Shown piece after piece: positions 1 to 64,000 of a stretch of DNA of 64,000 bases (position 1 is the first letter of the stretch; each line of letters begins with the position of its first letter). The notes under the pieces were generated by a model, which worked only from the letters and a program-made list of their open reading frames with translations, made no database searches and had not been told where the DNA came from. The translations under genes and the position numbers were made by a program. Origin of the DNA: Candidatus Poribacteria bacterium (GTDB lineage: Bacteria; Poribacteria; WGA-4E; WGA-3G); the NCBI GenBank assembly GCA_964291315.2, contig OZ219750.1:352001-416000 (forward strand), read 5' to 3'.

Positions 1-4
1 CCCA

Positions 5-1345
5 TCACAAGACATCAATAGAGGCACCTATTGCTTTGAGTTTCTCAGGCACATTCGCATACCCGCGTTCTATATAATTAATGCCCCTGACGTCACTGAC
101 TCCTTCTGCTATTAACGCAGCAATAATATATGCGAACCCTGCGCGTAAATCCGGAATCGTAATGGTCTGCCCTTCGAGGTGTGTGGGACCTCGGACGATA
201 CAACTGTGTAATTGATTTTTATCCCGAAATCGACACGGTTTAGTGCCCAGGCATGATTTAGATAAATCAATATCAGCTCCCATAGCACCTAGCAGGTGAG
301 TATAACCAAATCTATCCTCATATACAGTCTCATGTATAACAGAAACCCCATTCGCTTGTGTAAGCAAAACCACAAAAGGTTGTTGCCAGTCGGTCATGAA
401 TCCTGGGTGGACATCCGTTTCGATGTAGCTACCATACAATTCACGGTTCTGTCGAAAGAATGTAATCCCATTGGTGTCAACCTGCATTTCCCCTCCGACT
501 TTCCGCAGCTCATTGAGGAATGTAATCATGTCGGCTTGATTGGCATTCTTTACGGTAACACGTCCATCTGTGGCAACGGCGGCAGTCGCGAGTGATGCCA
601 CTTCAATCCTATCACTCATTGTGTGATGCGTAGCCCCGTGGAGCTGATTAACCCCTTCAATTATAATCTGTCTATCGACATCGAGGGTAATCAAAGCTCC
701 CATTTTCTGCAGGAAAAGAACTGTATCAATAATTTCCGGCTCTATCGCTGCGTTAATAATAACAGTCGTTCCTTCAGCCAGTGTCGCTGCCATTAATATA
801 TTTTCTGTTGCTCCTACACTCGGATAGGGTAATTCCACCACAGTTCCCTGTAATTTTCCGCTCCGGGCTATGTAATACTCATCGTGAATTTCGACGTTGG
901 CGCCCATTGCCTCTAATCCCGTGATATGAAAATCAATAGGACGCTCTCCTATTCTACACCCGCCAACCGTCGGCACTTTTACTTCGTCTGCTCGATGTAG
1001 AAGCGGACCAATGAGCAAGATCGGAATACGGTTGAACCCCGAATATATTTCACTCACTGTTGCCCGCGCAAGTTTAGGCGTTTGAATGACCAATGTCCCC
1101 TCGTCCAACCATTCATAGATCGTCCCTACCTCTGAGAGCATATCAAGAATTGCGTCAATTTCGGTAATACGAGGCACATTCGTAAAAGTACAAGGTGCCT
1201 CTGTTAATATGGAGGCAACGATTTGTTTACTGATAGCGTTTTTCGCTGCATCAACCTCAACAACCCCTTCAAGTTTATAGCCGCCATCTATAAGATAATG
1301 TTTTTCCGTTGTTTCCTGCTGAACAACTTCTTTGCGTTTCGCCAT
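5..1345 (-). CDS. murA: UDP-N-acetylglucosamine 1-carboxyvinyltransferase
   Basis: AKNA, active-site GGCRIGERPIDFH (Cys retained), SVGATENI, HPGFMTDWQ and DLRAG motifs. Confidence 0.97.
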   Translation of the reverse strand: MAKRKEVVQQETTEKHYLIDGGYKLEGVVEVDAAKNAISKQIVASILTEAPCTFTNVPRITEIDAILDMLSEVGTIYEWLDEGTLVIQTPKLARATVSEIYSGFNRIPILLIGPLLHRADEVKVPTVGGCRIGERPIDFHITGLEAMGANVEIHDEYYIARSGKLQGTVVELPYPSVGATENILMAATLAEGTTVIINAAIEPEIIDTVLFLQKMGALITLDVDRQIIIEGVNQLHGATHHTMSDRIEVASLATAAVATDGRVTVKNANQADMITFLNELRKVGGEMQVDTNGITFFRQNRELYGSYIETDVHPGFMTDWQQPFVVLLTQANGVSVIHETVYEDRFGYTHLLGAMGADIDLSKSCLGTKPCRFRDKNQLHSCIVRGPTHLEGQTITIPDLRAGFAYIIAALIAEGVSDVRGINYIERGYANVPEKLKAIGASIDVL

Positions 1346-1830
1346 GTTTTTCTCCCGATCAGTTCATACAGTCCGCTCCAAAGAGCCACGGTTTGCCCCA
1401 TTCCTTCGCTGTACACAAGAAAGAGATTTACCAATAGAAAGCCAGGTTTCGTGAAAAACGGATGGATTGTCTCCCCGGATCGCTGATCCCCGTAGACAAT
1501 GTAGATCACGAGATTTTCAATCATAGTGTACTTAGAAACAACGTTGAAATTGTTTTTATGGTTTCTAGATGAACGTAGACGGAAGGTTATCCATTTTTCT
1601 CTCCCAAGTTCAACGTATTGTTCTGGGCAACAGCGACAGCCTCCTTTTTCGTGGCGTTTACGACGACAGCATTAGTTCCTTTGTGGTTGTACCGCGAGTC
1701 AACTGAATAAAAGTTGGTTAGATTTTAATATTGACAATTTTTCTATAAGGTGTTAGCTTAAGTGGCAAACCTCTTTGTTTACGAGCTTTTTAGGTTTACA
1801 TCGTATAGTACGATAATAGGAGCACTCCAC

Positions 1831-2010
1831 ATGAAAAAAGCGGTTAAAAGCGCGATAGATCTTTGCAAATATGCTCGACAGCGACATATCAACTACCTCC
1901 AGAATTTGAGCAGCCGCGAGAGGAATATAGTGGCAGTTGTGAAAATAGTGTCCATTGTGTTGCTATTTGTGTCTCTATTCCTTATGGTATATGTCTATTT
2001 GTATCTTTAA
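1831..2010 (+). CDS. small hypothetical membrane protein with C-terminal TM helix
   Basis: ATG at 1831 with AGGAG RBS upstream; hydrophobic C-terminus; TTGACA-N17-TAGCTT at 1731-1759. Confidence 0.5.
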   Translation: MKKAVKSAIDLCKYARQRHINYLQNLSSRERNIVAVVKIVSIVLLFVSLFLMVYVYLYL

Positions 2011-2147
2011 TGCTAATATAGTGTTTGGGTTGAGAGGCGCCGGGTTCTCATTTTGAAGTTGCCTCGGAGGTATCCAACCCCTCGGCGGACACGCTAACGC
2101 GAATATTTATGAGCATCTGTCGTTTAAAAAAAGAGGAGATATATGAA

Positions 2148-2801
2148 ATGACTAAAAACGTCAGCGTCCTATTCATTTTCTGCTTCATTTCTGCCGTTGG
2201 TGCGTTTTGGTATTTCGGACATCATCGTCCTGCTCAAGAAATACAACGAGCGGAGCCCGTGGAGATTTATAAGCCAACGCTCTCTGAACCGCGTCGAGTG
2301 AAAGAACCTTCCCCTGTTACGGAAACGCCTCCACCCTCAGAAACAGAGCGTAACGAGTTCTCTGACACTTCCACACAGTCGGACATAACGGGTGAGGGTT
2401 TCGACGACAACGCCCTGCCTGCCTCTGATCCGGGCGCGCCCGCTGTCGGGACAGCTGAAGTGTCGACTGCCCCCGAACAATCAGAGGGATTTCTAGGCGA
2501 TCACCCGCCTCATGAGCATAACGACTCAGCGAAATCAGAGCTCAGGGAGGAAGTGGCTGCGGCATTGGCATCAGCTGAAAGAACCATGGAAAAGGGGATG
2601 GTGGCGCTGGTTCAGATACTCAAGTCCAAACCGGTAGAAGAACAACGTATCATGTGGAAGGCCATGAAAGAGAGTGCTTTCACTACCAAAAATCCTGTCA
2701 CACAAGAGCAGTTAACGCCTGAGCAAGCTGAAGAGGTATGGCAGATGATGGTCAATATCATAAAAAGCACCGGGTATGTTCTGCCGGAAGGAGTGGAGTG
2801 A
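2148..2801 (+). CDS. hypothetical exported/membrane-anchored protein
   Basis: GAGGAG RBS before ATG 2148; N-terminal TM/signal, Pro/Glu/Ser-rich linker, helical C-terminus. Confidence 0.7.
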   Translation: MTKNVSVLFIFCFISAVGAFWYFGHHRPAQEIQRAEPVEIYKPTLSEPRRVKEPSPVTETPPPSETERNEFSDTSTQSDITGEGFDDNALPASDPGAPAVGTAEVSTAPEQSEGFLGDHPPHEHNDSAKSELREEVAAALASAERTMEKGMVALVQILKSKPVEEQRIMWKAMKESAFTTKNPVTQEQLTPEQAEEVWQMMVNIIKSTGYVLPEGVE

Positions 2802-2970
2802 TGAAACGGTTGCCTTTTCTTGTATGGCGTGGGTATCCTTGTTCTCACGGGTTTTTTTATTGCATCCTTTGAGTCTGTTACAAGGCGGGGGAACGCATCG
2901 AGAAAACGCAAACAGCGAGGGTGAGAAAAAAGAAGAAGCTAAGAGATTCGCCTTTCCTAGAAGGAAACAC

Positions 2971-3657
2971 ATGAGAACGAGTCTTCAAAACGTCAGAGAT
3001 ATCTTCGTAAACCCGAGACAGGCCTTCGTGCATCTTAAAGATGATCCCAAATGGCTGTTGGCGTTTGCTCTCCATTGCCTCAGCTTTGTTGTTGTGGCAT
3101 GGGTAACTGATCCTTTTGAAGCCCACCTCTCTTCCGCAAATATTTCAGAGGAAGGGGGTGCCTCTGACAGCGTGAGAGATACCTATCCCATCATATATTT
3201 AGTTACTGCTGTGCTGGGTGGCAGTTTTATAATGTTAATGTTTGCTCTATTGAGTGGGTTTCTCTGGACGGTAGCGCGCCTCTTCCGAATAAATCGGAGT
3301 ATCCTCAAATTTAGTCACATCTATGTATGCCTTCTACACATCACGCTTATTACTGTTTGCGAAGAGCTTCTTAATACAGTATTGCTTCTCATTTTTAGAA
3401 CTCCCCAGGATGTATATACAAGGATAGACCTGCAGCTGATTCCGGGATTACACGATCTGTTAGGTTTTGTACAGAATGAGAAGCTGCTAATGTTTCTGAG
3501 CAGTTACAATCTCTTCAGTGTGTGGGAAATCGTTCTTACGGTAATTGCCGTTGTCGTTTTGATAGGGGTGGATAGATTGCGGGCGATTTTGATAGCGTTG
3601 TGCCTATCGCTTGTTATGGCAGTTCCGTTTCTTATCTATGCCTTATATTTGTTGTAA
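2971..3657 (+). CDS. Yip1-domain membrane protein
   Basis: Starts 'IFVNPRQAFVHLKDDPKW', typical of bacterial Yip1 proteins; about 5 TM helices; AAGGA RBS before ATG 2971. Confidence 0.75.
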   Translation: MRTSLQNVRDIFVNPRQAFVHLKDDPKWLLAFALHCLSFVVVAWVTDPFEAHLSSANISEEGGASDSVRDTYPIIYLVTAVLGGSFIMLMFALLSGFLWTVARLFRINRSILKFSHIYVCLLHITLITVCEELLNTVLLLIFRTPQDVYTRIDLQLIPGLHDLLGFVQNEKLLMFLSSYNLFSVWEIVLTVIAVVVLIGVDRLRAILIALCLSLVMAVPFLIYALYLL

Positions 3658-3668
3658 CATTTTACTAA

Positions 3669-3980
3669 ATGATGACTCAACTCCGAAAGCGCAGTCTACT
3701 TCTTAATGCGTTCACAATGATCATGGTATTTGTAATAACAATGTTTGTATCATTTCCGCAATTTCTCGAAACAGGATTTGCAGATTGGAGAGACATTGGA
3801 GGCCCTGCTGTGGCATGTGTGGGTGCAGTAGTAACAGGGACCGCTGCGGTTGCTGTTCTTGGGGTGTCTGCTCCGGTGTGGGTCCCGGCGGTTGCATTTG
3901 GCGGTTCAGTTGTAGGGTTGATCGGCACCGGAATAACGCTTTGGGACGCTATAGATGGTGCCGATGCTCCGTTCTATTAG
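3669..3980 (+). CDS. small secreted hydrophobic Gly/Ala/Val-rich peptide (bacteriocin-like)
   Basis: Signal-like leader ending GFA|DW followed by a hydrophobic Gly-rich core; 11 nt after the Yip1 gene. Confidence 0.6.
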   Translation: MMTQLRKRSLLLNAFTMIMVFVITMFVSFPQFLETGFADWRDIGGPAVACVGAVVTGTAAVAVLGVSAPVWVPAVAFGGSVVGLIGTGITLWDAIDGADAPFY

Positions 3981-4738
3981 ATAACCGCTATGTCTTTTAG
4001 ATATTGCAGCGAATCTGCCACTCTTGCTTGCACGCCTGCCTCGTCAAGGTTCTCGCCTTCGATTCCTTCCAATTCCATTGTGAAAGGTCCATAGAAACCG
4101 TTAGCGTTCAATTCTTGGAATAGTGCCTTGAAATCGACTACACCTTCTCCGAGTGTCGGGAAATGCCACGTTCTATAGCCCCCGTTTGTATCCTTGAGGT
4201 GAACTGCGCCAACGTGTGGAAGAACCTTCTGAACTTCCGAAACAGCCGTCACATTGTGATTGTAATAATAGACGTTGCCAGTGTCAAAATTGATGCAGAT
4301 ATTCGGATGGTTGACGGCTTTCATCGTTTCCAATGCGATATTTCCGTTCTGTGCCATATCTGGATGGGTCTCCAAGCAGACCTTAATGCCAGCCGGGGCA
4401 GCGTTCTCGCCAATGGCGCGAAGTCGATCGCAGGCAACGTTTCGGTCTGTATCGCCAGCGTGGACACTAACGAAGATGATTTGCACGTCCATCTGGGCCG
4501 CGATATTTAGGGTTGTTTGGAAGTCAGTAACAACCGTTTCAGAGGCAATATTGCATCCGCCGAGTAGACTGGTAGCGGTCAGTCCGTATGCGTCTAATTC
4601 TGACTGGAGTGCATCCACAGATTCAGTCGAAGGCACCCCGATTTCCACATTCGTCAGGCCGATTTCTGCTAGGTGTGCATACGCGCCCGCTCGAAACTGC
4701 CCATAACTCCCTAAATTACATGCGATAATGTTTTTCAT
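3977..4738 (-). CDS. sugar phosphate isomerase/epimerase (xylose isomerase-like TIM barrel)
   Basis: LETH, NFDTGN, VHLKD, GEGVVDF and MELE metal-binding motifs. Confidence 0.9.
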   Translation of the reverse strand: MKNIIACNLGSYGQFRAGAYAHLAEIGLTNVEIGVPSTESVDALQSELDAYGLTATSLLGGCNIASETVVTDFQTTLNIAAQMDVQIIFVSVHAGDTDRNVACDRLRAIGENAAPAGIKVCLETHPDMAQNGNIALETMKAVNHPNICINFDTGNVYYYNHNVTAVSEVQKVLPHVGAVHLKDTNGGYRTWHFPTLGEGVVDFKALFQELNANGFYGPFTMELEGIEGENLDEAGVQARVADSLQYLKDIAVI

Positions 4739-4815
4739 GTTTGTCTCCCTATTCAATATTATTGTGATAAGTTTAGAATTAACTCAGAACTATTCAGTTT
4801 TCCTAGACACCTATT

Positions 4816-5823
4816 CTACGGAATTTTTCGTAGCACTGTATTGCTCAATAATATTTCTATTCCTAATAATAACGCTGTAGGTATCAGGAAGTAGGGTGCT
4901 AGCTCTTTGTGCTCGACGACGGTAGTGACTTCGAATTTTGTTTTCTCAAATAGGTTAATTTCCGCGTAAATTTGCTGTAACGACTGTGTGTCTGTGGCGC
5001 GAAAGTAGCGGCCTCCTGTTATGCTTGCGATGCGCCTCAGCGTATCTTCGTCGAGGTAGGTTAGGACCTCGCGGTATCGTTTCCCGAAGGTGGTATCTGC
5101 GTACGGGATACGCGCACCGTCCTCTTTCCCCATTCCGATGGTATAGACTTTAATCCCGAAGGATTGGGCCAGAGAGGCTGCTGTTTCTGGCTCGATAGTG
5201 CCGGCGTTGTTTTCACCGTCGCTCAAGAGGATGACAATCTGGGTGTCGGATTCCGATAACTGCAGCCGGTGAGTAGCGGTTGCAAGCGCATCACCGATTG
5301 CTGTGCCGTCTTCCAACTGACCCACTTCTATACCCCGGAGCAACTCCATCAGTACCGAATAGTCGAGCGTAAGTGGGCAGAGCGTAAAACTTTCACCACT
5401 AAATATAACTAGACCGATGCGATCATTTTCGCGGCGGGCTAGAAAATCGTTAATGACCGATTTCGCAGTTTGAATACGATTCGCTCCTTCGAAATCCTCT
5501 GCTCGCATGCTCTCCGAGATGTCGAGTGCTAATAGGATATCTATTCCCTCTAAAAATCTATGCTCACGGCTTTGGGAAAGTTGGGGGCGAGCTAGTGTAA
5601 AGATTAGAAGCCCGAGAACGATAAACCTCAGGATGCGAAGTATTGGTAGTGCTTTGACCGAGGTGGCCTCCTGCATCTGTTGAATGCTTGCCCTGAATCC
5701 GTGTCTGAAGTCGGAAAAATATATGACGGGGACGATTGACTGTTTGCGGAGCCAGCGTAACGCAAATATTAGGATTGGCAAAACGAGCAGCAGAGCAAGG
5801 AAAATAGGTGAAGCGAGCTTCAT
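4816..5823 (-). CDS. batA: VWA-domain protein, BatA-like
   Basis: LARPQ, MIDAS DISESM, DRIGLVIF..PLTLD, GTAIGDAL, LLSDGENNAG; AAAGGAG RBS before ATG 5823. Confidence 0.88.
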   Translation of the reverse strand: MKLASPIFLALLLVLPILIFALRWLRKQSIVPVIYFSDFRHGFRASIQQMQEATSVKALPILRILRFIVLGLLIFTLARPQLSQSREHRFLEGIDILLALDISESMRAEDFEGANRIQTAKSVINDFLARRENDRIGLVIFSGESFTLCPLTLDYSVLMELLRGIEVGQLEDGTAIGDALATATHRLQLSESDTQIVILLSDGENNAGTIEPETAASLAQSFGIKVYTIGMGKEDGARIPYADTTFGKRYREVLTYLDEDTLRRIASITGGRYFRATDTQSLQQIYAEINLFEKTKFEVTTVVEHKELAPYFLIPTALLLGIEILLSNTVLRKIP

Positions 5824-5849
5824 GCTTGCTAACTCCTTTCTGACCGTGG

Positions 5850-6842
5850 TTACCACCCGCTGCCGGGAATGGATGAGATATTTCTGTGTGGATTTTGTTG
5901 GAACATTCTGCTGATGCTGCTCAGCAAACATAATCCGATGCTCATAGCGTTGACAAGGAGAAACGTCACCCAGTCAATATATGGCAGTGCTGTCGCCATA
6001 AAGTAGAGTATGTAACTGAAGACTATGCCGAGTGGTCTCAGTCGTCCTGAAAAGATCGTGCTACCGAGCGTGAGAAAAATTGCTGTTTTTCCAAAGACTG
6101 CCAGTGGCACCAAGAGTGCTAATACTAACAACATAAACGGTACCCCGATTATTGAGAGGGTCAGTAGCGTCAGGAGCAGCGGTATTGTGGGCAACATCAA
6201 GCCCCCAAATAGAATACTACCTATGGGTCTACGTGCCAGCAAATTGCTCATTGCATTTATCGGTTTTAAAAATAAGAGTGCGATTAACAGATACATCAAA
6301 AGAGAGAGCCCGGACTTTAGCAGCGTCGATCGTAAATTCCAGTCTCTGTCGATGGTTCTTGAGAAAATATAGGGGTGCATTGCGATTTTTACTGCAGCAG
6401 GTACCATTTCCCAGCGATTGCTCACTCTGATATTCGCTGCGCCGTCTATATTCCCGGATACTTGTCCACCGATAACCTCGAGGGTCCCATCCACTCGCGA
6501 TCCATTTGTGAGTACAACGTCTCCGCCGAGTACCAACATATTTCCAGTGACAGCTCCTTGTAGCCTGGCATTTCCACCAATCATGATGAGTGTCGTTATG
6601 GTTTCATCGGCTGTTAACTCATAGTCGTTGGCAATTCTTAAGACTCGCCGATTCTGTTCAGGTAATGTCTGCTTTGTTGCCGCTGTTCCATCGTCTCTTG
6701 GATTGTCGGTTCCTGTTTCCGTTTCTGTTAGTAGTTTTCCGGAGTTCTCGTCTGAAACTTGGGGTTCGCTAATTGAGATTTCCCCAAACACCGGCAGTAC
6801 GTTAAAGATTAAAAGTAAAGAAATGAGTCCTACGTTCTTCAT
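5850..6842 (-). CDS. exported beta-helix (bactofilin-like) plus multi-TM membrane protein
   Basis: Signal peptide, GGNARLQGAVTGNMLVLGGDV beta-helix repeats, C-terminal TM bundle. Confidence 0.7.
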   Translation of the reverse strand: MKNVGLISLLLIFNVLPVFGEISISEPQVSDENSGKLLTETETGTDNPRDDGTAATKQTLPEQNRRVLRIANDYELTADETITTLIMIGGNARLQGAVTGNMLVLGGDVVLTNGSRVDGTLEVIGGQVSGNIDGAANIRVSNRWEMVPAAVKIAMHPYIFSRTIDRDWNLRSTLLKSGLSLLMYLLIALLFLKPINAMSNLLARRPIGSILFGGLMLPTIPLLLTLLTLSIIGVPFMLLVLALLVPLAVFGKTAIFLTLGSTIFSGRLRPLGIVFSYILYFMATALPYIDWVTFLLVNAMSIGLCLLSSISRMFQQNPHRNISSIPGSGW

Positions 6843-6877
6843 ATTGCTCTTTTTGTGTCAAAAGGAATGTATGGTAA

Positions 6878-6906
6878 ATTATAGACTGAACCCTGTTTCT
6901 TGTCAA
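6878..6906 (-). promoter_or_regulatory. sigma-70 promoter TTGACA-N17-TATAAT
   Basis: Perfect consensus on the minus strand upstream of the gene starting at 6842. Confidence 0.85.
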
Positions 6907-6940
6907 TGTTTTTCCCAAGTAACTTAGGGGAATTCAGTTT

Positions 6941-9900
6941 TCAGTAATCTCTCAAGCCCATCCTATATTTGATGTCGTAGTTGATGATGAAGTCTAATTC
7001 CTCGTCCGTGAAGCCGTAGTGTTTTGCGAGGACGCGGTCTATTTCGTCTATAATGTGCTTGGAATGCCGCGGATAAAACTCATCGTAGATGACCTGTCCA
7101 GTGGTCTTATAGGACGCTTTCTTGCGTTGTGAGTGATGTTTGAGATCTACCATCAAGTCCTCGCACAGCTGGGAGAGGCTCTGCTTGATTTGCCGCTCCA
7201 TATCATCTATCCCAATCGGAAAACTTCTAATTTCACGCAAATTGACGTGCCGGCAATCGGAAAGCACAACAAACCACCAGTAGAAAAGCGAGCTGTTCAA
7301 GCTTGCGGCGGCGACATAAGCGTCTAATTGGGTTCTAAAGTGCAGCGGTTTCATCTGAGTTGAGATTTTCTCACCATCTCGCTCGTTCCAAAAGTAGGGA
7401 ACAAAGTTCATTGCTCGAATCCAATAGCCCGGGGCGTTATGGTAGTATATTGTGTAGGGGGCCCGCTTCGTATCAAGGTGTTTGCCTAAAGCTGAGAACT
7501 GAGATAATCTCTTCCACACATTTTGTTCGATCTCGCTCCGGACTTTCGGCACAGAATTTTGAAATGAGATATGCGTAACCTCTGCGTATTCTGCGACACT
7601 GAAGAGATATTCGCGAAATATCTCGTTCCATCTGTTATAGCCGGATGTATACAACAGATTGGATGCCTTTGAACTCTGTTGAAGAATATAGATCGCCAGT
7701 CGTTGACCTGCTCCGACAAATAATTTTGATGGGATCATAGCATATGTTTGTATCCACGCAGCGTGTTTATGGCGCTGGAATAAATGTTGGAGGGGCGCCA
7801 TTCTATCCGTGCAGTATGCGGAATGCGGGATTATCATTGATTTCCACCCATTCTTTTGAAGCAGCCGAAAGCTCCTTTCAAACACAAAGGCGTATAAATT
7901 GCCGCACGTTTCGGTTTCGTATCCTTTTACTGTGTAATCCTTTTTGACTTTGCTATATTCTATGTAGGGCGGGTTTCCGATGATGACATCAAATCCGCCG
8001 TCTTTGAGGATGCCGTAGAAAGCGATGAACCAGTGGAAGGGCTTATGCGTGTCAAGCCATTTGTGGTAATCCGTGATTACCCCCCCCCGCTTATTGCGTG
8101 TGAAGTGTCTATTCCATACTCACCCGCAAGATAGGTATTCAACTCGGCTTCTAAAGTATCCAGTCTGCTCTGTAATGCCTGCTTATCCGCACGCGTCACG
8201 ACCCCGCCTAACGCCGTCTGTTGCCTGCGAAACGCTTGGAACAACGCATCCACATCCTCTGCCTTCTCCCGAAGCCGCCGCATCGTGTCGTCAAAGTCCA
8301 GCTTGCCCGTCACCGCACGCTCTACCGCATCATACGTTGAGAACCCGACGAGACTATTCCCCGACTGGATGTTGAAGTCGATGTCTGGCAACGGCTCTAT
8401 CTGTCGCACATCTTCAATCTGTGAGACCATCTTCAGGAAGAGCCGGAGCTTACAGATTTCAATCGCCTCCGCCATGATGTCCACACCGTAGAGGTTATTT
8501 ATCACAATAGACTTGAGAATAAAATAGGCTCTGTTCGGATGCTGCTCGATACGCTTAAGCGTCTCTCGGAAGTCGGTGTATCTTCTGCCACCTGTTCCAG
8601 GGCGTGCGTCAGCATCGTTGAGGAAGGCTTGCATTCGGTCGAGACACGCCTCATAGAGCGGCACGAGGATATTCACAGCAGCGAAGAGGAACGCTCCGAG
8701 CCACACGTCGGATCCAGGATGCTGATGTGTCTGATCGCCTGCCAAAACGCACGCAGCAGCTCGGGGCCTTCACATCCCGCGATTACATCCTGTGCGAACT
8801 GACGGATATCCAAGTTGTAGGTAATCAGATCGTTGATGCTCCCGACGTCTCCGTTCACCAGCTTCGCACGCAGCGTCTCGTAGCGTTGTCGTCTTGCAAC
8901 GACTTCCCGCCATATCTCTGTCGGCAAGGCATACTCGGAAGGCGCAACGGTGTTCCAATCCGTGCGCTTAGAGACATCCGCAACCCCCGCAGCGATGTTA
9001 GGCGGCAGCTCTAATTCAGTCCCTTTGCTCACAGCCGGGTAGATATAGCGCTCCGGGGCATCTCGCAGCAATTGCCACACCGCACCACCCGCCGCAAACG
9101 CTATCTCACACGACCGACGCGCCGCATCAAAGAGAAACGGAATAATCGTGTTTTTGCTGATATACTCGGTGATGTCTTCCTTAGTATAATAAGCACCCAT
9201 CTGCTTCTGGTTGATGTATTTCTCAAAGATATATCCCAGCACATCCGGGTTGATCTCCGTGTCGTTTTTCAACGGGCGATCGTCCAAATGCCACTGATAC
9301 GCATCAAAGAAGCCGAAGAGCTGCTCAAACGCCGCATCCGGGATCTCAATACGCTCCCCGTGATGCGTCTCTATGGCGTGCTGCTCAAAGATACCACCGT
9401 TGAGATACGGCACATCCCCGAGGAGCCCGACCACGGCTCTGCTCCGCTCTGCCTCCGGCTTTGCGAACCCTTCAAAGAACAGCGGACAGAGAAACGCTCT
9501 ATAGTATCGGTCGCTGCCACTCTTTTGCGTCTCCGTCAACGTGTGCCGCAGATAGTCTGGGTCATTGTTGAGGAACCCCTTTTTCTGAATGAAGTAGATG
9601 AACATCAGCCGATTCAGCAGGATAGAGACATATGCGCGCTGCACCTCGGCATCCGGGATGCCCGTGAGGAACGATAAGAACGCCGTCTGCTCTCGCTTGA
9701 AGCGATCGTAAAACTTCTTGGTCACCCGCTCCGCATAGAACGCACTCCCGACACGCCCTGTCACGTCAGAGAGCGTCAGTTCGGCTTCTTCGTCAAGACT
9801 GAAGGCGATCGGCTCTAACTTTTGTATCAGCGACTCCCCCGATTGTGCCGTGTGATACCGGTGTTCTCGGCAGACATCTGGCTTGCCCGGCTCTCGTCTG

Positions 9901-10211
9901 ACCCACTGCCAGAGATGCGTTGTCCTCTCGGCATCCGTGTAGATGATAATATGCTCATGCGCAGAGCGGGCCACCTGCTGCTGGATCTTCCGGCGCAGCG
10001 CATAATCGGGGAGTTGTCCGGCCGTGTCTGTTGCGTGGCATTCAAAGACGATCATGCCGCGTTTCTCTGCGACTGCGGAGAGGTGCCACTCGGTGGTGTC
10101 TACGCTGATATTTAGTGCTTGTGTGTAGTGCTCCCACCCGAGTGCTTGGGTGAAGAGGGCGCTAAAGTTAGCAGATCTGAGATAGTCAAGGATTCGTTCT
10201 CGATGAAGCAT
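6941..10211 (-). pseudogene. type IIG/Eco57I-like N6-adenine DNA methyltransferase with specificity domain, split by two frameshifts
   Basis: PYLNGGIF, GAYYT, ILDPTCGS|GAFL (shift near 8697), LYGVDI, then after the G9 tract (8080-8088) PFHW..FDVIIGNPPY running into ORF 6941..7885; pieces are 8673-10211, 8077-8745 and 6941-~8079. Confidence 0.85.
8080..8088 (-). repeat. G9 homopolymer tract inside the methyltransferase gene
   Basis: AGC GGG GGG GGG TAA; G10 or G7 would restore the frame into ATC ACG GAT TAC...NPPY. Confidence 0.9.
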
Positions 10212-10243
10212 GGACGTTTTTTCCTATTCATTCGTTTTCACAC

Positions 10244-10272
10244 ATTATACACGATAACGAGATGGCTTTCAA
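10244..10272 (-). promoter_or_regulatory. sigma-70 promoter TTGAAA-N17-TATAAT
   Basis: Upstream of the MTase start at 10211, with TG extended -10-like context. Confidence 0.7.
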
Positions 10273-10512
10273 CACAGTTTTTCGGAGGTTGGGGCCGGGT
10301 AGGTTATTGCAGCTAAAAAAGGGGATATCCCTCCGAACGGGGAAATTGTGCTATGGAAGCACAGGAAACCAACAGGTTATGCTACAAGTGCTCCTGCACA
10401 GGCTAATAGGTTATGGTCAGCTATTTATCACCCCACCTTACGTTATACGCAAAAAGCGCGGGACAGGCACGACAGTACCGGAATACAGAATGTCTTCAAA
10501 CGTTATTTTTTG

Positions 10513-10541
10513 TTGACATCTACCGTTAAATCTGATACGAT
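10513..10541 (+). promoter_or_regulatory. sigma-70 promoter TTGACA-N17-TACGAT
   Basis: Upstream of the LamG gene at 10658. Confidence 0.7.
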
Positions 10542-10657
10542 AAATACATGTGATATCGAGTGGTGATTTGTGCGTTATCACAATCGAGTGCCCTATAAGT
10601 TCACTATAAGTGAATGTATAAGGGCTTTGAACTAGTAATATCTAACTGGAGGTAAAA

Positions 10658-11470
10658 ATGAAACTTAATATTGCTTTTTCCGGTAAGTTTTGGCTTACAT
10701 GTTTAGTCTTTGTTTTCAGTGTTTGGGGGACCTCTATCGTCTCTGCCGCAATCGATCCCGAGAATGTTGTCGGGTTGTGGCTTTTTGACGAAGGCAAAGG
10801 GAACGTCGCAACCGATGCATCCGAGAACGGATTGGACGGCGAATTCAAAGGGAGTCCGAAGTGGATTGATGATAAATTCGGGAAAGGACTTGAGTTAGAT
10901 GGTAAGTCCGCTTATGTTCAGATTCCGGCGCACGATAACCCGAATGACGCAATCACCGTTTCAATCTGGGTTAAAAGCCTGAGCCCGACTTGGAACGAAA
11001 ACGGCTGGATGGTTGAAAAGAGACCCGCATATATCATTCATCCTAACTCAGGAACCCAAAATGTTTCTTGGCCGGTTTGTAATGGGGGCTGTTGGAATAA
11101 ACCCGGAGAGTGGCGCGACGGCGAAATCGGTCCGGGGGATATTGAAGAGTGGCACATGTACACCACTACTTTTGATAGTGAAAGCGGCGAGTGGTATATC
11201 TATATCGATGGAAAAATGGCGAGCGATATGAAGATCGCCAAAAATCCGCTGGATGCAGACAGCGGCCCCGTCAATATTGGGTTTGACGACTGCTGTGGTG
11301 GTACACGATATGGTTCCGCACTCGTCGATGAAGTCGTCATTTTAGATGTTGCTTTGGAAGAAGCTGACATTCAAGAAATGTATGACCAAGGCCTCTATTT
11401 GTCGGTACTGGCAGTTGAGCCTGCCGACAAGATGACGACGACTTGGTCGAACGTAAAAATTAAGTACTAA
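10658..11470 (+). CDS. secreted LamG-like jellyroll (concanavalin A-like) protein with conserved C-terminal tail
   Basis: Signal peptide; GLWLFDEGKG..ATDAS..G, KFGKGLELDG, TVSIWVK, YIDG, DEV motifs; ends LAVEPADKMTTTWSNVKIKY. Confidence 0.88.
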   Translation: MKLNIAFSGKFWLTCLVFVFSVWGTSIVSAAIDPENVVGLWLFDEGKGNVATDASENGLDGEFKGSPKWIDDKFGKGLELDGKSAYVQIPAHDNPNDAITVSIWVKSLSPTWNENGWMVEKRPAYIIHPNSGTQNVSWPVCNGGCWNKPGEWRDGEIGPGDIEEWHMYTTTFDSESGEWYIYIDGKMASDMKIAKNPLDADSGPVNIGFDDCCGGTRYGSALVDEVVILDVALEEADIQEMYDQGLYLSVLAVEPADKMTTTWSNVKIKY

Positions 11471-11513
11471 AATAGGTCGCAAGTTGTCTAATATTGAAGT
11501 ATTGAAGTTGTGT

Positions 11514-11558
11514 GGCGAACGGGCATCCTCGTAGGGCCCAGTGTGTGGGCCGTTCGCC
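11514..11558. repeat. intergenic inverted repeat/stem-loop
   Basis: GGCGAACGG ... CCGTTCGCC arms with inner GCCCA/TGGGC pairing. Confidence 0.5.
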
Positions 11559-11681
11559 TACATGTGCCGTTGGATACCGCGCCTTATCCTAAGCTTCTGC
11601 TATGGATTCAACACGACCATGAATTGCAGATTTGCTGTACACAATACGGTGTGGTGTAAAAAGTAGGTAACGGAGGAACAG

Positions 11682-12281
11682 ATGTTATTTGACTACGACA
11701 AAGTAGATGGATTTGATGATGAACCACGGGATTTATTGTTAGAGGTAGAAGGGGATCCTGTTAACGTTGACGATGAATTGTTTGAAGATGAAGATTTTCT
11801 TAAAGCAGAACCCGATAGAGTAGATAGAAAAGACGGTGATGGTGATGACAACGATGAGTCCACTTCGGATGACCGAATTGTGCAAATGTGGGGTGGTGAC
11901 AAGTTGAAAGAGGTTGTCTCATCATCTGTGGCTATAGCGGTGCAGCGGAACGCGCTTTTTCAAAGTTATGAACGGAACAACCATGCTTATGCAAATGCTG
12001 TTATAGCCTATTATGAGGAGAAGAATTATCAGCGTGCGATCGAAAAATTTGACGAAGCCATCAAGGATGCGTTCGAACGGACAGTGCACGATCTGACCGA
12101 GGAGCAAGCCGACGAGATCATCGCGAAATCAATGTACTGGCAGGCGGAGGCTTACATCAAAACGCAAGATGTTCCGAAAGCACTTGAGATTTTCAGGTCC
12201 CTCGTTCAAGATTGTCAGGGGCATTATCTTGCGTTGGCTGCACAACGCAGAGTAGACGAGTTGAGTGCTAAGGACTCTTAA
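11682..12281 (+). CDS. TPR-repeat protein with acidic N-terminus
   Basis: YANAVIAYYEEKNYQRAIEKF and SMYWQAEAYIK TPR-like helices; GGAGG RBS. Confidence 0.75.
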   Translation: MLFDYDKVDGFDDEPRDLLLEVEGDPVNVDDELFEDEDFLKAEPDRVDRKDGDGDDNDESTSDDRIVQMWGGDKLKEVVSSSVAIAVQRNALFQSYERNNHAYANAVIAYYEEKNYQRAIEKFDEAIKDAFERTVHDLTEEQADEIIAKSMYWQAEAYIKTQDVPKALEIFRSLVQDCQGHYLALAAQRRVDELSAKDS

Positions 12282-12346
12282 ACCTTAGCAGGTCTTAGTG
12301 CATCGTTCACAGTCCAACATACAAAGAAAAAGGATTAACGAAATCT

Positions 12347-14197
12347 GTGGATACTTTGAAAAACACACTTAAACAAAAGGCAACTAATTTACGGATACAT
12401 TCTATTGCCTCCACATCGGAGGCGGGTTCGGGGCACCCGACTACATGTCTCTCTGCTGCAGATATTGTCTCTGCGCTCTTTTTTCATGTTATGCGCTATG
12501 ACGTTACCGATGCGCAGAATCCGAATAACGATAGATTCATATTATCCAAGGGACACGCCGCTCCTCTTCTTTATGCCGCTTATGCGGAGGCGGGTATCCT
12601 CCCGGCTGACAGACTACACACGCTGCGGCAAATTGATAGTATTTTGGAAGGGCATCCAACGCCTCGGTTTGAATGGACGGAAGTGGCGACAGGGTCCCTC
12701 GGACAAGGCTTATCTCTTGGACTCGGCATGGCTCTCAACGGCAAATGTTTGGAAGCGTCTGATTACCGCGTTTACGTCCTCCTCGGAGATGGCGAGACTG
12801 CTGAAGGCGGAGTCTGGGAAGCGGCGGCTTTAGCATCCCACTACCAGCTCAATAATTTGATTGGAATCATTGATGTCAACGCCCTTGGGCAAAGCCAGCG
12901 GACTATGTACGCCTTTGATATTGATACGTACTGCCGTCGTTTTGAGGCGTTTGGATGGCAAACGATCGGTATTGATGGACACGATTTTGATGAAATTCTA
13001 CCCGCGTTTGCCAAAGCTAAAGCCTCAGTGGATAGTCCGACAATGATAGTTGCTAAAACCTTTAAGGGCAAAGGAGTTTCATTTCTCGAAAACGCAGACA
13101 ATTGGCATGGAAAGGCAGTTGCTAAAGGCGAGGATCTTGATAAAGCGTTAGCGGAGCTCGGCCCCCTGCGTGCAGATGTTCCGCTTCAGATTCAGTCGCC
13201 TCATCTGATAAGAGTAAAGTCAGACAGTGCGATTCCGACTGAGTGTGAGGCCCCAGACTATTTGCCGGGCGAAGCAGTCGCGACGCGTAGCGGATACGGA
13301 ACTGGACTTGCTAAACTTGGTACTGTGAACCGGAATGTCGTTGCCCTCGACGCTGATACGAAAAACTCTACCTATGCAGAGCAATTTATGGCGCTCCATC
13401 CTGACCGGTACTTTGAGATGTTTATCGCAGAACAGAATTTGGTCGGAGCAGGTATCGGTTTAGCGAAACGTGGGAGAATTCCATTTGTTTCTACATTCGC
13501 TGCGTTTTTATCGCGGGCCTACGATCAGATCCGGATGTCCGCTATCTCCCAGGCCAATATTAAATATGTTGGATCCCACTGTGGAGTGTCAATTGGCGAG
13601 GATGGTCCCTCACAGATGGGTTTAGAGGACATCGCAATGTTCCGGGCAATACCGGGGGCAGCCGTGCTCTATCCGAGTGACGCGGTTTCTGCGGAGCGTC
13701 TGGTTACAGAAGCTGCTGCACACCAAGGCATTGTTTACCTCCGCATATCACGTCCAACAACCCCGATTCTCTATGATGCTAATGAAACTTTTCCGATTGG
13801 CAAGTCTAAGATCCTGCGTAGAAGTGATGCAGACAAAGTGACCGTCATAGCTGCGGGTGTAACCGTTCATGAGACCCTTAAAGCGCATGAAATACTTTCG
13901 AGAGAAGGCGTTGCTATTCGCGTGCTTGACCTCTACTCTATAAAGCCGGTTGACAAAGAAGCATTACAGTCGGCAGCATCTGAGACGAATAATATCTTAA
14001 TCACTGTTGAGGACCATTATCCGGAGGGCGGGCTGGGAGATGCGGTGTTGGATGCTGTCGCCTCTGACGGTGTTTGTGTCCATAAGCTTGCGGTTACAGG
14101 AATACCACGCTCCGGAAAACCTGAGGAACTCTTGGAACGCCACGGTATTAGTGCAAACGCTATTGTGCAGAAGGTAAAACAGATCTGCTCACTATAG
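12347..14197 (+). CDS. tkt: transketolase (single-chain, ~620-aa type)
   Basis: SGHPT, DRFILSKGHAAP, ATGSLGQG, TPP motif GDGE..EG, GEDGPSQMG, TVEDHY. Confidence 0.96.
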   Translation: MDTLKNTLKQKATNLRIHSIASTSEAGSGHPTTCLSAADIVSALFFHVMRYDVTDAQNPNNDRFILSKGHAAPLLYAAYAEAGILPADRLHTLRQIDSILEGHPTPRFEWTEVATGSLGQGLSLGLGMALNGKCLEASDYRVYVLLGDGETAEGGVWEAAALASHYQLNNLIGIIDVNALGQSQRTMYAFDIDTYCRRFEAFGWQTIGIDGHDFDEILPAFAKAKASVDSPTMIVAKTFKGKGVSFLENADNWHGKAVAKGEDLDKALAELGPLRADVPLQIQSPHLIRVKSDSAIPTECEAPDYLPGEAVATRSGYGTGLAKLGTVNRNVVALDADTKNSTYAEQFMALHPDRYFEMFIAEQNLVGAGIGLAKRGRIPFVSTFAAFLSRAYDQIRMSAISQANIKYVGSHCGVSIGEDGPSQMGLEDIAMFRAIPGAAVLYPSDAVSAERLVTEAAAHQGIVYLRISRPTTPILYDANETFPIGKSKILRRSDADKVTVIAAGVTVHETLKAHEILSREGVAIRVLDLYSIKPVDKEALQSAASETNNILITVEDHYPEGGLGDAVLDAVASDGVCVHKLAVTGIPRSGKPEELLERHGISANAIVQKVKQICSL

Positions 14198-14239
14198 CAA
14201 CAAACAGGCGACTATAAACGCGGTTGGAGATCGCGATGA

Positions 14240-14614
14240 GTGTGTATCTATATGCGGAACACAATTGTTTGGATTGTGGTCTTAGGGAGCATCCTGCTTG
14301 TAGGCATCGGGATGATTTACGCGCTACGAGTTTCACGTATCGCCCCCAAAACTTATCCAGCTGATAAGGGCCCTAACTTCATTGATGTTACCGACTATCC
14401 GCCTAAAATGCAAGAGTCTTACGAGCTCTTTACCCGTAAGTGTAGTCGGTGCCATACTGTTGCGCGTCCAATTAACGCCAGATTTGCATCAGAAGAATGG
14501 CGGAAATATGTATATAAAATGATGAAGAAGCCAGGATCAGGGCTTACACTGAAAACAGCTGATCGGATAATTGAGTTCCTTGTCTACGATTCACAAAATA
14601 GAGAAAAGAAATGA
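14240..14614 (+). CDS. membrane-anchored monoheme cytochrome c
   Basis: N-terminal TM helix, CSRCH heme motif, distal Met (KMMKKPG); start may be 14252. Confidence 0.8.
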   Translation: MCIYMRNTIVWIVVLGSILLVGIGMIYALRVSRIAPKTYPADKGPNFIDVTDYPPKMQESYELFTRKCSRCHTVARPINARFASEEWRKYVYKMMKKPGSGLTLKTADRIIEFLVYDSQNREKK

Positions 14615-15750
14615 ACATTGCAACATGGAATTACAAAAATCGTTATGCCCTGATGTTTTTAACGTTTACAGTATTGTTCTGCGGGATAGGCTTGCAAATG
14701 GGGAACACCCAAGAGGATGCTATGAAACGCGCCGGTTTTCAGATGTCAATAGATAGTCAGCTTGTGTTATTTACTGCCCCTCCTGTCTTAAAAGAGGGGG
14801 TCTGGTTAGTACCTTTAGAGCGTTTTGCGAAGCAGCTTGCGTTAAAAGTAGAGTATTCCGGGGAGAAGGAGATAGTAACTCTCTGCGGCGGGGAGGAGTC
14901 TGAGCGCTGTGTACTGCTTCGATTTCAAGATGGCATTAACGGGGTTTGGGATATTGATGGTATAACTTATGTTCGACCAGCGACCGTTACAGAACCTTTT
15001 GGTTTTGAAATTTACGAATTCTCACTAAACCGGCTGGAGGTTCTCCGGACCTCACACCTCGCTCCAGAGTTTACGCTCCCGGATCTTCAGAATACCGCTA
15101 GGCGTTTGCGAGATTTTCGCGGAAAAAAGACCTTTCTTTATGTTTGGGGTTCTTGGTGAGGGTGTCGTGAGCAGCTGCCAGGCTGGCAGGAATTTTACGC
15201 CAAACACAAGGAGAAGCTAAACCTTGTCTCTATCGCCCTTGATGCACAAGGTGCCTCTGTCGTCCGTCCTTGGCATGATGCAGCGAACGCTGATTTCGTC
15301 ACGCTTGTTGATTCACAGAATATATTCGGCACTCATTATGCCCTCAAAGCTGTTCCGTACGGTGTCATGATTGATGAGGTTGGACGTCTGGTTAAGGCTC
15401 CTTTCAACGTCAATATTAAGGATGAAGCGACCCTTGTTATGCTTGAAAAATGGCTTTCCGACCCGCACTATAATGCAGTACTGCTTCGTAATTCGAAACG
15501 CTCAGATGATTGGGTTGACCAGACTATCAGTGAAGTTGATGCTCGTTTTCAACTCGGCCTTGTCTTGCTCAAAAGCGGAAAAAAACAGGAAGCGATGGAA
15601 GAGTGGCGAAAGGCACTTGCCTTGGATCCGCACAACTGGATTATTCATAAGCAAATTTGGGCGGTTGAGCACCCTGAAAAATTCTATGAAGGAGCTGTGG
15701 ATTATCAGTGGCAGAAGGCGCAGTTGGCTGAAGAAAAAGGTAAGGAGTAA
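14611..15750 (+). CDS. probable selenoprotein: exported ResA/TlpA-like redoxin (W-U-G-C motif) with N-terminal Cu-amine-oxidase-N-like domain and C-terminal TPR
   Basis: ORF 14611..15159 ends APEFTLPDL..RGKKTFLYVWGSW-TGA; the frame continues without stops as GCREQLPGWQEFY..VSIALD..LVDSQN into ORF 15367..15750; SECIS-like hairpin follows the TGA. Confidence 0.85.
15175..15189 (+). promoter_or_regulatory. putative bacterial SECIS hairpin
   Basis: CTGCCA-GGC-TGGCAG, starting 15 nt after the TGA at 15157-15159, with G in the apical loop. Confidence 0.6.
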
Positions 15751-16214
15751 AGAAGGCTTCAGGGGGCGCTCTTCTTTTGGGAAAAGCGATTCCCTGTTAA
15801 GTTGGAATATTTTTGCTGGTTTTGTGCCGGTGTTTTTGAGTTTTGTAGATATTTTGTGTATATGGAAGTATTTTTGTTTTAACCGTTGCTGTTGTGACCC
15901 TAGCGGAAATCAGTAAAACAGAAGCGGCTCTTACAGCGATAATCATTTGGGTATTGAGAGCCTGCATCCATGTTGTTTTCCAAGTTGGAGCTGCTTCTTA
16001 GGAACAGATATGTAAGAGAAGTGTAATTGTTAGGAAGCATCTATAAACCTTAGAATTCGTTGCCCACTCAGCTGGCGACAGGAGAAAACTGCATCTACCG
16101 GATTTCAGCAAACGTCCGGATCGAAACTAATAACTATACTAACTGCTGAATGTGGAGTACAGCAGAACGCCCTGACAGAAACCGATTGCTATATAATGTA
16201 GATGGAGGAAAACG

Positions 16215-19200
16215 ATGAACACAAGAGAAGGGTATGCAGAATTACGAGCAAGAATTTTGAATGCACAACGTGTCTGGAAACGCAGCATCTTCTGGACAGG
16301 GGCTGCTATTGTTTTGACAGGTGTTCTGGCTTTGTTTACCGGTGAAGCTATCGTTGATTGGTTGATGCCGCTCCCAAGTTCTGTGCGCATTGCCTTATTA
16401 ATAATGGGTGTAGGTATTACCGGTTATCTGTTGTATAAATACCTTATTCAGCCGCTCCGGGCGTCGCTCACGCTCCGTGATGTTGCCTTGAATGTTGAAC
16501 AGAACCATCCTAACCTGGAAGATAGATTAGTGAGTGCAATCGAATTCGGAAACCGTGAATCCTCTGATCCGATTGAAACGCATATGCTTCAACGTCTGCT
16601 TGAAGATACCACACAGCTGACGAATGGTATTGATTTCAAAGCGACCATTAATCACAGCCGCACCCGCAAACATGTCGGTATAGCGGCTCTGGTTTTTGTG
16701 GGTTGCTGTGTACTCTCGCTCTTATTTCCGAAAGAGATACATACCAGTCTCCTCCGTATGTTCACGCCTTGGGAGAAAACTGATCCGATTTTGGCAACAA
16801 AGCTCACGGTTGAGCCCGGAAATGCTCGTATCCTCCGCGGCAAGAGTCTGCCTATTCACGTCACTGTTACGGGTAAGTCTACTGAAAAGGTTGTTCTAGC
16901 TTATAAAGATACACGGGAACCGAATGCGACAGCCGAACAACAGATTAATATGCCGCAAAATCCGGACGACAAACGTGGATTTGCTTATGAAATTTTCAAT
17001 ATTACTGCGGATATGGAGTACTATGTCGTTGCGAACGAAGTTGTTTCAGAACGCTACACGGTTGAAGTGTTTGATATGCCGCGGGTGACTGAAATATCTG
17101 TTGATTATACCTATCCAACGTATACCGGTCTAAAGTCTGTTGTGCAAACAGGGACAGGCGATATTCAGGCTGTTGTCGGTACATTGGCGGAACTCAGACT
17201 CGTAACAAATAAAGCGATTCAAACGGCGACATTCATTCTCAAAGGGGACACAGGAGTGGAGAAGCCGGAAACTGAGGCAGCGCAAATGGTTATCTCTGAT
17301 GGCAGAACGCTGACAACAACTGTAGATGTTCTTGAGGATGGGACGTATACTATTGAGCTTCTATGTATTGATGGTTTCAATAACGAGATACCGATTGAAT
17401 ATACTGTTAAGGCTATTCCGGATGCTGTACCTGAAGTGGTAATCAAAGAGCCTGGGCGCGATATCAAATCCACAAAATTGGGCGAAGTGGGAATTACTGC
17501 TGAAGCAACAGATGACTATGGTATTGCGGAGCTAAAACTTATATACCGTGTCGGTGCCGGCGAATTACAAGAAATTGCCCTTAGTTCCAATGAGTCACCT
17601 GTTGGTACGGTTGAAGATGGAGCAATAGGCGGTTCATCTGCGCCACGCTTTGTAGATGGCAGTTATACCTTCTATCTCGAGGAGTTTGATGTAGAACCCG
17701 GGGATGTTATCTCTTACTATGCTCATGCTATGGATAATAATAGACGCACAGGGCCCGGTGAAGCTAGCAGTGACATTTATTTCATTGAGATCCGACCTTT
17801 TAATGAAGATTTTCACGAAGGTGAAGCCGAACAAGCACAGGCTGAACCGAATCCCCTCTTAGAGATCGTTGCTTCTCAGAAGCAGATTATTCGAGAGACT
17901 TGGAAGCATACTAATGCTCAACCTACTCCTAGTGAAGAATATGAGTCGGCTGTCAAGCAAACTGCTAAAAAGCAGTCTGATTTAAAAAATAAGACGCAAA
18001 GGTTTGTAGATGAATTGAGCGTAGCTATACAAACAACTGCGCAAGTCTCGCCTGAGATTTTGATGAACTTAGAGGACGCGGTGGCCAATATGCGGCAGGC
18101 GGTTGATAGCCTGAACGTGCTTCGGCCGTCTGAGGCGATACCTCCGGAACAAAATGCTCTTGAGCTCCTCATCAAAGTCAGCCTTGAGCTTCCTAAAGTG
18201 CTCATGCAGATGCGGGACAGTAATCCGCAAATTGCCGAGGACTTGGAACTTGAAATGGAGGATCTTCAAAGTGAACTTGAGAATCAGCAGAATGAGCTTG
18301 ATATGGAAGTGCAGGAACAAACACAGGAGATGTTAGACCAAGCTCGCCAAATGTTAGGGGAGCAACAGCAGTTGAACCAGCAAAGCCAGCAGTTAGGGCG
18401 TGAAGGTCAACCTTCCCCTAGCGAGATGCAGCAGAATAGTCAACAGCAGGGGCAGTTGTCTCGGCAGGCGCAACAAATGGCACAGCAGCTTGGCACTATG
18501 CAGCAGAATGGGCAGGGGACGCAAGGGGAGCGCCTGCATCAAGCTGGTCAAGCGATGCAACAGGCGGGCCAACAGATGCAGGAAGCCTCGCGAAACATGC
18601 AGCAGGAACAACCGCAACTCAGTGCTGCCAAGGGTCAAAAAGCGGAGGAGGGGCTTGAAGAGGCTATTGAACAGTTGGAGAAGGTCGCTGCGGAATTCAC
18701 AGAGGACGCGCTTGATAGGGCCTCCGAACAACTTCAACGGTTGACAGCGGGGCAGACTGATGTCCAGCAAGAGACACACGAACTCAGGAACCGCTCCCAA
18801 CAAGCGGAAATGCGTCCCGAGAATTTCCAACAAGCGTCTGAACTCGCTAACCAGCAGCGGGAACTTCAGCGAGAGTTGGAAACGCTTCAGCGCGCACTGG
18901 GAAACCTTCAGACGCAACTCCACCAAGAAAACCCGGAAGCAGCCCGAAGTGTATCGGATGCCACAAGACACCTCGCGGAAGAACAGACATTGGAAGATAT
19001 GTCAACTGCGCAACGCGCTTTGCAATGGCGGAGTTTCCGCGCAGCAGATCAGAAACAACAAGAGGTGCTGGATGCTTTAAATCAGGCACAGGCGGATCTC
19101 CAGCAGGCACAAGCCAATATGGCAAACACTGAGGAAGAACAACTCGAAGCTGTGCTTCAGCAACTTCAACAAGCCAGAGAACAGATGGAAGATATCCAAC

Positions 19201-19643
19201 GTGAACTTCAATCGATGGAGGGGCAGGAAGAGACAGAAGAACAGCAGCACCGTCAGCAACGACTTGCAGAACAACAACAACAGATCCAAGAACGGATGCA
19301 ACGGGCACGACAGGCGATGCAAAGGCAAAATAATCAGCAATCTGGGCAAGAGGGTGAAACTGAAGACCGAGAGGCACGCGTTGGAGGTAGGGAATCTGAC
19401 CGGGAAATTGATGAACTCTGGCTCGGTATGCTGGATATGATGGACTACCGCCCTGGGAATCGTTCTAACCCCTTTCCTAACTATGAGTTCGTTATTCGTG
19501 ACTTAAATAGGCTTGAAACCGCTTTTGAAGAACGGCTTGATGCTCTTCAGGAGAAAAAGCGACTCACGCAAGTTACTAAGGAGGATGTTCCACCTGAATA
19601 CCGAAGAATCGTTGATAGCTACTACGAATCTTTATCGCAATAA
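16215..19643 (+). CDS. large membrane-anchored DUF4175-like protein with Ig-like region and Gln-rich coiled coil
   Basis: N-terminal TMs, LEDRLVSA, DDYGI, Q-rich repeats, terminal VPPEYRRIVDSYYESL. Confidence 0.8.
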   Translation: MNTREGYAELRARILNAQRVWKRSIFWTGAAIVLTGVLALFTGEAIVDWLMPLPSSVRIALLIMGVGITGYLLYKYLIQPLRASLTLRDVALNVEQNHPNLEDRLVSAIEFGNRESSDPIETHMLQRLLEDTTQLTNGIDFKATINHSRTRKHVGIAALVFVGCCVLSLLFPKEIHTSLLRMFTPWEKTDPILATKLTVEPGNARILRGKSLPIHVTVTGKSTEKVVLAYKDTREPNATAEQQINMPQNPDDKRGFAYEIFNITADMEYYVVANEVVSERYTVEVFDMPRVTEISVDYTYPTYTGLKSVVQTGTGDIQAVVGTLAELRLVTNKAIQTATFILKGDTGVEKPETEAAQMVISDGRTLTTTVDVLEDGTYTIELLCIDGFNNEIPIEYTVKAIPDAVPEVVIKEPGRDIKSTKLGEVGITAEATDDYGIAELKLIYRVGAGELQEIALSSNESPVGTVEDGAIGGSSAPRFVDGSYTFYLEEFDVEPGDVISYYAHAMDNNRRTGPGEASSDIYFIEIRPFNEDFHEGEAEQAQAEPNPLLEIVASQKQIIRETWKHTNAQPTPSEEYESAVKQTAKKQSDLKNKTQRFVDELSVAIQTTAQVSPEILMNLEDAVANMRQAVDSLNVLRPSEAIPPEQNALELLIKVSLELPKVLMQMRDSNPQIAEDLELEMEDLQSELENQQNELDMEVQEQTQEMLDQARQMLGEQQQLNQQSQQLGREGQPSPSEMQQNSQQQGQLSRQAQQMAQQLGTMQQNGQGTQGERLHQAGQAMQQAGQQMQEASRNMQQEQPQLSAAKGQKAEEGLEEAIEQLEKVAAEFTEDALDRASEQLQRLTAGQTDVQQETHELRNRSQQAEMRPENFQQASELANQQRELQRELETLQRALGNLQTQLHQENPEAARSVSDATRHLAEEQTLEDMSTAQRALQWRSFRAADQKQQEVLDALNQAQADLQQAQANMANTEEEQLEAVLQQLQQAREQMEDIQRELQSMEGQEETEEQQHRQQRLAEQQQQIQERMQRARQAMQRQNNQQSGQEGETEDREARVGGRESDREIDELWLGMLDMMDYRPGNRSNPFPNYEFVIRDLNRLETAFEERLDALQEKKRLTQVTKEDVPPEYRRIVDSYYESLSQ

Positions 19644-19650
19644 TGATTAC

Positions 19651-19745
19651 CGACTGTCGGTTTTTGACCAAAGAGTGTTGTGGCAGGTGAGGACGTTTGC
19701 GATTGCTACATTGGTTACCGACAGTCGACGGCTGAGAGTCGAAAC
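19651..19745. repeat. intergenic palindromic element with heptamer-periodic flank
   Basis: Perfect 11-bp IR CGACTGTCGGT (19651-19661) / ACCGACAGTCG (19717-19727), inner TGTGGCA/TGCTACA pairing. Confidence 0.65.
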
Positions 19746-19754
19746 CTCTAAAAA

Positions 19755-20567
19755 ATGGAATTTAACGTTAAAAATATTGTTATACCGGGTGAATGCGTCA
19801 GTTTGGCGGATTACCCTCCTGAATATACTGGAACTTACGAGAAAAAGGATCAGACGAAAAAAAGGCTCCGAGAATTACATAAGCAGCTTCTGAAACTTCA
19901 GGCACTGCTTTATGCTGAAAACAGGCGTGCGCTTCTCATCATTCTACAGGGCATGGATACGTGTGGTAAAGATGGCACCATTCGGCGGGTAATGGCTGGT
20001 GTTAACGTTCAAGGATGTGATGTCGTTAATTTCAAAGCTCCAAACGCGGATGAGCTTTCTCGGGATTTCTTGTGGCGTGCCCATAAGTCTGTGCCATCGA
20101 AGGGGAAAATTGGCATTTTTAACCGTTCGCATTATGAAGATGTTCTTGTTGTCCGGGTGCATAATCTTGTACCAGAACAGATCTGGTCGCGGCGTTATCA
20201 GCAGATTAACGACTTTGAAAAGATGCTCGTTGAAAATGGAACGATTGTCTTGAAGTTTTTTCTTCACATCTCAAAGGATGAACAGAAAGAGCGCCTGGAA
20301 TCTCGGATTAACGATCCAACGAAGCATTGGAAAGTCGAAGCCTCCGATATTCGAGAACGCGCCTATTGGGAGGATTACATGCGGGCTTACGAAGTGATGC
20401 TCCAAAAATGTAGCACCGATTGGGCACCTTGGTATATAATTCCGGCAAATAAGAAGTGGTATCGGAACCTTGTTATCACAGAATGTATTGTTGATACACT
20501 TAGGAAACTCGACATGACGTATCCTGAACCGGCTATTGATGTTACTACACTCAAGATAGACGACTGA
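19755..20567 (+). CDS. ppk2: polyphosphate kinase 2 family protein (class III-like)
   Basis: LQGMDTCGKDG Walker A, FNRSHYEDVLVVRV, KFFLHISKDEQ, APWYIIPANKKWYRN. Confidence 0.95.
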   Translation: MEFNVKNIVIPGECVSLADYPPEYTGTYEKKDQTKKRLRELHKQLLKLQALLYAENRRALLIILQGMDTCGKDGTIRRVMAGVNVQGCDVVNFKAPNADELSRDFLWRAHKSVPSKGKIGIFNRSHYEDVLVVRVHNLVPEQIWSRRYQQINDFEKMLVENGTIVLKFFLHISKDEQKERLESRINDPTKHWKVEASDIRERAYWEDYMRAYEVMLQKCSTDWAPWYIIPANKKWYRNLVITECIVDTLRKLDMTYPEPAIDVTTLKIDD

Positions 20568-20648
20568 AGGACACTAGACCTGTGGAAGAATGTCCGCGGT
20601 TCCTATTCTGTTTGACCTTCTAACCAACCGCAACACCAGGGAGAAAAT

Positions 20649-21428
20649 ATGCTTTCAGAGCAGCAACTCACACAATTTGAAGAGCAAGGTTATCTACTAC
20701 TTTCTGGTTTGATTTCACAAGAGGTCGTTGAAAAAGCAGAAGCCGCGATATGGCACCTGATGGGCATGGATGCGGATAATTCGAATTCGTGGAAACACTT
20801 CAAACCTCCTCCGCTTGCGGGGTTTTACATGGAGCAGATGTCAAATGGAAACCGCCTTGAACTGTTCGGCGTTACCCATCCAGATGTCTTAGGGTGTTGT
20901 ACTCGTGACTACCTTACCGTTCTGAAGCAACTTGCTTCCGAATATCCAGAAATTCCACACTGTGAAAGTGAGCAGCCAGACGGGGTTTGGGCGCTCAATC
21001 AGTTTCCTGTTTCAGGCGAGTGGGAAACCCCGTCTCCGCACTTAGATGGCGATTTTCGAGATTTTCGATTGGAGCCCGGGACGTTCCGGGCAACCAGTTT
21101 GACCTACCTCACCGATGCGAAATCGCACGGTGGCACGACCGTAATATGGCCCGAGGGACCGCAACGGATTCGTGAATTTCGGGAGAAAAACCCAGAATTT
21201 TCCAACCATGTCCGTGATGTACGCGCGCTATTTCCAGAAATAGATTTGGGTGAACCGATAGAGGTTGTTGCGAAACAGGGGGATACGCTATTTTTCCACC
21301 ATCTACTGCCACATTCTGGGGCGGTAAATGTCGGAAATTCCGCGCGCTTCGCAATTCGGTTCATGTGCTTGTGTCTTGCCTGCCGCAAATGGGCCAAGAA
21401 AGGAGAGTGGAATATCTGGATGCCGTGA
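20649..21428 (+). CDS. phytanoyl-CoA dioxygenase (PhyH) family Fe/2OG oxygenase
   Basis: LSEQQLTQFEEQGYL start, HxD (HLD), GGT, GDTLFFHHLLPHSG..N. Confidence 0.88.
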   Translation: MLSEQQLTQFEEQGYLLLSGLISQEVVEKAEAAIWHLMGMDADNSNSWKHFKPPPLAGFYMEQMSNGNRLELFGVTHPDVLGCCTRDYLTVLKQLASEYPEIPHCESEQPDGVWALNQFPVSGEWETPSPHLDGDFRDFRLEPGTFRATSLTYLTDAKSHGGTTVIWPEGPQRIREFREKNPEFSNHVRDVRALFPEIDLGEPIEVVAKQGDTLFFHHLLPHSGAVNVGNSARFAIRFMCLCLACRKWAKKGEWNIWMP

Positions 21429-21453
21429 TCCACGTTTGATAAGGGAGTAAAAG

Positions 21454-22203
21454 ATGGCTCAGGATAAACAGATGACCTTTTGTAGATATTTCCTATTAAT
21501 GCTCGTTGTCGTTTTGAACTTTGTGATTGTGAGCGCTACAGTCGCGCAAGAAGTCTATATCCAAACAGGATTTGAAGAATTCGCTGTTGGTGTCCCACCT
21601 AAAGACTGGCAAACAACCGGGGGGGACTTTGAAGTTACTAAAGACACTGTCAAAACCGACGAACAAGCACTCGCTATCTTGGGCGGTGCGGATGGCGATG
21701 GGCTCGGTTTGCCTGTAGAAACCGATAATCCGATTCTCTCTGTCGAATTTTGGATTTATGTTGAAAGTGGCGGACGCTCTTTGAATGTCAAAGTTGCTTC
21801 TGCTGACAATATCGCTGAAAACAGTGGGGGCCCTTATATCAATTGGGATGCAGAGATGGTTCGTTTCTACGACGGTGCTGCCTGGCAACCTATTGCGGAC
21901 TTTGAGGCTGATACATGGAAGTACGTTCGTATCGTCGCTGATTTCGATAAGAGTGAATTCGGATTCACTTCAGGCGATAACAGAAACGATGCCTTGAATG
22001 CTAGAGCTGAAGACGGACTTGCTTTTCGGAATCCTGCACTCGCTCCTACTGCTAAATGGGTCGTCTTCTATCTGTGGGGCATGGCATCTCCAGCTTACGT
22101 TGATGATTTACTCGTTTATCAGGGCGCAGATCCGCTCGATCTTGCCGTTGATCCGAGTCAAAAACTGACCACATTTTGGAGCCAGGTTAAGCGAGAATTG
22201 TAA
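21454..22203 (+). CDS. secreted beta-sandwich protein with conserved C-terminal tail
   Basis: Signal peptide (TVA|QE), GFEE..., YVDDL; ends LAVDPSQKLTTFWSQVKREL. Confidence 0.8.
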   Translation: MAQDKQMTFCRYFLLMLVVVLNFVIVSATVAQEVYIQTGFEEFAVGVPPKDWQTTGGDFEVTKDTVKTDEQALAILGGADGDGLGLPVETDNPILSVEFWIYVESGGRSLNVKVASADNIAENSGGPYINWDAEMVRFYDGAAWQPIADFEADTWKYVRIVADFDKSEFGFTSGDNRNDALNARAEDGLAFRNPALAPTAKWVVFYLWGMASPAYVDDLLVYQGADPLDLAVDPSQKLTTFWSQVKREL

Positions 22204-22564
22204 GTGTGATCTCTTAATCTTGACGGTAAAAAATGAAAGACAGTGAGGCAATTTGCCTGATGCCTGTACAACGGTTACGTTTTGATGACCTCTGCGATTT
22301 TGTATTGTTAGAGGGCGTTCTCACGGCGGCGAAATTGAACGCATGAAAAGCTCACTCTACAAAATGATGTCTTTGGAATTTAATTTTCTGTCTATTGTCA
22401 AAATAGGATAGCACGTATCAGGTTTTGCCGCGAAGTCAAGCGTACCTAATGTCTTTGTACCTTTTTTGTTGATTTGACATACTGTCTCCGCCTTGTCGAC
22501 CTACCATTTCGCTGTTTTAGGGTAAAGAAAAGATCGCTCTGTCTTTACCGCGGATACATGCCAT

Positions 22565-24076
22565 TTATGCCCCGGCAGTTCGCGGCATCCATAAAGGTTC
22601 TTTCCCCATTTCCGCGAAGAGCAGCTTCGTCGTTAAATCTGCTTTCAGCTCGGCGTGTTCATTGGAATTCCATAGGTTATGGATTTCTCCAGGATCCGCT
22701 TTTAGATCAAATAATTCACCATATGCTTGGTTGTAATAGACGGTCAGTTTATAACGGGCGTCAACGTAGGTTTTGACGTGTACTGTTGTCGGTTCATGAC
22801 GGTTTTCAACAGTGATATGGTCGCGGGCCTGTTCTTCTTGTCCGTACCAGACCGGAGTCTGATCCACGCCGGTCATCGGGCGTGGAATGTCAATACCGGT
22901 GGCGCTGAGGAACGAGGGGGCTAAGTCGACCAAGGTTTGCAACGCTTCTGATTGTCGCCCGGCAGGCACAACTCCCGGATACCGTACGATAAACGGAACA
23001 CGGATGACATCTTCGTAGTGAAAGGCTCCTTTGGCTACGAGTCCATGCTGTCCATAAAAGTGTCCGTGGTCGGAAGTGAACACTACGAGCGTGTTGTCTG
23101 CTAGTCCAAGCTGGTCTAGTTTTGCCAAGATTTTTCCGATATATTTATCCATGAGACTCACCATTCCGTAATAGATGGCAATATCTTTGGCGAGTTCATC
23201 TCGATCGCGTAGATGTGAGTTGAATCCGTGGATCCCTTGTCCACTTTCTCGCCAAGCGGAGAAATCAGGTTTTTCTTGCTGTGTTAGTTGAAAATGCGGT
23301 GGGTTATTAGCATGTTCCCCTCTTGTCACAGAAGGCACCGTCAATTCTGTTGGGTTGTACATGGTGTCCCACGGTTCTGGCACGAGGTACTTCGGATGCG
23401 GATCGAAGAAACTTGCCCAGAGAAAAAAGTTTTCACCGTTCTGCTGGTATGTTTCCATGAGGGCGTTGGTGCGTTCAGCGATCCATGTGTCGTAATGGTA
23501 TTCCTCCGGAATAAGCCACTTCCGAAATTGCCCACGCGCGTTCCCCGTTGGTGGTGCAAAATAATCACGCCAATTAGTCAAGTTGTTTTCTTCCATCCAG
23601 ATGGCATAATGCTGTCCAACATGGGCCTCATCGGCATGATTACGCGCAAGTTCGACGTGTTCAAACCCGTAAAATGGTTCATTGAAACTTCGCCAGAAGT
23701 CCAAATCTTGGAGGATAGGATAGGATTCAAGAGATGGAAATTCCTCAGTGCCATGAAGCGGTTGAAAATGTGCTTTTCCGACGAGGGCGGTACGGTAACC
23801 CGCATTTGTCAAATCTTCACCGACGGTATGTTCGTCTTCAGAGAGTTTTGTTCCCAGGGACCAAGCCCCATGTTGGCTCGGATACTTCCCGGTGATGATT
23901 GACGCGCGTGTCGGAGTGCAGGTAGGATTAGGGCAATAGGCTCTATTGAAGAGCATGCCTTGATCTGCCAATGCGTCGAGATGCGGAGTCTGAAGTTCCG
24001 AGTTGAGGCACCCCAAGGTGTTCCAATGCTGCTGGTCGCTGGTAATAAGTAAGATATTAGGTCTGCTTCTAGTCAT
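22565..24076 (-). CDS. sulfatase (Cys-type)
   Basis: PNILLITSDQ, CTPTRASIITG formylglycine motif, GKAH, FTSDHG. Confidence 0.95.
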   Translation of the reverse strand: MTRSRPNILLITSDQQHWNTLGCLNSELQTPHLDALADQGMLFNRAYCPNPTCTPTRASIITGKYPSQHGAWSLGTKLSEDEHTVGEDLTNAGYRTALVGKAHFQPLHGTEEFPSLESYPILQDLDFWRSFNEPFYGFEHVELARNHADEAHVGQHYAIWMEENNLTNWRDYFAPPTGNARGQFRKWLIPEEYHYDTWIAERTNALMETYQQNGENFFLWASFFDPHPKYLVPEPWDTMYNPTELTVPSVTRGEHANNPPHFQLTQQEKPDFSAWRESGQGIHGFNSHLRDRDELAKDIAIYYGMVSLMDKYIGKILAKLDQLGLADNTLVVFTSDHGHFYGQHGLVAKGAFHYEDVIRVPFIVRYPGVVPAGRQSEALQTLVDLAPSFLSATGIDIPRPMTGVDQTPVWYGQEEQARDHITVENRHEPTTVHVKTYVDARYKLTVYYNQAYGELFDLKADPGEIHNLWNSNEHAELKADLTTKLLFAEMGKEPLWMPRTAGA

Positions 24077-24424
24077 AATTTCCCCGTAGTTTGCAAGCGG
24101 GAGCTTCCTCTACAAAAAGCCTTCGTGTTGTATTTGTTGATAACGTCAGCATAGCAGTTTACGCGGAATAATTCAAGAAGAATCTTGGAGATGCAATTTC
24201 CTGATTGCTCGTTTATGTGGTCATTATACATGGATCTTTTTGAAAGGCTTACTTGTTGTTGTTACTTTTTCTGGAAAGGAAGACTAGGATAGGGTTTTAT
24301 CAGTCGAAGGGTGCTGGGAGCTTCCAAATCAGAACGCAGTCGAGGTTACCAATGATCTCTTCAGTCTCATCAATAGACCGTCCTTCTGAAATTTTAAAGC
24401 AGGGAATCGCAGTGTTAAAAGACG

Positions 24425-24454
24425 CTGGGGGTGAAACATACGTTCCGCCCCCAG
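24425..24454 (-). terminator. intrinsic terminator-like hairpin after LTD gene copy 2
   Basis: Minus strand CTGGGGGCGGAAC-GTAT-GTTTCACCCCCAG followed by CGTCTTTT. Confidence 0.6.
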
Positions 24455-24505
24455 AATTCAGTTGATTAGTAAGTTTCTTTTCTTTCTGTTTAACCACTGT
24501 GTCTG

Positions 24506-27310
24506 CTATTTATCAGCCGATTTGAGCTTACCCCACCGCGTTGTGAGTTTACCGCTTGCAGAGACCTCTCCCCGCAGATGCGTTGTCTGTAAAGTGGTGC
24601 GCACCCCGTCCATAGAGACATCTTCTATTTGATAGTAATAGATGGCATTCGGCTTCGCAGTGGTATCTGTGTAGGTATAGACGTGCTTCTCGGATGTCGT
24701 GCCGTGCCCCGCAATCAGACCTTTGGTGTTGATAACCGAAAAGTCTCCTGTCTTGCTCTCACTGCGTAGGATATTGAACCCTGCGTTATTGAGTTCGGAC
24801 TGTGTTATCCAGGTAATCTCAACGTGTCCTGTTGTGGTGTTGCGCACCGGGCGGAAACTCGAGAGCGAAACGGGTAGCGGTCCGCCGAGGCGGTAGCCGG
24901 GTGTGCCGACATCGTTGCGATGCCCGTAGAAGGTCAGCGCGTTCCCCATAAGGTCAGACTGCCGCCAAGAGGCTTCCATGAGCCCGGGATCCGCATCATG
25001 CGGTCCGGCGCCCATTGCCTTCTTGTTCATGTCGTTGAAGACCCCGCCATAGGTTCGCACAATAGATGTGCGCACCTCACCGCGTTCGGGCAGCTTCCAC
25101 GCTTGCATGCGCGTAGCGCCCTCTATCTCAACATTGCCGGCTTCGTCCACAATCGTCATCCCCGACTCCCCGGCTTCGTTGACTTTTGCCCGCAGCTCCA
25201 GATGAAAACCCTCCGCACTCAGCAACCGGCGCCCGCGCGTCGTCAATCCGAGATCGCTCTGGTGTTTTTCTTGTAGGTTGTAGACGTAGTTATCTGCCAC
25301 ATCGCTGGCACCGCTACCGGAGACCAGCAGCAATGTCTGATTCGGCGGGATATACGTTCCTGCGTCAAACGTGAGCGCTGCATCCACATACGCCTCTATG
25401 CTTGTGTCCTCGTTGCGGATTTCGAGTTCCCAGCCCTCAAGGTTTATGGTTTCAGTCATAGAGCTGTTGTAGAGTTCTATCCACTGCGCCAAGTTCCAGC
25501 GTGGCCCTGCGTCATACATAATCTCGCTGATACTGACCTTCCCGTCGAAGGCGTAGTCGTCAGCAGTGGATGCGGTATCTTTATCATCAGCGATTGTATT
25601 CACAGCCGTGTTGGGGTACCCCGGCGTGCCAGGGGAAGCGACTGTGTCAACGGATTTAGCGAGCCCGCGGTCGTAGCCGGCCCCCATGAACCCGAAGGTC
25701 TTCCAATCGTTTTTGTGAACGCGGTTCGCTTGTGACTTTGCCCAATACTTGCCTTGTGCGTTCAAGGCGACATCCCGCCCGAACGACATGGTTCGCGAGG
25801 CGAAAGTATTCGTACCGCCGAAGTCGTTATCATCAACGTCTCCCGGCTTCGTCCATCCCACGAACGGCCAGACATATGTATTGAACTTATTGTCTTCCAC
25901 TCGCTTGAAGAACCCGTTGCCGGCATAATCTTTGATATTTGTCGGCTTGCCAACGTCATCGGCGCTATCGCGCGTGCGCAGCAGGATCAGGAACTTCCCT
26001 TCAGCAGGTAGGTTCAGGTTCTTAGCGACCACATACTTGTGGGAGGCCCCTTTGTTGATGTCGGTTTTGTCCAAGAGGTCCTGGACGTTTTTACCCACAG
26101 CGAGGTCAACGTTCCTCTGGGGGTCTCGGTTATAGACGACGAGATACTCGCCGGGATTCATCTGATATTCAGGCAGCACGGCGAGGCTGGTGTCCGTGAA
26201 GTTGGCATCGCCTGACTCGTGATAACCGCTGCCGTCGTCCTTCATCTTGCCCATGACGAGGCTCAGCTCATAGTTCTTTATATTCACAGCGGCATCCGAG
26301 GCATTCTCGCTATTATAGAAGAGCTCTATCCAATCCAAGTTCGCACTTGACGTATCGTTGCGTACTTCGTTGATGATGATACCGGTAGGAGAGATAGAGG
26401 CAGGGTTCATAGCAAACCCTACTCCCGGCCCGCCAGGACCAGCCGAGTGAACAGCCCCCGGACTCCCTTTGTAATTGCCCTGGCCGTAATTATGCCGATA
26501 CTTAGAGGCTTCCCAGGAGGCTTCTGCGCTGCCGTCCCCGAGTCCCTTCAGTTTTCCGCCTTCGACTTTATATGCCTTGCCTGTGGCATCCAGCTCGATC
26601 TTCCGGTACATGGAGACCATATCCGTGGGAGCCGCACCTGTATCCGCGTCCCCGTCGGTATCACCGTCTGCCCCTTTCAGTTCCCATGCTTTGCCAAAAC
26701 GATCGATCGTGGCCACACGATCCATAACGACATACTTGCGTGCATCGGTATTCTCATTATCATCATCGTCCCACATAAACGTCTTACCCGGTTCGGGGAC
26801 AACGGCGGGATCCAACTGGCTATGGGTGCGATGCCTGATATAATCACTGACTTTCAAAGCACCGGTGTTATAGAGTTCAAGCCATTGGGCACTTGTTCTG
26901 TGCGGGGAATCCGTTCCCCAATTTACCTCGGTGATGATGACGCGGTGCTTCAGTGCCTTCAGATCGGCATCTGACGCGTCGGCTTTTAGGGTATAGTTGG
27001 CGGCGTTTTCGCCAATTTCGGTTGCTGTCGGCACGCGCATTGAAATTGTGATAGCACCGCCGCGCGTCAGTAACGCCTTCAGGTCCGCTAAATTAGTGTC
27101 AAGCTTCGCGTACACAGAGTTACTTATGAAAATATCCTCTTTCTCGAAAGACTTCATAATGAGCTCAAAACCTTTGTCTTTCTTGAGTTGAGTCCAAATA
27201 TAAAAGTCGTTGCTCTGACTGGCCAGACCGGACACAGCAAAAGCTTGTGTGGTTGCAAAGATAAAGGTGAGTCCTAAGACTACAAAAATCCTGATTTTAT
27301 CCCATAACAT
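24506..27310 (-). CDS. secreted multi-lamin-tail-domain (LTD) surface protein, promoter-distal copy
   Basis: Signal peptide; three LTD-like units (IITEV..QWLELYN; IINEV..DWIELF; ISEIMY..QWIELYN), SPGTPG, PLPVSLSSF Ig-like domain, tail GKLTTRWGKLK. Confidence 0.88.
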   Translation of the reverse strand: MLWDKIRIFVVLGLTFIFATTQAFAVSGLASQSNDFYIWTQLKKDKGFELIMKSFEKEDIFISNSVYAKLDTNLADLKALLTRGGAITISMRVPTATEIGENAANYTLKADASDADLKALKHRVIITEVNWGTDSPHRTSAQWLELYNTGALKVSDYIRHRTHSQLDPAVVPEPGKTFMWDDDDNENTDARKYVVMDRVATIDRFGKAWELKGADGDTDGDADTGAAPTDMVSMYRKIELDATGKAYKVEGGKLKGLGDGSAEASWEASKYRHNYGQGNYKGSPGAVHSAGPGGPGVGFAMNPASISPTGIIINEVRNDTSSANLDWIELFYNSENASDAAVNIKNYELSLVMGKMKDDGSGYHESGDANFTDTSLAVLPEYQMNPGEYLVVYNRDPQRNVDLAVGKNVQDLLDKTDINKGASHKYVVAKNLNLPAEGKFLILLRTRDSADDVGKPTNIKDYAGNGFFKRVEDNKFNTYVWPFVGWTKPGDVDDNDFGGTNTFASRTMSFGRDVALNAQGKYWAKSQANRVHKNDWKTFGFMGAGYDRGLAKSVDTVASPGTPGYPNTAVNTIADDKDTASTADDYAFDGKVSISEIMYDAGPRWNLAQWIELYNSSMTETINLEGWELEIRNEDTSIEAYVDAALTFDAGTYIPPNQTLLLVSGSGASDVADNYVYNLQEKHQSDLGLTTRGRRLLSAEGFHLELRAKVNEAGESGMTIVDEAGNVEIEGATRMQAWKLPERGEVRTSIVRTYGGVFNDMNKKAMGAGPHDADPGLMEASWRQSDLMGNALTFYGHRNDVGTPGYRLGGPLPVSLSSFRPVRNTTTGHVEITWITQSELNNAGFNILRSESKTGDFSVINTKGLIAGHGTTSEKHVYTYTDTTAKPNAIYYYQIEDVSMDGVRTTLQTTHLRGEVSASGKLTTRWGKLKSADK

Positions 27311-27441
27311 TACGTTCGTTCTCCTCTATTATATTGACTAATGTTAAGTGTTAAAAGACGCTGGCGGTGAAACATACGTTCCGTCCCCAGAATTCAGTTG
27401 ATTAGTAAGTTTCTTTTCTTTCTGTTTAACCACTGTGTCTG

Positions 27442-30321
27442 CTATTTATCAGCCGATTTGAGCTCACCCCACCGCGTAGTGAGTTTACCGCTTGCAGAGA
27501 CCTCTCCCCGCAGATGCGTCGTCTGTAAAGTGGTGCGCACCCCGTCCATAGAGATGTCTTCTATCTGATAGTAATAGATGGCATTCGGCTTCGCAGTGGT
27601 ATCTGTGTAGGTATAGACGTGCTTCTCGGATGTCGTGCCGTGCCCCGCAATCAGACCTTTGGTGTTGATAACCGAAAAGTCTCCTGTCTTGCTCTCACTG
27701 CGTAGGATATTGAACCCTGCGTTATTGAGTTCAGACTGTGTTATCCAGGTAATCTCAACGTGTCCTGTTGTGGTGTTGCGCACAGGCCGGAAGCTTGAGA
27801 GCGAAACGGGTAGCGGACCGCCGAGGCGGTAGCCGGGTGTGCCGACATCGTTGCGATGCCCGTAGAAGGTCAGCGCGGTCCCCATAAGGTCAGACTGTCG
27901 CCAAGAGGCTTCCATGAGCCCGGGATCCGCATCATGCGGTCCGGCGCCCATTGCCTTCTTGTTCATGTCGTTGAAGACCCCGCCATAGGTTCGCATAATA
28001 GATGTGCGCACCTCACCGCGTTCGGGCAGCTTCCACGCTTGCGTGCGTGTAGCGCCTTCTATCTCAACATTGCCGGCTTCGTCCACAATCGTCATCCCCG
28101 ACTCCCCGGCTTCGTTGACTTTTGCCCGCAGCTCCAGATGAAAACCCTCCGCACTCAGCAACCGGCGCCCGCGCGTCGTCAATCCGAGATCGCTCTGGTG
28201 TTTTTCTTGTAGGTTGTAGACGTAGTTATCTGCCACATCGCTGGCACCGCTACCGGAGACCAGCAGCAGCGTCTGATTCGGCGGGATATACGTTCCTGCG
28301 TCAAACGTGAGCGCTGCATCCACATACGCCTCTATGCTTGTGTCCTCGTTGCGGATTTCGAGTTCCCAGCCCTCAAGGTTTATGGTTTCAGTCATAGAGC
28401 TGTTGTAGAGTTCTATCCACTGCGCCAAGTTCCAGCGTGGCCCTGCGTCATACATAATCTCGCTGATACTGACCTTCCCGTCGAAGGCGTAGTCGTCAGC
28501 AGTGGATGCGGTATCTTTATCATCAGCGATTGTATTCACAGCCGTGTTGGGGTACCCCGGCGTGCCAGGGGAAGCGACTGTGTCAACGGATTTAGCGAGC
28601 CCGCGGTCGTAGCCGGCCCCCATGAACCCGAAGGTCTTCCAATCGTTTTTGTGAACGCGGTTCGCTTGTGACTTTGCCCAATACTTGCCTTGTGCGTTCA
28701 AGGCGACATCCCGTCCGAACGACATGGTTCGCGAGGCGAAAGTATTCGTACCGCCGAAGTCGTTATCATCAACGTCTCCCGGCTTCGTCCATCCCACGAA
28801 CGGCCAGACATATGTATTGAACTTATTGTCTTCCAGTCGCCTGAAGAACCCGTTGCCGGCGTAATCTTTGATATTTGTCGGCTTGCCAACGTCATCGGCG
28901 CTATCGCGCGTGCGCAGCAGGATCAGGAACTTCCCTTCAGCAGGTAGGTTCAGGTTCTTAGCGACCACATACTTGTGGGAGGCCCCTTTGTTGATGTCGG
29001 TTTTGTCCAAGAGGTCCTGGACGTTTTTGCCCATAGCGAGGTCAACGGTTGTCCGAGGGTCTCGGTTATAGACGACGAGATACTCGCCGGGATTCATTTG
29101 ATATTCAGGCAGCACGGCGAGGCTGGTGTCCGTGAAGTTGGCATCGCCCGACTCGTGATAACCGCTGCCGTCGTCCTTCATCTTGCCCCTGACGAGGCTC
29201 AGCTCATAGTTCTTTATATTCACGGCGGCATCCGAGGCATTATCGCTATTGTAGAAGAGCTCTATCCAATCCAAGTTCGCACTTGACGTATCGTTGCGTA
29301 CTTCGTTGATGATGATACCGGTAGGCGAGATAGAGGCAGGGTTCATAGCAAACCCTACTCCCGGCCCACCAGGACCAGTCGAGTGAACACCCCCCGGACT
29401 CCCTTTGTAATTGCCCGCGTGGTACTTATGCCGATACTTAGAGGCTTCCCAGGAGCTTTCTGCGCTGCCTTCCCCGAGTCCCTTCAGTTTTCCGTTTTCA
29501 TAGGCATACGCCTTGCCTGTGGCATCCAGCTCGATCTTCCGATACATAGAGGTCATGGCATTGTCAGGATCATTTGTATCCCTATCGGTAGGTCGATCAA
29601 TGGCAGTGGTAGAGGGATCAGCATCGGGCTCACCATCGGCGGTATCACCATCTGCCCCTTTCAGTTCCCAGTGCTTGCCAAAACGATCGATCGTCGCGAC
29701 ACGATCCAAAACAACAAACTTGCGGTCAGGTGTGTTCTCATTATTATCAGCGTCCCACATGAACGTCTTACCCGGTTCGGGGACAACGGCGGGGTCTAAA
29801 CTGGGATGTGTGCGCCACCTGATATAATCCTTGGATTTCAAAGTGCCTGCGTTATAGAGTTCAAACCATTGGGCACCGGTTCTGTGCGGGTAATCCGTTC
29901 CCCAATTCACCTCGGTGATGACGACGCGGTGCTTCATTGCCTTCAGATCGGCATCTGATGCGTCGGCTTTCAGGCTATGGTTGTCAGCTCCATCGGTGGT
30001 AATTTCGGCTGCTAGCGGCACTCGCATTGAGATTGTGATGGCACCGCCGCGCATCAGTAACGCCTTCAGGTCTGGCAAATCATCGATCTGCCGTCCCGTT
30101 ACACTGTTAAATAGACGTTCATTACTGGCAGGGGGCGAAGACTTACCGATAACAAGATTGATATGTTTCATAATGAGCGAAAAGCCTTTGGCTTTCCTGA
30201 GGGTGGGCCAATATTGATAATCTAAGGGATTCGTAAATGAAGTGATACCGAAAGCTTGTGTGGTTGCAAAGACAAACATGAAGCCTAAGACCACAAAAAT
30301 TCTGATTTTATTCCATGACAT
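27442..30321 (-). CDS. secreted multi-lamin-tail-domain (LTD) surface protein, promoter-proximal copy
   Basis: Paralog of 24506..27310; near-identical C-terminal two thirds, divergent N-terminus. Confidence 0.88.
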   Translation of the reverse strand: MSWNKIRIFVVLGFMFVFATTQAFGITSFTNPLDYQYWPTLRKAKGFSLIMKHINLVIGKSSPPASNERLFNSVTGRQIDDLPDLKALLMRGGAITISMRVPLAAEITTDGADNHSLKADASDADLKAMKHRVVITEVNWGTDYPHRTGAQWFELYNAGTLKSKDYIRWRTHPSLDPAVVPEPGKTFMWDADNNENTPDRKFVVLDRVATIDRFGKHWELKGADGDTADGEPDADPSTTAIDRPTDRDTNDPDNAMTSMYRKIELDATGKAYAYENGKLKGLGEGSAESSWEASKYRHKYHAGNYKGSPGGVHSTGPGGPGVGFAMNPASISPTGIIINEVRNDTSSANLDWIELFYNSDNASDAAVNIKNYELSLVRGKMKDDGSGYHESGDANFTDTSLAVLPEYQMNPGEYLVVYNRDPRTTVDLAMGKNVQDLLDKTDINKGASHKYVVAKNLNLPAEGKFLILLRTRDSADDVGKPTNIKDYAGNGFFRRLEDNKFNTYVWPFVGWTKPGDVDDNDFGGTNTFASRTMSFGRDVALNAQGKYWAKSQANRVHKNDWKTFGFMGAGYDRGLAKSVDTVASPGTPGYPNTAVNTIADDKDTASTADDYAFDGKVSISEIMYDAGPRWNLAQWIELYNSSMTETINLEGWELEIRNEDTSIEAYVDAALTFDAGTYIPPNQTLLLVSGSGASDVADNYVYNLQEKHQSDLGLTTRGRRLLSAEGFHLELRAKVNEAGESGMTIVDEAGNVEIEGATRTQAWKLPERGEVRTSIMRTYGGVFNDMNKKAMGAGPHDADPGLMEASWRQSDLMGTALTFYGHRNDVGTPGYRLGGPLPVSLSSFRPVRNTTTGHVEITWITQSELNNAGFNILRSESKTGDFSVINTKGLIAGHGTTSEKHVYTYTDTTAKPNAIYYYQIEDISMDGVRTTLQTTHLRGEVSASGKLTTRWGELKSADK

Positions 30322-30571
30322 TACGTTCGTTCTCCTCTATTATATTAACTAAGGTGATTGATGGCAGCAGAAACTGCAGATCTATTATCTCTTACTTACA
30401 AGTCAAGTTTACGCTTGTGTTGATAACTGAGGCCGCCCAGAGACTCGTAGGTTTCCAATTTCGCGAAATCAGTATTAAAAAGTATCAAAAACCGTTGTTA
30501 TAGGCGTGAGTATCACGCCTGCTATCTTCCACATGCTGTTGGACTAAATGGAACAAACTGAATAAAATATA

Positions 30572-30600
30572 ATTATACTTTAAACCGCAGATCATGTCAA
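30572..30600 (-). promoter_or_regulatory. sigma-70 promoter TTGACA-N17-TATAAT
   Basis: Perfect consensus about 250 nt upstream of the LTD gene start at 30321. Confidence 0.85.
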
Positions 30601-30794
30601 GTCTTTTTTCTTTTTAACCAGAGTCACTCAATTGTCGTTTATATACTTTTCATGATGCTCGACACTGACGGGGATCCGCTATACCGTTAGTTGTAATTCT
30701 GAGGGCTAGTTAGCTTGAGGCACACCATCCAAGTTAGCGAAAATTCTACTACCACTTGGTCCTCTACATTGTAAATATTATCTTTTCCTAAAAT

Positions 30795-32048
30795 TCAAGA
30801 GAGGTTCCTGAGCGCTTCAGTATAGACGTGTTGGAGCGGGATGTTATTTCGTTCGGCGACCCGCTTGCAATCTTCATATTCCGGAACTGTTTTGATAACC
30901 GTACCGTTGAGGGACCCGCGTTTTGCTTGGATTACGCCCCACTGCGTTTTGACTTTTACAAGCTCGCGAGCGAGTTTAATGCGATCGGCAGTAGAGAATC
31001 TAACCCCAAAAGTTGTAGTTTCTGTGAGCAGGAGTTCGACGAGTTTATCGCGCTGGTCGGTTGGACAGAGCACGGTAATCTGGGTTGCGGGTCTCCCTTT
31101 TTTCATGAGGATGGGTGTCAAAAACACATCCAGTGCGCCGTTTGCGAGGAGTTGTGTGGTGACGTAGCCGATAATTTCGGGTGACATATCGTCTACATTT
31201 GTTTCGAGGATGTCGACGTTATCAGTTTCAGTGTACTGCTGTTTTTTTTGTAAGGTGCTGTCGGCTGTTTTTTCACCGAGGCAGAGCCGGAGGAGGTTGG
31301 GGCGTTGTTCAAGGTCTCGGGTTCCAGCACCATATCCGACGCGGTCCAGGTTCATCTGCGGCATAACCCCAAATTTTTGTGAGAGTGTCGTAATGAGGGC
31401 TGCTCCTGTCGGCGTAACTAATTCTTTCGGAATGTCGGTTTGTTGTATAGGTAAGCCTTGTAGGAGTTCCATTGTGCTAGGGACAGGGACGGGCATGAGA
31501 CCGTGCGCACATCGGACGAAACCGCTGCCGAGAGAGAGCGGTGATGCATAGACTGCATCTATTTCCAGATATGCTAAACCGATGACTGATCCAACGATAT
31601 CCACGATTGAATCAATTCCGCTGACCTCGTGGAGATGAACGTTTTCTTTAGGGGTATTATGGACCTTCGCTTCTGCCTCAGCGAGGTTATCAAAGACGCG
31701 TTTTGCGGTATCTCGAATTTCCGAATCTAACGTACTCTCGTCGAGCAGTTTGAAGATATCGGAGAGATGCCGATGGGGTCCGTGCTTGTGGTGCGATTTA
31801 GCGAAATTTTCCTGTGTAGAGAGATCCTCGGCGTGAAGTGTGTGGGCTGGGTGTACTTCTACGATGGCTTTGGTACCGGTAATACCGTGTTTTGCCGCTT
31901 TCTCAAAATGTAAGCTGAATTCAGTTTCAAGTTTGAGAGATGCTAATCTGGTTTTTAGGAATTCTGGCGGTACGCCTGCATCAACAAGGGCTCCGAGTGT
32001 CATATCCCCGCTAATGCCTGAGAAGCAGTCGAAGTAGGCGATCTTCAC
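30795..32048 (-). CDS. larC: nickel pincer cofactor biosynthesis protein LarC
   Basis: YFDCFSGISGDM, His-rich segment, HLHEV, CAHG..PVP, ELVTPTGAA, LETNVDD, MKKGRP, PEYED. Confidence 0.95.
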   Translation of the reverse strand: MKIAYFDCFSGISGDMTLGALVDAGVPPEFLKTRLASLKLETEFSLHFEKAAKHGITGTKAIVEVHPAHTLHAEDLSTQENFAKSHHKHGPHRHLSDIFKLLDESTLDSEIRDTAKRVFDNLAEAEAKVHNTPKENVHLHEVSGIDSIVDIVGSVIGLAYLEIDAVYASPLSLGSGFVRCAHGLMPVPVPSTMELLQGLPIQQTDIPKELVTPTGAALITTLSQKFGVMPQMNLDRVGYGAGTRDLEQRPNLLRLCLGEKTADSTLQKKQQYTETDNVDILETNVDDMSPEIIGYVTTQLLANGALDVFLTPILMKKGRPATQITVLCPTDQRDKLVELLLTETTTFGVRFSTADRIKLARELVKVKTQWGVIQAKRGSLNGTVIKTVPEYEDCKRVAERNNIPLQHVYTEALRNLS

Positions 32049-32066
32049 GTCTTTATTCTCCTATAT

Positions 32067-33701
32067 TTAGGGATCTTGAAGCAACTGTTGCAGCAAGTCT
32101 TTGGAATCGTGTCGTTTGAGTTTACCGAGGGCTTCAGCTTCTATTTGACGGACTCGTTCCCGGCTGATTCGGAGTTTGTCTCCGATGTCCGCCAACGTGT
32201 ATTCTGTGCCGTCCATTAAACCGTATCGTAGAATAATCACTTGCGTCTCACGGGGATTGAGTTTCCTGTTGAGGACTTCGGTGATAACCTCTATTTTAGC
32301 GTAGTCAAGTAGGTAATTTTCCGGTGTAATTTGGGACTGATCCGGAATCAGTTCAGCGAAGGAGCCATCTGGGGAATCTTCATTAATTGGGGCATCAAGC
32401 GGAACGGGTTCTTTGGTGGAGTTGAAGATTTCTATGACCTTTTTTTCCGTGAGTTCGACAGCGTTTGCGATTTCCCTTGTGGTCGGTTCGCGTCCGAGTT
32501 CCGTAGTCAAATCTGATTGGGCCAGCTTAATAGCGCGGCGTGCTTCGCCGATGTAACAGGGGACTCGAATCATTTGTCCTTGTTGATCGAGCGCGCGCTT
32601 GATGGATTGCATAATCCACCAGGTTGCGTAGGTGCTGAAACGGAAACGGAGCGTGTGATCGAACTTATCTACTGCTCGCATCAATCCGAGACTTCCTTCC
32701 TGCATCAAATCGAGGAAGGTTAGAGATGTTTTGCTAAAATGATGCCGTTTTGCAATACTTGCGACGAGCCGAAGATTGGCTTCTACAATTTTGAGTTTAG
32801 TGCTGTGTGTGATTTGGTCTGCGGCTTCCAATTGGCTCAGCAGCCATTTGATACGTCCCAATTCACTTTGCACATCTTCAAGAATGAAGAAAAATGTGCT
32901 TCGGTTCCAAGAGGTAGTAACCCCTTCGGGTAACACATCCGCAGGGAGTGTGGCTAAAAGCGTTGTAATCTCAGAGCAGATAACGTCTGATTCTTGAAGC
33001 AACTCTGTTTCTTGGTGCAGGTCGAGCGCTTTTGTGTGCATAAAGCGGGGGTTGCGTTCCAAAGATGCCTCTATAGGCAGTCGTGTTCTGCCTCGTCCGG
33101 GTAGTTCTTCCATTTTTCCGGTGGAGGTTTTGATGTTGTTCCGGATCATTTTCTGGGCGTATGTCTGAAATGATGCCCCGCGTTGTGTGCTGTCACTGTC
33201 AATAGCATTCAGAAGTCCAAGGCTTCCTGCCTGTATCAATTCGGGTGGCGATGTCGCGTTAACATGTTTTTTCACGAGGTGTAGATTCCCCTTGAAAATT
33301 TTCCACCGTATCTGCTTTAGCAAGTCTGTTTTTGTTTCTAATTTCCCCAATAGGATGCCAAGTGCTTGAATTTCAGCGTGGAGTCGGTCTATAATTAAAC
33401 CGTGTTCTGATTGTGAGGGTTCAAATTTGTGCTTACCTTCAGAGTTACGGTTCTCGGTAAGGTTCAGGACCTTGAGTATCCACTCTGGAAATTGATTCAG
33501 CACAGTCGAGAACATTTGAAACCCTTCTTGGTATTTTTCGAAAAGAGCTATTTCTTGTTTGGGATTAAGCAACGGGGTTTTCGCTATCTTCTGTAGATAG
33601 GCGAAGGTTTCGTCCTTTGGTGATTCCGGAGCGGTGCTCTTCTCTTCATCATCTTCAAAGAATTCTGATTCAACCGAGTATACCGGGTAGTGCTTTTTCA
33701 T
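32067..33701 (-). CDS. RpoD/SigA-family sigma-70 factor with duplicated region 1.2-2
   Basis: [43 protein letters not shown], region 4 SRERVRQIE. Confidence 0.92.
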
Positions 33702-33904
33702 GTCCTCACCTCGCTATTGTCTGGATTTAACGATAGAGATATTTTTCTGATATTTAGTTAGCACATCAGAAATGATCAAAAAAGGTTTAAATTTTTGTAC
33801 TATATGTGCTATGCTATTAAGCGCAGCCTGCACTCTATTTTCTCACTAGAAATATTGACTTGCAAGCGCCCTTTAAAAATGCCATATAAAGATTGGAGGC
33901 AGTA

Positions 33905-34480
33905 ATGGATCAACTTACGCAAAGTGCAGTAATTGAAAGATGTCAAGCCGGTGGATCTCTTTCTGGCGAAAACCTTGCAAACTTAGATTTAGCGAATCAA
34001 CCGCTTGTAGGCGCTGATTTATCGGAGGCAGATCTGAGCGGTGCCGACTTGCGGAACGCTGATTTAACAGATGCGAATTTAAACGATGCTAATCTCGTTG
34101 GAGCGAACCTTTCTGGGGCAACTTTACAACGGGCGTACCTTGTCGGCTCTAATTTAACAGATGCTAACCTTGAGGGCGCCAATCTGTGTGGCGCCTTCCT
34201 CAGCGGTAGCTTGCTCTGTAGCACAAACTTCCGGCGGGCAGATTTACGACGAGCTACTCTCGGTTGCCCGAAATGTGAAGTGCCGGAACCCTTCGGTTCA
34301 CTTACCAATTTTGAGAAAGCGAACCTCGAAGAGGCGGTTTTCGGTGAAGTCAAGCTCAAAGGTGTTATCTTACTAGATGCCAATTTCAAAGATGCCTATC
34401 TATACGAGGTAGATCTCTCTGAAGCTGTCTATCGCGAAGTCGATCTTGAAGGCGCTATTACTAAAAAAGGCAGAAATTAG
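33905..34480 (+). CDS. pentapeptide repeat protein
   Basis: A(D/N)LxG repeats; GGAGG RBS before ATG 33905; internal CPKC. Confidence 0.92.
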   Translation: MDQLTQSAVIERCQAGGSLSGENLANLDLANQPLVGADLSEADLSGADLRNADLTDANLNDANLVGANLSGATLQRAYLVGSNLTDANLEGANLCGAFLSGSLLCSTNFRRADLRRATLGCPKCEVPEPFGSLTNFEKANLEEAVFGEVKLKGVILLDANFKDAYLYEVDLSEAVYREVDLEGAITKKGRN

Positions 34481-34724
34481 GTTTTTGACGATCGCTTCTG
34501 ATCAGCTGTGCTCGTTGTCTTTGCAGTATTCTAGTTGCTAGGGAACCTGGGGTCCCTTTTTATATTCAGGTTTCCGCTGTTTCTGTTATCACTACATTGA
34601 TTTGGAGACCGAAATTGAGAGATTCTGACCGCATGATTGATCCACATTTTTCTAATATATGTGACGTTAATGGAGTGTAAGAGGTTTATCTAAATTTCAT
34701 TTTTTTTCGTAGAGTATGATTAAG

Positions 34725-36644
34725 TTACTGAAACTGCATATCACAGAGTTTTTGATACAAACCGCCCTTTGCTAACAGTGTTTCGTGTGTCCCGCTTTCT
34801 AGGATTTCTCCGTCTTTAATAACAAGAATTTTATCGGATCGAACGACGGTTGAGAGTCGGTGTGCGATGATAAAACTCGTTCTACCTTCCATGAGATTCG
34901 CTAAGGATTCCTGAATGAGTGCCTCAGCTTGCGTGTCTAACGAGGAGGTTGCCTCATCTAGGACGAGGATCGGTGCGTCTTTCAGGATAGCGCGTGCGAT
35001 GGAGAGTCGTTGTTGTTCTCCGCCCGAGAGTTTCATCCCTGCTTCTCCTGTTAGGGTTGCATAGCCTTTCGGAGTTTTTGTTATAAAATCGTGGGCGTTT
35101 GCTTGTTTTGCTGCAGCGACAATCGCGTTTTCGGTAGGACTTGGGCATCCGTAGCCTATATTTTCCAGAATGGTTCCGTCGAATAGGAAGGTGTCTTGTG
35201 GAACGAATGCTATATTTTCTCGCAAGGATGCCAAATTTACTTCAGAAATCGGGATATCGTCAATCAGGATTCTGCCAGAACGCACTTCATAAAAACGCAA
35301 GAGCAGATTAAGGAGTGTTGTTTTTCCACTACCACTAGGTCCGACAAACGCGACAACTTCTCCCTGTTTCGCTTCAAAGGTTACGTTTTTAATAATAGGT
35401 TTTGCTGTTAGTGGTTCAGTATAGGAGAAGGAGACGTTCTGAAATGTGACGGTCCCGCGCACCTTTTGTAGCACGATATTCTTCTCCGTTTTCTGTGTTC
35501 TAGTGATGTGTGTTTGATTCTTCTCGCTCGTCTCCGGTTCGAAATCGAGGAGATAAAAAATTCGTTCTGCAGAGGCGAGGCACTGTTGTAAAGCACTGTT
35601 GACGTTACCAATGGTTTTAATGGGTTTGAACATCCAGCCGACCATCATGATAGAACCGATGAACCCGCCGTGAGAAAGTTGACCGGTAATAACTTGCCAA
35701 CATCCGAGTCCGAAAACAGTGGCAATGCCGAGTGCACCTACCCATTCAATCGTTGGTGGAAGAAGTGCTGCGAAGCGGGCGCGCTGCATAGCTGATCGAT
35801 ATTGATCCTGAGTGATAGATCGGAAACGTTCGGTTTCTGTGTGTTCCGCGGTGAAACTTTTGATAATCTTGATGCCGAAAAGGGTCTCTTTGAGTTGTGA
35901 GTAGATGCTTGCACTCTGTTGCTGGATTTCTGTGCTGGCGCTACGGATTCGCGAACCGATGAATGTGATGAGGTAAGCAAGAGCTGGGAGGATGATCAGG
36001 ACAAACACCGTCAGTTTGAAGCTTTTGATCAACATTGCAGAGACAAAGACACCAACAAGGACAATAGCGCGTATGATATTTGCCATTGCGGCGACGAGAT
36101 TCTGCCACACGCGGACATCATCCGTAATACGTGCTAGGAGGTCCCCGGAACGTTCTTCGCGTAGGACTCCTAAAGGCGCGGATACGATTTGCTGGTAGAG
36201 TTCGTTCCGTAACCGGAAAGCCAGTTTATGCCCGACGCGCGCCATGACGTAATCGTTGCCGTAAACGAAAAAACCTTTAATGAAAACAAGCGCTAGCACA
36301 CCACCAAGCAACCAAAGGAAGACTTTAAGAGCGTCCCCGGCAGTTGTGAGTGATATTTCAAAACCTTTAAAAGCAAACGGCCCTTCGTGCTGAAAATAGC
36401 GGACAGATACAGGTTCGTCAAATCGGTTTCCTCCGACGGCTGCAAGTCCGTTAAGGGTATCTGTGAGAATTTGCAGGGCACCTAGGTTACATACCGCATC
36501 CACTAAGGCACACCCCATTGCTAAAAAAATAGAACCGGTGTAAGGGGTATGATACCGCAGGAATCGGGTAAAGGTTGCGTTTTTAAGGGCAGGTTTTTTG
36601 TCCATACTGACTTCGGCATGCATAAGGTTCTTTAGTTTTCCCAA
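34725..36644 (-). CDS. ABC transporter ATP-binding/permease (MsbA-like exporter)
   Basis: TM domain plus GPSGSGKT, LSGGEQQR, LDEATSSLD, IAHRLST; true start may be 36623 or later. Confidence 0.93.
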   Translation of the reverse strand: MGKLKNLMHAEVSMDKKPALKNATFTRFLRYHTPYTGSIFLAMGCALVDAVCNLGALQILTDTLNGLAAVGGNRFDEPVSVRYFQHEGPFAFKGFEISLTTAGDALKVFLWLLGGVLALVFIKGFFVYGNDYVMARVGHKLAFRLRNELYQQIVSAPLGVLREERSGDLLARITDDVRVWQNLVAAMANIIRAIVLVGVFVSAMLIKSFKLTVFVLIILPALAYLITFIGSRIRSASTEIQQQSASIYSQLKETLFGIKIIKSFTAEHTETERFRSITQDQYRSAMQRARFAALLPPTIEWVGALGIATVFGLGCWQVITGQLSHGGFIGSIMMVGWMFKPIKTIGNVNSALQQCLASAERIFYLLDFEPETSEKNQTHITRTQKTEKNIVLQKVRGTVTFQNVSFSYTEPLTAKPIIKNVTFEAKQGEVVAFVGPSGSGKTTLLNLLLRFYEVRSGRILIDDIPISEVNLASLRENIAFVPQDTFLFDGTILENIGYGCPSPTENAIVAAAKQANAHDFITKTPKGYATLTGEAGMKLSGGEQQRLSIARAILKDAPILVLDEATSSLDTQAEALIQESLANLMEGRTSFIIAHRLSTVVRSDKILVIKDGEILESGTHETLLAKGGLYQKLCDMQFQ

Positions 36645-36816
36645 AATTTTGTACTGGAAAGCCCTGATTTAGTCGCGGAACAGACGAAATCCATTCTTTG
36701 TAGGACATTCTTGTTCGGGATAGCACACTTTCCCTCAACACGTTGGGGTATTCCAAAGGGGTGCTCCACAATCGTAATCTGTCTTCTTAAAACGAAATGG
36801 TCCTACGGCATACCCG

Positions 36817-37872
36817 TTATTTTAGTTGGTAGCCACCAAATTGAAGAACACAGGTGTGCTTCGCGGTGTTGCCCCCTTTTGAAGACGGACAACGGATGCT
36901 GAATTCTCGCTTCTGGAAGTCTACTTTCTCGATGACTCCGATAGCATCAGTGTTGCCGGACGTACTATTAATGAGTCCAACCAAGCGATGTTGGAAGTAA
37001 GCCCGGACTTCTGAAATAATACTTGTTAGACTTAAATAGTTCTGGATGTGTGTGATCATAGTTTTGGAAAGTGGTTTTGATCCAACCAGACATAAGGAGC
37101 GGTGCCCCCATTCGGCATAGTGGATCTGCATTTCAGCGAGTTGAGAGAGTGTTTTTAGTTCTTTTTCGTTTGCTGCGCGTCCGATGAAAAACGGGGTCCG
37201 TCCGCCGCGGATCTGCTCAAAGGGTATCTGTTGCAGAGAACTCTCGGAAAAATAGGCATCGAATCGGGCTTTTCGGTATAGTCTGCGGGCGTTTCTGCTT
37301 CTGGATTGGATGCCGCGGGGTGGAAGGAGATAGTGAACGTCGATCCACGCTTGTTGGTTATAGCACGTCGTTATTCGATCCAATTCGGTAGAACGACCGA
37401 TACCGACTAAATGGTGTGGTTTAATGAGTTCTATCTTTTGTTGCTTCAGAATAACAGCTAGCGGATCGTAAATATAACCGCTTGTATCAACGACAATAAA
37501 ATCGGCTTCGGTTTCCCTTGCGCCATCTACCATGAGCCGGGTGCCTGTGAGTGTCTCGAGGTAGCATGCGCGCGGTGATAAATTACCTACGAAGTAAAGC
37601 TGATCGGCTGTGCCGTCGAGTTCGATGGGGGCCATCTCGGGTGTAAATGATTTCATTCCGATTGTTGTCGGGGGTCCAATGTGGGATTGCCCGACATCAG
37701 TATCTACGAAGCCTGTCTTCAAACCTTGTGCAAGGGCAGCATCGACCAAAAAACGGCAGAAAGTCGATTTTCCGGTGTCGGTTGTGCCTATTACAATTAC
37801 AATCTTTTGAGGTTTGACAATACGGTTTGCAAGCGTTCGCCAATCCTGATTAACTCGGTACGTGCTGTCCAT
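36817..37872 (-). CDS. Clp1/Grc3/NOL9-family polynucleotide 5'-hydroxyl kinase
   Basis: GTTDTGKSTF, DTDVGQSHIGPPTTIG, VDTSGY, Arg-rich lid RSRNARRLYR. Confidence 0.85.
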   Translation of the reverse strand: MDSTYRVNQDWRTLANRIVKPQKIVIVIGTTDTGKSTFCRFLVDAALAQGLKTGFVDTDVGQSHIGPPTTIGMKSFTPEMAPIELDGTADQLYFVGNLSPRACYLETLTGTRLMVDGARETEADFIVVDTSGYIYDPLAVILKQQKIELIKPHHLVGIGRSTELDRITTCYNQQAWIDVHYLLPPRGIQSRSRNARRLYRKARFDAYFSESSLQQIPFEQIRGGRTPFFIGRAANEKELKTLSQLAEMQIHYAEWGHRSLCLVGSKPLSKTMITHIQNYLSLTSIISEVRAYFQHRLVGLINSTSGNTDAIGVIEKVDFQKREFSIRCPSSKGGNTAKHTCVLQFGGYQLK

Positions 37873-37918
37873 CTTTCTCTTTTAGTAGCTTCGGTTTCCG
37901 ATGGAAAGGCCGCAGCGT

Positions 37919-38785
37919 TTAATCACTGAGGTTAAGTTCATAACGGAATGTAACACCGGGGAATCTGAACATCTCATCTAAAGCGGGAGTCTGTTTAATA
38001 CCGAGAAGTTGTTCGAGCAGAGATGCTTTTTTTTGTTTGCGTATGACCCTCGGTTTGCCGTCGATGTTTGCTAATTCTCCGGCGAGTTCAATCGCCTCAG
38101 GGAGGTTACCGATCCGATCTAAGAGTTTTGCGTCTCTTGCTTGCTGTCCAGAAAAAATTCGTCCGTCTGCAAGTTCTACGATCTCGGGGCGGCTCAGGAG
38201 ACTTTTTCGTGCTTCGAATATTGTATCCACAAATTGATTGTAGACGCTATTCACAGTCGTTTGGAGGACGGCTTGCTCCTTCTCGGTCAGTTCGCGGAAA
38301 GGCGAACCTGTGTCTTTAAATTCGCCACTTTTAATGACGTGGTGTTCAAGTCCAATTTTATCGTATAAGCCTTTCATCCGGGTGAACTGCATGATAACGC
38401 CGATGCTGCCGGTCAGTGTCCCTGGGTTTGCCATAATTGTGTCAGCGGCGCATGCAAGGTAGTAGCCGCCAGACGCAGCCGTACCCCCCATTGAAGCGAC
38501 TATAGGTTTGTCTACTTTCTGTAATTCGCTGTAGATTTCTTGGACTGGCGCGACGCTGCCTCCGGGTGTATCAATACGAATCACAATTGCCTTGATACTC
38601 GGATCATCGCGGTAGGTATGAATGAGTTTGATTGTCTCCTCTGACTTTGTGATAATGCCTATAATGTCTATTACTGCAACCTTTGGTCCGATGGATGTGC
38701 CACCACTCATTGAGCGGAAGATTAGCAGTAAGAAAAACAGACCCACAATGATTCCGAGGAAAATAAAAACACGTTTCTTTTTCAT
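37919..38785 (-). CDS. sppA: signal peptide peptidase SppA (36K type)
   Basis: IDTPGG, AASGGYYLA, TGSIGV, KSGEFKD, ADGRIFSG. Confidence 0.95.
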   Translation of the reverse strand: MKKKRVFIFLGIIVGLFFLLLIFRSMSGGTSIGPKVAVIDIIGIITKSEETIKLIHTYRDDPSIKAIVIRIDTPGGSVAPVQEIYSELQKVDKPIVASMGGTAASGGYYLACAADTIMANPGTLTGSIGVIMQFTRMKGLYDKIGLEHHVIKSGEFKDTGSPFRELTEKEQAVLQTTVNSVYNQFVDTIFEARKSLLSRPEIVELADGRIFSGQQARDAKLLDRIGNLPEAIELAGELANIDGKPRVIRKQKKASLLEQLLGIKQTPALDEMFRFPGVTFRYELNLSD

Positions 38786-38795
38786 TTTTTAATAA

Positions 38796-38910
38796 TTTTC
38801 GGTTGTCAACTATCAGGCCTCAGTCGAATAACGGTTAGGGGGCAGCAAGAGCATTTTGTATTAGAAAGTGATGGACAACTGTTGTCCTCTACTGCCCCTC
38901 AATAACCGAC
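38796..38910. repeat. intergenic heptamer-periodic/inverted-repeat element
   Basis: TTTTCGG TTGTCAA CTATCAG GCCTCAG, then CGGTTA..GGGGCAG / CTGCCCC..TAACCG arms. Confidence 0.5.
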
Positions 38911-38913
38911 GAT

Positions 38914-39573
38914 TCATGGCGACTTTGCGATGAGAAACCATAAGGTTCTCAGGAGCCATCTTATATCGGAGGCGATGCTGTGTGTTGTAACGTAGTGGAG
39001 GTCCAAATTGAGTTTTTTCGGCATGAGCTCGGTGATGTAGTAGTGTTCTGGATTCGGTTGCCCTTTGAGTTTTTTCTCTTCATCACGATTGGCGAGTTGC
39101 GACGGGCCGGTCATTCCAGGTTTTACTAGCAGCACTTGCCTCTGCGTTTTTGTGTAATATTTGACGTAAACTGGAGCCTCGGGACGCGGCCCGATGAGAC
39201 TCATCTCACCTTTTATAACGTTGATTAGGTTTGGAAGTTCATCCAATTTTGTCTGTCTCAGAAATCTACCGATGTGTGTGACGCGTGTGTCGTTGTAAGT
39301 TGTCAGACTCCCGCCGATGCTATCAGCGTTAAGTACCATCGTTCTGAATTTATACATCTCAAAGAGTGCCCCGCCTCTGCCGACCCGTGTTGCTTTGTAA
39401 AACGTGGATCCTTTCGATTGCAGCTTTGCGAGAACGGCACCGAGGAGAAAAAGCGGGGATAAAAAAAGGATTCCGACAGTTGCCAATAGCAGATCGAATG
39501 TCCGTTTTGTCCAGTCGCGTTTGAACTTTACAATATCTTGCGTATCTAAGGTTAATGGCTTGGTATGGTTCAT
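38914..39573 (-). CDS. bacterial sugar (phosphoglycosyl) transferase
   Basis: KRTFD, YKFRTM, KLDELP, GEMSLIGPRPE, KPGMTG. Confidence 0.95.
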   Translation of the reverse strand: MNHTKPLTLDTQDIVKFKRDWTKRTFDLLLATVGILFLSPLFLLGAVLAKLQSKGSTFYKATRVGRGGALFEMYKFRTMVLNADSIGGSLTTYNDTRVTHIGRFLRQTKLDELPNLINVIKGEMSLIGPRPEAPVYVKYYTKTQRQVLLVKPGMTGPSQLANRDEEKKLKGQPNPEHYYITELMPKKLNLDLHYVTTHSIASDIRWLLRTLWFLIAKSP

Positions 39574-39595
39574 GTCCTTTCACTATCTTATAGGT

Positions 39596-41614
39596 CTAGC
39601 GGCGATTCGCGCTGGCGGTTTCTGTTGCTGTTGGAAATTGAATAATCTCAGATGTGTTATCTGTGTCGCTTTCTGTAAGGAATGCGCGGTTTGGCTGATA
39701 TGTTGGAACCAACTCTTGGAATTTAGAAACGATACTTTCTGCATTTAACGTATCTGCAAGCTGCGAGAGTTCCTCGATTTGAGAGATGAGTTGTTCTTCC
39801 TCAATCTGCTCGAGCTGTGCGACGAAAATGCGTTGGTGCTTTGTTGCGGTGACACCTTCTTGCGGTGTCAGGAGTTCTTCGTACAATTTTTCACCCGGTT
39901 CTAAACCTGTGAATGCGATTTTGATGTCTCTATCAACTTCGAGTCCAGAGAGGCGGATCAGGTCTTCGGCGAGGTCAAGAATCTTAATCGGGTCGCCCAT
40001 ATCTAACATCAGGATTTCGCCGCCGTTTCCCATAGCACCGGCTTGAATTAGGAGTTGCACGGCCTCAGGGATTGTCATGAAGTAGCGAGTTGCTTCGCGG
40101 TGCGTAACCGTGACGGGCCCGCCTTTCGAAATCTGACGTTTGAAATTAGGTAGTACGCTGGCGCGACTTCCGATAACGTTTCCAAAGCGGACTGCGATGA
40201 ATCGGGTGCCGTTTTGTTTCGCCTTACACTGTATGAGTTTTTCCGTCACACGTTTGGAGACTCCGTAGACGCTTGTCGGATTCACGGCTTTATCGGATGA
40301 GACGAGGATGAACGCCTCGACTTCGTGTTTAATTGCGGCATCAATCAGGTTTTGCGTGCCGAGAATATTATTTTTCACGGCTTCATCAGGGTGGTTCTCC
40401 ATGAATTTGACGTGCTTGTGAGCGGCTGCGTGGAAAATGATATCTGGACGGTATTTATGGGTAATTTGTGAAATTTTTGCGTTGTCTCGAATGTCCCCGA
40501 TAATGACTGCGCGATTGAGTTCTGGTTCGAACTCTTGAAGTTCTATGTCCGTGTGGTAGAGGCTATTTTCGCCGCGTCCAAATAGGATAAGGAGTTCAGG
40601 AGTCAGCTTGGCGACTTGACGGCACAGCTCGGACCCGATTGACCCGCCTGCGCCTGTTACCATGACCCGTTTACCGGAGAGATATTTGGAAACTTCAGCG
40701 ATGTCCATTTGTGAGGTGGATCGGTTCAGAAGGTCTTCATAACGTACTTCTCGAATTTGACTGACACTTGCTCGTCCTTCAAGGATGGCGTGGATATTCG
40801 GAACAATTTTAAATTGGCATCCACGGTATTCGCATTGTCGGACGATGTCTCGGATTTTCCCGCCCGGTGCGGATGGAATGGCAATAACAACCTCGCTAAT
40901 CTCGCGCTTGCGGGCGATGTAGGTGAGGTCTCGGGTTGTGCCGAGCACTTCAAGCCCCGCCACGCTTCTACCAACCTTTTGTGGGGCATCATCAATGAAT
41001 CCTACTGGAACGTAGCCTTTCTGTGGGTGGTTTCTGAGGGCACGAAGCACCCCGATACCAGTCTCGCCTGCTCCAACAATGAGCACTTTTGTTGGCGGTT
41101 TTCGCGATCGAAGTTGTGTCGCTCTGGCGTTTTTGTTCTTTGAAAGCGTTGATGATTGGGAATGTGGATATACTGTTGCCCGGTTCTCTTGAAGGATTCT
41201 GGCGGAGAACTTGGTGAATCCGATCAGCGCAAAGTTATAGAGACCGTCGATTAAGAAGAGTACCCAAGCGATTTTCATTAAGAGGGAGAGTCCGATAAGT
41301 CCAACGGTCGCGAGCGTAATTGCGGCCGCCAATGTGCGGAATTCCTTCACAGAGGCATATTGCCACATCGGTTTGTACAGATTAAAGCCGAGTAACAACC
41401 CTATGCGGATTGTAGTCACAACGACGGCGATACCTAGAAAGTAGGAGTAGGGTGATATATCTACGGTCTGTAGTAGAGCGGAGAACGGGTTAGGCTGTTT
41501 TAAGAGGTCAAAACCGAATTGCTTGCTGGTCAAATAAGCAAATAGAAATGCAAGGTTTACTAGAGCTGCGTCAATGAGAATTGTCGAACTCCACTTTATT
41601 TTGGATTTATCCAT
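39596..41614 (-). CDS. CapD/PglF-like UDP-sugar 4,6-dehydratase (polysaccharide biosynthesis protein)
   Basis: N-terminal TMs, TGAGGSIGSELCRQ, FHAAAHKHV, SSDKAVNPT, VRFGNV, RYFMTIPEA, GEKLYEEL. Confidence 0.95.
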   Translation of the reverse strand: MDKSKIKWSSTILIDAALVNLAFLFAYLTSKQFGFDLLKQPNPFSALLQTVDISPYSYFLGIAVVVTTIRIGLLLGFNLYKPMWQYASVKEFRTLAAAITLATVGLIGLSLLMKIAWVLFLIDGLYNFALIGFTKFSARILQENRATVYPHSQSSTLSKNKNARATQLRSRKPPTKVLIVGAGETGIGVLRALRNHPQKGYVPVGFIDDAPQKVGRSVAGLEVLGTTRDLTYIARKREISEVVIAIPSAPGGKIRDIVRQCEYRGCQFKIVPNIHAILEGRASVSQIREVRYEDLLNRSTSQMDIAEVSKYLSGKRVMVTGAGGSIGSELCRQVAKLTPELLILFGRGENSLYHTDIELQEFEPELNRAVIIGDIRDNAKISQITHKYRPDIIFHAAAHKHVKFMENHPDEAVKNNILGTQNLIDAAIKHEVEAFILVSSDKAVNPTSVYGVSKRVTEKLIQCKAKQNGTRFIAVRFGNVIGSRASVLPNFKRQISKGGPVTVTHREATRYFMTIPEAVQLLIQAGAMGNGGEILMLDMGDPIKILDLAEDLIRLSGLEVDRDIKIAFTGLEPGEKLYEELLTPQEGVTATKHQRIFVAQLEQIEEEQLISQIEELSQLADTLNAESIVSKFQELVPTYQPNRAFLTESDTDNTSEIIQFPTATETASANRR

Positions 41615-41703
41615 ATCCGTTCCTCGATGGGTTGTCAAATGGCAGCTGTCAGTACGGTTTGCTACACAAACCTTTCAGTCGCGAGTTAAGGGTCAATAGA
41701 GAC

Positions 41704-42945
41704 TTATCGCTTGCTTGTGTTTCCATGTTTGCACTGATTGCCAATTGTTATTTTTTTTTCAATCTGTGTGTAGACGTGCTCTAAGCGTTCCCCGATGACC
41801 TCCCAGCTATAGTTGGTTTCGACACGGTTTCTAGCAGTTTGGGCGATATTTTCTCGCAGTTGTTTATTGTCTAGCAGGTGGATAACCTCTTCGGCAAAGG
41901 CTTTCGGTGTATCGGCGACGCGTAACTCTTTCCCAATTTCTGCCTGTAATCCCATTGCCCCGACAGAAGTTGTGACGACGGGCACTTTCATTGCCATTGC
42001 TTCCAAATTTTTGGTTTGTATTCCTGATCCGGCGCGTAAAGGTGCGACAAAAACGGACGCTTCTTCGAAATACGGACGGACATCGGGGACGTGCCCGGTA
42101 ACGACGATGCTGTTATGTGTCCTAAGCCGCTGTACCTGATCAGATGGATGATTTCCTACGATGTAAAAACGCGCTTTAGGATGCTGTTCTCGAACGCGTG
42201 GGAAAATTTCGTTGCAGAAATAGATCGCGGCGTCCGAGTTCGGAAAATAGTTCATTGTTCCAGTAAAAAGCAGCATCGGCGAAGCGGAGGGCTGGGTGTG
42301 TAGGCTTGGATTCGGTCGGAAATATCCGAGGTCAACCCCCATCGGAACGATCGATAAATTGAGGCTATTGTCCTGCTTCAACAGATAGTCTCGGTCGAAA
42401 TGTGCGACGACGGTGCCGCAGTCAAAAGCCTTCATAATGGTGATTTCATAGCGCCGTACTCGCTGCTCCTCCAATTTTACCAAAAAACGTTTTGCAATAC
42501 AATCTAAATTTGCGCGTCGGTTGAGATTGAGCGCCAGAGAATCACACAAATCTAAAACTTTTGCTGGGGCTTGTGCGTCCGTCACGTATTGTCCCATTCG
42601 GAAGAGTTGTGCATGAATAAGCTCGAAGCGTTCTTCTGACAGAATTTGGTTAACCTTACGTTGCATCTGTGGGGCGTACCAGTAGTGCAGCTGAAGTGGG
42701 TGCTTCGATAAGCAGTGAAGTCCGGTATTCAAGAATGCAAAATAACGATGGAAACGCACCCACTCTACCCGTTCACAAAAGGATTCCAAGTGTTTCGCTG
42801 ATTCAATATCGCTCTCGGATTCAGCAAAATAAACGAGCGTTATAGCATGTTGTTTCGAAAGCTGCTTGATAAAGTGGTACGACCGAATCCTGTCGCCTCG
42901 ATGTGGTGGGTACGGGCACCGGAGGCTTAAAAATAAAATTTTCAT
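41704..42945 (-). CDS. GT4 glycosyltransferase (similar to PEP-CTERM/exosortase-associated TIGR03087 type)
   Basis: PYPPHRGDRIR, FTGTMNYFPN, GSGIQTKNLEAMAM. Confidence 0.9.
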   Translation of the reverse strand: MKILFLSLRCPYPPHRGDRIRSYHFIKQLSKQHAITLVYFAESESDIESAKHLESFCERVEWVRFHRYFAFLNTGLHCLSKHPLQLHYWYAPQMQRKVNQILSEERFELIHAQLFRMGQYVTDAQAPAKVLDLCDSLALNLNRRANLDCIAKRFLVKLEEQRVRRYEITIMKAFDCGTVVAHFDRDYLLKQDNSLNLSIVPMGVDLGYFRPNPSLHTQPSASPMLLFTGTMNYFPNSDAAIYFCNEIFPRVREQHPKARFYIVGNHPSDQVQRLRTHNSIVVTGHVPDVRPYFEEASVFVAPLRAGSGIQTKNLEAMAMKVPVVTTSVGAMGLQAEIGKELRVADTPKAFAEEVIHLLDNKQLRENIAQTARNRVETNYSWEVIGERLEHVYTQIEKKITIGNQCKHGNTSKR

Positions 42946-42978
42946 TTCTGATAGTCGGTGTCTGCTGAGATATGTTTA

Positions 42979-43173
42979 TTATTCTTCGGGCAGCTCGGCT
43001 TCATCAATCAGCATGACTGGAATGCCGTCGCGAATTGGATAACGGCGCTTGCATTCCCCGAGGCATACTAGTTTCTGCTGTTTTTCGATATGTTTTATCT
43101 CACCTCTACATGCCGGACATGCTAGGATGTCAAGTAAAGTTTTAGAGAGTGTATATGGGGTTTCAGAGTTCAA
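42979..43173 (-). CDS. Trm112 family protein (YcaR-like)
   Basis: LLDILACPAC..LVC..C..YPIRDGIPVMLIDEA. Confidence 0.93.
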   Translation of the reverse strand: MNSETPYTLSKTLLDILACPACRGEIKHIEKQQKLVCLGECKRRYPIRDGIPVMLIDEAELPEE

Positions 43174-43322
43174 ACGGATTCTCCATTTGTTGATTTTTGG
43201 CTGTCAAGTTTTCGGTTCCTGTACTTCCTGCGATCAATAAAGAGATATTTGTGGTGGTTGCAAACGTATGTAATACCGGCAGTAAGTGGGTTGTTGATAT
43301 GATAGCCGCTGGCTGACCTGCA

Positions 43323-46112
43323 TTATCTACCGTGGCACCGCTTATACTTCTTGCCGCTTCCACAGGGGCAGGGTGCATTTCTGCCGACTTTTGGCATGGT
43401 ACCCATCGCTTGTTGTGAGGCGAATTCGGCATCGGCACTGTCTGAGGTTGCTTGCCGGTTTCGAGACCTCCTCGGTTGAGGATTACGAGGTTTCCCTGTT
43501 TGGCGACTCGGAGCACGGCGAGGTGCTTCGGTATTAACGCGAGACTTGAATATGAATTCGCTAACTTCTTCCTCAATATGCTGGTACATACTCTCAAAAA
43601 CAGCTAGTGCCTCGTTCTTGAAGACGACGATTGGGTCTTTACCGCCGTAGCCTGCTCCGAACCGGATGCCCTCTTCAATGTAGTCGATATTATAGAGGTG
43701 ATCCTTCCAGTGATCGTCTATTCTATCGAGCAGGAGCAACCGTTCGAGAAGGCGCATCATCTCTGCTCCCATTTCGGATTCGCGTTCCTCATACGCGATG
43801 CGTAATGCCTCCAAGGTCTGCTCTTGGACCTCATCCAGACTTGCTTGTGCTAAAGGCGTTTTCCAAGTCGGCGCAATTGGAAAAGTGTTGGTTAGCCACT
43901 GTTCGAATCTGTCTGGGGTCTCGAAGGTGTCTCCTTTTTCCGACACATTATCGTCGATGGAGTCTGCGACGACTCTCTCAATCATTTCCCAAATTGTGGA
44001 CTTAAGGCTGCCGTGGATTTTGATCTCTTTTTCAGCGAGTGTTGTGAGACCTCCACCTTCTGCTGAATTCCCGTCTTCTGGCGATTCTGCCGAGTCCGTG
44101 CCGGAAACGAGAACGGTATCGCGCAAGGTATAGATGGTGTCGCGTTGTGAATCCATGACATCATCAAATTTGAGGAGGTTTTTGCGGATTTCAAAATGCA
44201 TCTGCTCAACGCGGGTTTGCGCTTTCTCGATGGATTTGGTGACCCAGGGGTGTTCCAAGGGGACCTCTTCGTCCATTCCGACACGTGTCATTAACCCTTG
44301 CAAGCGCTCGGATCCGAATTTCCGCATCAATTCATCTTCAAGAGAGAGGTAAAATCGCGATGAGCCGGGGTCGCCTTGTCTCCCGGATCGTCCGCGGAGC
44401 TGGTTGTCGATACGTCTTGACTCGTGTCGTTCTGTGCCGACGATATGGAGGCCGCCAGCGGCTAGTACTTCTTCTCGGTTTTTGTTACAAATCGCTTCCG
44501 CTTTTGCGAGAGCCGTCTGGTATTCTTCGGATTCTGGGGAGAGGGCATCTACTTTAACTTTCTGTTTGCGGAGCATTTCGGTTGCTAGACCTTCGGCATT
44601 GCCGCCGAGAAGGATGTCTACACCTCTACCAGCCATATTGGTAGCGATTGTAACGGCTCCCGGGATGCCTGCTTGTGCGATAATATCCGCTTCGTGTGCA
44701 TGCTCTTTGGCGTTCAAAACTTGATGTCGGATGTTTCGATGTTTAGCTCTGAGCATTTTGCTTAATTTCTCGGAATTTTCGATGGAAACTGTGCCGACAA
44801 GGACAGGCCGTCCGTTTTCATGCTGCTCGACGATGTCTTGTAAGACGGACTTGTATTTTCCTTCTTCGGTTTTATAAATCTGGTCGGGGTTGTCTATCCG
44901 AATCATCGGTTCGTTTGTTGGTATAACGGTCACTTCTAATCCGTAGATGTGTGCGAACTCGTTTGCCTCTGTGGCGGCGGTTCCAGTCATACCTGCGAGT
45001 TTATCGTACATCCGGAAATAGTTTTGGTAGGTAATCTTGGCACCGGTTTGGTTTTCCTGAAGGATTCTAACGCGTTCTTTTGCTTCAATCGCTTGGTGGA
45101 GCCCTTCGCTTAGGCGTCTACCGACTTGTTTGCGTCCTGTGAATTCATCGACGAGGAGGACTTCTCCGTTTTCAACAAGGTAATCAACGTCGCGTTTGTA
45201 GAGATGGTGTGCGCTGAGTGCTTGATTGACATGGTGCACCATAGCGATATTGGTGTGTTCATAGAGGTTTCCTACGCCGAGGTGTCGTTCGACTTCTTCG
45301 ACGCCTTCGTCGGTGAGGGTTACACTACCGCGTGATTTCCCTTGTTGATCTATTTGGAAGTGTTCATCTTTACGGAGCTCGGTGACGACGCTGTTGATTT
45401 GTTTGTAGAGGTCAGCGGGTTTGCCGGAGGGTTCTGAAATGATGAGCGGTGTGCGTGCTTCGTCGATGAGGATGCTATCGACTTCATCAAGGATAGCGTA
45501 GACGTGTCCGCGTTGCACCTTTGCCTCAAACGAAAGTGCCTTGTTATCCCAGAGGTAATCGAATCCGAATTCGCTGTGAACGCCGTAGGTAATGTCTGCT
45601 TTGTAGCCGAGTCGTTTTTGTTCGTGAGGCATCTGGCTGAGTGTTAATCCTACGGAGAGTCCGAGGAAGTTATAAATCTTCCCCATCCATTCCGCGTCGC
45701 GGCGAGCGAGATAGTCATTGACGGTTGCGAGATGTACGCCTTTTCCTGTTAGTGCGTTGAGATAGACAGCAAGGGTTGAGGTGAGCGTTTTACCTTCGCC
45801 TGTCCGCATCTCAGCGATATTGCCTTGGTGGAGCGCGATGCCACCCATGATTTGCACATCATAATGTCGTTGTTTCAACGTCCGAACTGCGGCTTCTCGG
45901 ACGACAGCGAATGCCTCTGGTAAGATAGCATCAAGCGACTCGCCAGCATCTAATTGTTGACGGAGAGCTGGTGTTTTGGATTGCAGCTGTGTGTCTGTGA
46001 GTTTTTTGAGTGCGGGTTCGTGCTGATTGACGGCTTCAACAGTGGCCCGAAACTTTTTAACATCCCGGTCTTCTTTGCTACCAAATACTTTGGTTATCAC
46101 TTTTTGGAACAT
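43323..46112 (-). CDS. secA: preprotein translocase subunit SecA
   Basis: [71 protein letters not shown]. Confidence 0.99.
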
Positions 46113-46237
46113 AGTCGTTATCCTATTGTAAAGGGTTCGGTTGTCAGAAACGGGCATCTTTCTGACCTATAACCGGTGCAAGAAATCTCTGGTTTTTAAG
46201 CCTTTGGTCGGCAAGCACGAAAACCCTACCCTTAATT

Positions 46238-47377
46238 CTATATCTCTGTCGGTTCTGGGTCGAGGTGGACTAACAAATTCTGTCCGTCTATTTTCTTACG
46301 TAATATCGTATAAATCACCGTATTTCCAACAGAGGCGATTGAAAACACATGAGCGACAACGAGTGCTGCCCCGATGAGTATTGTGATTGTCAGAAAAATA
46401 GCCGCCACTGTTGTTGTGAGAGCTGCACTTTCTTGTGTGCCCCTGCTGATGTCGAAGACACCGAAAGCGTTGATATAAGGGAGTGCTGCTAACTTTTCGA
46501 TAGCGCCACTGAGCCAGCCGTTTGCATGGCTCATAAAAGTTTTCATCTCTTCGGCGTGTAGGAGGCATATCGGGAGCATCACAAGCGAGAAACCGTAGAG
46601 ACAAAAAAACGCCCAGATAGGGACAAAGATAAGTTTGATAAGAAACACCAGTACTTCATAGCACACTGCATGCCACGGTTTGTTCCAAACGATGGCGAAT
46701 TGCTGATAAATTGTTTCAAATGCATCTGCCCCTGTTGTAGCGACGACAACGGGCACAAAGAGCAGGCTTACACTGAGGACCACTGTGATTAATGCTATCA
46801 GCACACCGAAGAGGAAACCGATCGGCATGAACACGGAGGCGAGCGTGAGAAACGGTTTACCGATTATCGGCAGCTTTCCAAGTCCGGCGACCCCGAGGGG
46901 TATTAACGTCAGAAATATTAGGATGAAGAGTAAGCCGATGAACGCACCCAAAACGGATTTCCAGTGTGCTTTTAGGAATGTTACAGCATCCGCCACCGGA
47001 AAGAAGAAGTCTCCACGAAGTTGTTCAACTGTTATTTTGGAAACTACCGTGCTTGCGAAAAAAAAGATACAAGCGAAACTTATTGTGCCTATCCACATCG
47101 CGATTTCAGTTATTTGTGTGAGTTCCGCGTCCCCGAAGGGTGTTACCGGTAGGAGCCCGTGCTGGTTCCAAAAGTCTTGTACTGCGGTTTCTCCGATGGT
47201 GAAGAGACTGAGATATACCAAGATTTCATAAGTCAGGTACGCGAGCAGGAGTCCAATAAAATGGACGCAGATTTTTCGTCCGCTGAATCCGTAGCGGATA
47301 ACTTGAAAAATATCTCTGAAATCGAAATAACATTTTTCCATTTTTCCATGTAGGAATTCTTCTATAATTTTACTCAC
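46238..47377 (-). CDS. hypothetical polytopic membrane protein
   Basis: Long ORF with several TM helices; TTGACA-N18-TATCAT at 47389-47418. Confidence 0.75.
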   Translation of the reverse strand: MSKIIEEFLHGKMEKCYFDFRDIFQVIRYGFSGRKICVHFIGLLLAYLTYEILVYLSLFTIGETAVQDFWNQHGLLPVTPFGDAELTQITEIAMWIGTISFACIFFFASTVVSKITVEQLRGDFFFPVADAVTFLKAHWKSVLGAFIGLLFILIFLTLIPLGVAGLGKLPIIGKPFLTLASVFMPIGFLFGVLIALITVVLSVSLLFVPVVVATTGADAFETIYQQFAIVWNKPWHAVCYEVLVFLIKLIFVPIWAFFCLYGFSLVMLPICLLHAEEMKTFMSHANGWLSGAIEKLAALPYINAFGVFDISRGTQESAALTTTVAAIFLTITILIGAALVVAHVFSIASVGNTVIYTILRKKIDGQNLLVHLDPEPTEI

Positions 47378-47535
47378 TTTGTATCTTAATGATACTACAA
47401 TTTGCGCGGTTCTGTCAAATCTTTATTTTCGTGGTTAGGGTTGTCTCTTTTTCCATTTTGTTGATTTTGGTAGGAGGAACTAGCAGCTGGAGGGTTACTC
47501 CTCCAAAAATTGTCGGGGTTCATGAATGGGGCTGT

Positions 47536-48294
47536 TTAGTTATCGGTTATGGATTGTCGGTTTTCAGTTGTAGGTGCAACGACTTTGGCGGTGACAGGGA
47601 AAGTCAAAGTACGTTCGTTGGGGAACGCTACAGTGAGTAAGGATGTGAAGTGTCCCCTGTTTGTCAGGGGGCCCAGCTGAATAGTAATAAGGGCGGTATC
47701 TGGTGCCATTTTCCATGTTAGGTTTGGATGGTTTGATGGCAAGAGCCGGATAGCGGCTCTGTTAAGTGGGGCATGGACGGCAAGGGTAAAGGTTTTTTGA
47801 TGGCGGGTCTCGAGTTGAATATCCCCGAAATCGCAGACATCGGGGGTAAGCACTGCGAACCGTTTTGCAGCAGCGATGATCGTCAAATGGACAGTCGGGG
47901 TTTTCGAACTGTCTGTAAAAAAGGTCGCTGTTACTGAAGTCTCGTCGTCAGGTAGGAATTCTGGGTTGATGGTTATCTGGAAGGTCACTTCTGTCTTTGG
48001 TGGAATCGCCCCTGGTGCTGTGATTTCGGCATAACTGCACCCTATATGGACGTTTTGAATGTGAAATGCGTTTTTACTAGTGTTTCGTGCTATTAGGGAC
48101 CGTGTTACGGGGCCTTCCCATTCTCGGAGGATTCCGAAGTCAATAGCGTACTGTTCTAGAGCTAGTTCGGGTGCAGGATACTGCGGGTTGTTGATGAGGA
48201 CGATAATAAGCCCAGAGATCAGGAGAGTCGGTATAATAACGGTTGTGAGGATTGTGCGTTTGGACATAGTTTGCATCAATATATATTGTATCAC
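47536..48294 (-). CDS. DUF1573-like Ig-fold protein
   Basis: IDFG..RN..IQNVHIGCS...IPP pattern, second CDFG repeat; N-terminal TM. Confidence 0.7.
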   Translation of the reverse strand: MIQYILMQTMSKRTILTTVIIPTLLISGLIIVLINNPQYPAPELALEQYAIDFGILREWEGPVTRSLIARNTSKNAFHIQNVHIGCSYAEITAPGAIPPKTEVTFQITINPEFLPDDETSVTATFFTDSSKTPTVHLTIIAAAKRFAVLTPDVCDFGDIQLETRHQKTFTLAVHAPLNRAAIRLLPSNHPNLTWKMAPDTALITIQLGPLTNRGHFTSLLTVAFPNERTLTFPVTAKVVAPTTENRQSITDN

Positions 48295-48387
48295 TCTTCA
48301 GCAAAATAGACAATTTTTTTCTTGCGTATCGGAGAAAGCGACCCCCGGCAGAGAGATGCGTTCGTCTGTGAGGTCGTCTATTTTCTA

Positions 48388-48840
48388 TATGATACGGGTC
48401 CCCGCTCGAACTTGGCGCAGTGGATAGAGCTCTACAACAGTTCTATGAGCGAGACGATAGACCTTGCGGGCTGGGAGTTAGAAATCCGCAACGAGCGGAC
48501 AGTGACTGGTTCGTATGTCAATGCGAAGTTCACATTTGATGCGGACACGTATCTGCCGCCGAATCAGACGTTGCTGCTGGTGTGGAACAATAGTGCGAAC
48601 GATGTTGCGGAGAACTACGTTTATAACTTGCAGGAGAATCACGGGAGTGCTCTGGGTTTGACAATGCGGGGGCGGCTACTGCTGAGTGCGGAGAGTTTCT
48701 ACCTGGAGCTGCGTGCAAAGGTCAGCGGAGGCGCTCCGACGGTTATGGACACAGCCGGCAACCTTGAGATAGCAGGGACGGTGCGCACCCAGGCGTGGGA
48801 TCTGCCCGAGCGCGGTGAGATGCGGATGTCTACTGTCCGT
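48388..48840 (+). pseudogene. partial copy of the LTD surface-protein gene (third LTD only)
   Basis: YDTGPRSNLAQWIELYNSSM..PPNQTLLLV..QAWDLPERGE matches the 24.5-30.3 kb genes; no signal peptide or C-terminal tail. Confidence 0.8.
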
Positions 48841-48872
48841 AGTGAAATATCTCTGAATGTTGCGTTTTTGGC

Positions 48873-48901
48873 TTGACTATGCATGTGTTATGTGTTATGT
48901 T
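48873..48901 (+). promoter_or_regulatory. possible sigma-70 promoter TTGACT-N17-TATGTT
   Basis: Upstream of AGGAGG RBS and ATG 48982. Confidence 0.5.
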
Positions 48902-48981
48902 ACTATCATTGACGCGACTCTATGGAATTTATCACATTTTCGTTAGATGTGTCTATTATCGGCAAATTAGAGGAGGTACCT

Positions 48982-50331
48982 ATGTTAACGGCGATCAGTG
49001 TAAGTATAAATATTTCCGTGTTAGTGTTCGTTGCCTATCTATTGAGATTGGCTGTCAAGCAAAAGCGGAGACTGGATCGGTTTCAAGGGGTAGTTGACGT
49101 GGAGGCAGAGCATGCCAGGACAAAGGGTGTGCTTGAGGCAGAGAAATCTGAAATTAATAGGGCGTTAACTAAATTATACCAAAAACGGGATGAGGTCCTA
49201 GAAGAGAAGTCGCAGGCTGAAAGTAAGCTGGCATCTCTAAATAAGCAATTGACGACTCTTGAGGATGAAGTGAATATACAGAATCATGGGTTGTATCAGC
49301 CGAAATACGATCTTGAATTCTCGACTGAATTGAAGAATAGGCTTGATCGGACCCGCAAAAATCAGAAATTAATGATTCGGAAAAAAACGGCTGTCATCTG
49401 TTCAACTAACTGGACTGTTGACGGTAGCAAGGCCTCTGGCACGAAAATGGCCAACAGACAAATCCAATTGATGGCGCGCGCCTTTAATGGTGAATGTGAT
49501 TCAGTAATCCCAAAGGTGCGTTATAATAATTATTGGCGTATAGTAGATCGAATGACAGAAGCCTATCGTGCTATTAACAAACTTGGAGAACTACAGAGTT
49601 GTAGAATACAAGAATCTTACTTCAATTTGAAGATAGAAGAACTTGCGGTTGTCCATGAATATCAAGAACAACTCCAATTTGAGAAAGAGGAAAAGCAGCG
49701 GATTAAGGAACAAATCAGAGAGGATCAGCGCGCTCAGCGCGAGCTGAAAAAGGCACTATTGGAGATAGAGAAAGAGGAGAAGCGTTACCAGAAGGCTATG
49801 GAGAAGGCACGGCAAGACATCGAGCATGCGTCCGGAAAAACACAGAAAAGGTTGCAATTGGAGATTCAACGACTCAACGGATTGTTGCGGGAAACACAGA
49901 AGAATAGAGAGCGAGCAATGTCTCGTGTACAGATGACTCAGGCTGGCCACGTTTATATCATTTCCAACATCGGTTCGTTTGGGGAAAACATTTACAAAAT
50001 CGGGATGACCCGCCGATTGGAACCCACTGATAGTGTAAGAGAGCTTGGAGATGATTCTGTGCCGTTCCATTTTGATATTCACGCGATGATTTACTCAGAA
50101 GACGCATCTGCCCTTGAAAATCATTTGCATGGATGTCTTGAAGAGCGAAGTGTCAATCGCATTAACGTTCGCTGCGGCTTTTTCAATGTCAGGCTTGAGG
50201 AGATTGAGAAACTCGTTCGGGAGTATAATACGGATGCCCATTTTATTCGAGTGCCGCCCGCGGAGGAATTCAGAAAAACAGAATCGATTGTTGCTCAGGA
50301 GAGGAGTGAAGATTCTGGCGTCCCACAGTGA
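48982..50331 (+). CDS. DUF4041 + T5orf172/MUG113 (GIY-YIG-like) domain protein
   Basis: WTVDGS..G.KM, RAFNGECD, coiled coil, GHVYIISNIGSFGENIYKIGMTRRLEP, VPFHFDIHA. Confidence 0.9.
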   Translation: MLTAISVSINISVLVFVAYLLRLAVKQKRRLDRFQGVVDVEAEHARTKGVLEAEKSEINRALTKLYQKRDEVLEEKSQAESKLASLNKQLTTLEDEVNIQNHGLYQPKYDLEFSTELKNRLDRTRKNQKLMIRKKTAVICSTNWTVDGSKASGTKMANRQIQLMARAFNGECDSVIPKVRYNNYWRIVDRMTEAYRAINKLGELQSCRIQESYFNLKIEELAVVHEYQEQLQFEKEEKQRIKEQIREDQRAQRELKKALLEIEKEEKRYQKAMEKARQDIEHASGKTQKRLQLEIQRLNGLLRETQKNRERAMSRVQMTQAGHVYIISNIGSFGENIYKIGMTRRLEPTDSVRELGDDSVPFHFDIHAMIYSEDASALENHLHGCLEERSVNRINVRCGFFNVRLEEIEKLVREYNTDAHFIRVPPAEEFRKTESIVAQERSEDSGVPQ

Positions 50332-50372
50332 CAAAAGATTGCTACAGCAGGCAATTTTTTAGGGGGTTAGGG

Positions 50373-51161
50373 ATGTCCATTAAAACAGTAGAAAAGGACT
50401 TTATTGATAAAGTCTCGGAGAAAATTAAGCTTTCAGCCGAGGGCAACGAACGTTTTCGTGTATTGAACCCTTTCCAATTCGAAGATGGCGATCAGTTAGT
50501 CATTGTCCTAAAAAGAGAGGGTAAGCGATGGATACTTTCCGACGAGGCACATACCTATATGCATCTCACCTATGAGATTGATGAGCGCCATCTGCATAAA
50601 GGGGAACGCCAGAAGATTATCTTAAACGCCCTTTCCATGTTTGATGTTGAAGATCGCAACGGGGAGTTAATACTTGATGTGTCCGATGGACATTATGGGG
50701 ACGCACTTTACGACTTTGTTCAGGCGCTTCTTAAGATAATAGACGTGTCATACCTGTCAAAAGAACGTGTTAGATCTACGTTTATAGAAGATTTTCGCGC
50801 AGTGTTGCATGAGCTGTTACATAAAAAGTTATCATATCCGAAAGAACGTGTGTTTTTTGATTGGTCGCATCGAAAGCTCGATCCACAGAAAAATTATAGG
50901 GTAGATTGTCGAATTAATGGGATGCCCGATTCTCTTTTTGTGTGCGCTCTTGCTAATGATAATAGGGCTCGTGATGCTACGATCGCATTACATCGGTTCA
51001 GAGAGTGGGGAGTGCCTTTTCGCCCACTAGGTATCATCAAAGATTCAAAAGCTATTAGTAATAGTGTATTGGCTCGTTTCGGCGATGTGTGCCAGCACTA
51101 TTTCATAGGTATAGATGAAAGCTACGCAAGTATTGCACACTATATAGATGAGAATACCTGA
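50373..51161 (+). CDS. DUF1828-domain protein
   Basis: PFQFEDGDQLVIVL..WILSDEAHT pattern; C-terminal YRVDCRING. Confidence 0.75.
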   Translation: MSIKTVEKDFIDKVSEKIKLSAEGNERFRVLNPFQFEDGDQLVIVLKREGKRWILSDEAHTYMHLTYEIDERHLHKGERQKIILNALSMFDVEDRNGELILDVSDGHYGDALYDFVQALLKIIDVSYLSKERVRSTFIEDFRAVLHELLHKKLSYPKERVFFDWSHRKLDPQKNYRVDCRINGMPDSLFVCALANDNRARDATIALHRFREWGVPFRPLGIIKDSKAISNSVLARFGDVCQHYFIGIDESYASIAHYIDENT

Positions 51162-51269
51162 AGTGATATATCGCCGCCACAATCTTTTGCGTAATAAGCG
51201 ATGGAATTCCTTGTTGGAGATAGACTTTATTTTTTGGAGATAAATTGTATAGTTTAAATAGGGAGCGTC

Positions 51270-52988
51270 ATGAACAAACTGTATTTTGGTGATAATCTTG
51301 AGATTATGCGGGAGATGGATGCCGGCCGCGTAGACCTGATTTGTACGGATCCGCCGTTCAATAGCGGGCGTGATTATAACTCGTTCCTCCGAGATTCGCT
51401 GGCGCAGAAAAAAGCGTTTCGAGATACTTGGGTGTGGAATACAGCTGCCCAAGATACCCGCGCAGATATTGAAAAGTATGCATGTAACAACAAGACTTAC
51501 AAAGCCCTTAATGAGTGCCTCAAGGGGTGCGATCTGCTGCTGAAACGTGCTGTGTCTGGTAAGAATGGGTCGATGCGCGCCTATCTCGCCTTTATGGGCC
51601 CCCGACTTGCCGAAATGCACCGTATTTTGACTGACACCGGAAGTCTCTATCTGCACTGTGATCCGACTGCAAATCATTATCTCAAAGGATTAATGGATGG
51701 TATTTTTGGGACAGAAAATTTCAGAAACCAGATTATCTGGAAACGCACTAAGGCACATAATAGCGGCAAACAGTATGGGCGGACGCACGACACTATCTTA
51801 TTTTATAGTAAGGGGGAGGAGTGGGTATGGAACCCTGTTTATGTGGCACATGATCCGGCGTATGTGAAGCGGGCTTATCGGCATCAGGATGAAAGAGGCC
51901 TCTACCAAGTTGTCGCTCTGACTGCCTCGGAAGTTAGTCTGGGCGAGTCTGGGCGGCCTTGGCGCGGGGTAAATCCGAGTAACATCGGCAGACATTGGAG
52001 TACGCCCCGTAGAGAAGCGTGGCCCGAAGACGTTGAACCGCCTGAAAATTATGAGGCTCTCTCGGTTCACGAAAAGTTGGATGCCTTGGACGCAAGTGGT
52101 TTGCTTTATTGGCCCCCAAAAGGTAATGTTCCAAGATTCAAAAGGTATCTGTCAACGTCTAAGGGAAGTCGGGTTCAGGATGTTATAACGGATATAAACC
52201 CTCTTACGGGCAATTCCAAGGAACGTCTCGGCTATCCTACGCAGAAGCCGCTTGCACTTTACGAACGCCTGATTGCAGCTTCCAGCAATGAAGGGGACCT
52301 TGTATTGGACCCGTTCTGTGGGTGTGGAACGACTATTGATGCAGCACATACCTTAAAGCGCGCTTGGCTCGGTATCGATTTAACGATTCTAGCGTTGGAT
52401 CCGATGCGTCAACGGTTGGCAGATCGGCACGGTTTACAACCCTCAGTGGATTACCAGATTGAGGGGTATCCCACGAATATGCAGGAGGTGCGCAGGCTCT
52501 TAAAAGCTGGAGATAAGCGGAAATATCACGACTTCTCGAACTGGGCGGTGACAAGGCTTGGATTGCAGCCGACGCAGGATGTGGGTGATGGAGGACACGA
52601 TGGTGTCGGGCATGTGACGTTGTGGAGTACGCAACGAATGAAAGAGACGAATGCCCGGATTCTCGCGGAGGTCAAAACAGGGAAACCCTCCATGACACAA
52701 GTGCGAGCGTTTTGTCAGGTGATGCGCGAGAACAACGCAGCGATTGGGATTTTTATTACGATCGAACCTGTCACTGCGGGGATGCGGCAACAGGCGGAGA
52801 ATATGGGTGTTTTTGAGCATAATGGACAGAGTTATCCGCGACTCCAGTTCTGGCAGGTCGATGATGCCTATTTTGAGAATCCGGAGCTTATTAACACGTT
52901 TATTCGATTGCCGATGGAGTGGCGGATTCGTCCGAGCCAGAAGTCTAATCGGCATTTTCGTGGGCAGCAGATGGAATTGTTGAAATAG
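51270..52988 (+). CDS. N4/N6 DNA methyltransferase (beta class) fused to Mrr-like endonuclease domain
   Basis: GDNL, DPPFNS, LYLHCD, GYPTQKP, VLDPFCGCGTT; C-terminal DGGHDG..AEVK. Confidence 0.9.
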   Translation: MNKLYFGDNLEIMREMDAGRVDLICTDPPFNSGRDYNSFLRDSLAQKKAFRDTWVWNTAAQDTRADIEKYACNNKTYKALNECLKGCDLLLKRAVSGKNGSMRAYLAFMGPRLAEMHRILTDTGSLYLHCDPTANHYLKGLMDGIFGTENFRNQIIWKRTKAHNSGKQYGRTHDTILFYSKGEEWVWNPVYVAHDPAYVKRAYRHQDERGLYQVVALTASEVSLGESGRPWRGVNPSNIGRHWSTPRREAWPEDVEPPENYEALSVHEKLDALDASGLLYWPPKGNVPRFKRYLSTSKGSRVQDVITDINPLTGNSKERLGYPTQKPLALYERLIAASSNEGDLVLDPFCGCGTTIDAAHTLKRAWLGIDLTILALDPMRQRLADRHGLQPSVDYQIEGYPTNMQEVRRLLKAGDKRKYHDFSNWAVTRLGLQPTQDVGDGGHDGVGHVTLWSTQRMKETNARILAEVKTGKPSMTQVRAFCQVMRENNAAIGIFITIEPVTAGMRQQAENMGVFEHNGQSYPRLQFWQVDDAYFENPELINTFIRLPMEWRIRPSQKSNRHFRGQQMELLK

Positions 52989-53019
52989 GTGTCGGTTATC
53001 CGCTTGTGTGCCAAAGGTG

Positions 53020-53733
53020 TTAGTGTCTTGTTTTGAGTTTCCCCCATATTGAAGTTAATCGGATCTCTGGTGTGATGCTTAGCCGGGAGATGGTGAAGGA
53101 GTCTGCCCATGCGGTGCCTTCCCACTCATTTGCGATGTTGATCCCCTCCATGACGAAACCGAGAATCTCTATTTTATCGAAATTGGCATCTTGAAATGCC
53201 GTGCGGAATTCTCCGTTTGCGAACAGTGTGAAATACCCGGAATTGAAATAGAGTTTCATCTCTGTTAGTACCTCGGTTTCCCAACGCGTGCGTGGTTCTC
53301 TGGAGAGTCGGATGCGGAAAGGGTGGCTGCTTCCTTTACCGTCGAAACGTCTTGCTCTGATTTCATCAGGGAAAAAAAGATAAAAAAATGGGTTTTCGTC
53401 AGGGGTGTCGGGAAATTGTCGTCCCACACAAAAGCCGAAGCGTGTCTTGTCGCTCCCCAGATCGTTTATTGTGACCACGAAGTTTCGATAGGGATCGGGG
53501 AATGCGATAAATCGGTAGAGCTCATATTCCACGTCCCATTCGCGTTTGACTTCTACACGGAGGAAGCCGTCTGTTATTTTCCAGAGGGAGTTGTTTCCTA
53601 CAACGCGCCACGCTTCGGGATTCTCGGTGTCGAAGTCATCGTGCCAGTCCTCGGTGAATGCCGGAAGGTGACAAGTGACGAGGATATAAACGGATATGAA
53701 GAGGCTTATGTTTCTGTTTGGTATGAAATGCAT
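53020..53733 (-). CDS. secreted jellyroll-like protein B2 with conserved C-terminal tail
   Basis: Signal peptide, WHDDF..W..WKITDG; paralog of 54703..55392; ends ITPEIRLTSIWGKLK; ORF is open from 53853. Confidence 0.8.
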   Translation of the reverse strand: MHFIPNRNISLFISVYILVTCHLPAFTEDWHDDFDTENPEAWRVVGNNSLWKITDGFLRVEVKREWDVEYELYRFIAFPDPYRNFVVTINDLGSDKTRFGFCVGRQFPDTPDENPFFYLFFPDEIRARRFDGKGSSHPFRIRLSREPRTRWETEVLTEMKLYFNSGYFTLFANGEFRTAFQDANFDKIEILGFVMEGINIANEWEGTAWADSFTISRLSITPEIRLTSIWGKLKTRH

Positions 53734-53825
53734 AGAATGCCCTCTACTTTGCGGGTTTGTTACCTGCTGATTTTTTATCGGGTGTGGTGACGAATCGCGC
53801 CTCCTGAGCTTTCGGAATCTACAGA

Positions 53826-54566
53826 CTAATTGATTTTTATGCAGTCGTACCACTGCTGTGTTTTCTTTCCTTTCCGGCTTAGGACCCCGGGTTCACGCTC
53901 GGTTGGGGGGCCAAAATCTCCATCGAGTTGTTTGAGGACGTTCCAATCGGGTGGAAACCATGTTTTGAGTGTTTTACAGTTAACCTCAAGAGTTTCCCCT
54001 TCCCAACCGCCGATTTTGTAATACATGGGGCATATCCACCGTTCTGCTCCGCGGGCGTACCGCCGCCAACCGATTACAGAGGCTTGTGCCCGAATAATGT
54101 TCCCGTCGCGCCAGTGTCGTTCAACGCCGCTCCATGGGTATCCGGTTGTTCCACCTCCGGCGCTGATCTCGCTCCACCCTAAATCGTCGTAGAGGGTGAT
54201 ATAGGAGGAGTTTGTACCCCAGGGTGTATCGTCTGTGCCGAAGTACCACCGTTGTCCGCGATACCAACGGACTGCCCCTTGAATGCGTGAGGCGGAAACC
54301 GTCGCGTTTTCAATGGTTTCTACGATGTCGAATTGCCCTCTGTTATTATAGGGGTTATGGGCACCCTTGCAGAGGGTGAGGGAATTGAGTTCCGGCCCGA
54401 ACCACATTCCGTCTACGCCCGGAGTTCTATAATAGGAACCTGAGCTGGGCGGATGGGCGCGTTCGCCGGGGTTTAGACGCGCTCTGGCGTGGCTATTCCA
54501 AAACGCAATACCGAGGACGAGGCAGAGGAGAAATGCATCAAAGATGATGTCTAAATTTTTTCGCAT
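53826..54566 (-). CDS. secreted Trp-rich hypothetical protein A2
   Basis: Signal peptide; paralog of 55416..56252; ends WYDCIKIN. Confidence 0.8.
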   Translation of the reverse strand: MRKNLDIIFDAFLLCLVLGIAFWNSHARARLNPGERAHPPSSGSYYRTPGVDGMWFGPELNSLTLCKGAHNPYNNRGQFDIVETIENATVSASRIQGAVRWYRGQRWYFGTDDTPWGTNSSYITLYDDLGWSEISAGGGTTGYPWSGVERHWRDGNIIRAQASVIGWRRYARGAERWICPMYYKIGGWEGETLEVNCKTLKTWFPPDWNVLKQLDGDFGPPTEREPGVLSRKGKKTQQWYDCIKIN

Positions 54567-54702
54567 TTTTACTGATTGTTGGTTAAGAGAGTTATGAATG
54601 AAAAAATTTTTAATAGGCTCTCAATGGTTAGCAGGCTAGCAGGCTCCAGCATCATTTGCTTTGGTTTTCACTGCCGTTCAAGCCAAACTACGCTCTTTCA
54701 GG

Positions 54703-55392
54703 TTATCTTTGCTTTAAACGTGCCCATGTGGTTGTTAGTTTCCGTTTTGGAGAGACTGGGAGTCCGTCTATGGTGATGGTATCGACCCACGCGCTGCCTA
54801 TATCCACGTCTTCTGCAACAAATCCAGCGAGGACAAAGGCGATGCTGTCAATCTGTTTAAAGTTGGCATCTCTGAAATCCATGCGAAGTTCTCCATCAGC
54901 CTGCAGTTGAAATCGGCCGCTTTCAAAGTGCAAGACCATCTGTTGGAGTTCATCCGTATTCCACCGTTTACCAGGGCCAACGAATATCCCTCCGTCTCTT
55001 GAGGCTTGCATATCGTTCGTGAAAAAGAGATAGTACCCGATCTCATCTACGTTGGTCACAGGATTCAGGAGGTGCTTTGCGAGTGCGATCCCGAATTGGG
55101 CGTGCGTCGCTCCTACGGTTTCAAGGGTTATTGTGAAGTTATCATAGGGCCCGGGGTAGGCGGTGAATTGGTACAGTTCAAATACAGTGTGCCATTGTGC
55201 TTGTGCGTGAATCTCTGCCTTCAAAAAACCGTCTTCAACTTTCCAAATAGCATCTTTTCTAGTGTATTGCCAGTCGTCTTCTGTGCTGTGTTCAAACGGG
55301 TCTTTCCAAGTAACGGCGCTGACATGCGTTTGGAAAACGAAAAATATATAAACAGTGAGGATTACTGTCAAAGTGCGTATGCTCTTCTTCAT
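54703..55392 (-). CDS. secreted jellyroll-like protein B1 with conserved C-terminal tail
   Basis: Signal peptide (VSA|VT), WKDPF..WKVEDG; ends LPVSPKRKLTTTWARLKQR. Confidence 0.82.
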   Translation of the reverse strand: MKKSIRTLTVILTVYIFFVFQTHVSAVTWKDPFEHSTEDDWQYTRKDAIWKVEDGFLKAEIHAQAQWHTVFELYQFTAYPGPYDNFTITLETVGATHAQFGIALAKHLLNPVTNVDEIGYYLFFTNDMQASRDGGIFVGPGKRWNTDELQQMVLHFESGRFQLQADGELRMDFRDANFKQIDSIAFVLAGFVAEDVDIGSAWVDTITIDGLPVSPKRKLTTTWARLKQR

Positions 55393-55415
55393 GTTGCCAT
55401 TTCTTCTTGGCGCGT

Positions 55416-56252
55416 TTATTTCAACGGTATACAGTCGTACCAGTCTGCGGTTTCTTTCGACGTGCCTTTTTCGCGGCGGCTGAGCTTGTTGAATTTAGGT
55501 CGAAACTCCGGAGATGTAAAGTGTCCTTCCGTATGAGTCAGGATTTTCAAGTTGTAGCGTCTGCCCTCGGTTGCACAAACATAACTCAGGGTACCGTGTT
55601 TGTAATACTTGGGTGCTAGGTATTTCTTTCCAGCGTGCTCGTATTGTTGGTAGCCGGTTACGTCCGCCTTGGATTTTATAGTCTCACTCTCACGCCAGTG
55701 TTCCTCAAATCCTGTCCACGGAAACCCGGTAACAGTATTCGCTGCGTCTATATCTGTCCAACTGATTTCAGATATGAGGGTGACGTGGACGGTATCTGTG
55801 CGCCAGGGCGTGTCGGCAGTGGCGAACCGCCATTCCTGCCGTCGATACCACCAAGTTTTTCCCGGTCTCGAAGATGGCCACATCTCAGCTTCTTCTCTGG
55901 TGTAGATAATATCGAAAAACCCTGCCTTGTTGAATTGGTGGGCTGTATTGGGACAGAGCACCCGGCTGTCTATTTCAGGGCCGAACCATCGGGTATCGTT
56001 CTCGGAGTCTATAAATTTACCTGGTGCGCGGTAGTAGGGTCCCGCTATTTTGGGGACAGCAGTCTCCTGAAGTGTGATTCTTTTTCCCTCGGAGTAGCTG
56101 CCGTGTAAGCCTGCGTTTGCGTAGAAAAGGAGCGATTGGAGGCTTAGGATTGCTATAACTGCGCCTGTATTGAGGGGAACGCGATAAACGGAGGAAAAGA
56201 CGCGTGTCGGAGACCTTCTAAAGATTTTACTGCTTTGCAAAAGGGGTGCCAT
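55416..56252 (-). CDS. secreted Trp-rich hypothetical protein A1
   Basis: Hydrophobic segment ending ANA|G; paralog of 53826..54566; ends WYDCIPLK. Confidence 0.78.
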   Translation of the reverse strand: MAPLLQSSKIFRRSPTRVFSSVYRVPLNTGAVIAILSLQSLLFYANAGLHGSYSEGKRITLQETAVPKIAGPYYRAPGKFIDSENDTRWFGPEIDSRVLCPNTAHQFNKAGFFDIIYTREEAEMWPSSRPGKTWWYRRQEWRFATADTPWRTDTVHVTLISEISWTDIDAANTVTGFPWTGFEEHWRESETIKSKADVTGYQQYEHAGKKYLAPKYYKHGTLSYVCATEGRRYNLKILTHTEGHFTSPEFRPKFNKLSRREKGTSKETADWYDCIPLK

Positions 56253-57822
56253 CTTGTCTCCCTAAATAGATGCGATATCCGGTGCTGGGCATAGGAATCG
56301 CGATCTGTTTATGAACAAGGGTGCGTTGATAACGTGCTGACTTTTCTTCAAATAGTGCATGGGCGGCCCGGATGTATAGTTGATAGGGGTTCTCAGTCAA
56401 GTTGTCGAATTGAAATTCGCCATTTGTGTTGGTTTCGACCTCAAACCGATCTAGTGTCATTGACATATCGGTTGGATTCAATTCCCAGGGATACCAAGAA
56501 CGGGAGATAACTGCGCTAGAGACGGGTTCATCTGTATCCGCCCAACGTAATTGGCCGTGTAGTGTACTCGCGGGCCGGTTTGCTATAATAGATATTTCTT
56601 GGCTATTCGCGGTCGCTTCCACGTTAACAGCTGTTGCGGAAATGCCGTCTCCAACGATATAGAATGCATATGTTCCTGAAAAAAGTCCATCCACGATGAA
56701 GGTAGGTTCTGTCGCGGGGAAGTGCCTCGACAGAAGGGGTTTATACAACGCTAACGGATTGAGACTCGGTTTCATCTGTACCTCTGCCGGAAAAACCTTT
56801 ACAATGTAATCTGCATCCGAGGCGATGTTTGGTGACAAAATCACTCGTCCTTTAACAGTCAGGCCTTTTTCAAGTGTGACAGTCAAGGGTTGCTCTCCGA
56901 TCACTACGTTCTCGTAGACTCTAGAAAAATGACCGCGTTTGCCAATTTCCAGAGAGAGGTATTGTGGATTGGTTTCTAACACTTGCATTTGAAAGTTACC
57001 CGTATTGCCTGTCTGTGCCGATGTGAGGAGCACACTGTGTCCAGATGGTGTTTCTCTATGCCGTGTTGCATAAATGTGCGCTTCGGCTATTGGATGTGCC
57101 TGTGTATCGACGACCGTGCCGTAGAGGGTCTTTAATTTTCGCAGACAGATGGTAATATATGGCTGTTTTTGCGGATTGATAGCGTCCACAAATGCCATAA
57201 TAACACCGTTTTTGGAAATTGTCAAGGTGTATTCAATCGGATAGAGGTCGGAGAATTTGAAGATTCCTGGGATGTCCGTTTTTACTGCGTGTTCAACCGG
57301 TGCAGCTGCACGGAAGAAGTCTGTGGATTTATCGTGCATCTTTAGCTTTAGAATGCATCCTTTGATGTCTCTGCTGCCGGATATGTTTCCCTGTAAAGCT
57401 AAGGTGTGTATTAGTGCTATTTCCCCTAAATCATAACGATTCTTACCAATAGACATCTCTTGTCGCAGGAGCTTTGATTGATACTGTGGATGGAGTGCCA
57501 TAAGCGAGAAAGCATAATAAGTCTGGGATTCATTGGGGATGGTAAGTAAGAAAATCCCTTCTGCATTTGTTGCTGTTGTGTGTGCGAAGTCGCGATCTGG
57601 GTAGACTTGTTCAATTTTTTCGGGAGCAGCGCGTACAATTACATCGGAGATAGGGTGTCTGTTTTCGGCATCTACGAATGTGCCGTGGAGAGTGGCACTG
57701 GTTTGAATCGTTTGGCAGATGCCAACAGTGCTAAAAAGAAAGAGGAGCAGCAAAATCAGACAGCTGAGTCGGATGTTGTTCCTACCGTGTATTCGATTGG
57801 GCGGTTTAGTAAGATATGGCAT
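56227..57822 (-). CDS. secreted protein with repeated carboxypeptidase-regulatory-like (transthyretin-like) domains
   Basis: Repeats of G.VVD....PI..A.I and T...G.F.F..L..G.Y. Confidence 0.8.
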   Translation of the reverse strand: MPYLTKPPNRIHGRNNIRLSCLILLLLFLFSTVGICQTIQTSATLHGTFVDAENRHPISDVIVRAAPEKIEQVYPDRDFAHTTATNAEGIFLLTIPNESQTYYAFSLMALHPQYQSKLLRQEMSIGKNRYDLGEIALIHTLALQGNISGSRDIKGCILKLKMHDKSTDFFRAAAPVEHAVKTDIPGIFKFSDLYPIEYTLTISKNGVIMAFVDAINPQKQPYITICLRKLKTLYGTVVDTQAHPIAEAHIYATRHRETPSGHSVLLTSAQTGNTGNFQMQVLETNPQYLSLEIGKRGHFSRVYENVVIGEQPLTVTLEKGLTVKGRVILSPNIASDADYIVKVFPAEVQMKPSLNPLALYKPLLSRHFPATEPTFIVDGLFSGTYAFYIVGDGISATAVNVEATANSQEISIIANRPASTLHGQLRWADTDEPVSSAVISRSWYPWELNPTDMSMTLDRFEVETNTNGEFQFDNLTENPYQLYIRAAHALFEEKSARYQRTLVHKQIAIPMPSTGYRIYLGRQDGTPFAKQ

Positions 57823-58029
57823 AGGAATTCTTGTGTGTTGGCGTGGAAGGTCAGATTGACATTTCTCCCCGGGATTCAGGTATCATAGAATGCTGGCACC
57901 TATAGGCTAAAATGTAGGTAAAGTCTAAGTGCCCCGGTTACGAGATGCAACACATCGCTAAAGGGAAAATGAGTAGATGCGAAGTTTTGAGCTCCGCGGT
58001 CCGGTCTATCTGGTAAATTGAGTAAGCGC

Positions 58030-58067
58030 AAAAAAACAAGCCTCATATTGAGTGGGGCTTGTCTTTT
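58030..58067. terminator. bidirectional intrinsic terminator
   Basis: A7-CAAGCCTCA-loop-TGGGGCTTG-TCTTTT, downstream of the tRNA pair. Confidence 0.8.
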
Positions 58068-58089
58068 GCAAAAACGCTTCGCGCGAAGA

Positions 58090-58164
58090 TACCCCCGACG
58101 AGATTTGAACTCGTGTCGCCGCCGTGAAAGGGCGGTGTCCTTGGCCAGGCTAGACGACGGGGGC
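58090..58164 (-). tRNA. tRNA-Glu (TTC)
   Basis: GCCCCCG acceptor stem, anticodon arm CCGCC-CTTTCAC-GGCGG, GTTCAAATC T-loop; CCA not encoded. Confidence 0.97.
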
Positions 58165-58175
58165 TAAAGAAATAG

Positions 58176-58248
58176 TGAGCCGTACAGGAATCGAACCTGT
58201 GACCACCTGATTAAAAGTCAGATGCTCTACCTGCTGAGCTAACGGCTC
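58176..58248 (-). tRNA. tRNA-Lys (TTT)
   Basis: GAGCCGT acceptor stem, anticodon arm TCTGA-CTTTTAA-TCAGG, GGTTCGATTCC; CCA not encoded. Confidence 0.97.
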
Positions 58249-58264
58249 AAACCAACAACATTTA

Positions 58265-58293
58265 ATGATACCACACTTTGAGGTAGATGTCAA
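58265..58293 (-). promoter_or_regulatory. tRNA operon promoter TTGACA-N17-TATCAT
   Basis: Immediately upstream of tRNA-Lys, with TG extended -10. Confidence 0.8.
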
Positions 58294-58391
58294 ATTAAAA
58301 TGCCAATTGGGGGCTGCCGCTTAGTGGATGAACGGTTATTCTCCGAGGATATAGACCTGTCTATAAGTTTTTTACAAGAGAGTGGATCGTT

Positions 58392-59696
<1,305 letters not shown>

Positions 59697-59713
59697 TCAA
59701 CATCGTTGGGATT

Positions 59714-60154
59714 TTAACGTTTCGAGAATTGGAACCGTGCGCGTGCGCCTTTTTGTCCGTATTTCTTTCGCTCGACCATTCTTGAGTCGCGGGTCAAAAA
59801 TCCCGCTTTTCTCAGGGAGGGCTTTAAAGATTCATCTGCTTTTACAAGTGCACGTGCGAGTCCGTGAGAGATAGCGCCGGCTTGCCCAGTATTTCCGCCT
59901 CCTTTAACGTTAATCCGAATCGCATAATCGCCTTTTTTTTGAGCGTGCTCAATTGGGCGTTTTGCCTCTTGGATGTGGTCGGGTCGATCAAAGTACTCCT
60001 CAATGGGTTTTTTATTGACGATAATATCGCCTTCACCGCCTGGGATGAGGCGAACACGGGCGACAGATGTTTTACGTCTACCGGTTCCCCAGAATTGTTC
60101 AATGGCCATACTGCTCATACTCTCCATGGTTGTAGGTGTAGGTTTTGGTGACAA
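59714..60154 (-). CDS. rpsI: 30S ribosomal protein S9
   Basis: GTGRRKTSVARV..ERKKYGQKGARARFQFSKR. Confidence 0.98.
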   Translation of the reverse strand: MSPKPTPTTMESMSSMAIEQFWGTGRRKTSVARVRLIPGGEGDIIVNKKPIEEYFDRPDHIQEAKRPIEHAQKKGDYAIRINVKGGGNTGQAGAISHGLARALVKADESLKPSLRKAGFLTRDSRMVERKKYGQKGARARFQFSKR

Positions 60155-60167
60155 CGCCTCAACTCAA

Positions 60168-60605
60168 TTAAAGTGTTAAGACTTCCGGTTCCTGTGCTTG
60201 ATGTGGGTGAGAGGGCCCAGCGTAAACCTTGAGACCTTTCATCAGCTGTCTACCGAGTGAACGCTTCGGAAGCATACCTTTGACGGCAGCGGTGATAATA
60301 GACTCAGGCTTTATCGCCATTTGTTCCTTAAACGTTCTATATTTATCACCTCCGGGATAGCCACTGTGCCTGAAATACGTTTTCTGATCCCGCTTTTTAC
60401 CGGTGACAATTATCTTTTCTGCATTTACAACTGCAACGCGAAACCCTAAATCTGCGTGAGGCGTAAACCGAGGATCGTGTTTTCCGCGCAAGACTTGTGC
60501 AATTCGCGAAGCCAAACGGCCGAGCACCTGTCCCTCCGCATCCACTACATACCATTTAATATCTTTATCTGCTTTCGGAAAATAGGTTTTCGTTTTTAGT
60601 ACCAT
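60168..60605 (-). CDS. rplM: 50S ribosomal protein L13
   Basis: [34 protein letters not shown]. Confidence 0.98.
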
Positions 60606-60753
60606 GACTTCCTATTCCTTCAACCGTATTGTGTACCTGAAGCACAATTTACTTTTTCTTTATGGAGCCTGTTTTGGAATTTGTAGTTCGCGTGCTATTA
60701 CCTTTATTGTTCAAAGGCGGTGTTTGTACAATCGCGAACGCTAACAAAATCAT

Positions 60754-60782
60754 ATTATATCATGAAAGACGACGTTTGTCAA
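60754..60782 (-). promoter_or_regulatory. rplM-rpsI promoter TTGACA-N17-TATAAT
   Basis: Perfect consensus upstream of rplM. Confidence 0.85.
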
Positions 60783-61235
60783 ATTTTTTGCTAGAAGCTG
60801 GTCAGCTGTCAGCGATCGGCGGTCAGTAAGGGTCGGAATTTGGAGGTTCATCCTACAGCAAAGCTGGAAAGTGGGCGCGATTAGGAGATTGCTCCTATGG
60901 AAAGAACGGAAGGCTTGTGAGGTATTCTTTGGAGATCAGGATTTTGCTTCTAACGTTGAGTTGGGAAAAGATTTGCACATCAAAAAACATGGGTGGCTCC
61001 GTTGGCGGAAAAGAATAAAAGGATTTACTTTCTAATACCAAAGGTTTCACTTTATTCAAAGGGGATCCAGATATTTATTAGACTCGCGTTGCTTCTAACG
61101 GAGGAGACTCGCGCAAAGAATGAAATTATCGGGTCATTAAATGATCCTATTTTTCTCACTCTTGCGGTCTCAACTTCTTTTGTGTTATACTATGTAAGAT
61201 TCATACATGAACTATAGGAGAAATAGATTTAGACA

Positions 61236-62429
61236 ATGCGGATTATTCTTTATACGGGTAAAGGGGGCGTTGGTAAAACGACCATCGCTGCAGCGACGGG
61301 TATCAGGCTTGCTGAACTTGGTTATAAGACTATAGTGATCTCCTTGGATGTTGCTCATTCACTTCGTGATGCTTTTGACACCCATGAAAAATTAGTCTAT
61401 CAGCCCGAAAAAAAACAGATGCAGATCAAGGAGAATCTTTGGGTCCAGGAGATTAACGTTCAGGAGGCGATCGTTGAATACTGGGACGATGTGTACAACT
61501 ATATTCGTTCGTTGCTCAATCGATCGGGCCTCGACAGTCTTGTTGCAGAGGAGATAGCAGTATTTCCGGGAATGGAGGAGATCTGTGCCCTCCTTTATAT
61601 TAATCAATATGCCCGCGAAAAGCAGTACGATGTGATTATCTTGGACTGTGCCCCCACGGGGGAGTCGCTGCGGTTTGTCAGTATTCCGACGACGCTAGAG
61701 TGGTACATGAACCACGTTTTCAGATTAGAGCGGGGGCTCGCAAAGGTTGCGGGTCCAGTAATTGAACGTGTCAGTTCAGTGCCGATTCCGAAAGATAATT
61801 ACTTTCAAAACATTCAAGATCTCTTTGATAAATTGGATGGGGTTGACAATGTGTTGACGAATCCGGAAATCACGACAGTTCGGTTAGTGACGAACCCTGA
61901 AAAAATTGTTATCAAAGAGACGCAGCGGGCGTTTATGTACTTTTGCCTTTATGGGCTCTGTATTGATGCTGTCATTATCAATCGTATCTTCCCGGATGGC
62001 GTTGATACTGCCTATTTTGAAGCATGGAAGCAGACACAGCAACACTATATTGAAGAGGCAGCGAACTATTTCTCGGATGTGCCGATTTGGAAGGTGAACC
62101 TTTTTGCTGAAGAAATTGTGGGTGAAGAAGGACTGCACCGGTTAGCAGATGCTCTCTATGCCGAGGTTGACCCCGCGGAGCGGTTTTCTAATGAAAGCCC
62201 GTACCAGTTCCAAAAAACAGCGGGCGCATATCAGTTATTAATGCGTCTGCCATTCCTGAGCAAGGAAGAGATCGAATTGACAAAACATGGTGATGAATTG
62301 ATTGTTACAATCGGTAATTTCAAGCAACACGTTGCATTGCCGCGGAGCCTCTCAAATAAAAAAACAATTGGGGCGAAACTGATTGACGGCCAACTTATCG
62401 TTAAGTTTCAAGGGGAAAACGGCAGATAG
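61236..62429 (+). CDS. ArsA/GET3-family ATPase with C-terminal HSP20-like domain
   Basis: TGKGGVGKTT, SLDVAHSL, DCAPTGE, VRLVTNPE; C-terminal alpha-crystallin-like segment. Confidence 0.92.
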   Translation: MRIILYTGKGGVGKTTIAAATGIRLAELGYKTIVISLDVAHSLRDAFDTHEKLVYQPEKKQMQIKENLWVQEINVQEAIVEYWDDVYNYIRSLLNRSGLDSLVAEEIAVFPGMEEICALLYINQYAREKQYDVIILDCAPTGESLRFVSIPTTLEWYMNHVFRLERGLAKVAGPVIERVSSVPIPKDNYFQNIQDLFDKLDGVDNVLTNPEITTVRLVTNPEKIVIKETQRAFMYFCLYGLCIDAVIINRIFPDGVDTAYFEAWKQTQQHYIEEAANYFSDVPIWKVNLFAEEIVGEEGLHRLADALYAEVDPAERFSNESPYQFQKTAGAYQLLMRLPFLSKEEIELTKHGDELIVTIGNFKQHVALPRSLSNKKTIGAKLIDGQLIVKFQGENGR

Positions 62430-62446
62430 AGATAGACTCAAAACAG

Positions 62447-63196
62447 ATGGCAAGCAAGACGGACAAAGCGGTTTTTGCTGTAACAGGGACAACACTTTTA
62501 ACGTTCTTAATAGGAAACCGCGTTGGCAGTATTTGGATTCTGTATCCGAACATATTGATCGCAATCGTTCTATTCACCTATGGTATTAGGCAGATTGGCG
62601 AAGCTGCCTCGCTGCTCTTGAGTAGTTTCGTTTTTGGTCTTGCGACGACGATGGCATATGTGCCGATGGATTGGCTGTTTTCCCGGAAGGCACGTCTAAT
62701 CTTTTATTTGCGTTCAGATTTTCTGGCGAGCGTAACGACCCCTATTGGGATAATCCTGAATTGGATTGTATTTGCGACACTGGCAGCTTACTGTTATCAG
62801 AGGCTCGTGATGATTTTCCGATCCCGTTTTACTGCTGAGTCCGGGGATTCCTTGGGTGGTTTCATAGGCATAGGCGTGTTGGCAGCTGGTGTTACGAGTA
62901 TAGTGACTGCGCTAGGGAGTATTGTTGTTTACGGGCTTGGTGCCTCACATTTTTGGGAATGGAATGCGTTGCAAATAGAGCAGATGCCCCAGATTGCCTC
63001 GGTTCCAGTGTTTGTACCCTTTAGTTTTCTATTCACCTTTCTGTTATGTCCATATTTTTTCGGTGTAGTTGTTAAAGCTGAAGAGGCTCAGCGAGGTCGT
63101 CGGAATCAACATGCCGGTGTTGCTGGTATAAGATGTGGCATCTTTATGGGTGCACTTCAGTTTTTCAGTTTTCTTCTTTTTTTTGTCTGGAAATAG
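62447..63196 (+). CDS. hypothetical polytopic membrane protein
   Basis: About 7 hydrophobic segments; 17 nt after the ArsA-like gene. Confidence 0.7.
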   Translation: MASKTDKAVFAVTGTTLLTFLIGNRVGSIWILYPNILIAIVLFTYGIRQIGEAASLLLSSFVFGLATTMAYVPMDWLFSRKARLIFYLRSDFLASVTTPIGIILNWIVFATLAAYCYQRLVMIFRSRFTAESGDSLGGFIGIGVLAAGVTSIVTALGSIVVYGLGASHFWEWNALQIEQMPQIASVPVFVPFSFLFTFLLCPYFFGVVVKAEEAQRGRRNQHAGVAGIRCGIFMGALQFFSFLLFFVWK

Positions 63197-63337
63197 ATGT
63201 GAATTGACATTATAGAGAAAATAGAGGTGCTGTGATAGAGAAATCGACAAATTTTTCTCCTTTAACTAATCTTTATGGTCATTTAATACGTCTATTGATA
63301 AGAACCTTTTAATTTGGAACAAGGAAAGTAATGCAAA

Positions 63338-63874
63338 ATGCGAATTCGATCAACAACGATTTTGGCCGTTCGTCGTGATGGAGAGGTTGCTATTGGTGGT
63401 GATGGTCAAGTGACTTTAGGCGACACTGCTATTAAACATGGGGCCCGGAAGATCCGTAAGATTCACGACAATAGGGTGCTGATCGGTTTCGCGGGTTCTG
63501 CCTCGGATGCAATCACCTTATATGAAAATTTGGAGAAGAGGCTGCAACAGTATCGTGGAAATTTGCAAAAATCAGCAGTGGAACTTGCACGAGAGTGGCG
63601 CAGCGATCGGGTACTCAGACAAGTGGATGCGCTGATGATTGCTATAGATGTCTACGACGGCTATCTGATTTCAGGGAATGGCGATGTGATTGCTCCTGAC
63701 GATGATGTGCTGGCAATCGGTTCTGGCGCGCCGATTGCTCTTGCGGCGGCGAAGGTTCTACTCAAACATTCAGAGCTGACTGCCAAGGAAATTATTTCAG
63801 AAGCACTCCAACTTACTAGTGAGATATGTATCTATACGAATGCTCAAATTGAGATTGCCACAATAGAGAAATAG
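63338..63874 (+). CDS. hslV: ATP-dependent protease subunit HslV (ClpQ)
   Basis: TTILAVRR, GDGQVTLG, GFAGS, AIGSG, ICIYTN. Confidence 0.96.
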   Translation: MRIRSTTILAVRRDGEVAIGGDGQVTLGDTAIKHGARKIRKIHDNRVLIGFAGSASDAITLYENLEKRLQQYRGNLQKSAVELAREWRSDRVLRQVDALMIAIDVYDGYLISGNGDVIAPDDDVLAIGSGAPIALAAAKVLLKHSELTAKEIISEALQLTSEICIYTNAQIEIATIEK

Positions 63875-64000
63875 TGCGCGATGCTATACAAGCAGCAGTG
63901 CCTTAGGATTATTCATGACTATTTCATAGTATGTACGGAAGAATGCCGGGCTTCATCCATGTAATAGCGTTGTGAGATAGTTAGTAGATTTAATAGCTTT

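Follow-up and report, generated by a model that had tools for sequence, protein, structure and literature searches.

A short C-terminal tail on exported proteins of Poribacteria, probably a miniature address label for T9SS export

The window analyzed here, a 64,000-nucleotide stretch of a Candidatus Poribacteria contig (OZ219750.1), contains six genes whose products end in a similar tail. On the forward strand, the gene at 10658..11470 encodes an exported LamG (PF13385) protein of 270 aa with the tail LAVEPADKMTTTWSNVK (11408..11458), and the gene at 21454..22203 an exported protein of 249 aa and no known family with the tail LAVDPSQKLTTFWSQVK (22141..22191); in both, the final Lys lies 3 residues before the stop. 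The other four genes are on the reverse strand. Two of these encode exported lamin-tail-domain (PF00932) proteins, one of 934 aa (24506..27310; among 27 tailed paralogues in the genome) ending in GEVSASGKLTTRWGKLK (24521..24571), and one of 959 aa (27442..30321; 88% identity to the former) ending in GEVSASGKLTTRWGELK (27457..27507), each with the final Lys 4 residues before the stop. The remaining pair share 34% identity. The gene at 53020..53853, whose true start is probably the ATG at 53733, encodes an exported protein with a divergent copy of the tail (LSITPEIRLTSIWGKLK, 53032..53082; 18.7 bits; final Lys 3 residues before the stop), whereas the exported protein encoded at 54703..55392 (229 aa, predicted ConA-like β-sandwich) ends in LPVSPKRKLTTTWARLK (54712..54762; final Lys 2 residues before the stop).

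In agreement with the original prediction, all six tails were present with the final Lys 2–4 residues from the stop, a hydrophobic N-terminal stretch consistent with a signal peptide was found in 6/6 proteins, and no cytoplasmic protein of the window carried the tail, the single extra match to a loosened pattern being internal to an unlisted frame of 88 aa. The four families that had been proposed hold by identity and BLAST (BLAST aligned the 21454 protein with none of the remaining tailed five). By structure there are fewer, since the body of the 54703 protein was modeled as a ConA-like sandwich similar to LamG. In this model the tail forms a C-terminal helix (residues 191–201) of lower confidence (pLDDT ~59); a single-sequence fold with a pLDDT of 38 was set aside.

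Across the genome, 105 genes from 28 sequence families, around 3% of all genes, carry the tail, six of them within the window. A regular expression matched the final 22 residues of 89/3039 ORFs and of none in each of 20 shuffles; the recurrence is real and not due to chance. By position, 91 matches were C-terminal and two internal, both of the latter in short junk frames. The consensus spans 17 residues, [LTF][APS]-V-[ED]-[PA]-x-x-K-L-[TA]-T-T-W-[GAS]-x-[LI]-K, followed by 1–9 more. Lys, Leu, and Trp are invariant in the sequence logo and their spacing is fixed, without indels; conservation extends to V-[ED]-P, to T-T, and to the small residue that follows Trp. Between 5 and 13 variable residues follow Trp, and the logo lacks a fixed last residue or residues such as those of PDZ-type or BAM β-signal carboxy-terminal motifs. 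Scanning other genomes, as had been suggested, recovered the tail in 61/61 Poribacteria genomes, at 19 to >134 copies per genome.

The expected co-occurrence with signal peptides was confirmed: a signal-peptide-like start, scored by a hydropathy rule and not by SignalP, was found in 96/103 tailed proteins compared with 566/2937 in the background, and most of the tailed proteins missed by this rule show a signal peptide by eye. The tail is not one found on cytoplasmic proteins. No hydrophobic window of 19 residues was detected past the signal peptide in any of the 105 tailed proteins, as anticipated for a tail without a transmembrane helix, and the cargo showed neither a lipobox nor a transmembrane anchor. 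Cargo domains include LamG, Kelch, PD40, NPCBM, CBM9, metallopeptidase, and LTD; given this diversity, the tail is not a strand of a single domain family. These data support a tag that is portable, confined strictly to the C-terminus, not transmembrane, and carried by exported proteins unrelated to one another.

LPXTG, PEP-CTERM, and GlyGly-CTERM likewise place a short C-terminal motif and a basic end on unrelated exported proteins. However, these tripartite sorting signals have a transmembrane helix between the motif and the basic end, which the tail lacks (0/105), and the curated NCBIfam models for all three gave no match to it. More generally, no entry in Pfam, NCBIfam, or the PDB was matched by the tail; TIGR04183 and PF18962 matched 0/6 window proteins and 0/76 tails, and searching PDB sequences with a profile of the tail gave nothing above chance level (best E 0.98). 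An ESM Atlas search returned two clusters (0.87 and 0.78), which we regard as leads only, and five multi-hit proteins from a representative search proved to be unrelated repeats. The tail is not described in the literature searched, which comprised text outside subscription journals, figures, and supplements.

The claim that the tail matches none of the T9SS CTD, PEP-CTERM, and LPxTG tags stands with regard to library models, but not with regard to homology. The tail motif, with the same spacing, occurs directly before the NYPNP of a T9SS type-A-like CTD in 75/81 genomes of the phylum (325 matches; a backward control gave 0). The distance from K to NYPNP is 6 in all 57 motif-bearing junctions among 166 distinct ones, a query-biased set, and a partly circular profile comparison of the tail with the pre-CTD segment gave 97.8% (E 9e-13). 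Positions free of the search pattern also agree between tail and fused copies (Thr at −2 in 18/26, Thr at −1 in 20/26, and Gly at −6 in 15/26). On sequence grounds, the tail and the stretch immediately preceding the type-A-like CTD of many Poribacteria proteins are homologous. The Trp position in CTD-fused copies is occupied by Leu in 80, Trp in 9, and Phe in 7 of 100, a replacement that would be expected if Trp takes over the recognition job where the CTD is missing.

Tail and CTD are mutually exclusive in this genome: 0/41 CTD proteins carry the tail, and the pattern search that found fusions in 75/81 genomes found none here. One cargo domain alternates between the two signals (five tailed and seven CTD proteins, 40–51% identity). 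Tailed genes were not enriched beside CTD genes (2 observed versus 2.7 expected). The expectation that the motif would not be frequent at internal positions held for this genome but needs correcting for sister genomes, where it is also found internally, directly before a T9SS-like CTD. Similarly, the idea of a recognition tag for a lineage-specific machine was borne out insofar as the tag is portable, lineage-wide, and predicted to be helical, but its homology to the pre-CTD segment means that it is not unrelated to T9SS. That any machine reads the tail is something we infer; given this homology, the phylum's T9SS-like system is a more likely candidate than a wholly new one.

The front of the tail is also similar to the site cut by PorU, X/(GSA)(VLI), of which D/SVED and N/GVED are measured examples (PMC4560394). 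G, S, or A occupied P1′ in 24/26 fused and 51/76 tail-only copies; the fit of the latter is weak, with Pro at this position in 18/76. LTD-family tails had D, E, or N at P1′ in 27/27 cases, and none of the 27 fitted the cut site. Among the NYPNP-type CTDs of this genome, only five had [GSA][VIL][ED] within 35 residues upstream.

A genome paper from 2014 describes, in its accessible part, Poribacteria with Por-type CTDs and no Por machinery (PMC3909097). We found C25 peptidases (PorU-like) in 41/41 genomes (the three of genome G000 each have the His and Cys motifs) and SprA-like genes in 16/16 genomes, although SprA and PorU matches score below curated cut-offs. PorV-like barrels numbered 13–25 per genome in 12/12 genomes. 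GldM and GldN gave no match in the genomes searched, but neither did the control anywhere. Judged from their sequences, Poribacteria carry T9SS-like machinery, with an unusually large PorV family, that was overlooked in that paper as far as its accessible part goes. Most PorV-like clades lie directly behind a CTD gene, and four phylum-wide PorV-like barrels have no adjoining CTD gene; in G000 these four lie at C4:1829410, C4:2067197, C4:1094657, and C4:1985354. No PorV-like clade was consistently flanked by tailed genes (clade A was flanked in 1/7 genomes), and clade F, which adjoins a tailed gene in G000, was rejected as a reader, as a clear orthologue was found in only 7/16 genomes.

Like the T9SS type A CTD (TIGR04183/PF18962; in Poribacteria the FlgD_ig-like PF13860 form), the tail sits at the extreme C-terminus of diverse signal-peptide cargo and is found with the same cargo domains; its front resembles a PorU site, and it is homologous to the stretch that leads into this CTD in Poribacteria. 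Unlike this CTD of ~90 residues, it comprises 17–20 residues predicted to form a helix, with no β-sandwich and no motifs B, D, and E. The available text of a study on Prevotella intermedia reports that these motifs contact PorV, and that short CTDs of 43–55 aa are cut and modeled on PorV (PMC11969387); the absence of the motifs and the predicted helix in place of a sheet count against reading the tail as a T9SS signal. Those short CTDs are likewise shortened and coexist with long CTDs, and they retain a cut-site motif (PT/GI), as the tail would with its PorU-site-like front. Their sheet of three strands, with motifs B, D, and E, is preserved, whereas the tail keeps the pre-sheet part and drops the sheet. 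Type B CTDs with PorP/SprF, and the pairs PorZ–PorQ and PorU–PorV, set a precedent, in the text available, for distinct signal classes that stay uncut and are each read by a PorV-like barrel of their own (PMC10202324). The genes for these folded domains lie next to that of the barrel, while the tailed genes are scattered, with no adjoining barrel. A sister tail, x[TV][PAG][VTA][ER]xx[ST]WGx[VI]KxLYR, likewise undescribed, occurs in other uncultured bacteria, with signal peptides in 43/57 complete ORFs and CTD proteins at 9/125 of its loci. It shares the core [ST]-W-G-x-[VI]-K and the C-terminal position, but differs in Val-to-Trp spacing (5 versus 10) and in ending in L-Y-R, which the search pattern fixed, and its best score against the Poribacteria model is 14 bits. 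The two tails are probably homologous.

We consider it reasonably probable that the tail is a free-standing pre-CTD segment by which the T9SS-like system of the phylum sorts its cargo, in effect a miniature signal. Besides the missing CTD motifs, several results count against this reading: the weak cut-site fit of tail-only copies, the lack of fusions and the few upstream cut-site motifs in this genome, the lack of enrichment beside CTD genes, the lack of a PorV-like clade consistently flanked by tailed genes, and the sub-cut-off scores of SprA and PorU. It is unlikely that the tail instead docks on an envelope protein outside T9SS (a scaffold in the periplasm or at the surface, or the phylum-wide secretin system), being only a docking tag chained to an export signal where it precedes CTDs. 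The fixed spacing of three invariant residues (Lys, Leu, and Trp) does suggest a protein pocket; a secretin is present in 20/20 genomes and adjoins three tailed genes in G000, where CRTAC1/ASPIC-UnbV genes also lie within two genes of a tailed gene in 7 of 10–11 cases. However, of 17 secretin regions only 4 have tailed genes within ~7 kb on the downstream side, and all 4 come from the family to which the genome belongs; we attribute this linkage to family-level synteny. CRTAC1 was rejected as a universal reader, with adjacency in 7/23 cases outside G000 and one such gene for ~95 tails in genome G002, and the loss of Trp in ~9/10 fusions would be surprising for a docking tag chained to an export signal. 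A basic amphipathic helix that binds directly to membrane, to LPS, or to some other envelope polymer, without a protein reader, is improbable: the helix has a net charge of ~+2 with Leu, Trp, and Leu at i, i+4, and i+7, and the cargo has no other anchor, but the mean hydrophobic moment is only 0.32 (82 distinct tail helices), and V-[ED]-P, T-T, the small residue after Trp, and the indel-free spacing exceed what lipid binding needs.

The tail could also oligomerize single-domain lectin-like modules, in homo- or mixed bundles, and so raise avidity. Most of the cargo (74/105) consists of single modules of ≤300 aa, and 46/105 tailed genes adjoin another tailed gene against 7 expected. We regard this as very improbable; at 11 residues the helix is short for stable bundling, and the cut-site-like front and the fixed position before CTDs would be left unexplained. 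Despite the clear homology to the pre-CTD segment, a functionless remnant of repeated CTD loss is largely refuted by the conservation data: tail-only copies are under more constraint than CTD-fused copies and have their own signature, K-L-small-T-T-W; tail columns in one family are 92–100% conserved compared with 85% for the body; and the tail is present in many copies in each of the 61 genomes.

As its sequence shows, tailed cargo enters the periplasm by Sec-type export. If the tail is indeed a T9SS sorting signal, the cargo domain would then fold, leaving the tail to protrude as a short linker and a predicted amphipathic K-L-x-T-T-W-G-x-L-K helix. The Trp helix would then substitute for the missing β-sandwich and be bound by a T9SS carrier. 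The most likely carrier, although a doubtful assignment, is to be sought among the four PorV-like barrels, present throughout the phylum, that lack an adjoining CTD gene; it is less likely still that the tail attaches in trans to another cargo's CTD and is carried along with it, and other T9SS components such as PorU or SprA may be considered as readers. After transit through the SprA-like translocon, a PorU-like sortase would cut at x/[AS]-V-[ED], probably in part of the cargo only, and attach or release the lectin-like module. Where Pro or Asp occupies the cut position, the protein would probably stay uncut on the carrier, by analogy with PorZ and type B cargo, for which this is reported in the accessible part of PMC10202324.

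The tail is probably a previously undescribed miniature address label for T9SS export. Tentatively, and with a likelihood somewhat short of even, it may define a fourth T9SS signal class in Poribacteria, and probably in other uncultured phyla with the sister tail: a peptide of <20 residues without a folded domain, by which 100–300 small lectin-like modules per cell would be exported across the outer membrane. The T9SS involved would have an expanded PorV family and lack a recognizable GldM/N motor, and the peptide would use a barrel of its own or complete the CTD of another cargo in trans. The T9SS signals described in the parts of the literature considered are all folded β domains; a peptide replacing a folded CTD would, if confirmed, shrink the minimal T9SS signal, and it might find use as a small tag for display. 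As for the puzzle raised by the available text of the 2014 paper (PMC3909097), CTDs without Por machinery, the machinery is present, with four candidate PorV-like readers. Found on ~3% of the genes of this abundant sponge symbiont, mostly those for sugar-binding-type modules, the tail would mark much of what these cells may show their host.

All six exported proteins proposed to share a C-terminal tail of about 20 residues do carry it, 2-4 residues ahead of the stop, and by their bodies they form four sequence families, as described in the original prediction: a LamG protein (10658), a family without a Pfam match (21454), two lamin-tail-domain (LTD) proteins that are mutually 88% identical (24506 and 27442), and a pair with 34% identity to each other (53020 and 54703). 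At 48322-48876 (+) the window also holds a 184-aa fragment that lacks signal peptide and tail and has 81% identity to part of the 950-aa LTD family. Across the window's own genome (G000; 4.40 Mb, 95% complete), a tail regular expression gave 91 C-terminal and two internal matches, both internal ones in short junk frames, and within the last 22 residues it matched 89 of 3039 ORFs versus 0 in 20 shuffles. The proposed HMM scan, with a profile from 75 distinct tails and a threshold of at least 12 bits, returned 105 C-terminal matches, belonging to 28 BLAST families, and one internal match. Co-occurrence with signal peptides was likewise borne out: by a hydropathy rule, 96 of the 103 tailed proteins longer than 150 aa had a signal-peptide-like start and no further transmembrane segment, compared with 566/2937 background ORFs. 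One tailed protein in G000 has a lipobox-like string, and none has a Tat motif. Four further G000 proteins bear divergent tails below the HMM threshold, for example LLTTLWGGIK and QIQQWGNIR (C1:123939-124946, C1:222813-223862, C4:363799-365229, C4:1981050-1981862); two sit on PD40 propellers, and they may constitute a second subtype. Isolated pieces of the tail are found at C4:570979, C4:2059474 and C4:3181868.

The tail is real and phylum-wide. Its profile matched 61/61 Poribacteria genomes, with 19 to at least 134 matches per genome, and scanning GTDB genomes with a DNA pattern yielded at least 144 matches, 143 of 144 being C-terminal; among the matches listed (80 records), 78 were labelled Poribacteria and two 'uncultured bacterium'. 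A 54703 homologue, 75% identical, also bears the name Candidatus Poribacteria. For the best 150 profile matches among 1.84 billion representatives, the distance to the protein end was at most 12 residues in 140 and 13-28 in five; the remaining five were unrelated repeats. The tail matches no entry in Pfam, NCBIfam or PDB, and it is undescribed within the literature searched, where we found no description of it.

The consensus of 78 non-LTD copies reads [LTF][APS]-V-[ED]-[PA]-x-x-K-L-[TA]-T-T-W-[GAS]-x-[LI]-K, where V/I is found in 78/78, K/R in 76/78 and the last K/R in 78/78; Trp anchored the alignment, and its count is therefore circular. Since five to thirteen variable residues follow Trp, the signal does not lie in the carboxyl end itself. 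The predicted amphipathic character holds only moderately (hydrophobic moment 0.32; net charge +2). AlphaFold2 (100 sequences) predicts a beta-sandwich for 54703 (mean pLDDT 73) and models the tail as a helix at 191-201 (pLDDT about 59); by Foldseek, the body resembles ConA-like lectins and glucanases (TM 0.3-0.5). Cargo includes LamG, CBM9, NPCBM, 3keto-disac_hyd, PD40 and Kelch propellers, a metallopeptidase-like domain and LTD proteins; 74 of the 105 tailed G000 proteins are at most 300 aa long.

The tail very probably acts like a C-terminal sorting signal, in line with the original prediction. A wholly new machine is less likely than one the phylum already has, since homology, cargo exchange and gene content tie the tail to a type IX secretion (T9SS)-like system, and on this basis we lean slightly towards placing it there. 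The tail fails membership of the type A C-terminal domain (CTD) family and occurs in none of the 41 G000 proteins with a type-A-like CTD. One cargo domain is common to 5 tailed and 7 CTD proteins (40-51% identity), and in another Poribacteria genome, G003, AVEPSSKKITSLGQIKR lies immediately upstream of LLQNYPNP. Such a fusion, defined as V-[EDNK]-[PA]-x8-[GA]-x-hydrophobic-K exactly six residues ahead of N[YF]PNP, was found in 75/81 phylum genomes and seven of eight families (325 matches; backward control, 0), with 0 matches in G000. In a query-biased set, 57 of 166 distinct junctions carried the motif, every one six residues ahead. Tail-only and pre-CTD profiles align at 97.8%, an agreement partly built in by the search patterns; positions free of the pattern also agree in fused copies (the two Thr of Thr-Thr at 18/26 and 20/26; Gly at -6, 15/26). 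At the sequence level the two forms differ systematically: of 100 fused copies, 80 have Leu at the Trp position, 9 have Trp and 7 have Phe, and position -4 is polar in fused but Leu in tail-only copies. Among the G000 CTD proteins, 19/41 have an AAP string, possibly an alternative cut site, in the pre-CTD linker; a long helical stretch often comes after it. Seven small paralogous CTD proteins (203-236 aa; C3:223348, C3:34978, C4:492495, 559170, 970339, 2045496, 2226939) may be carriers for neighbouring larger exported proteins, because three or more of their genes immediately precede those of such proteins without CTD or tail.

G000 encodes three PorU-like (sortase) C25 proteins bearing the His and Cys motifs, one SprA-like (translocon) protein of 2242 aa scoring below cut-off, and 16 PorV-like (carrier) barrels. 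Across phylum genomes, C25 was found in 41/41, a SprA-like gene in 16/16 and 13-25 PorV-like genes in 12/12. The Poribacteria set reads one SprA-like, 2-4 PorU-like and 13-25 PorV-like proteins (G000 loci C4:564019-570747, C1:249558-255875, C1:481446-486719, C4:526594-533007); GldM and GldN gave no match in a search whose control was uninformative. Kamke et al (2014; PMC3909097) reported TIGR04183 domains, without any Por structural genes. In a tree of about 100 PorV-like sequences from nine genomes, among the matches listed (all but 53 of 203), the barrel gene of most clades immediately follows one that encodes a divergent CTD, an arrangement resembling the type B pairs of PMC10202324. Four widespread clades among the matches listed have no such partner (C4:1829410, C4:2067197, C4:1094657, C4:1985354) and would be candidate tail readers; the first has four tagged genes around it, in the genome G002 only. 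A DUF5683 gene comes after the barrel most similar to PorV (L011:9219-11181) in 7/8 loci of other genomes.

Tagged genes adjoin one another (46/105 versus 7 expected in G000) and show no enrichment beside CTD genes there (2 observed versus 2.7 expected). They occur in 4/17 secretin regions, all within G000's own family. CRTAC1/ASPIC-UnbV genes are enriched beside them, at 7 of 10-11 in G000 against a baseline of 10% and at 7/23 across three other genomes, which points to operons shared by a subset. Operon-like units combine a CRTAC1/ASPIC-UnbV gene, often a TPR gene, and tagged lectin-like genes (L013:17215-18807, L018:6475-8139 plus nine further loci in G000), and some metagenome homologues (P0295, P0310) themselves bear tail and CTD. 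In the window, 53020-56252 (-) is a two-gene cassette in tandem, in which each tagged ConA-like gene has an untagged gene immediately upstream; the untagged genes (55416-56252 and 53826-54566) have no Pfam family and similar C-termini.

PorU sites that have been measured conform to X/(GSA)(VLI), such as D/SVED and N/GVED (PMC4560394), and PT/GI is another form (PMC11969387). The rule describes 24/26 fused copies, Pro being frequent two before the cut, and 51/76 tail-only copies, in which Pro occupies P1', the residue just after the cut, in 18/76; in the 27 LTD tails this residue is always D, E or N. Cleavage is therefore plausible for some cargo only. A search of metagenomes for [ST]WGx[VI]KxLYR-stop retrieved 126 stretches with a sister tail, preceded by x[TV][PAG][VTA][ER]xx, in which Val stands five, not ten, residues ahead of Trp. 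Its would-be P1' is Pro in 72/126, 43/57 complete ORFs have a signal-peptide-like start, and a CTD protein is present at 9/125 loci.

For tailed proteins we infer export, a reader and cleavage; more tentatively, the tail might represent a domain-free fourth class of T9SS signal.
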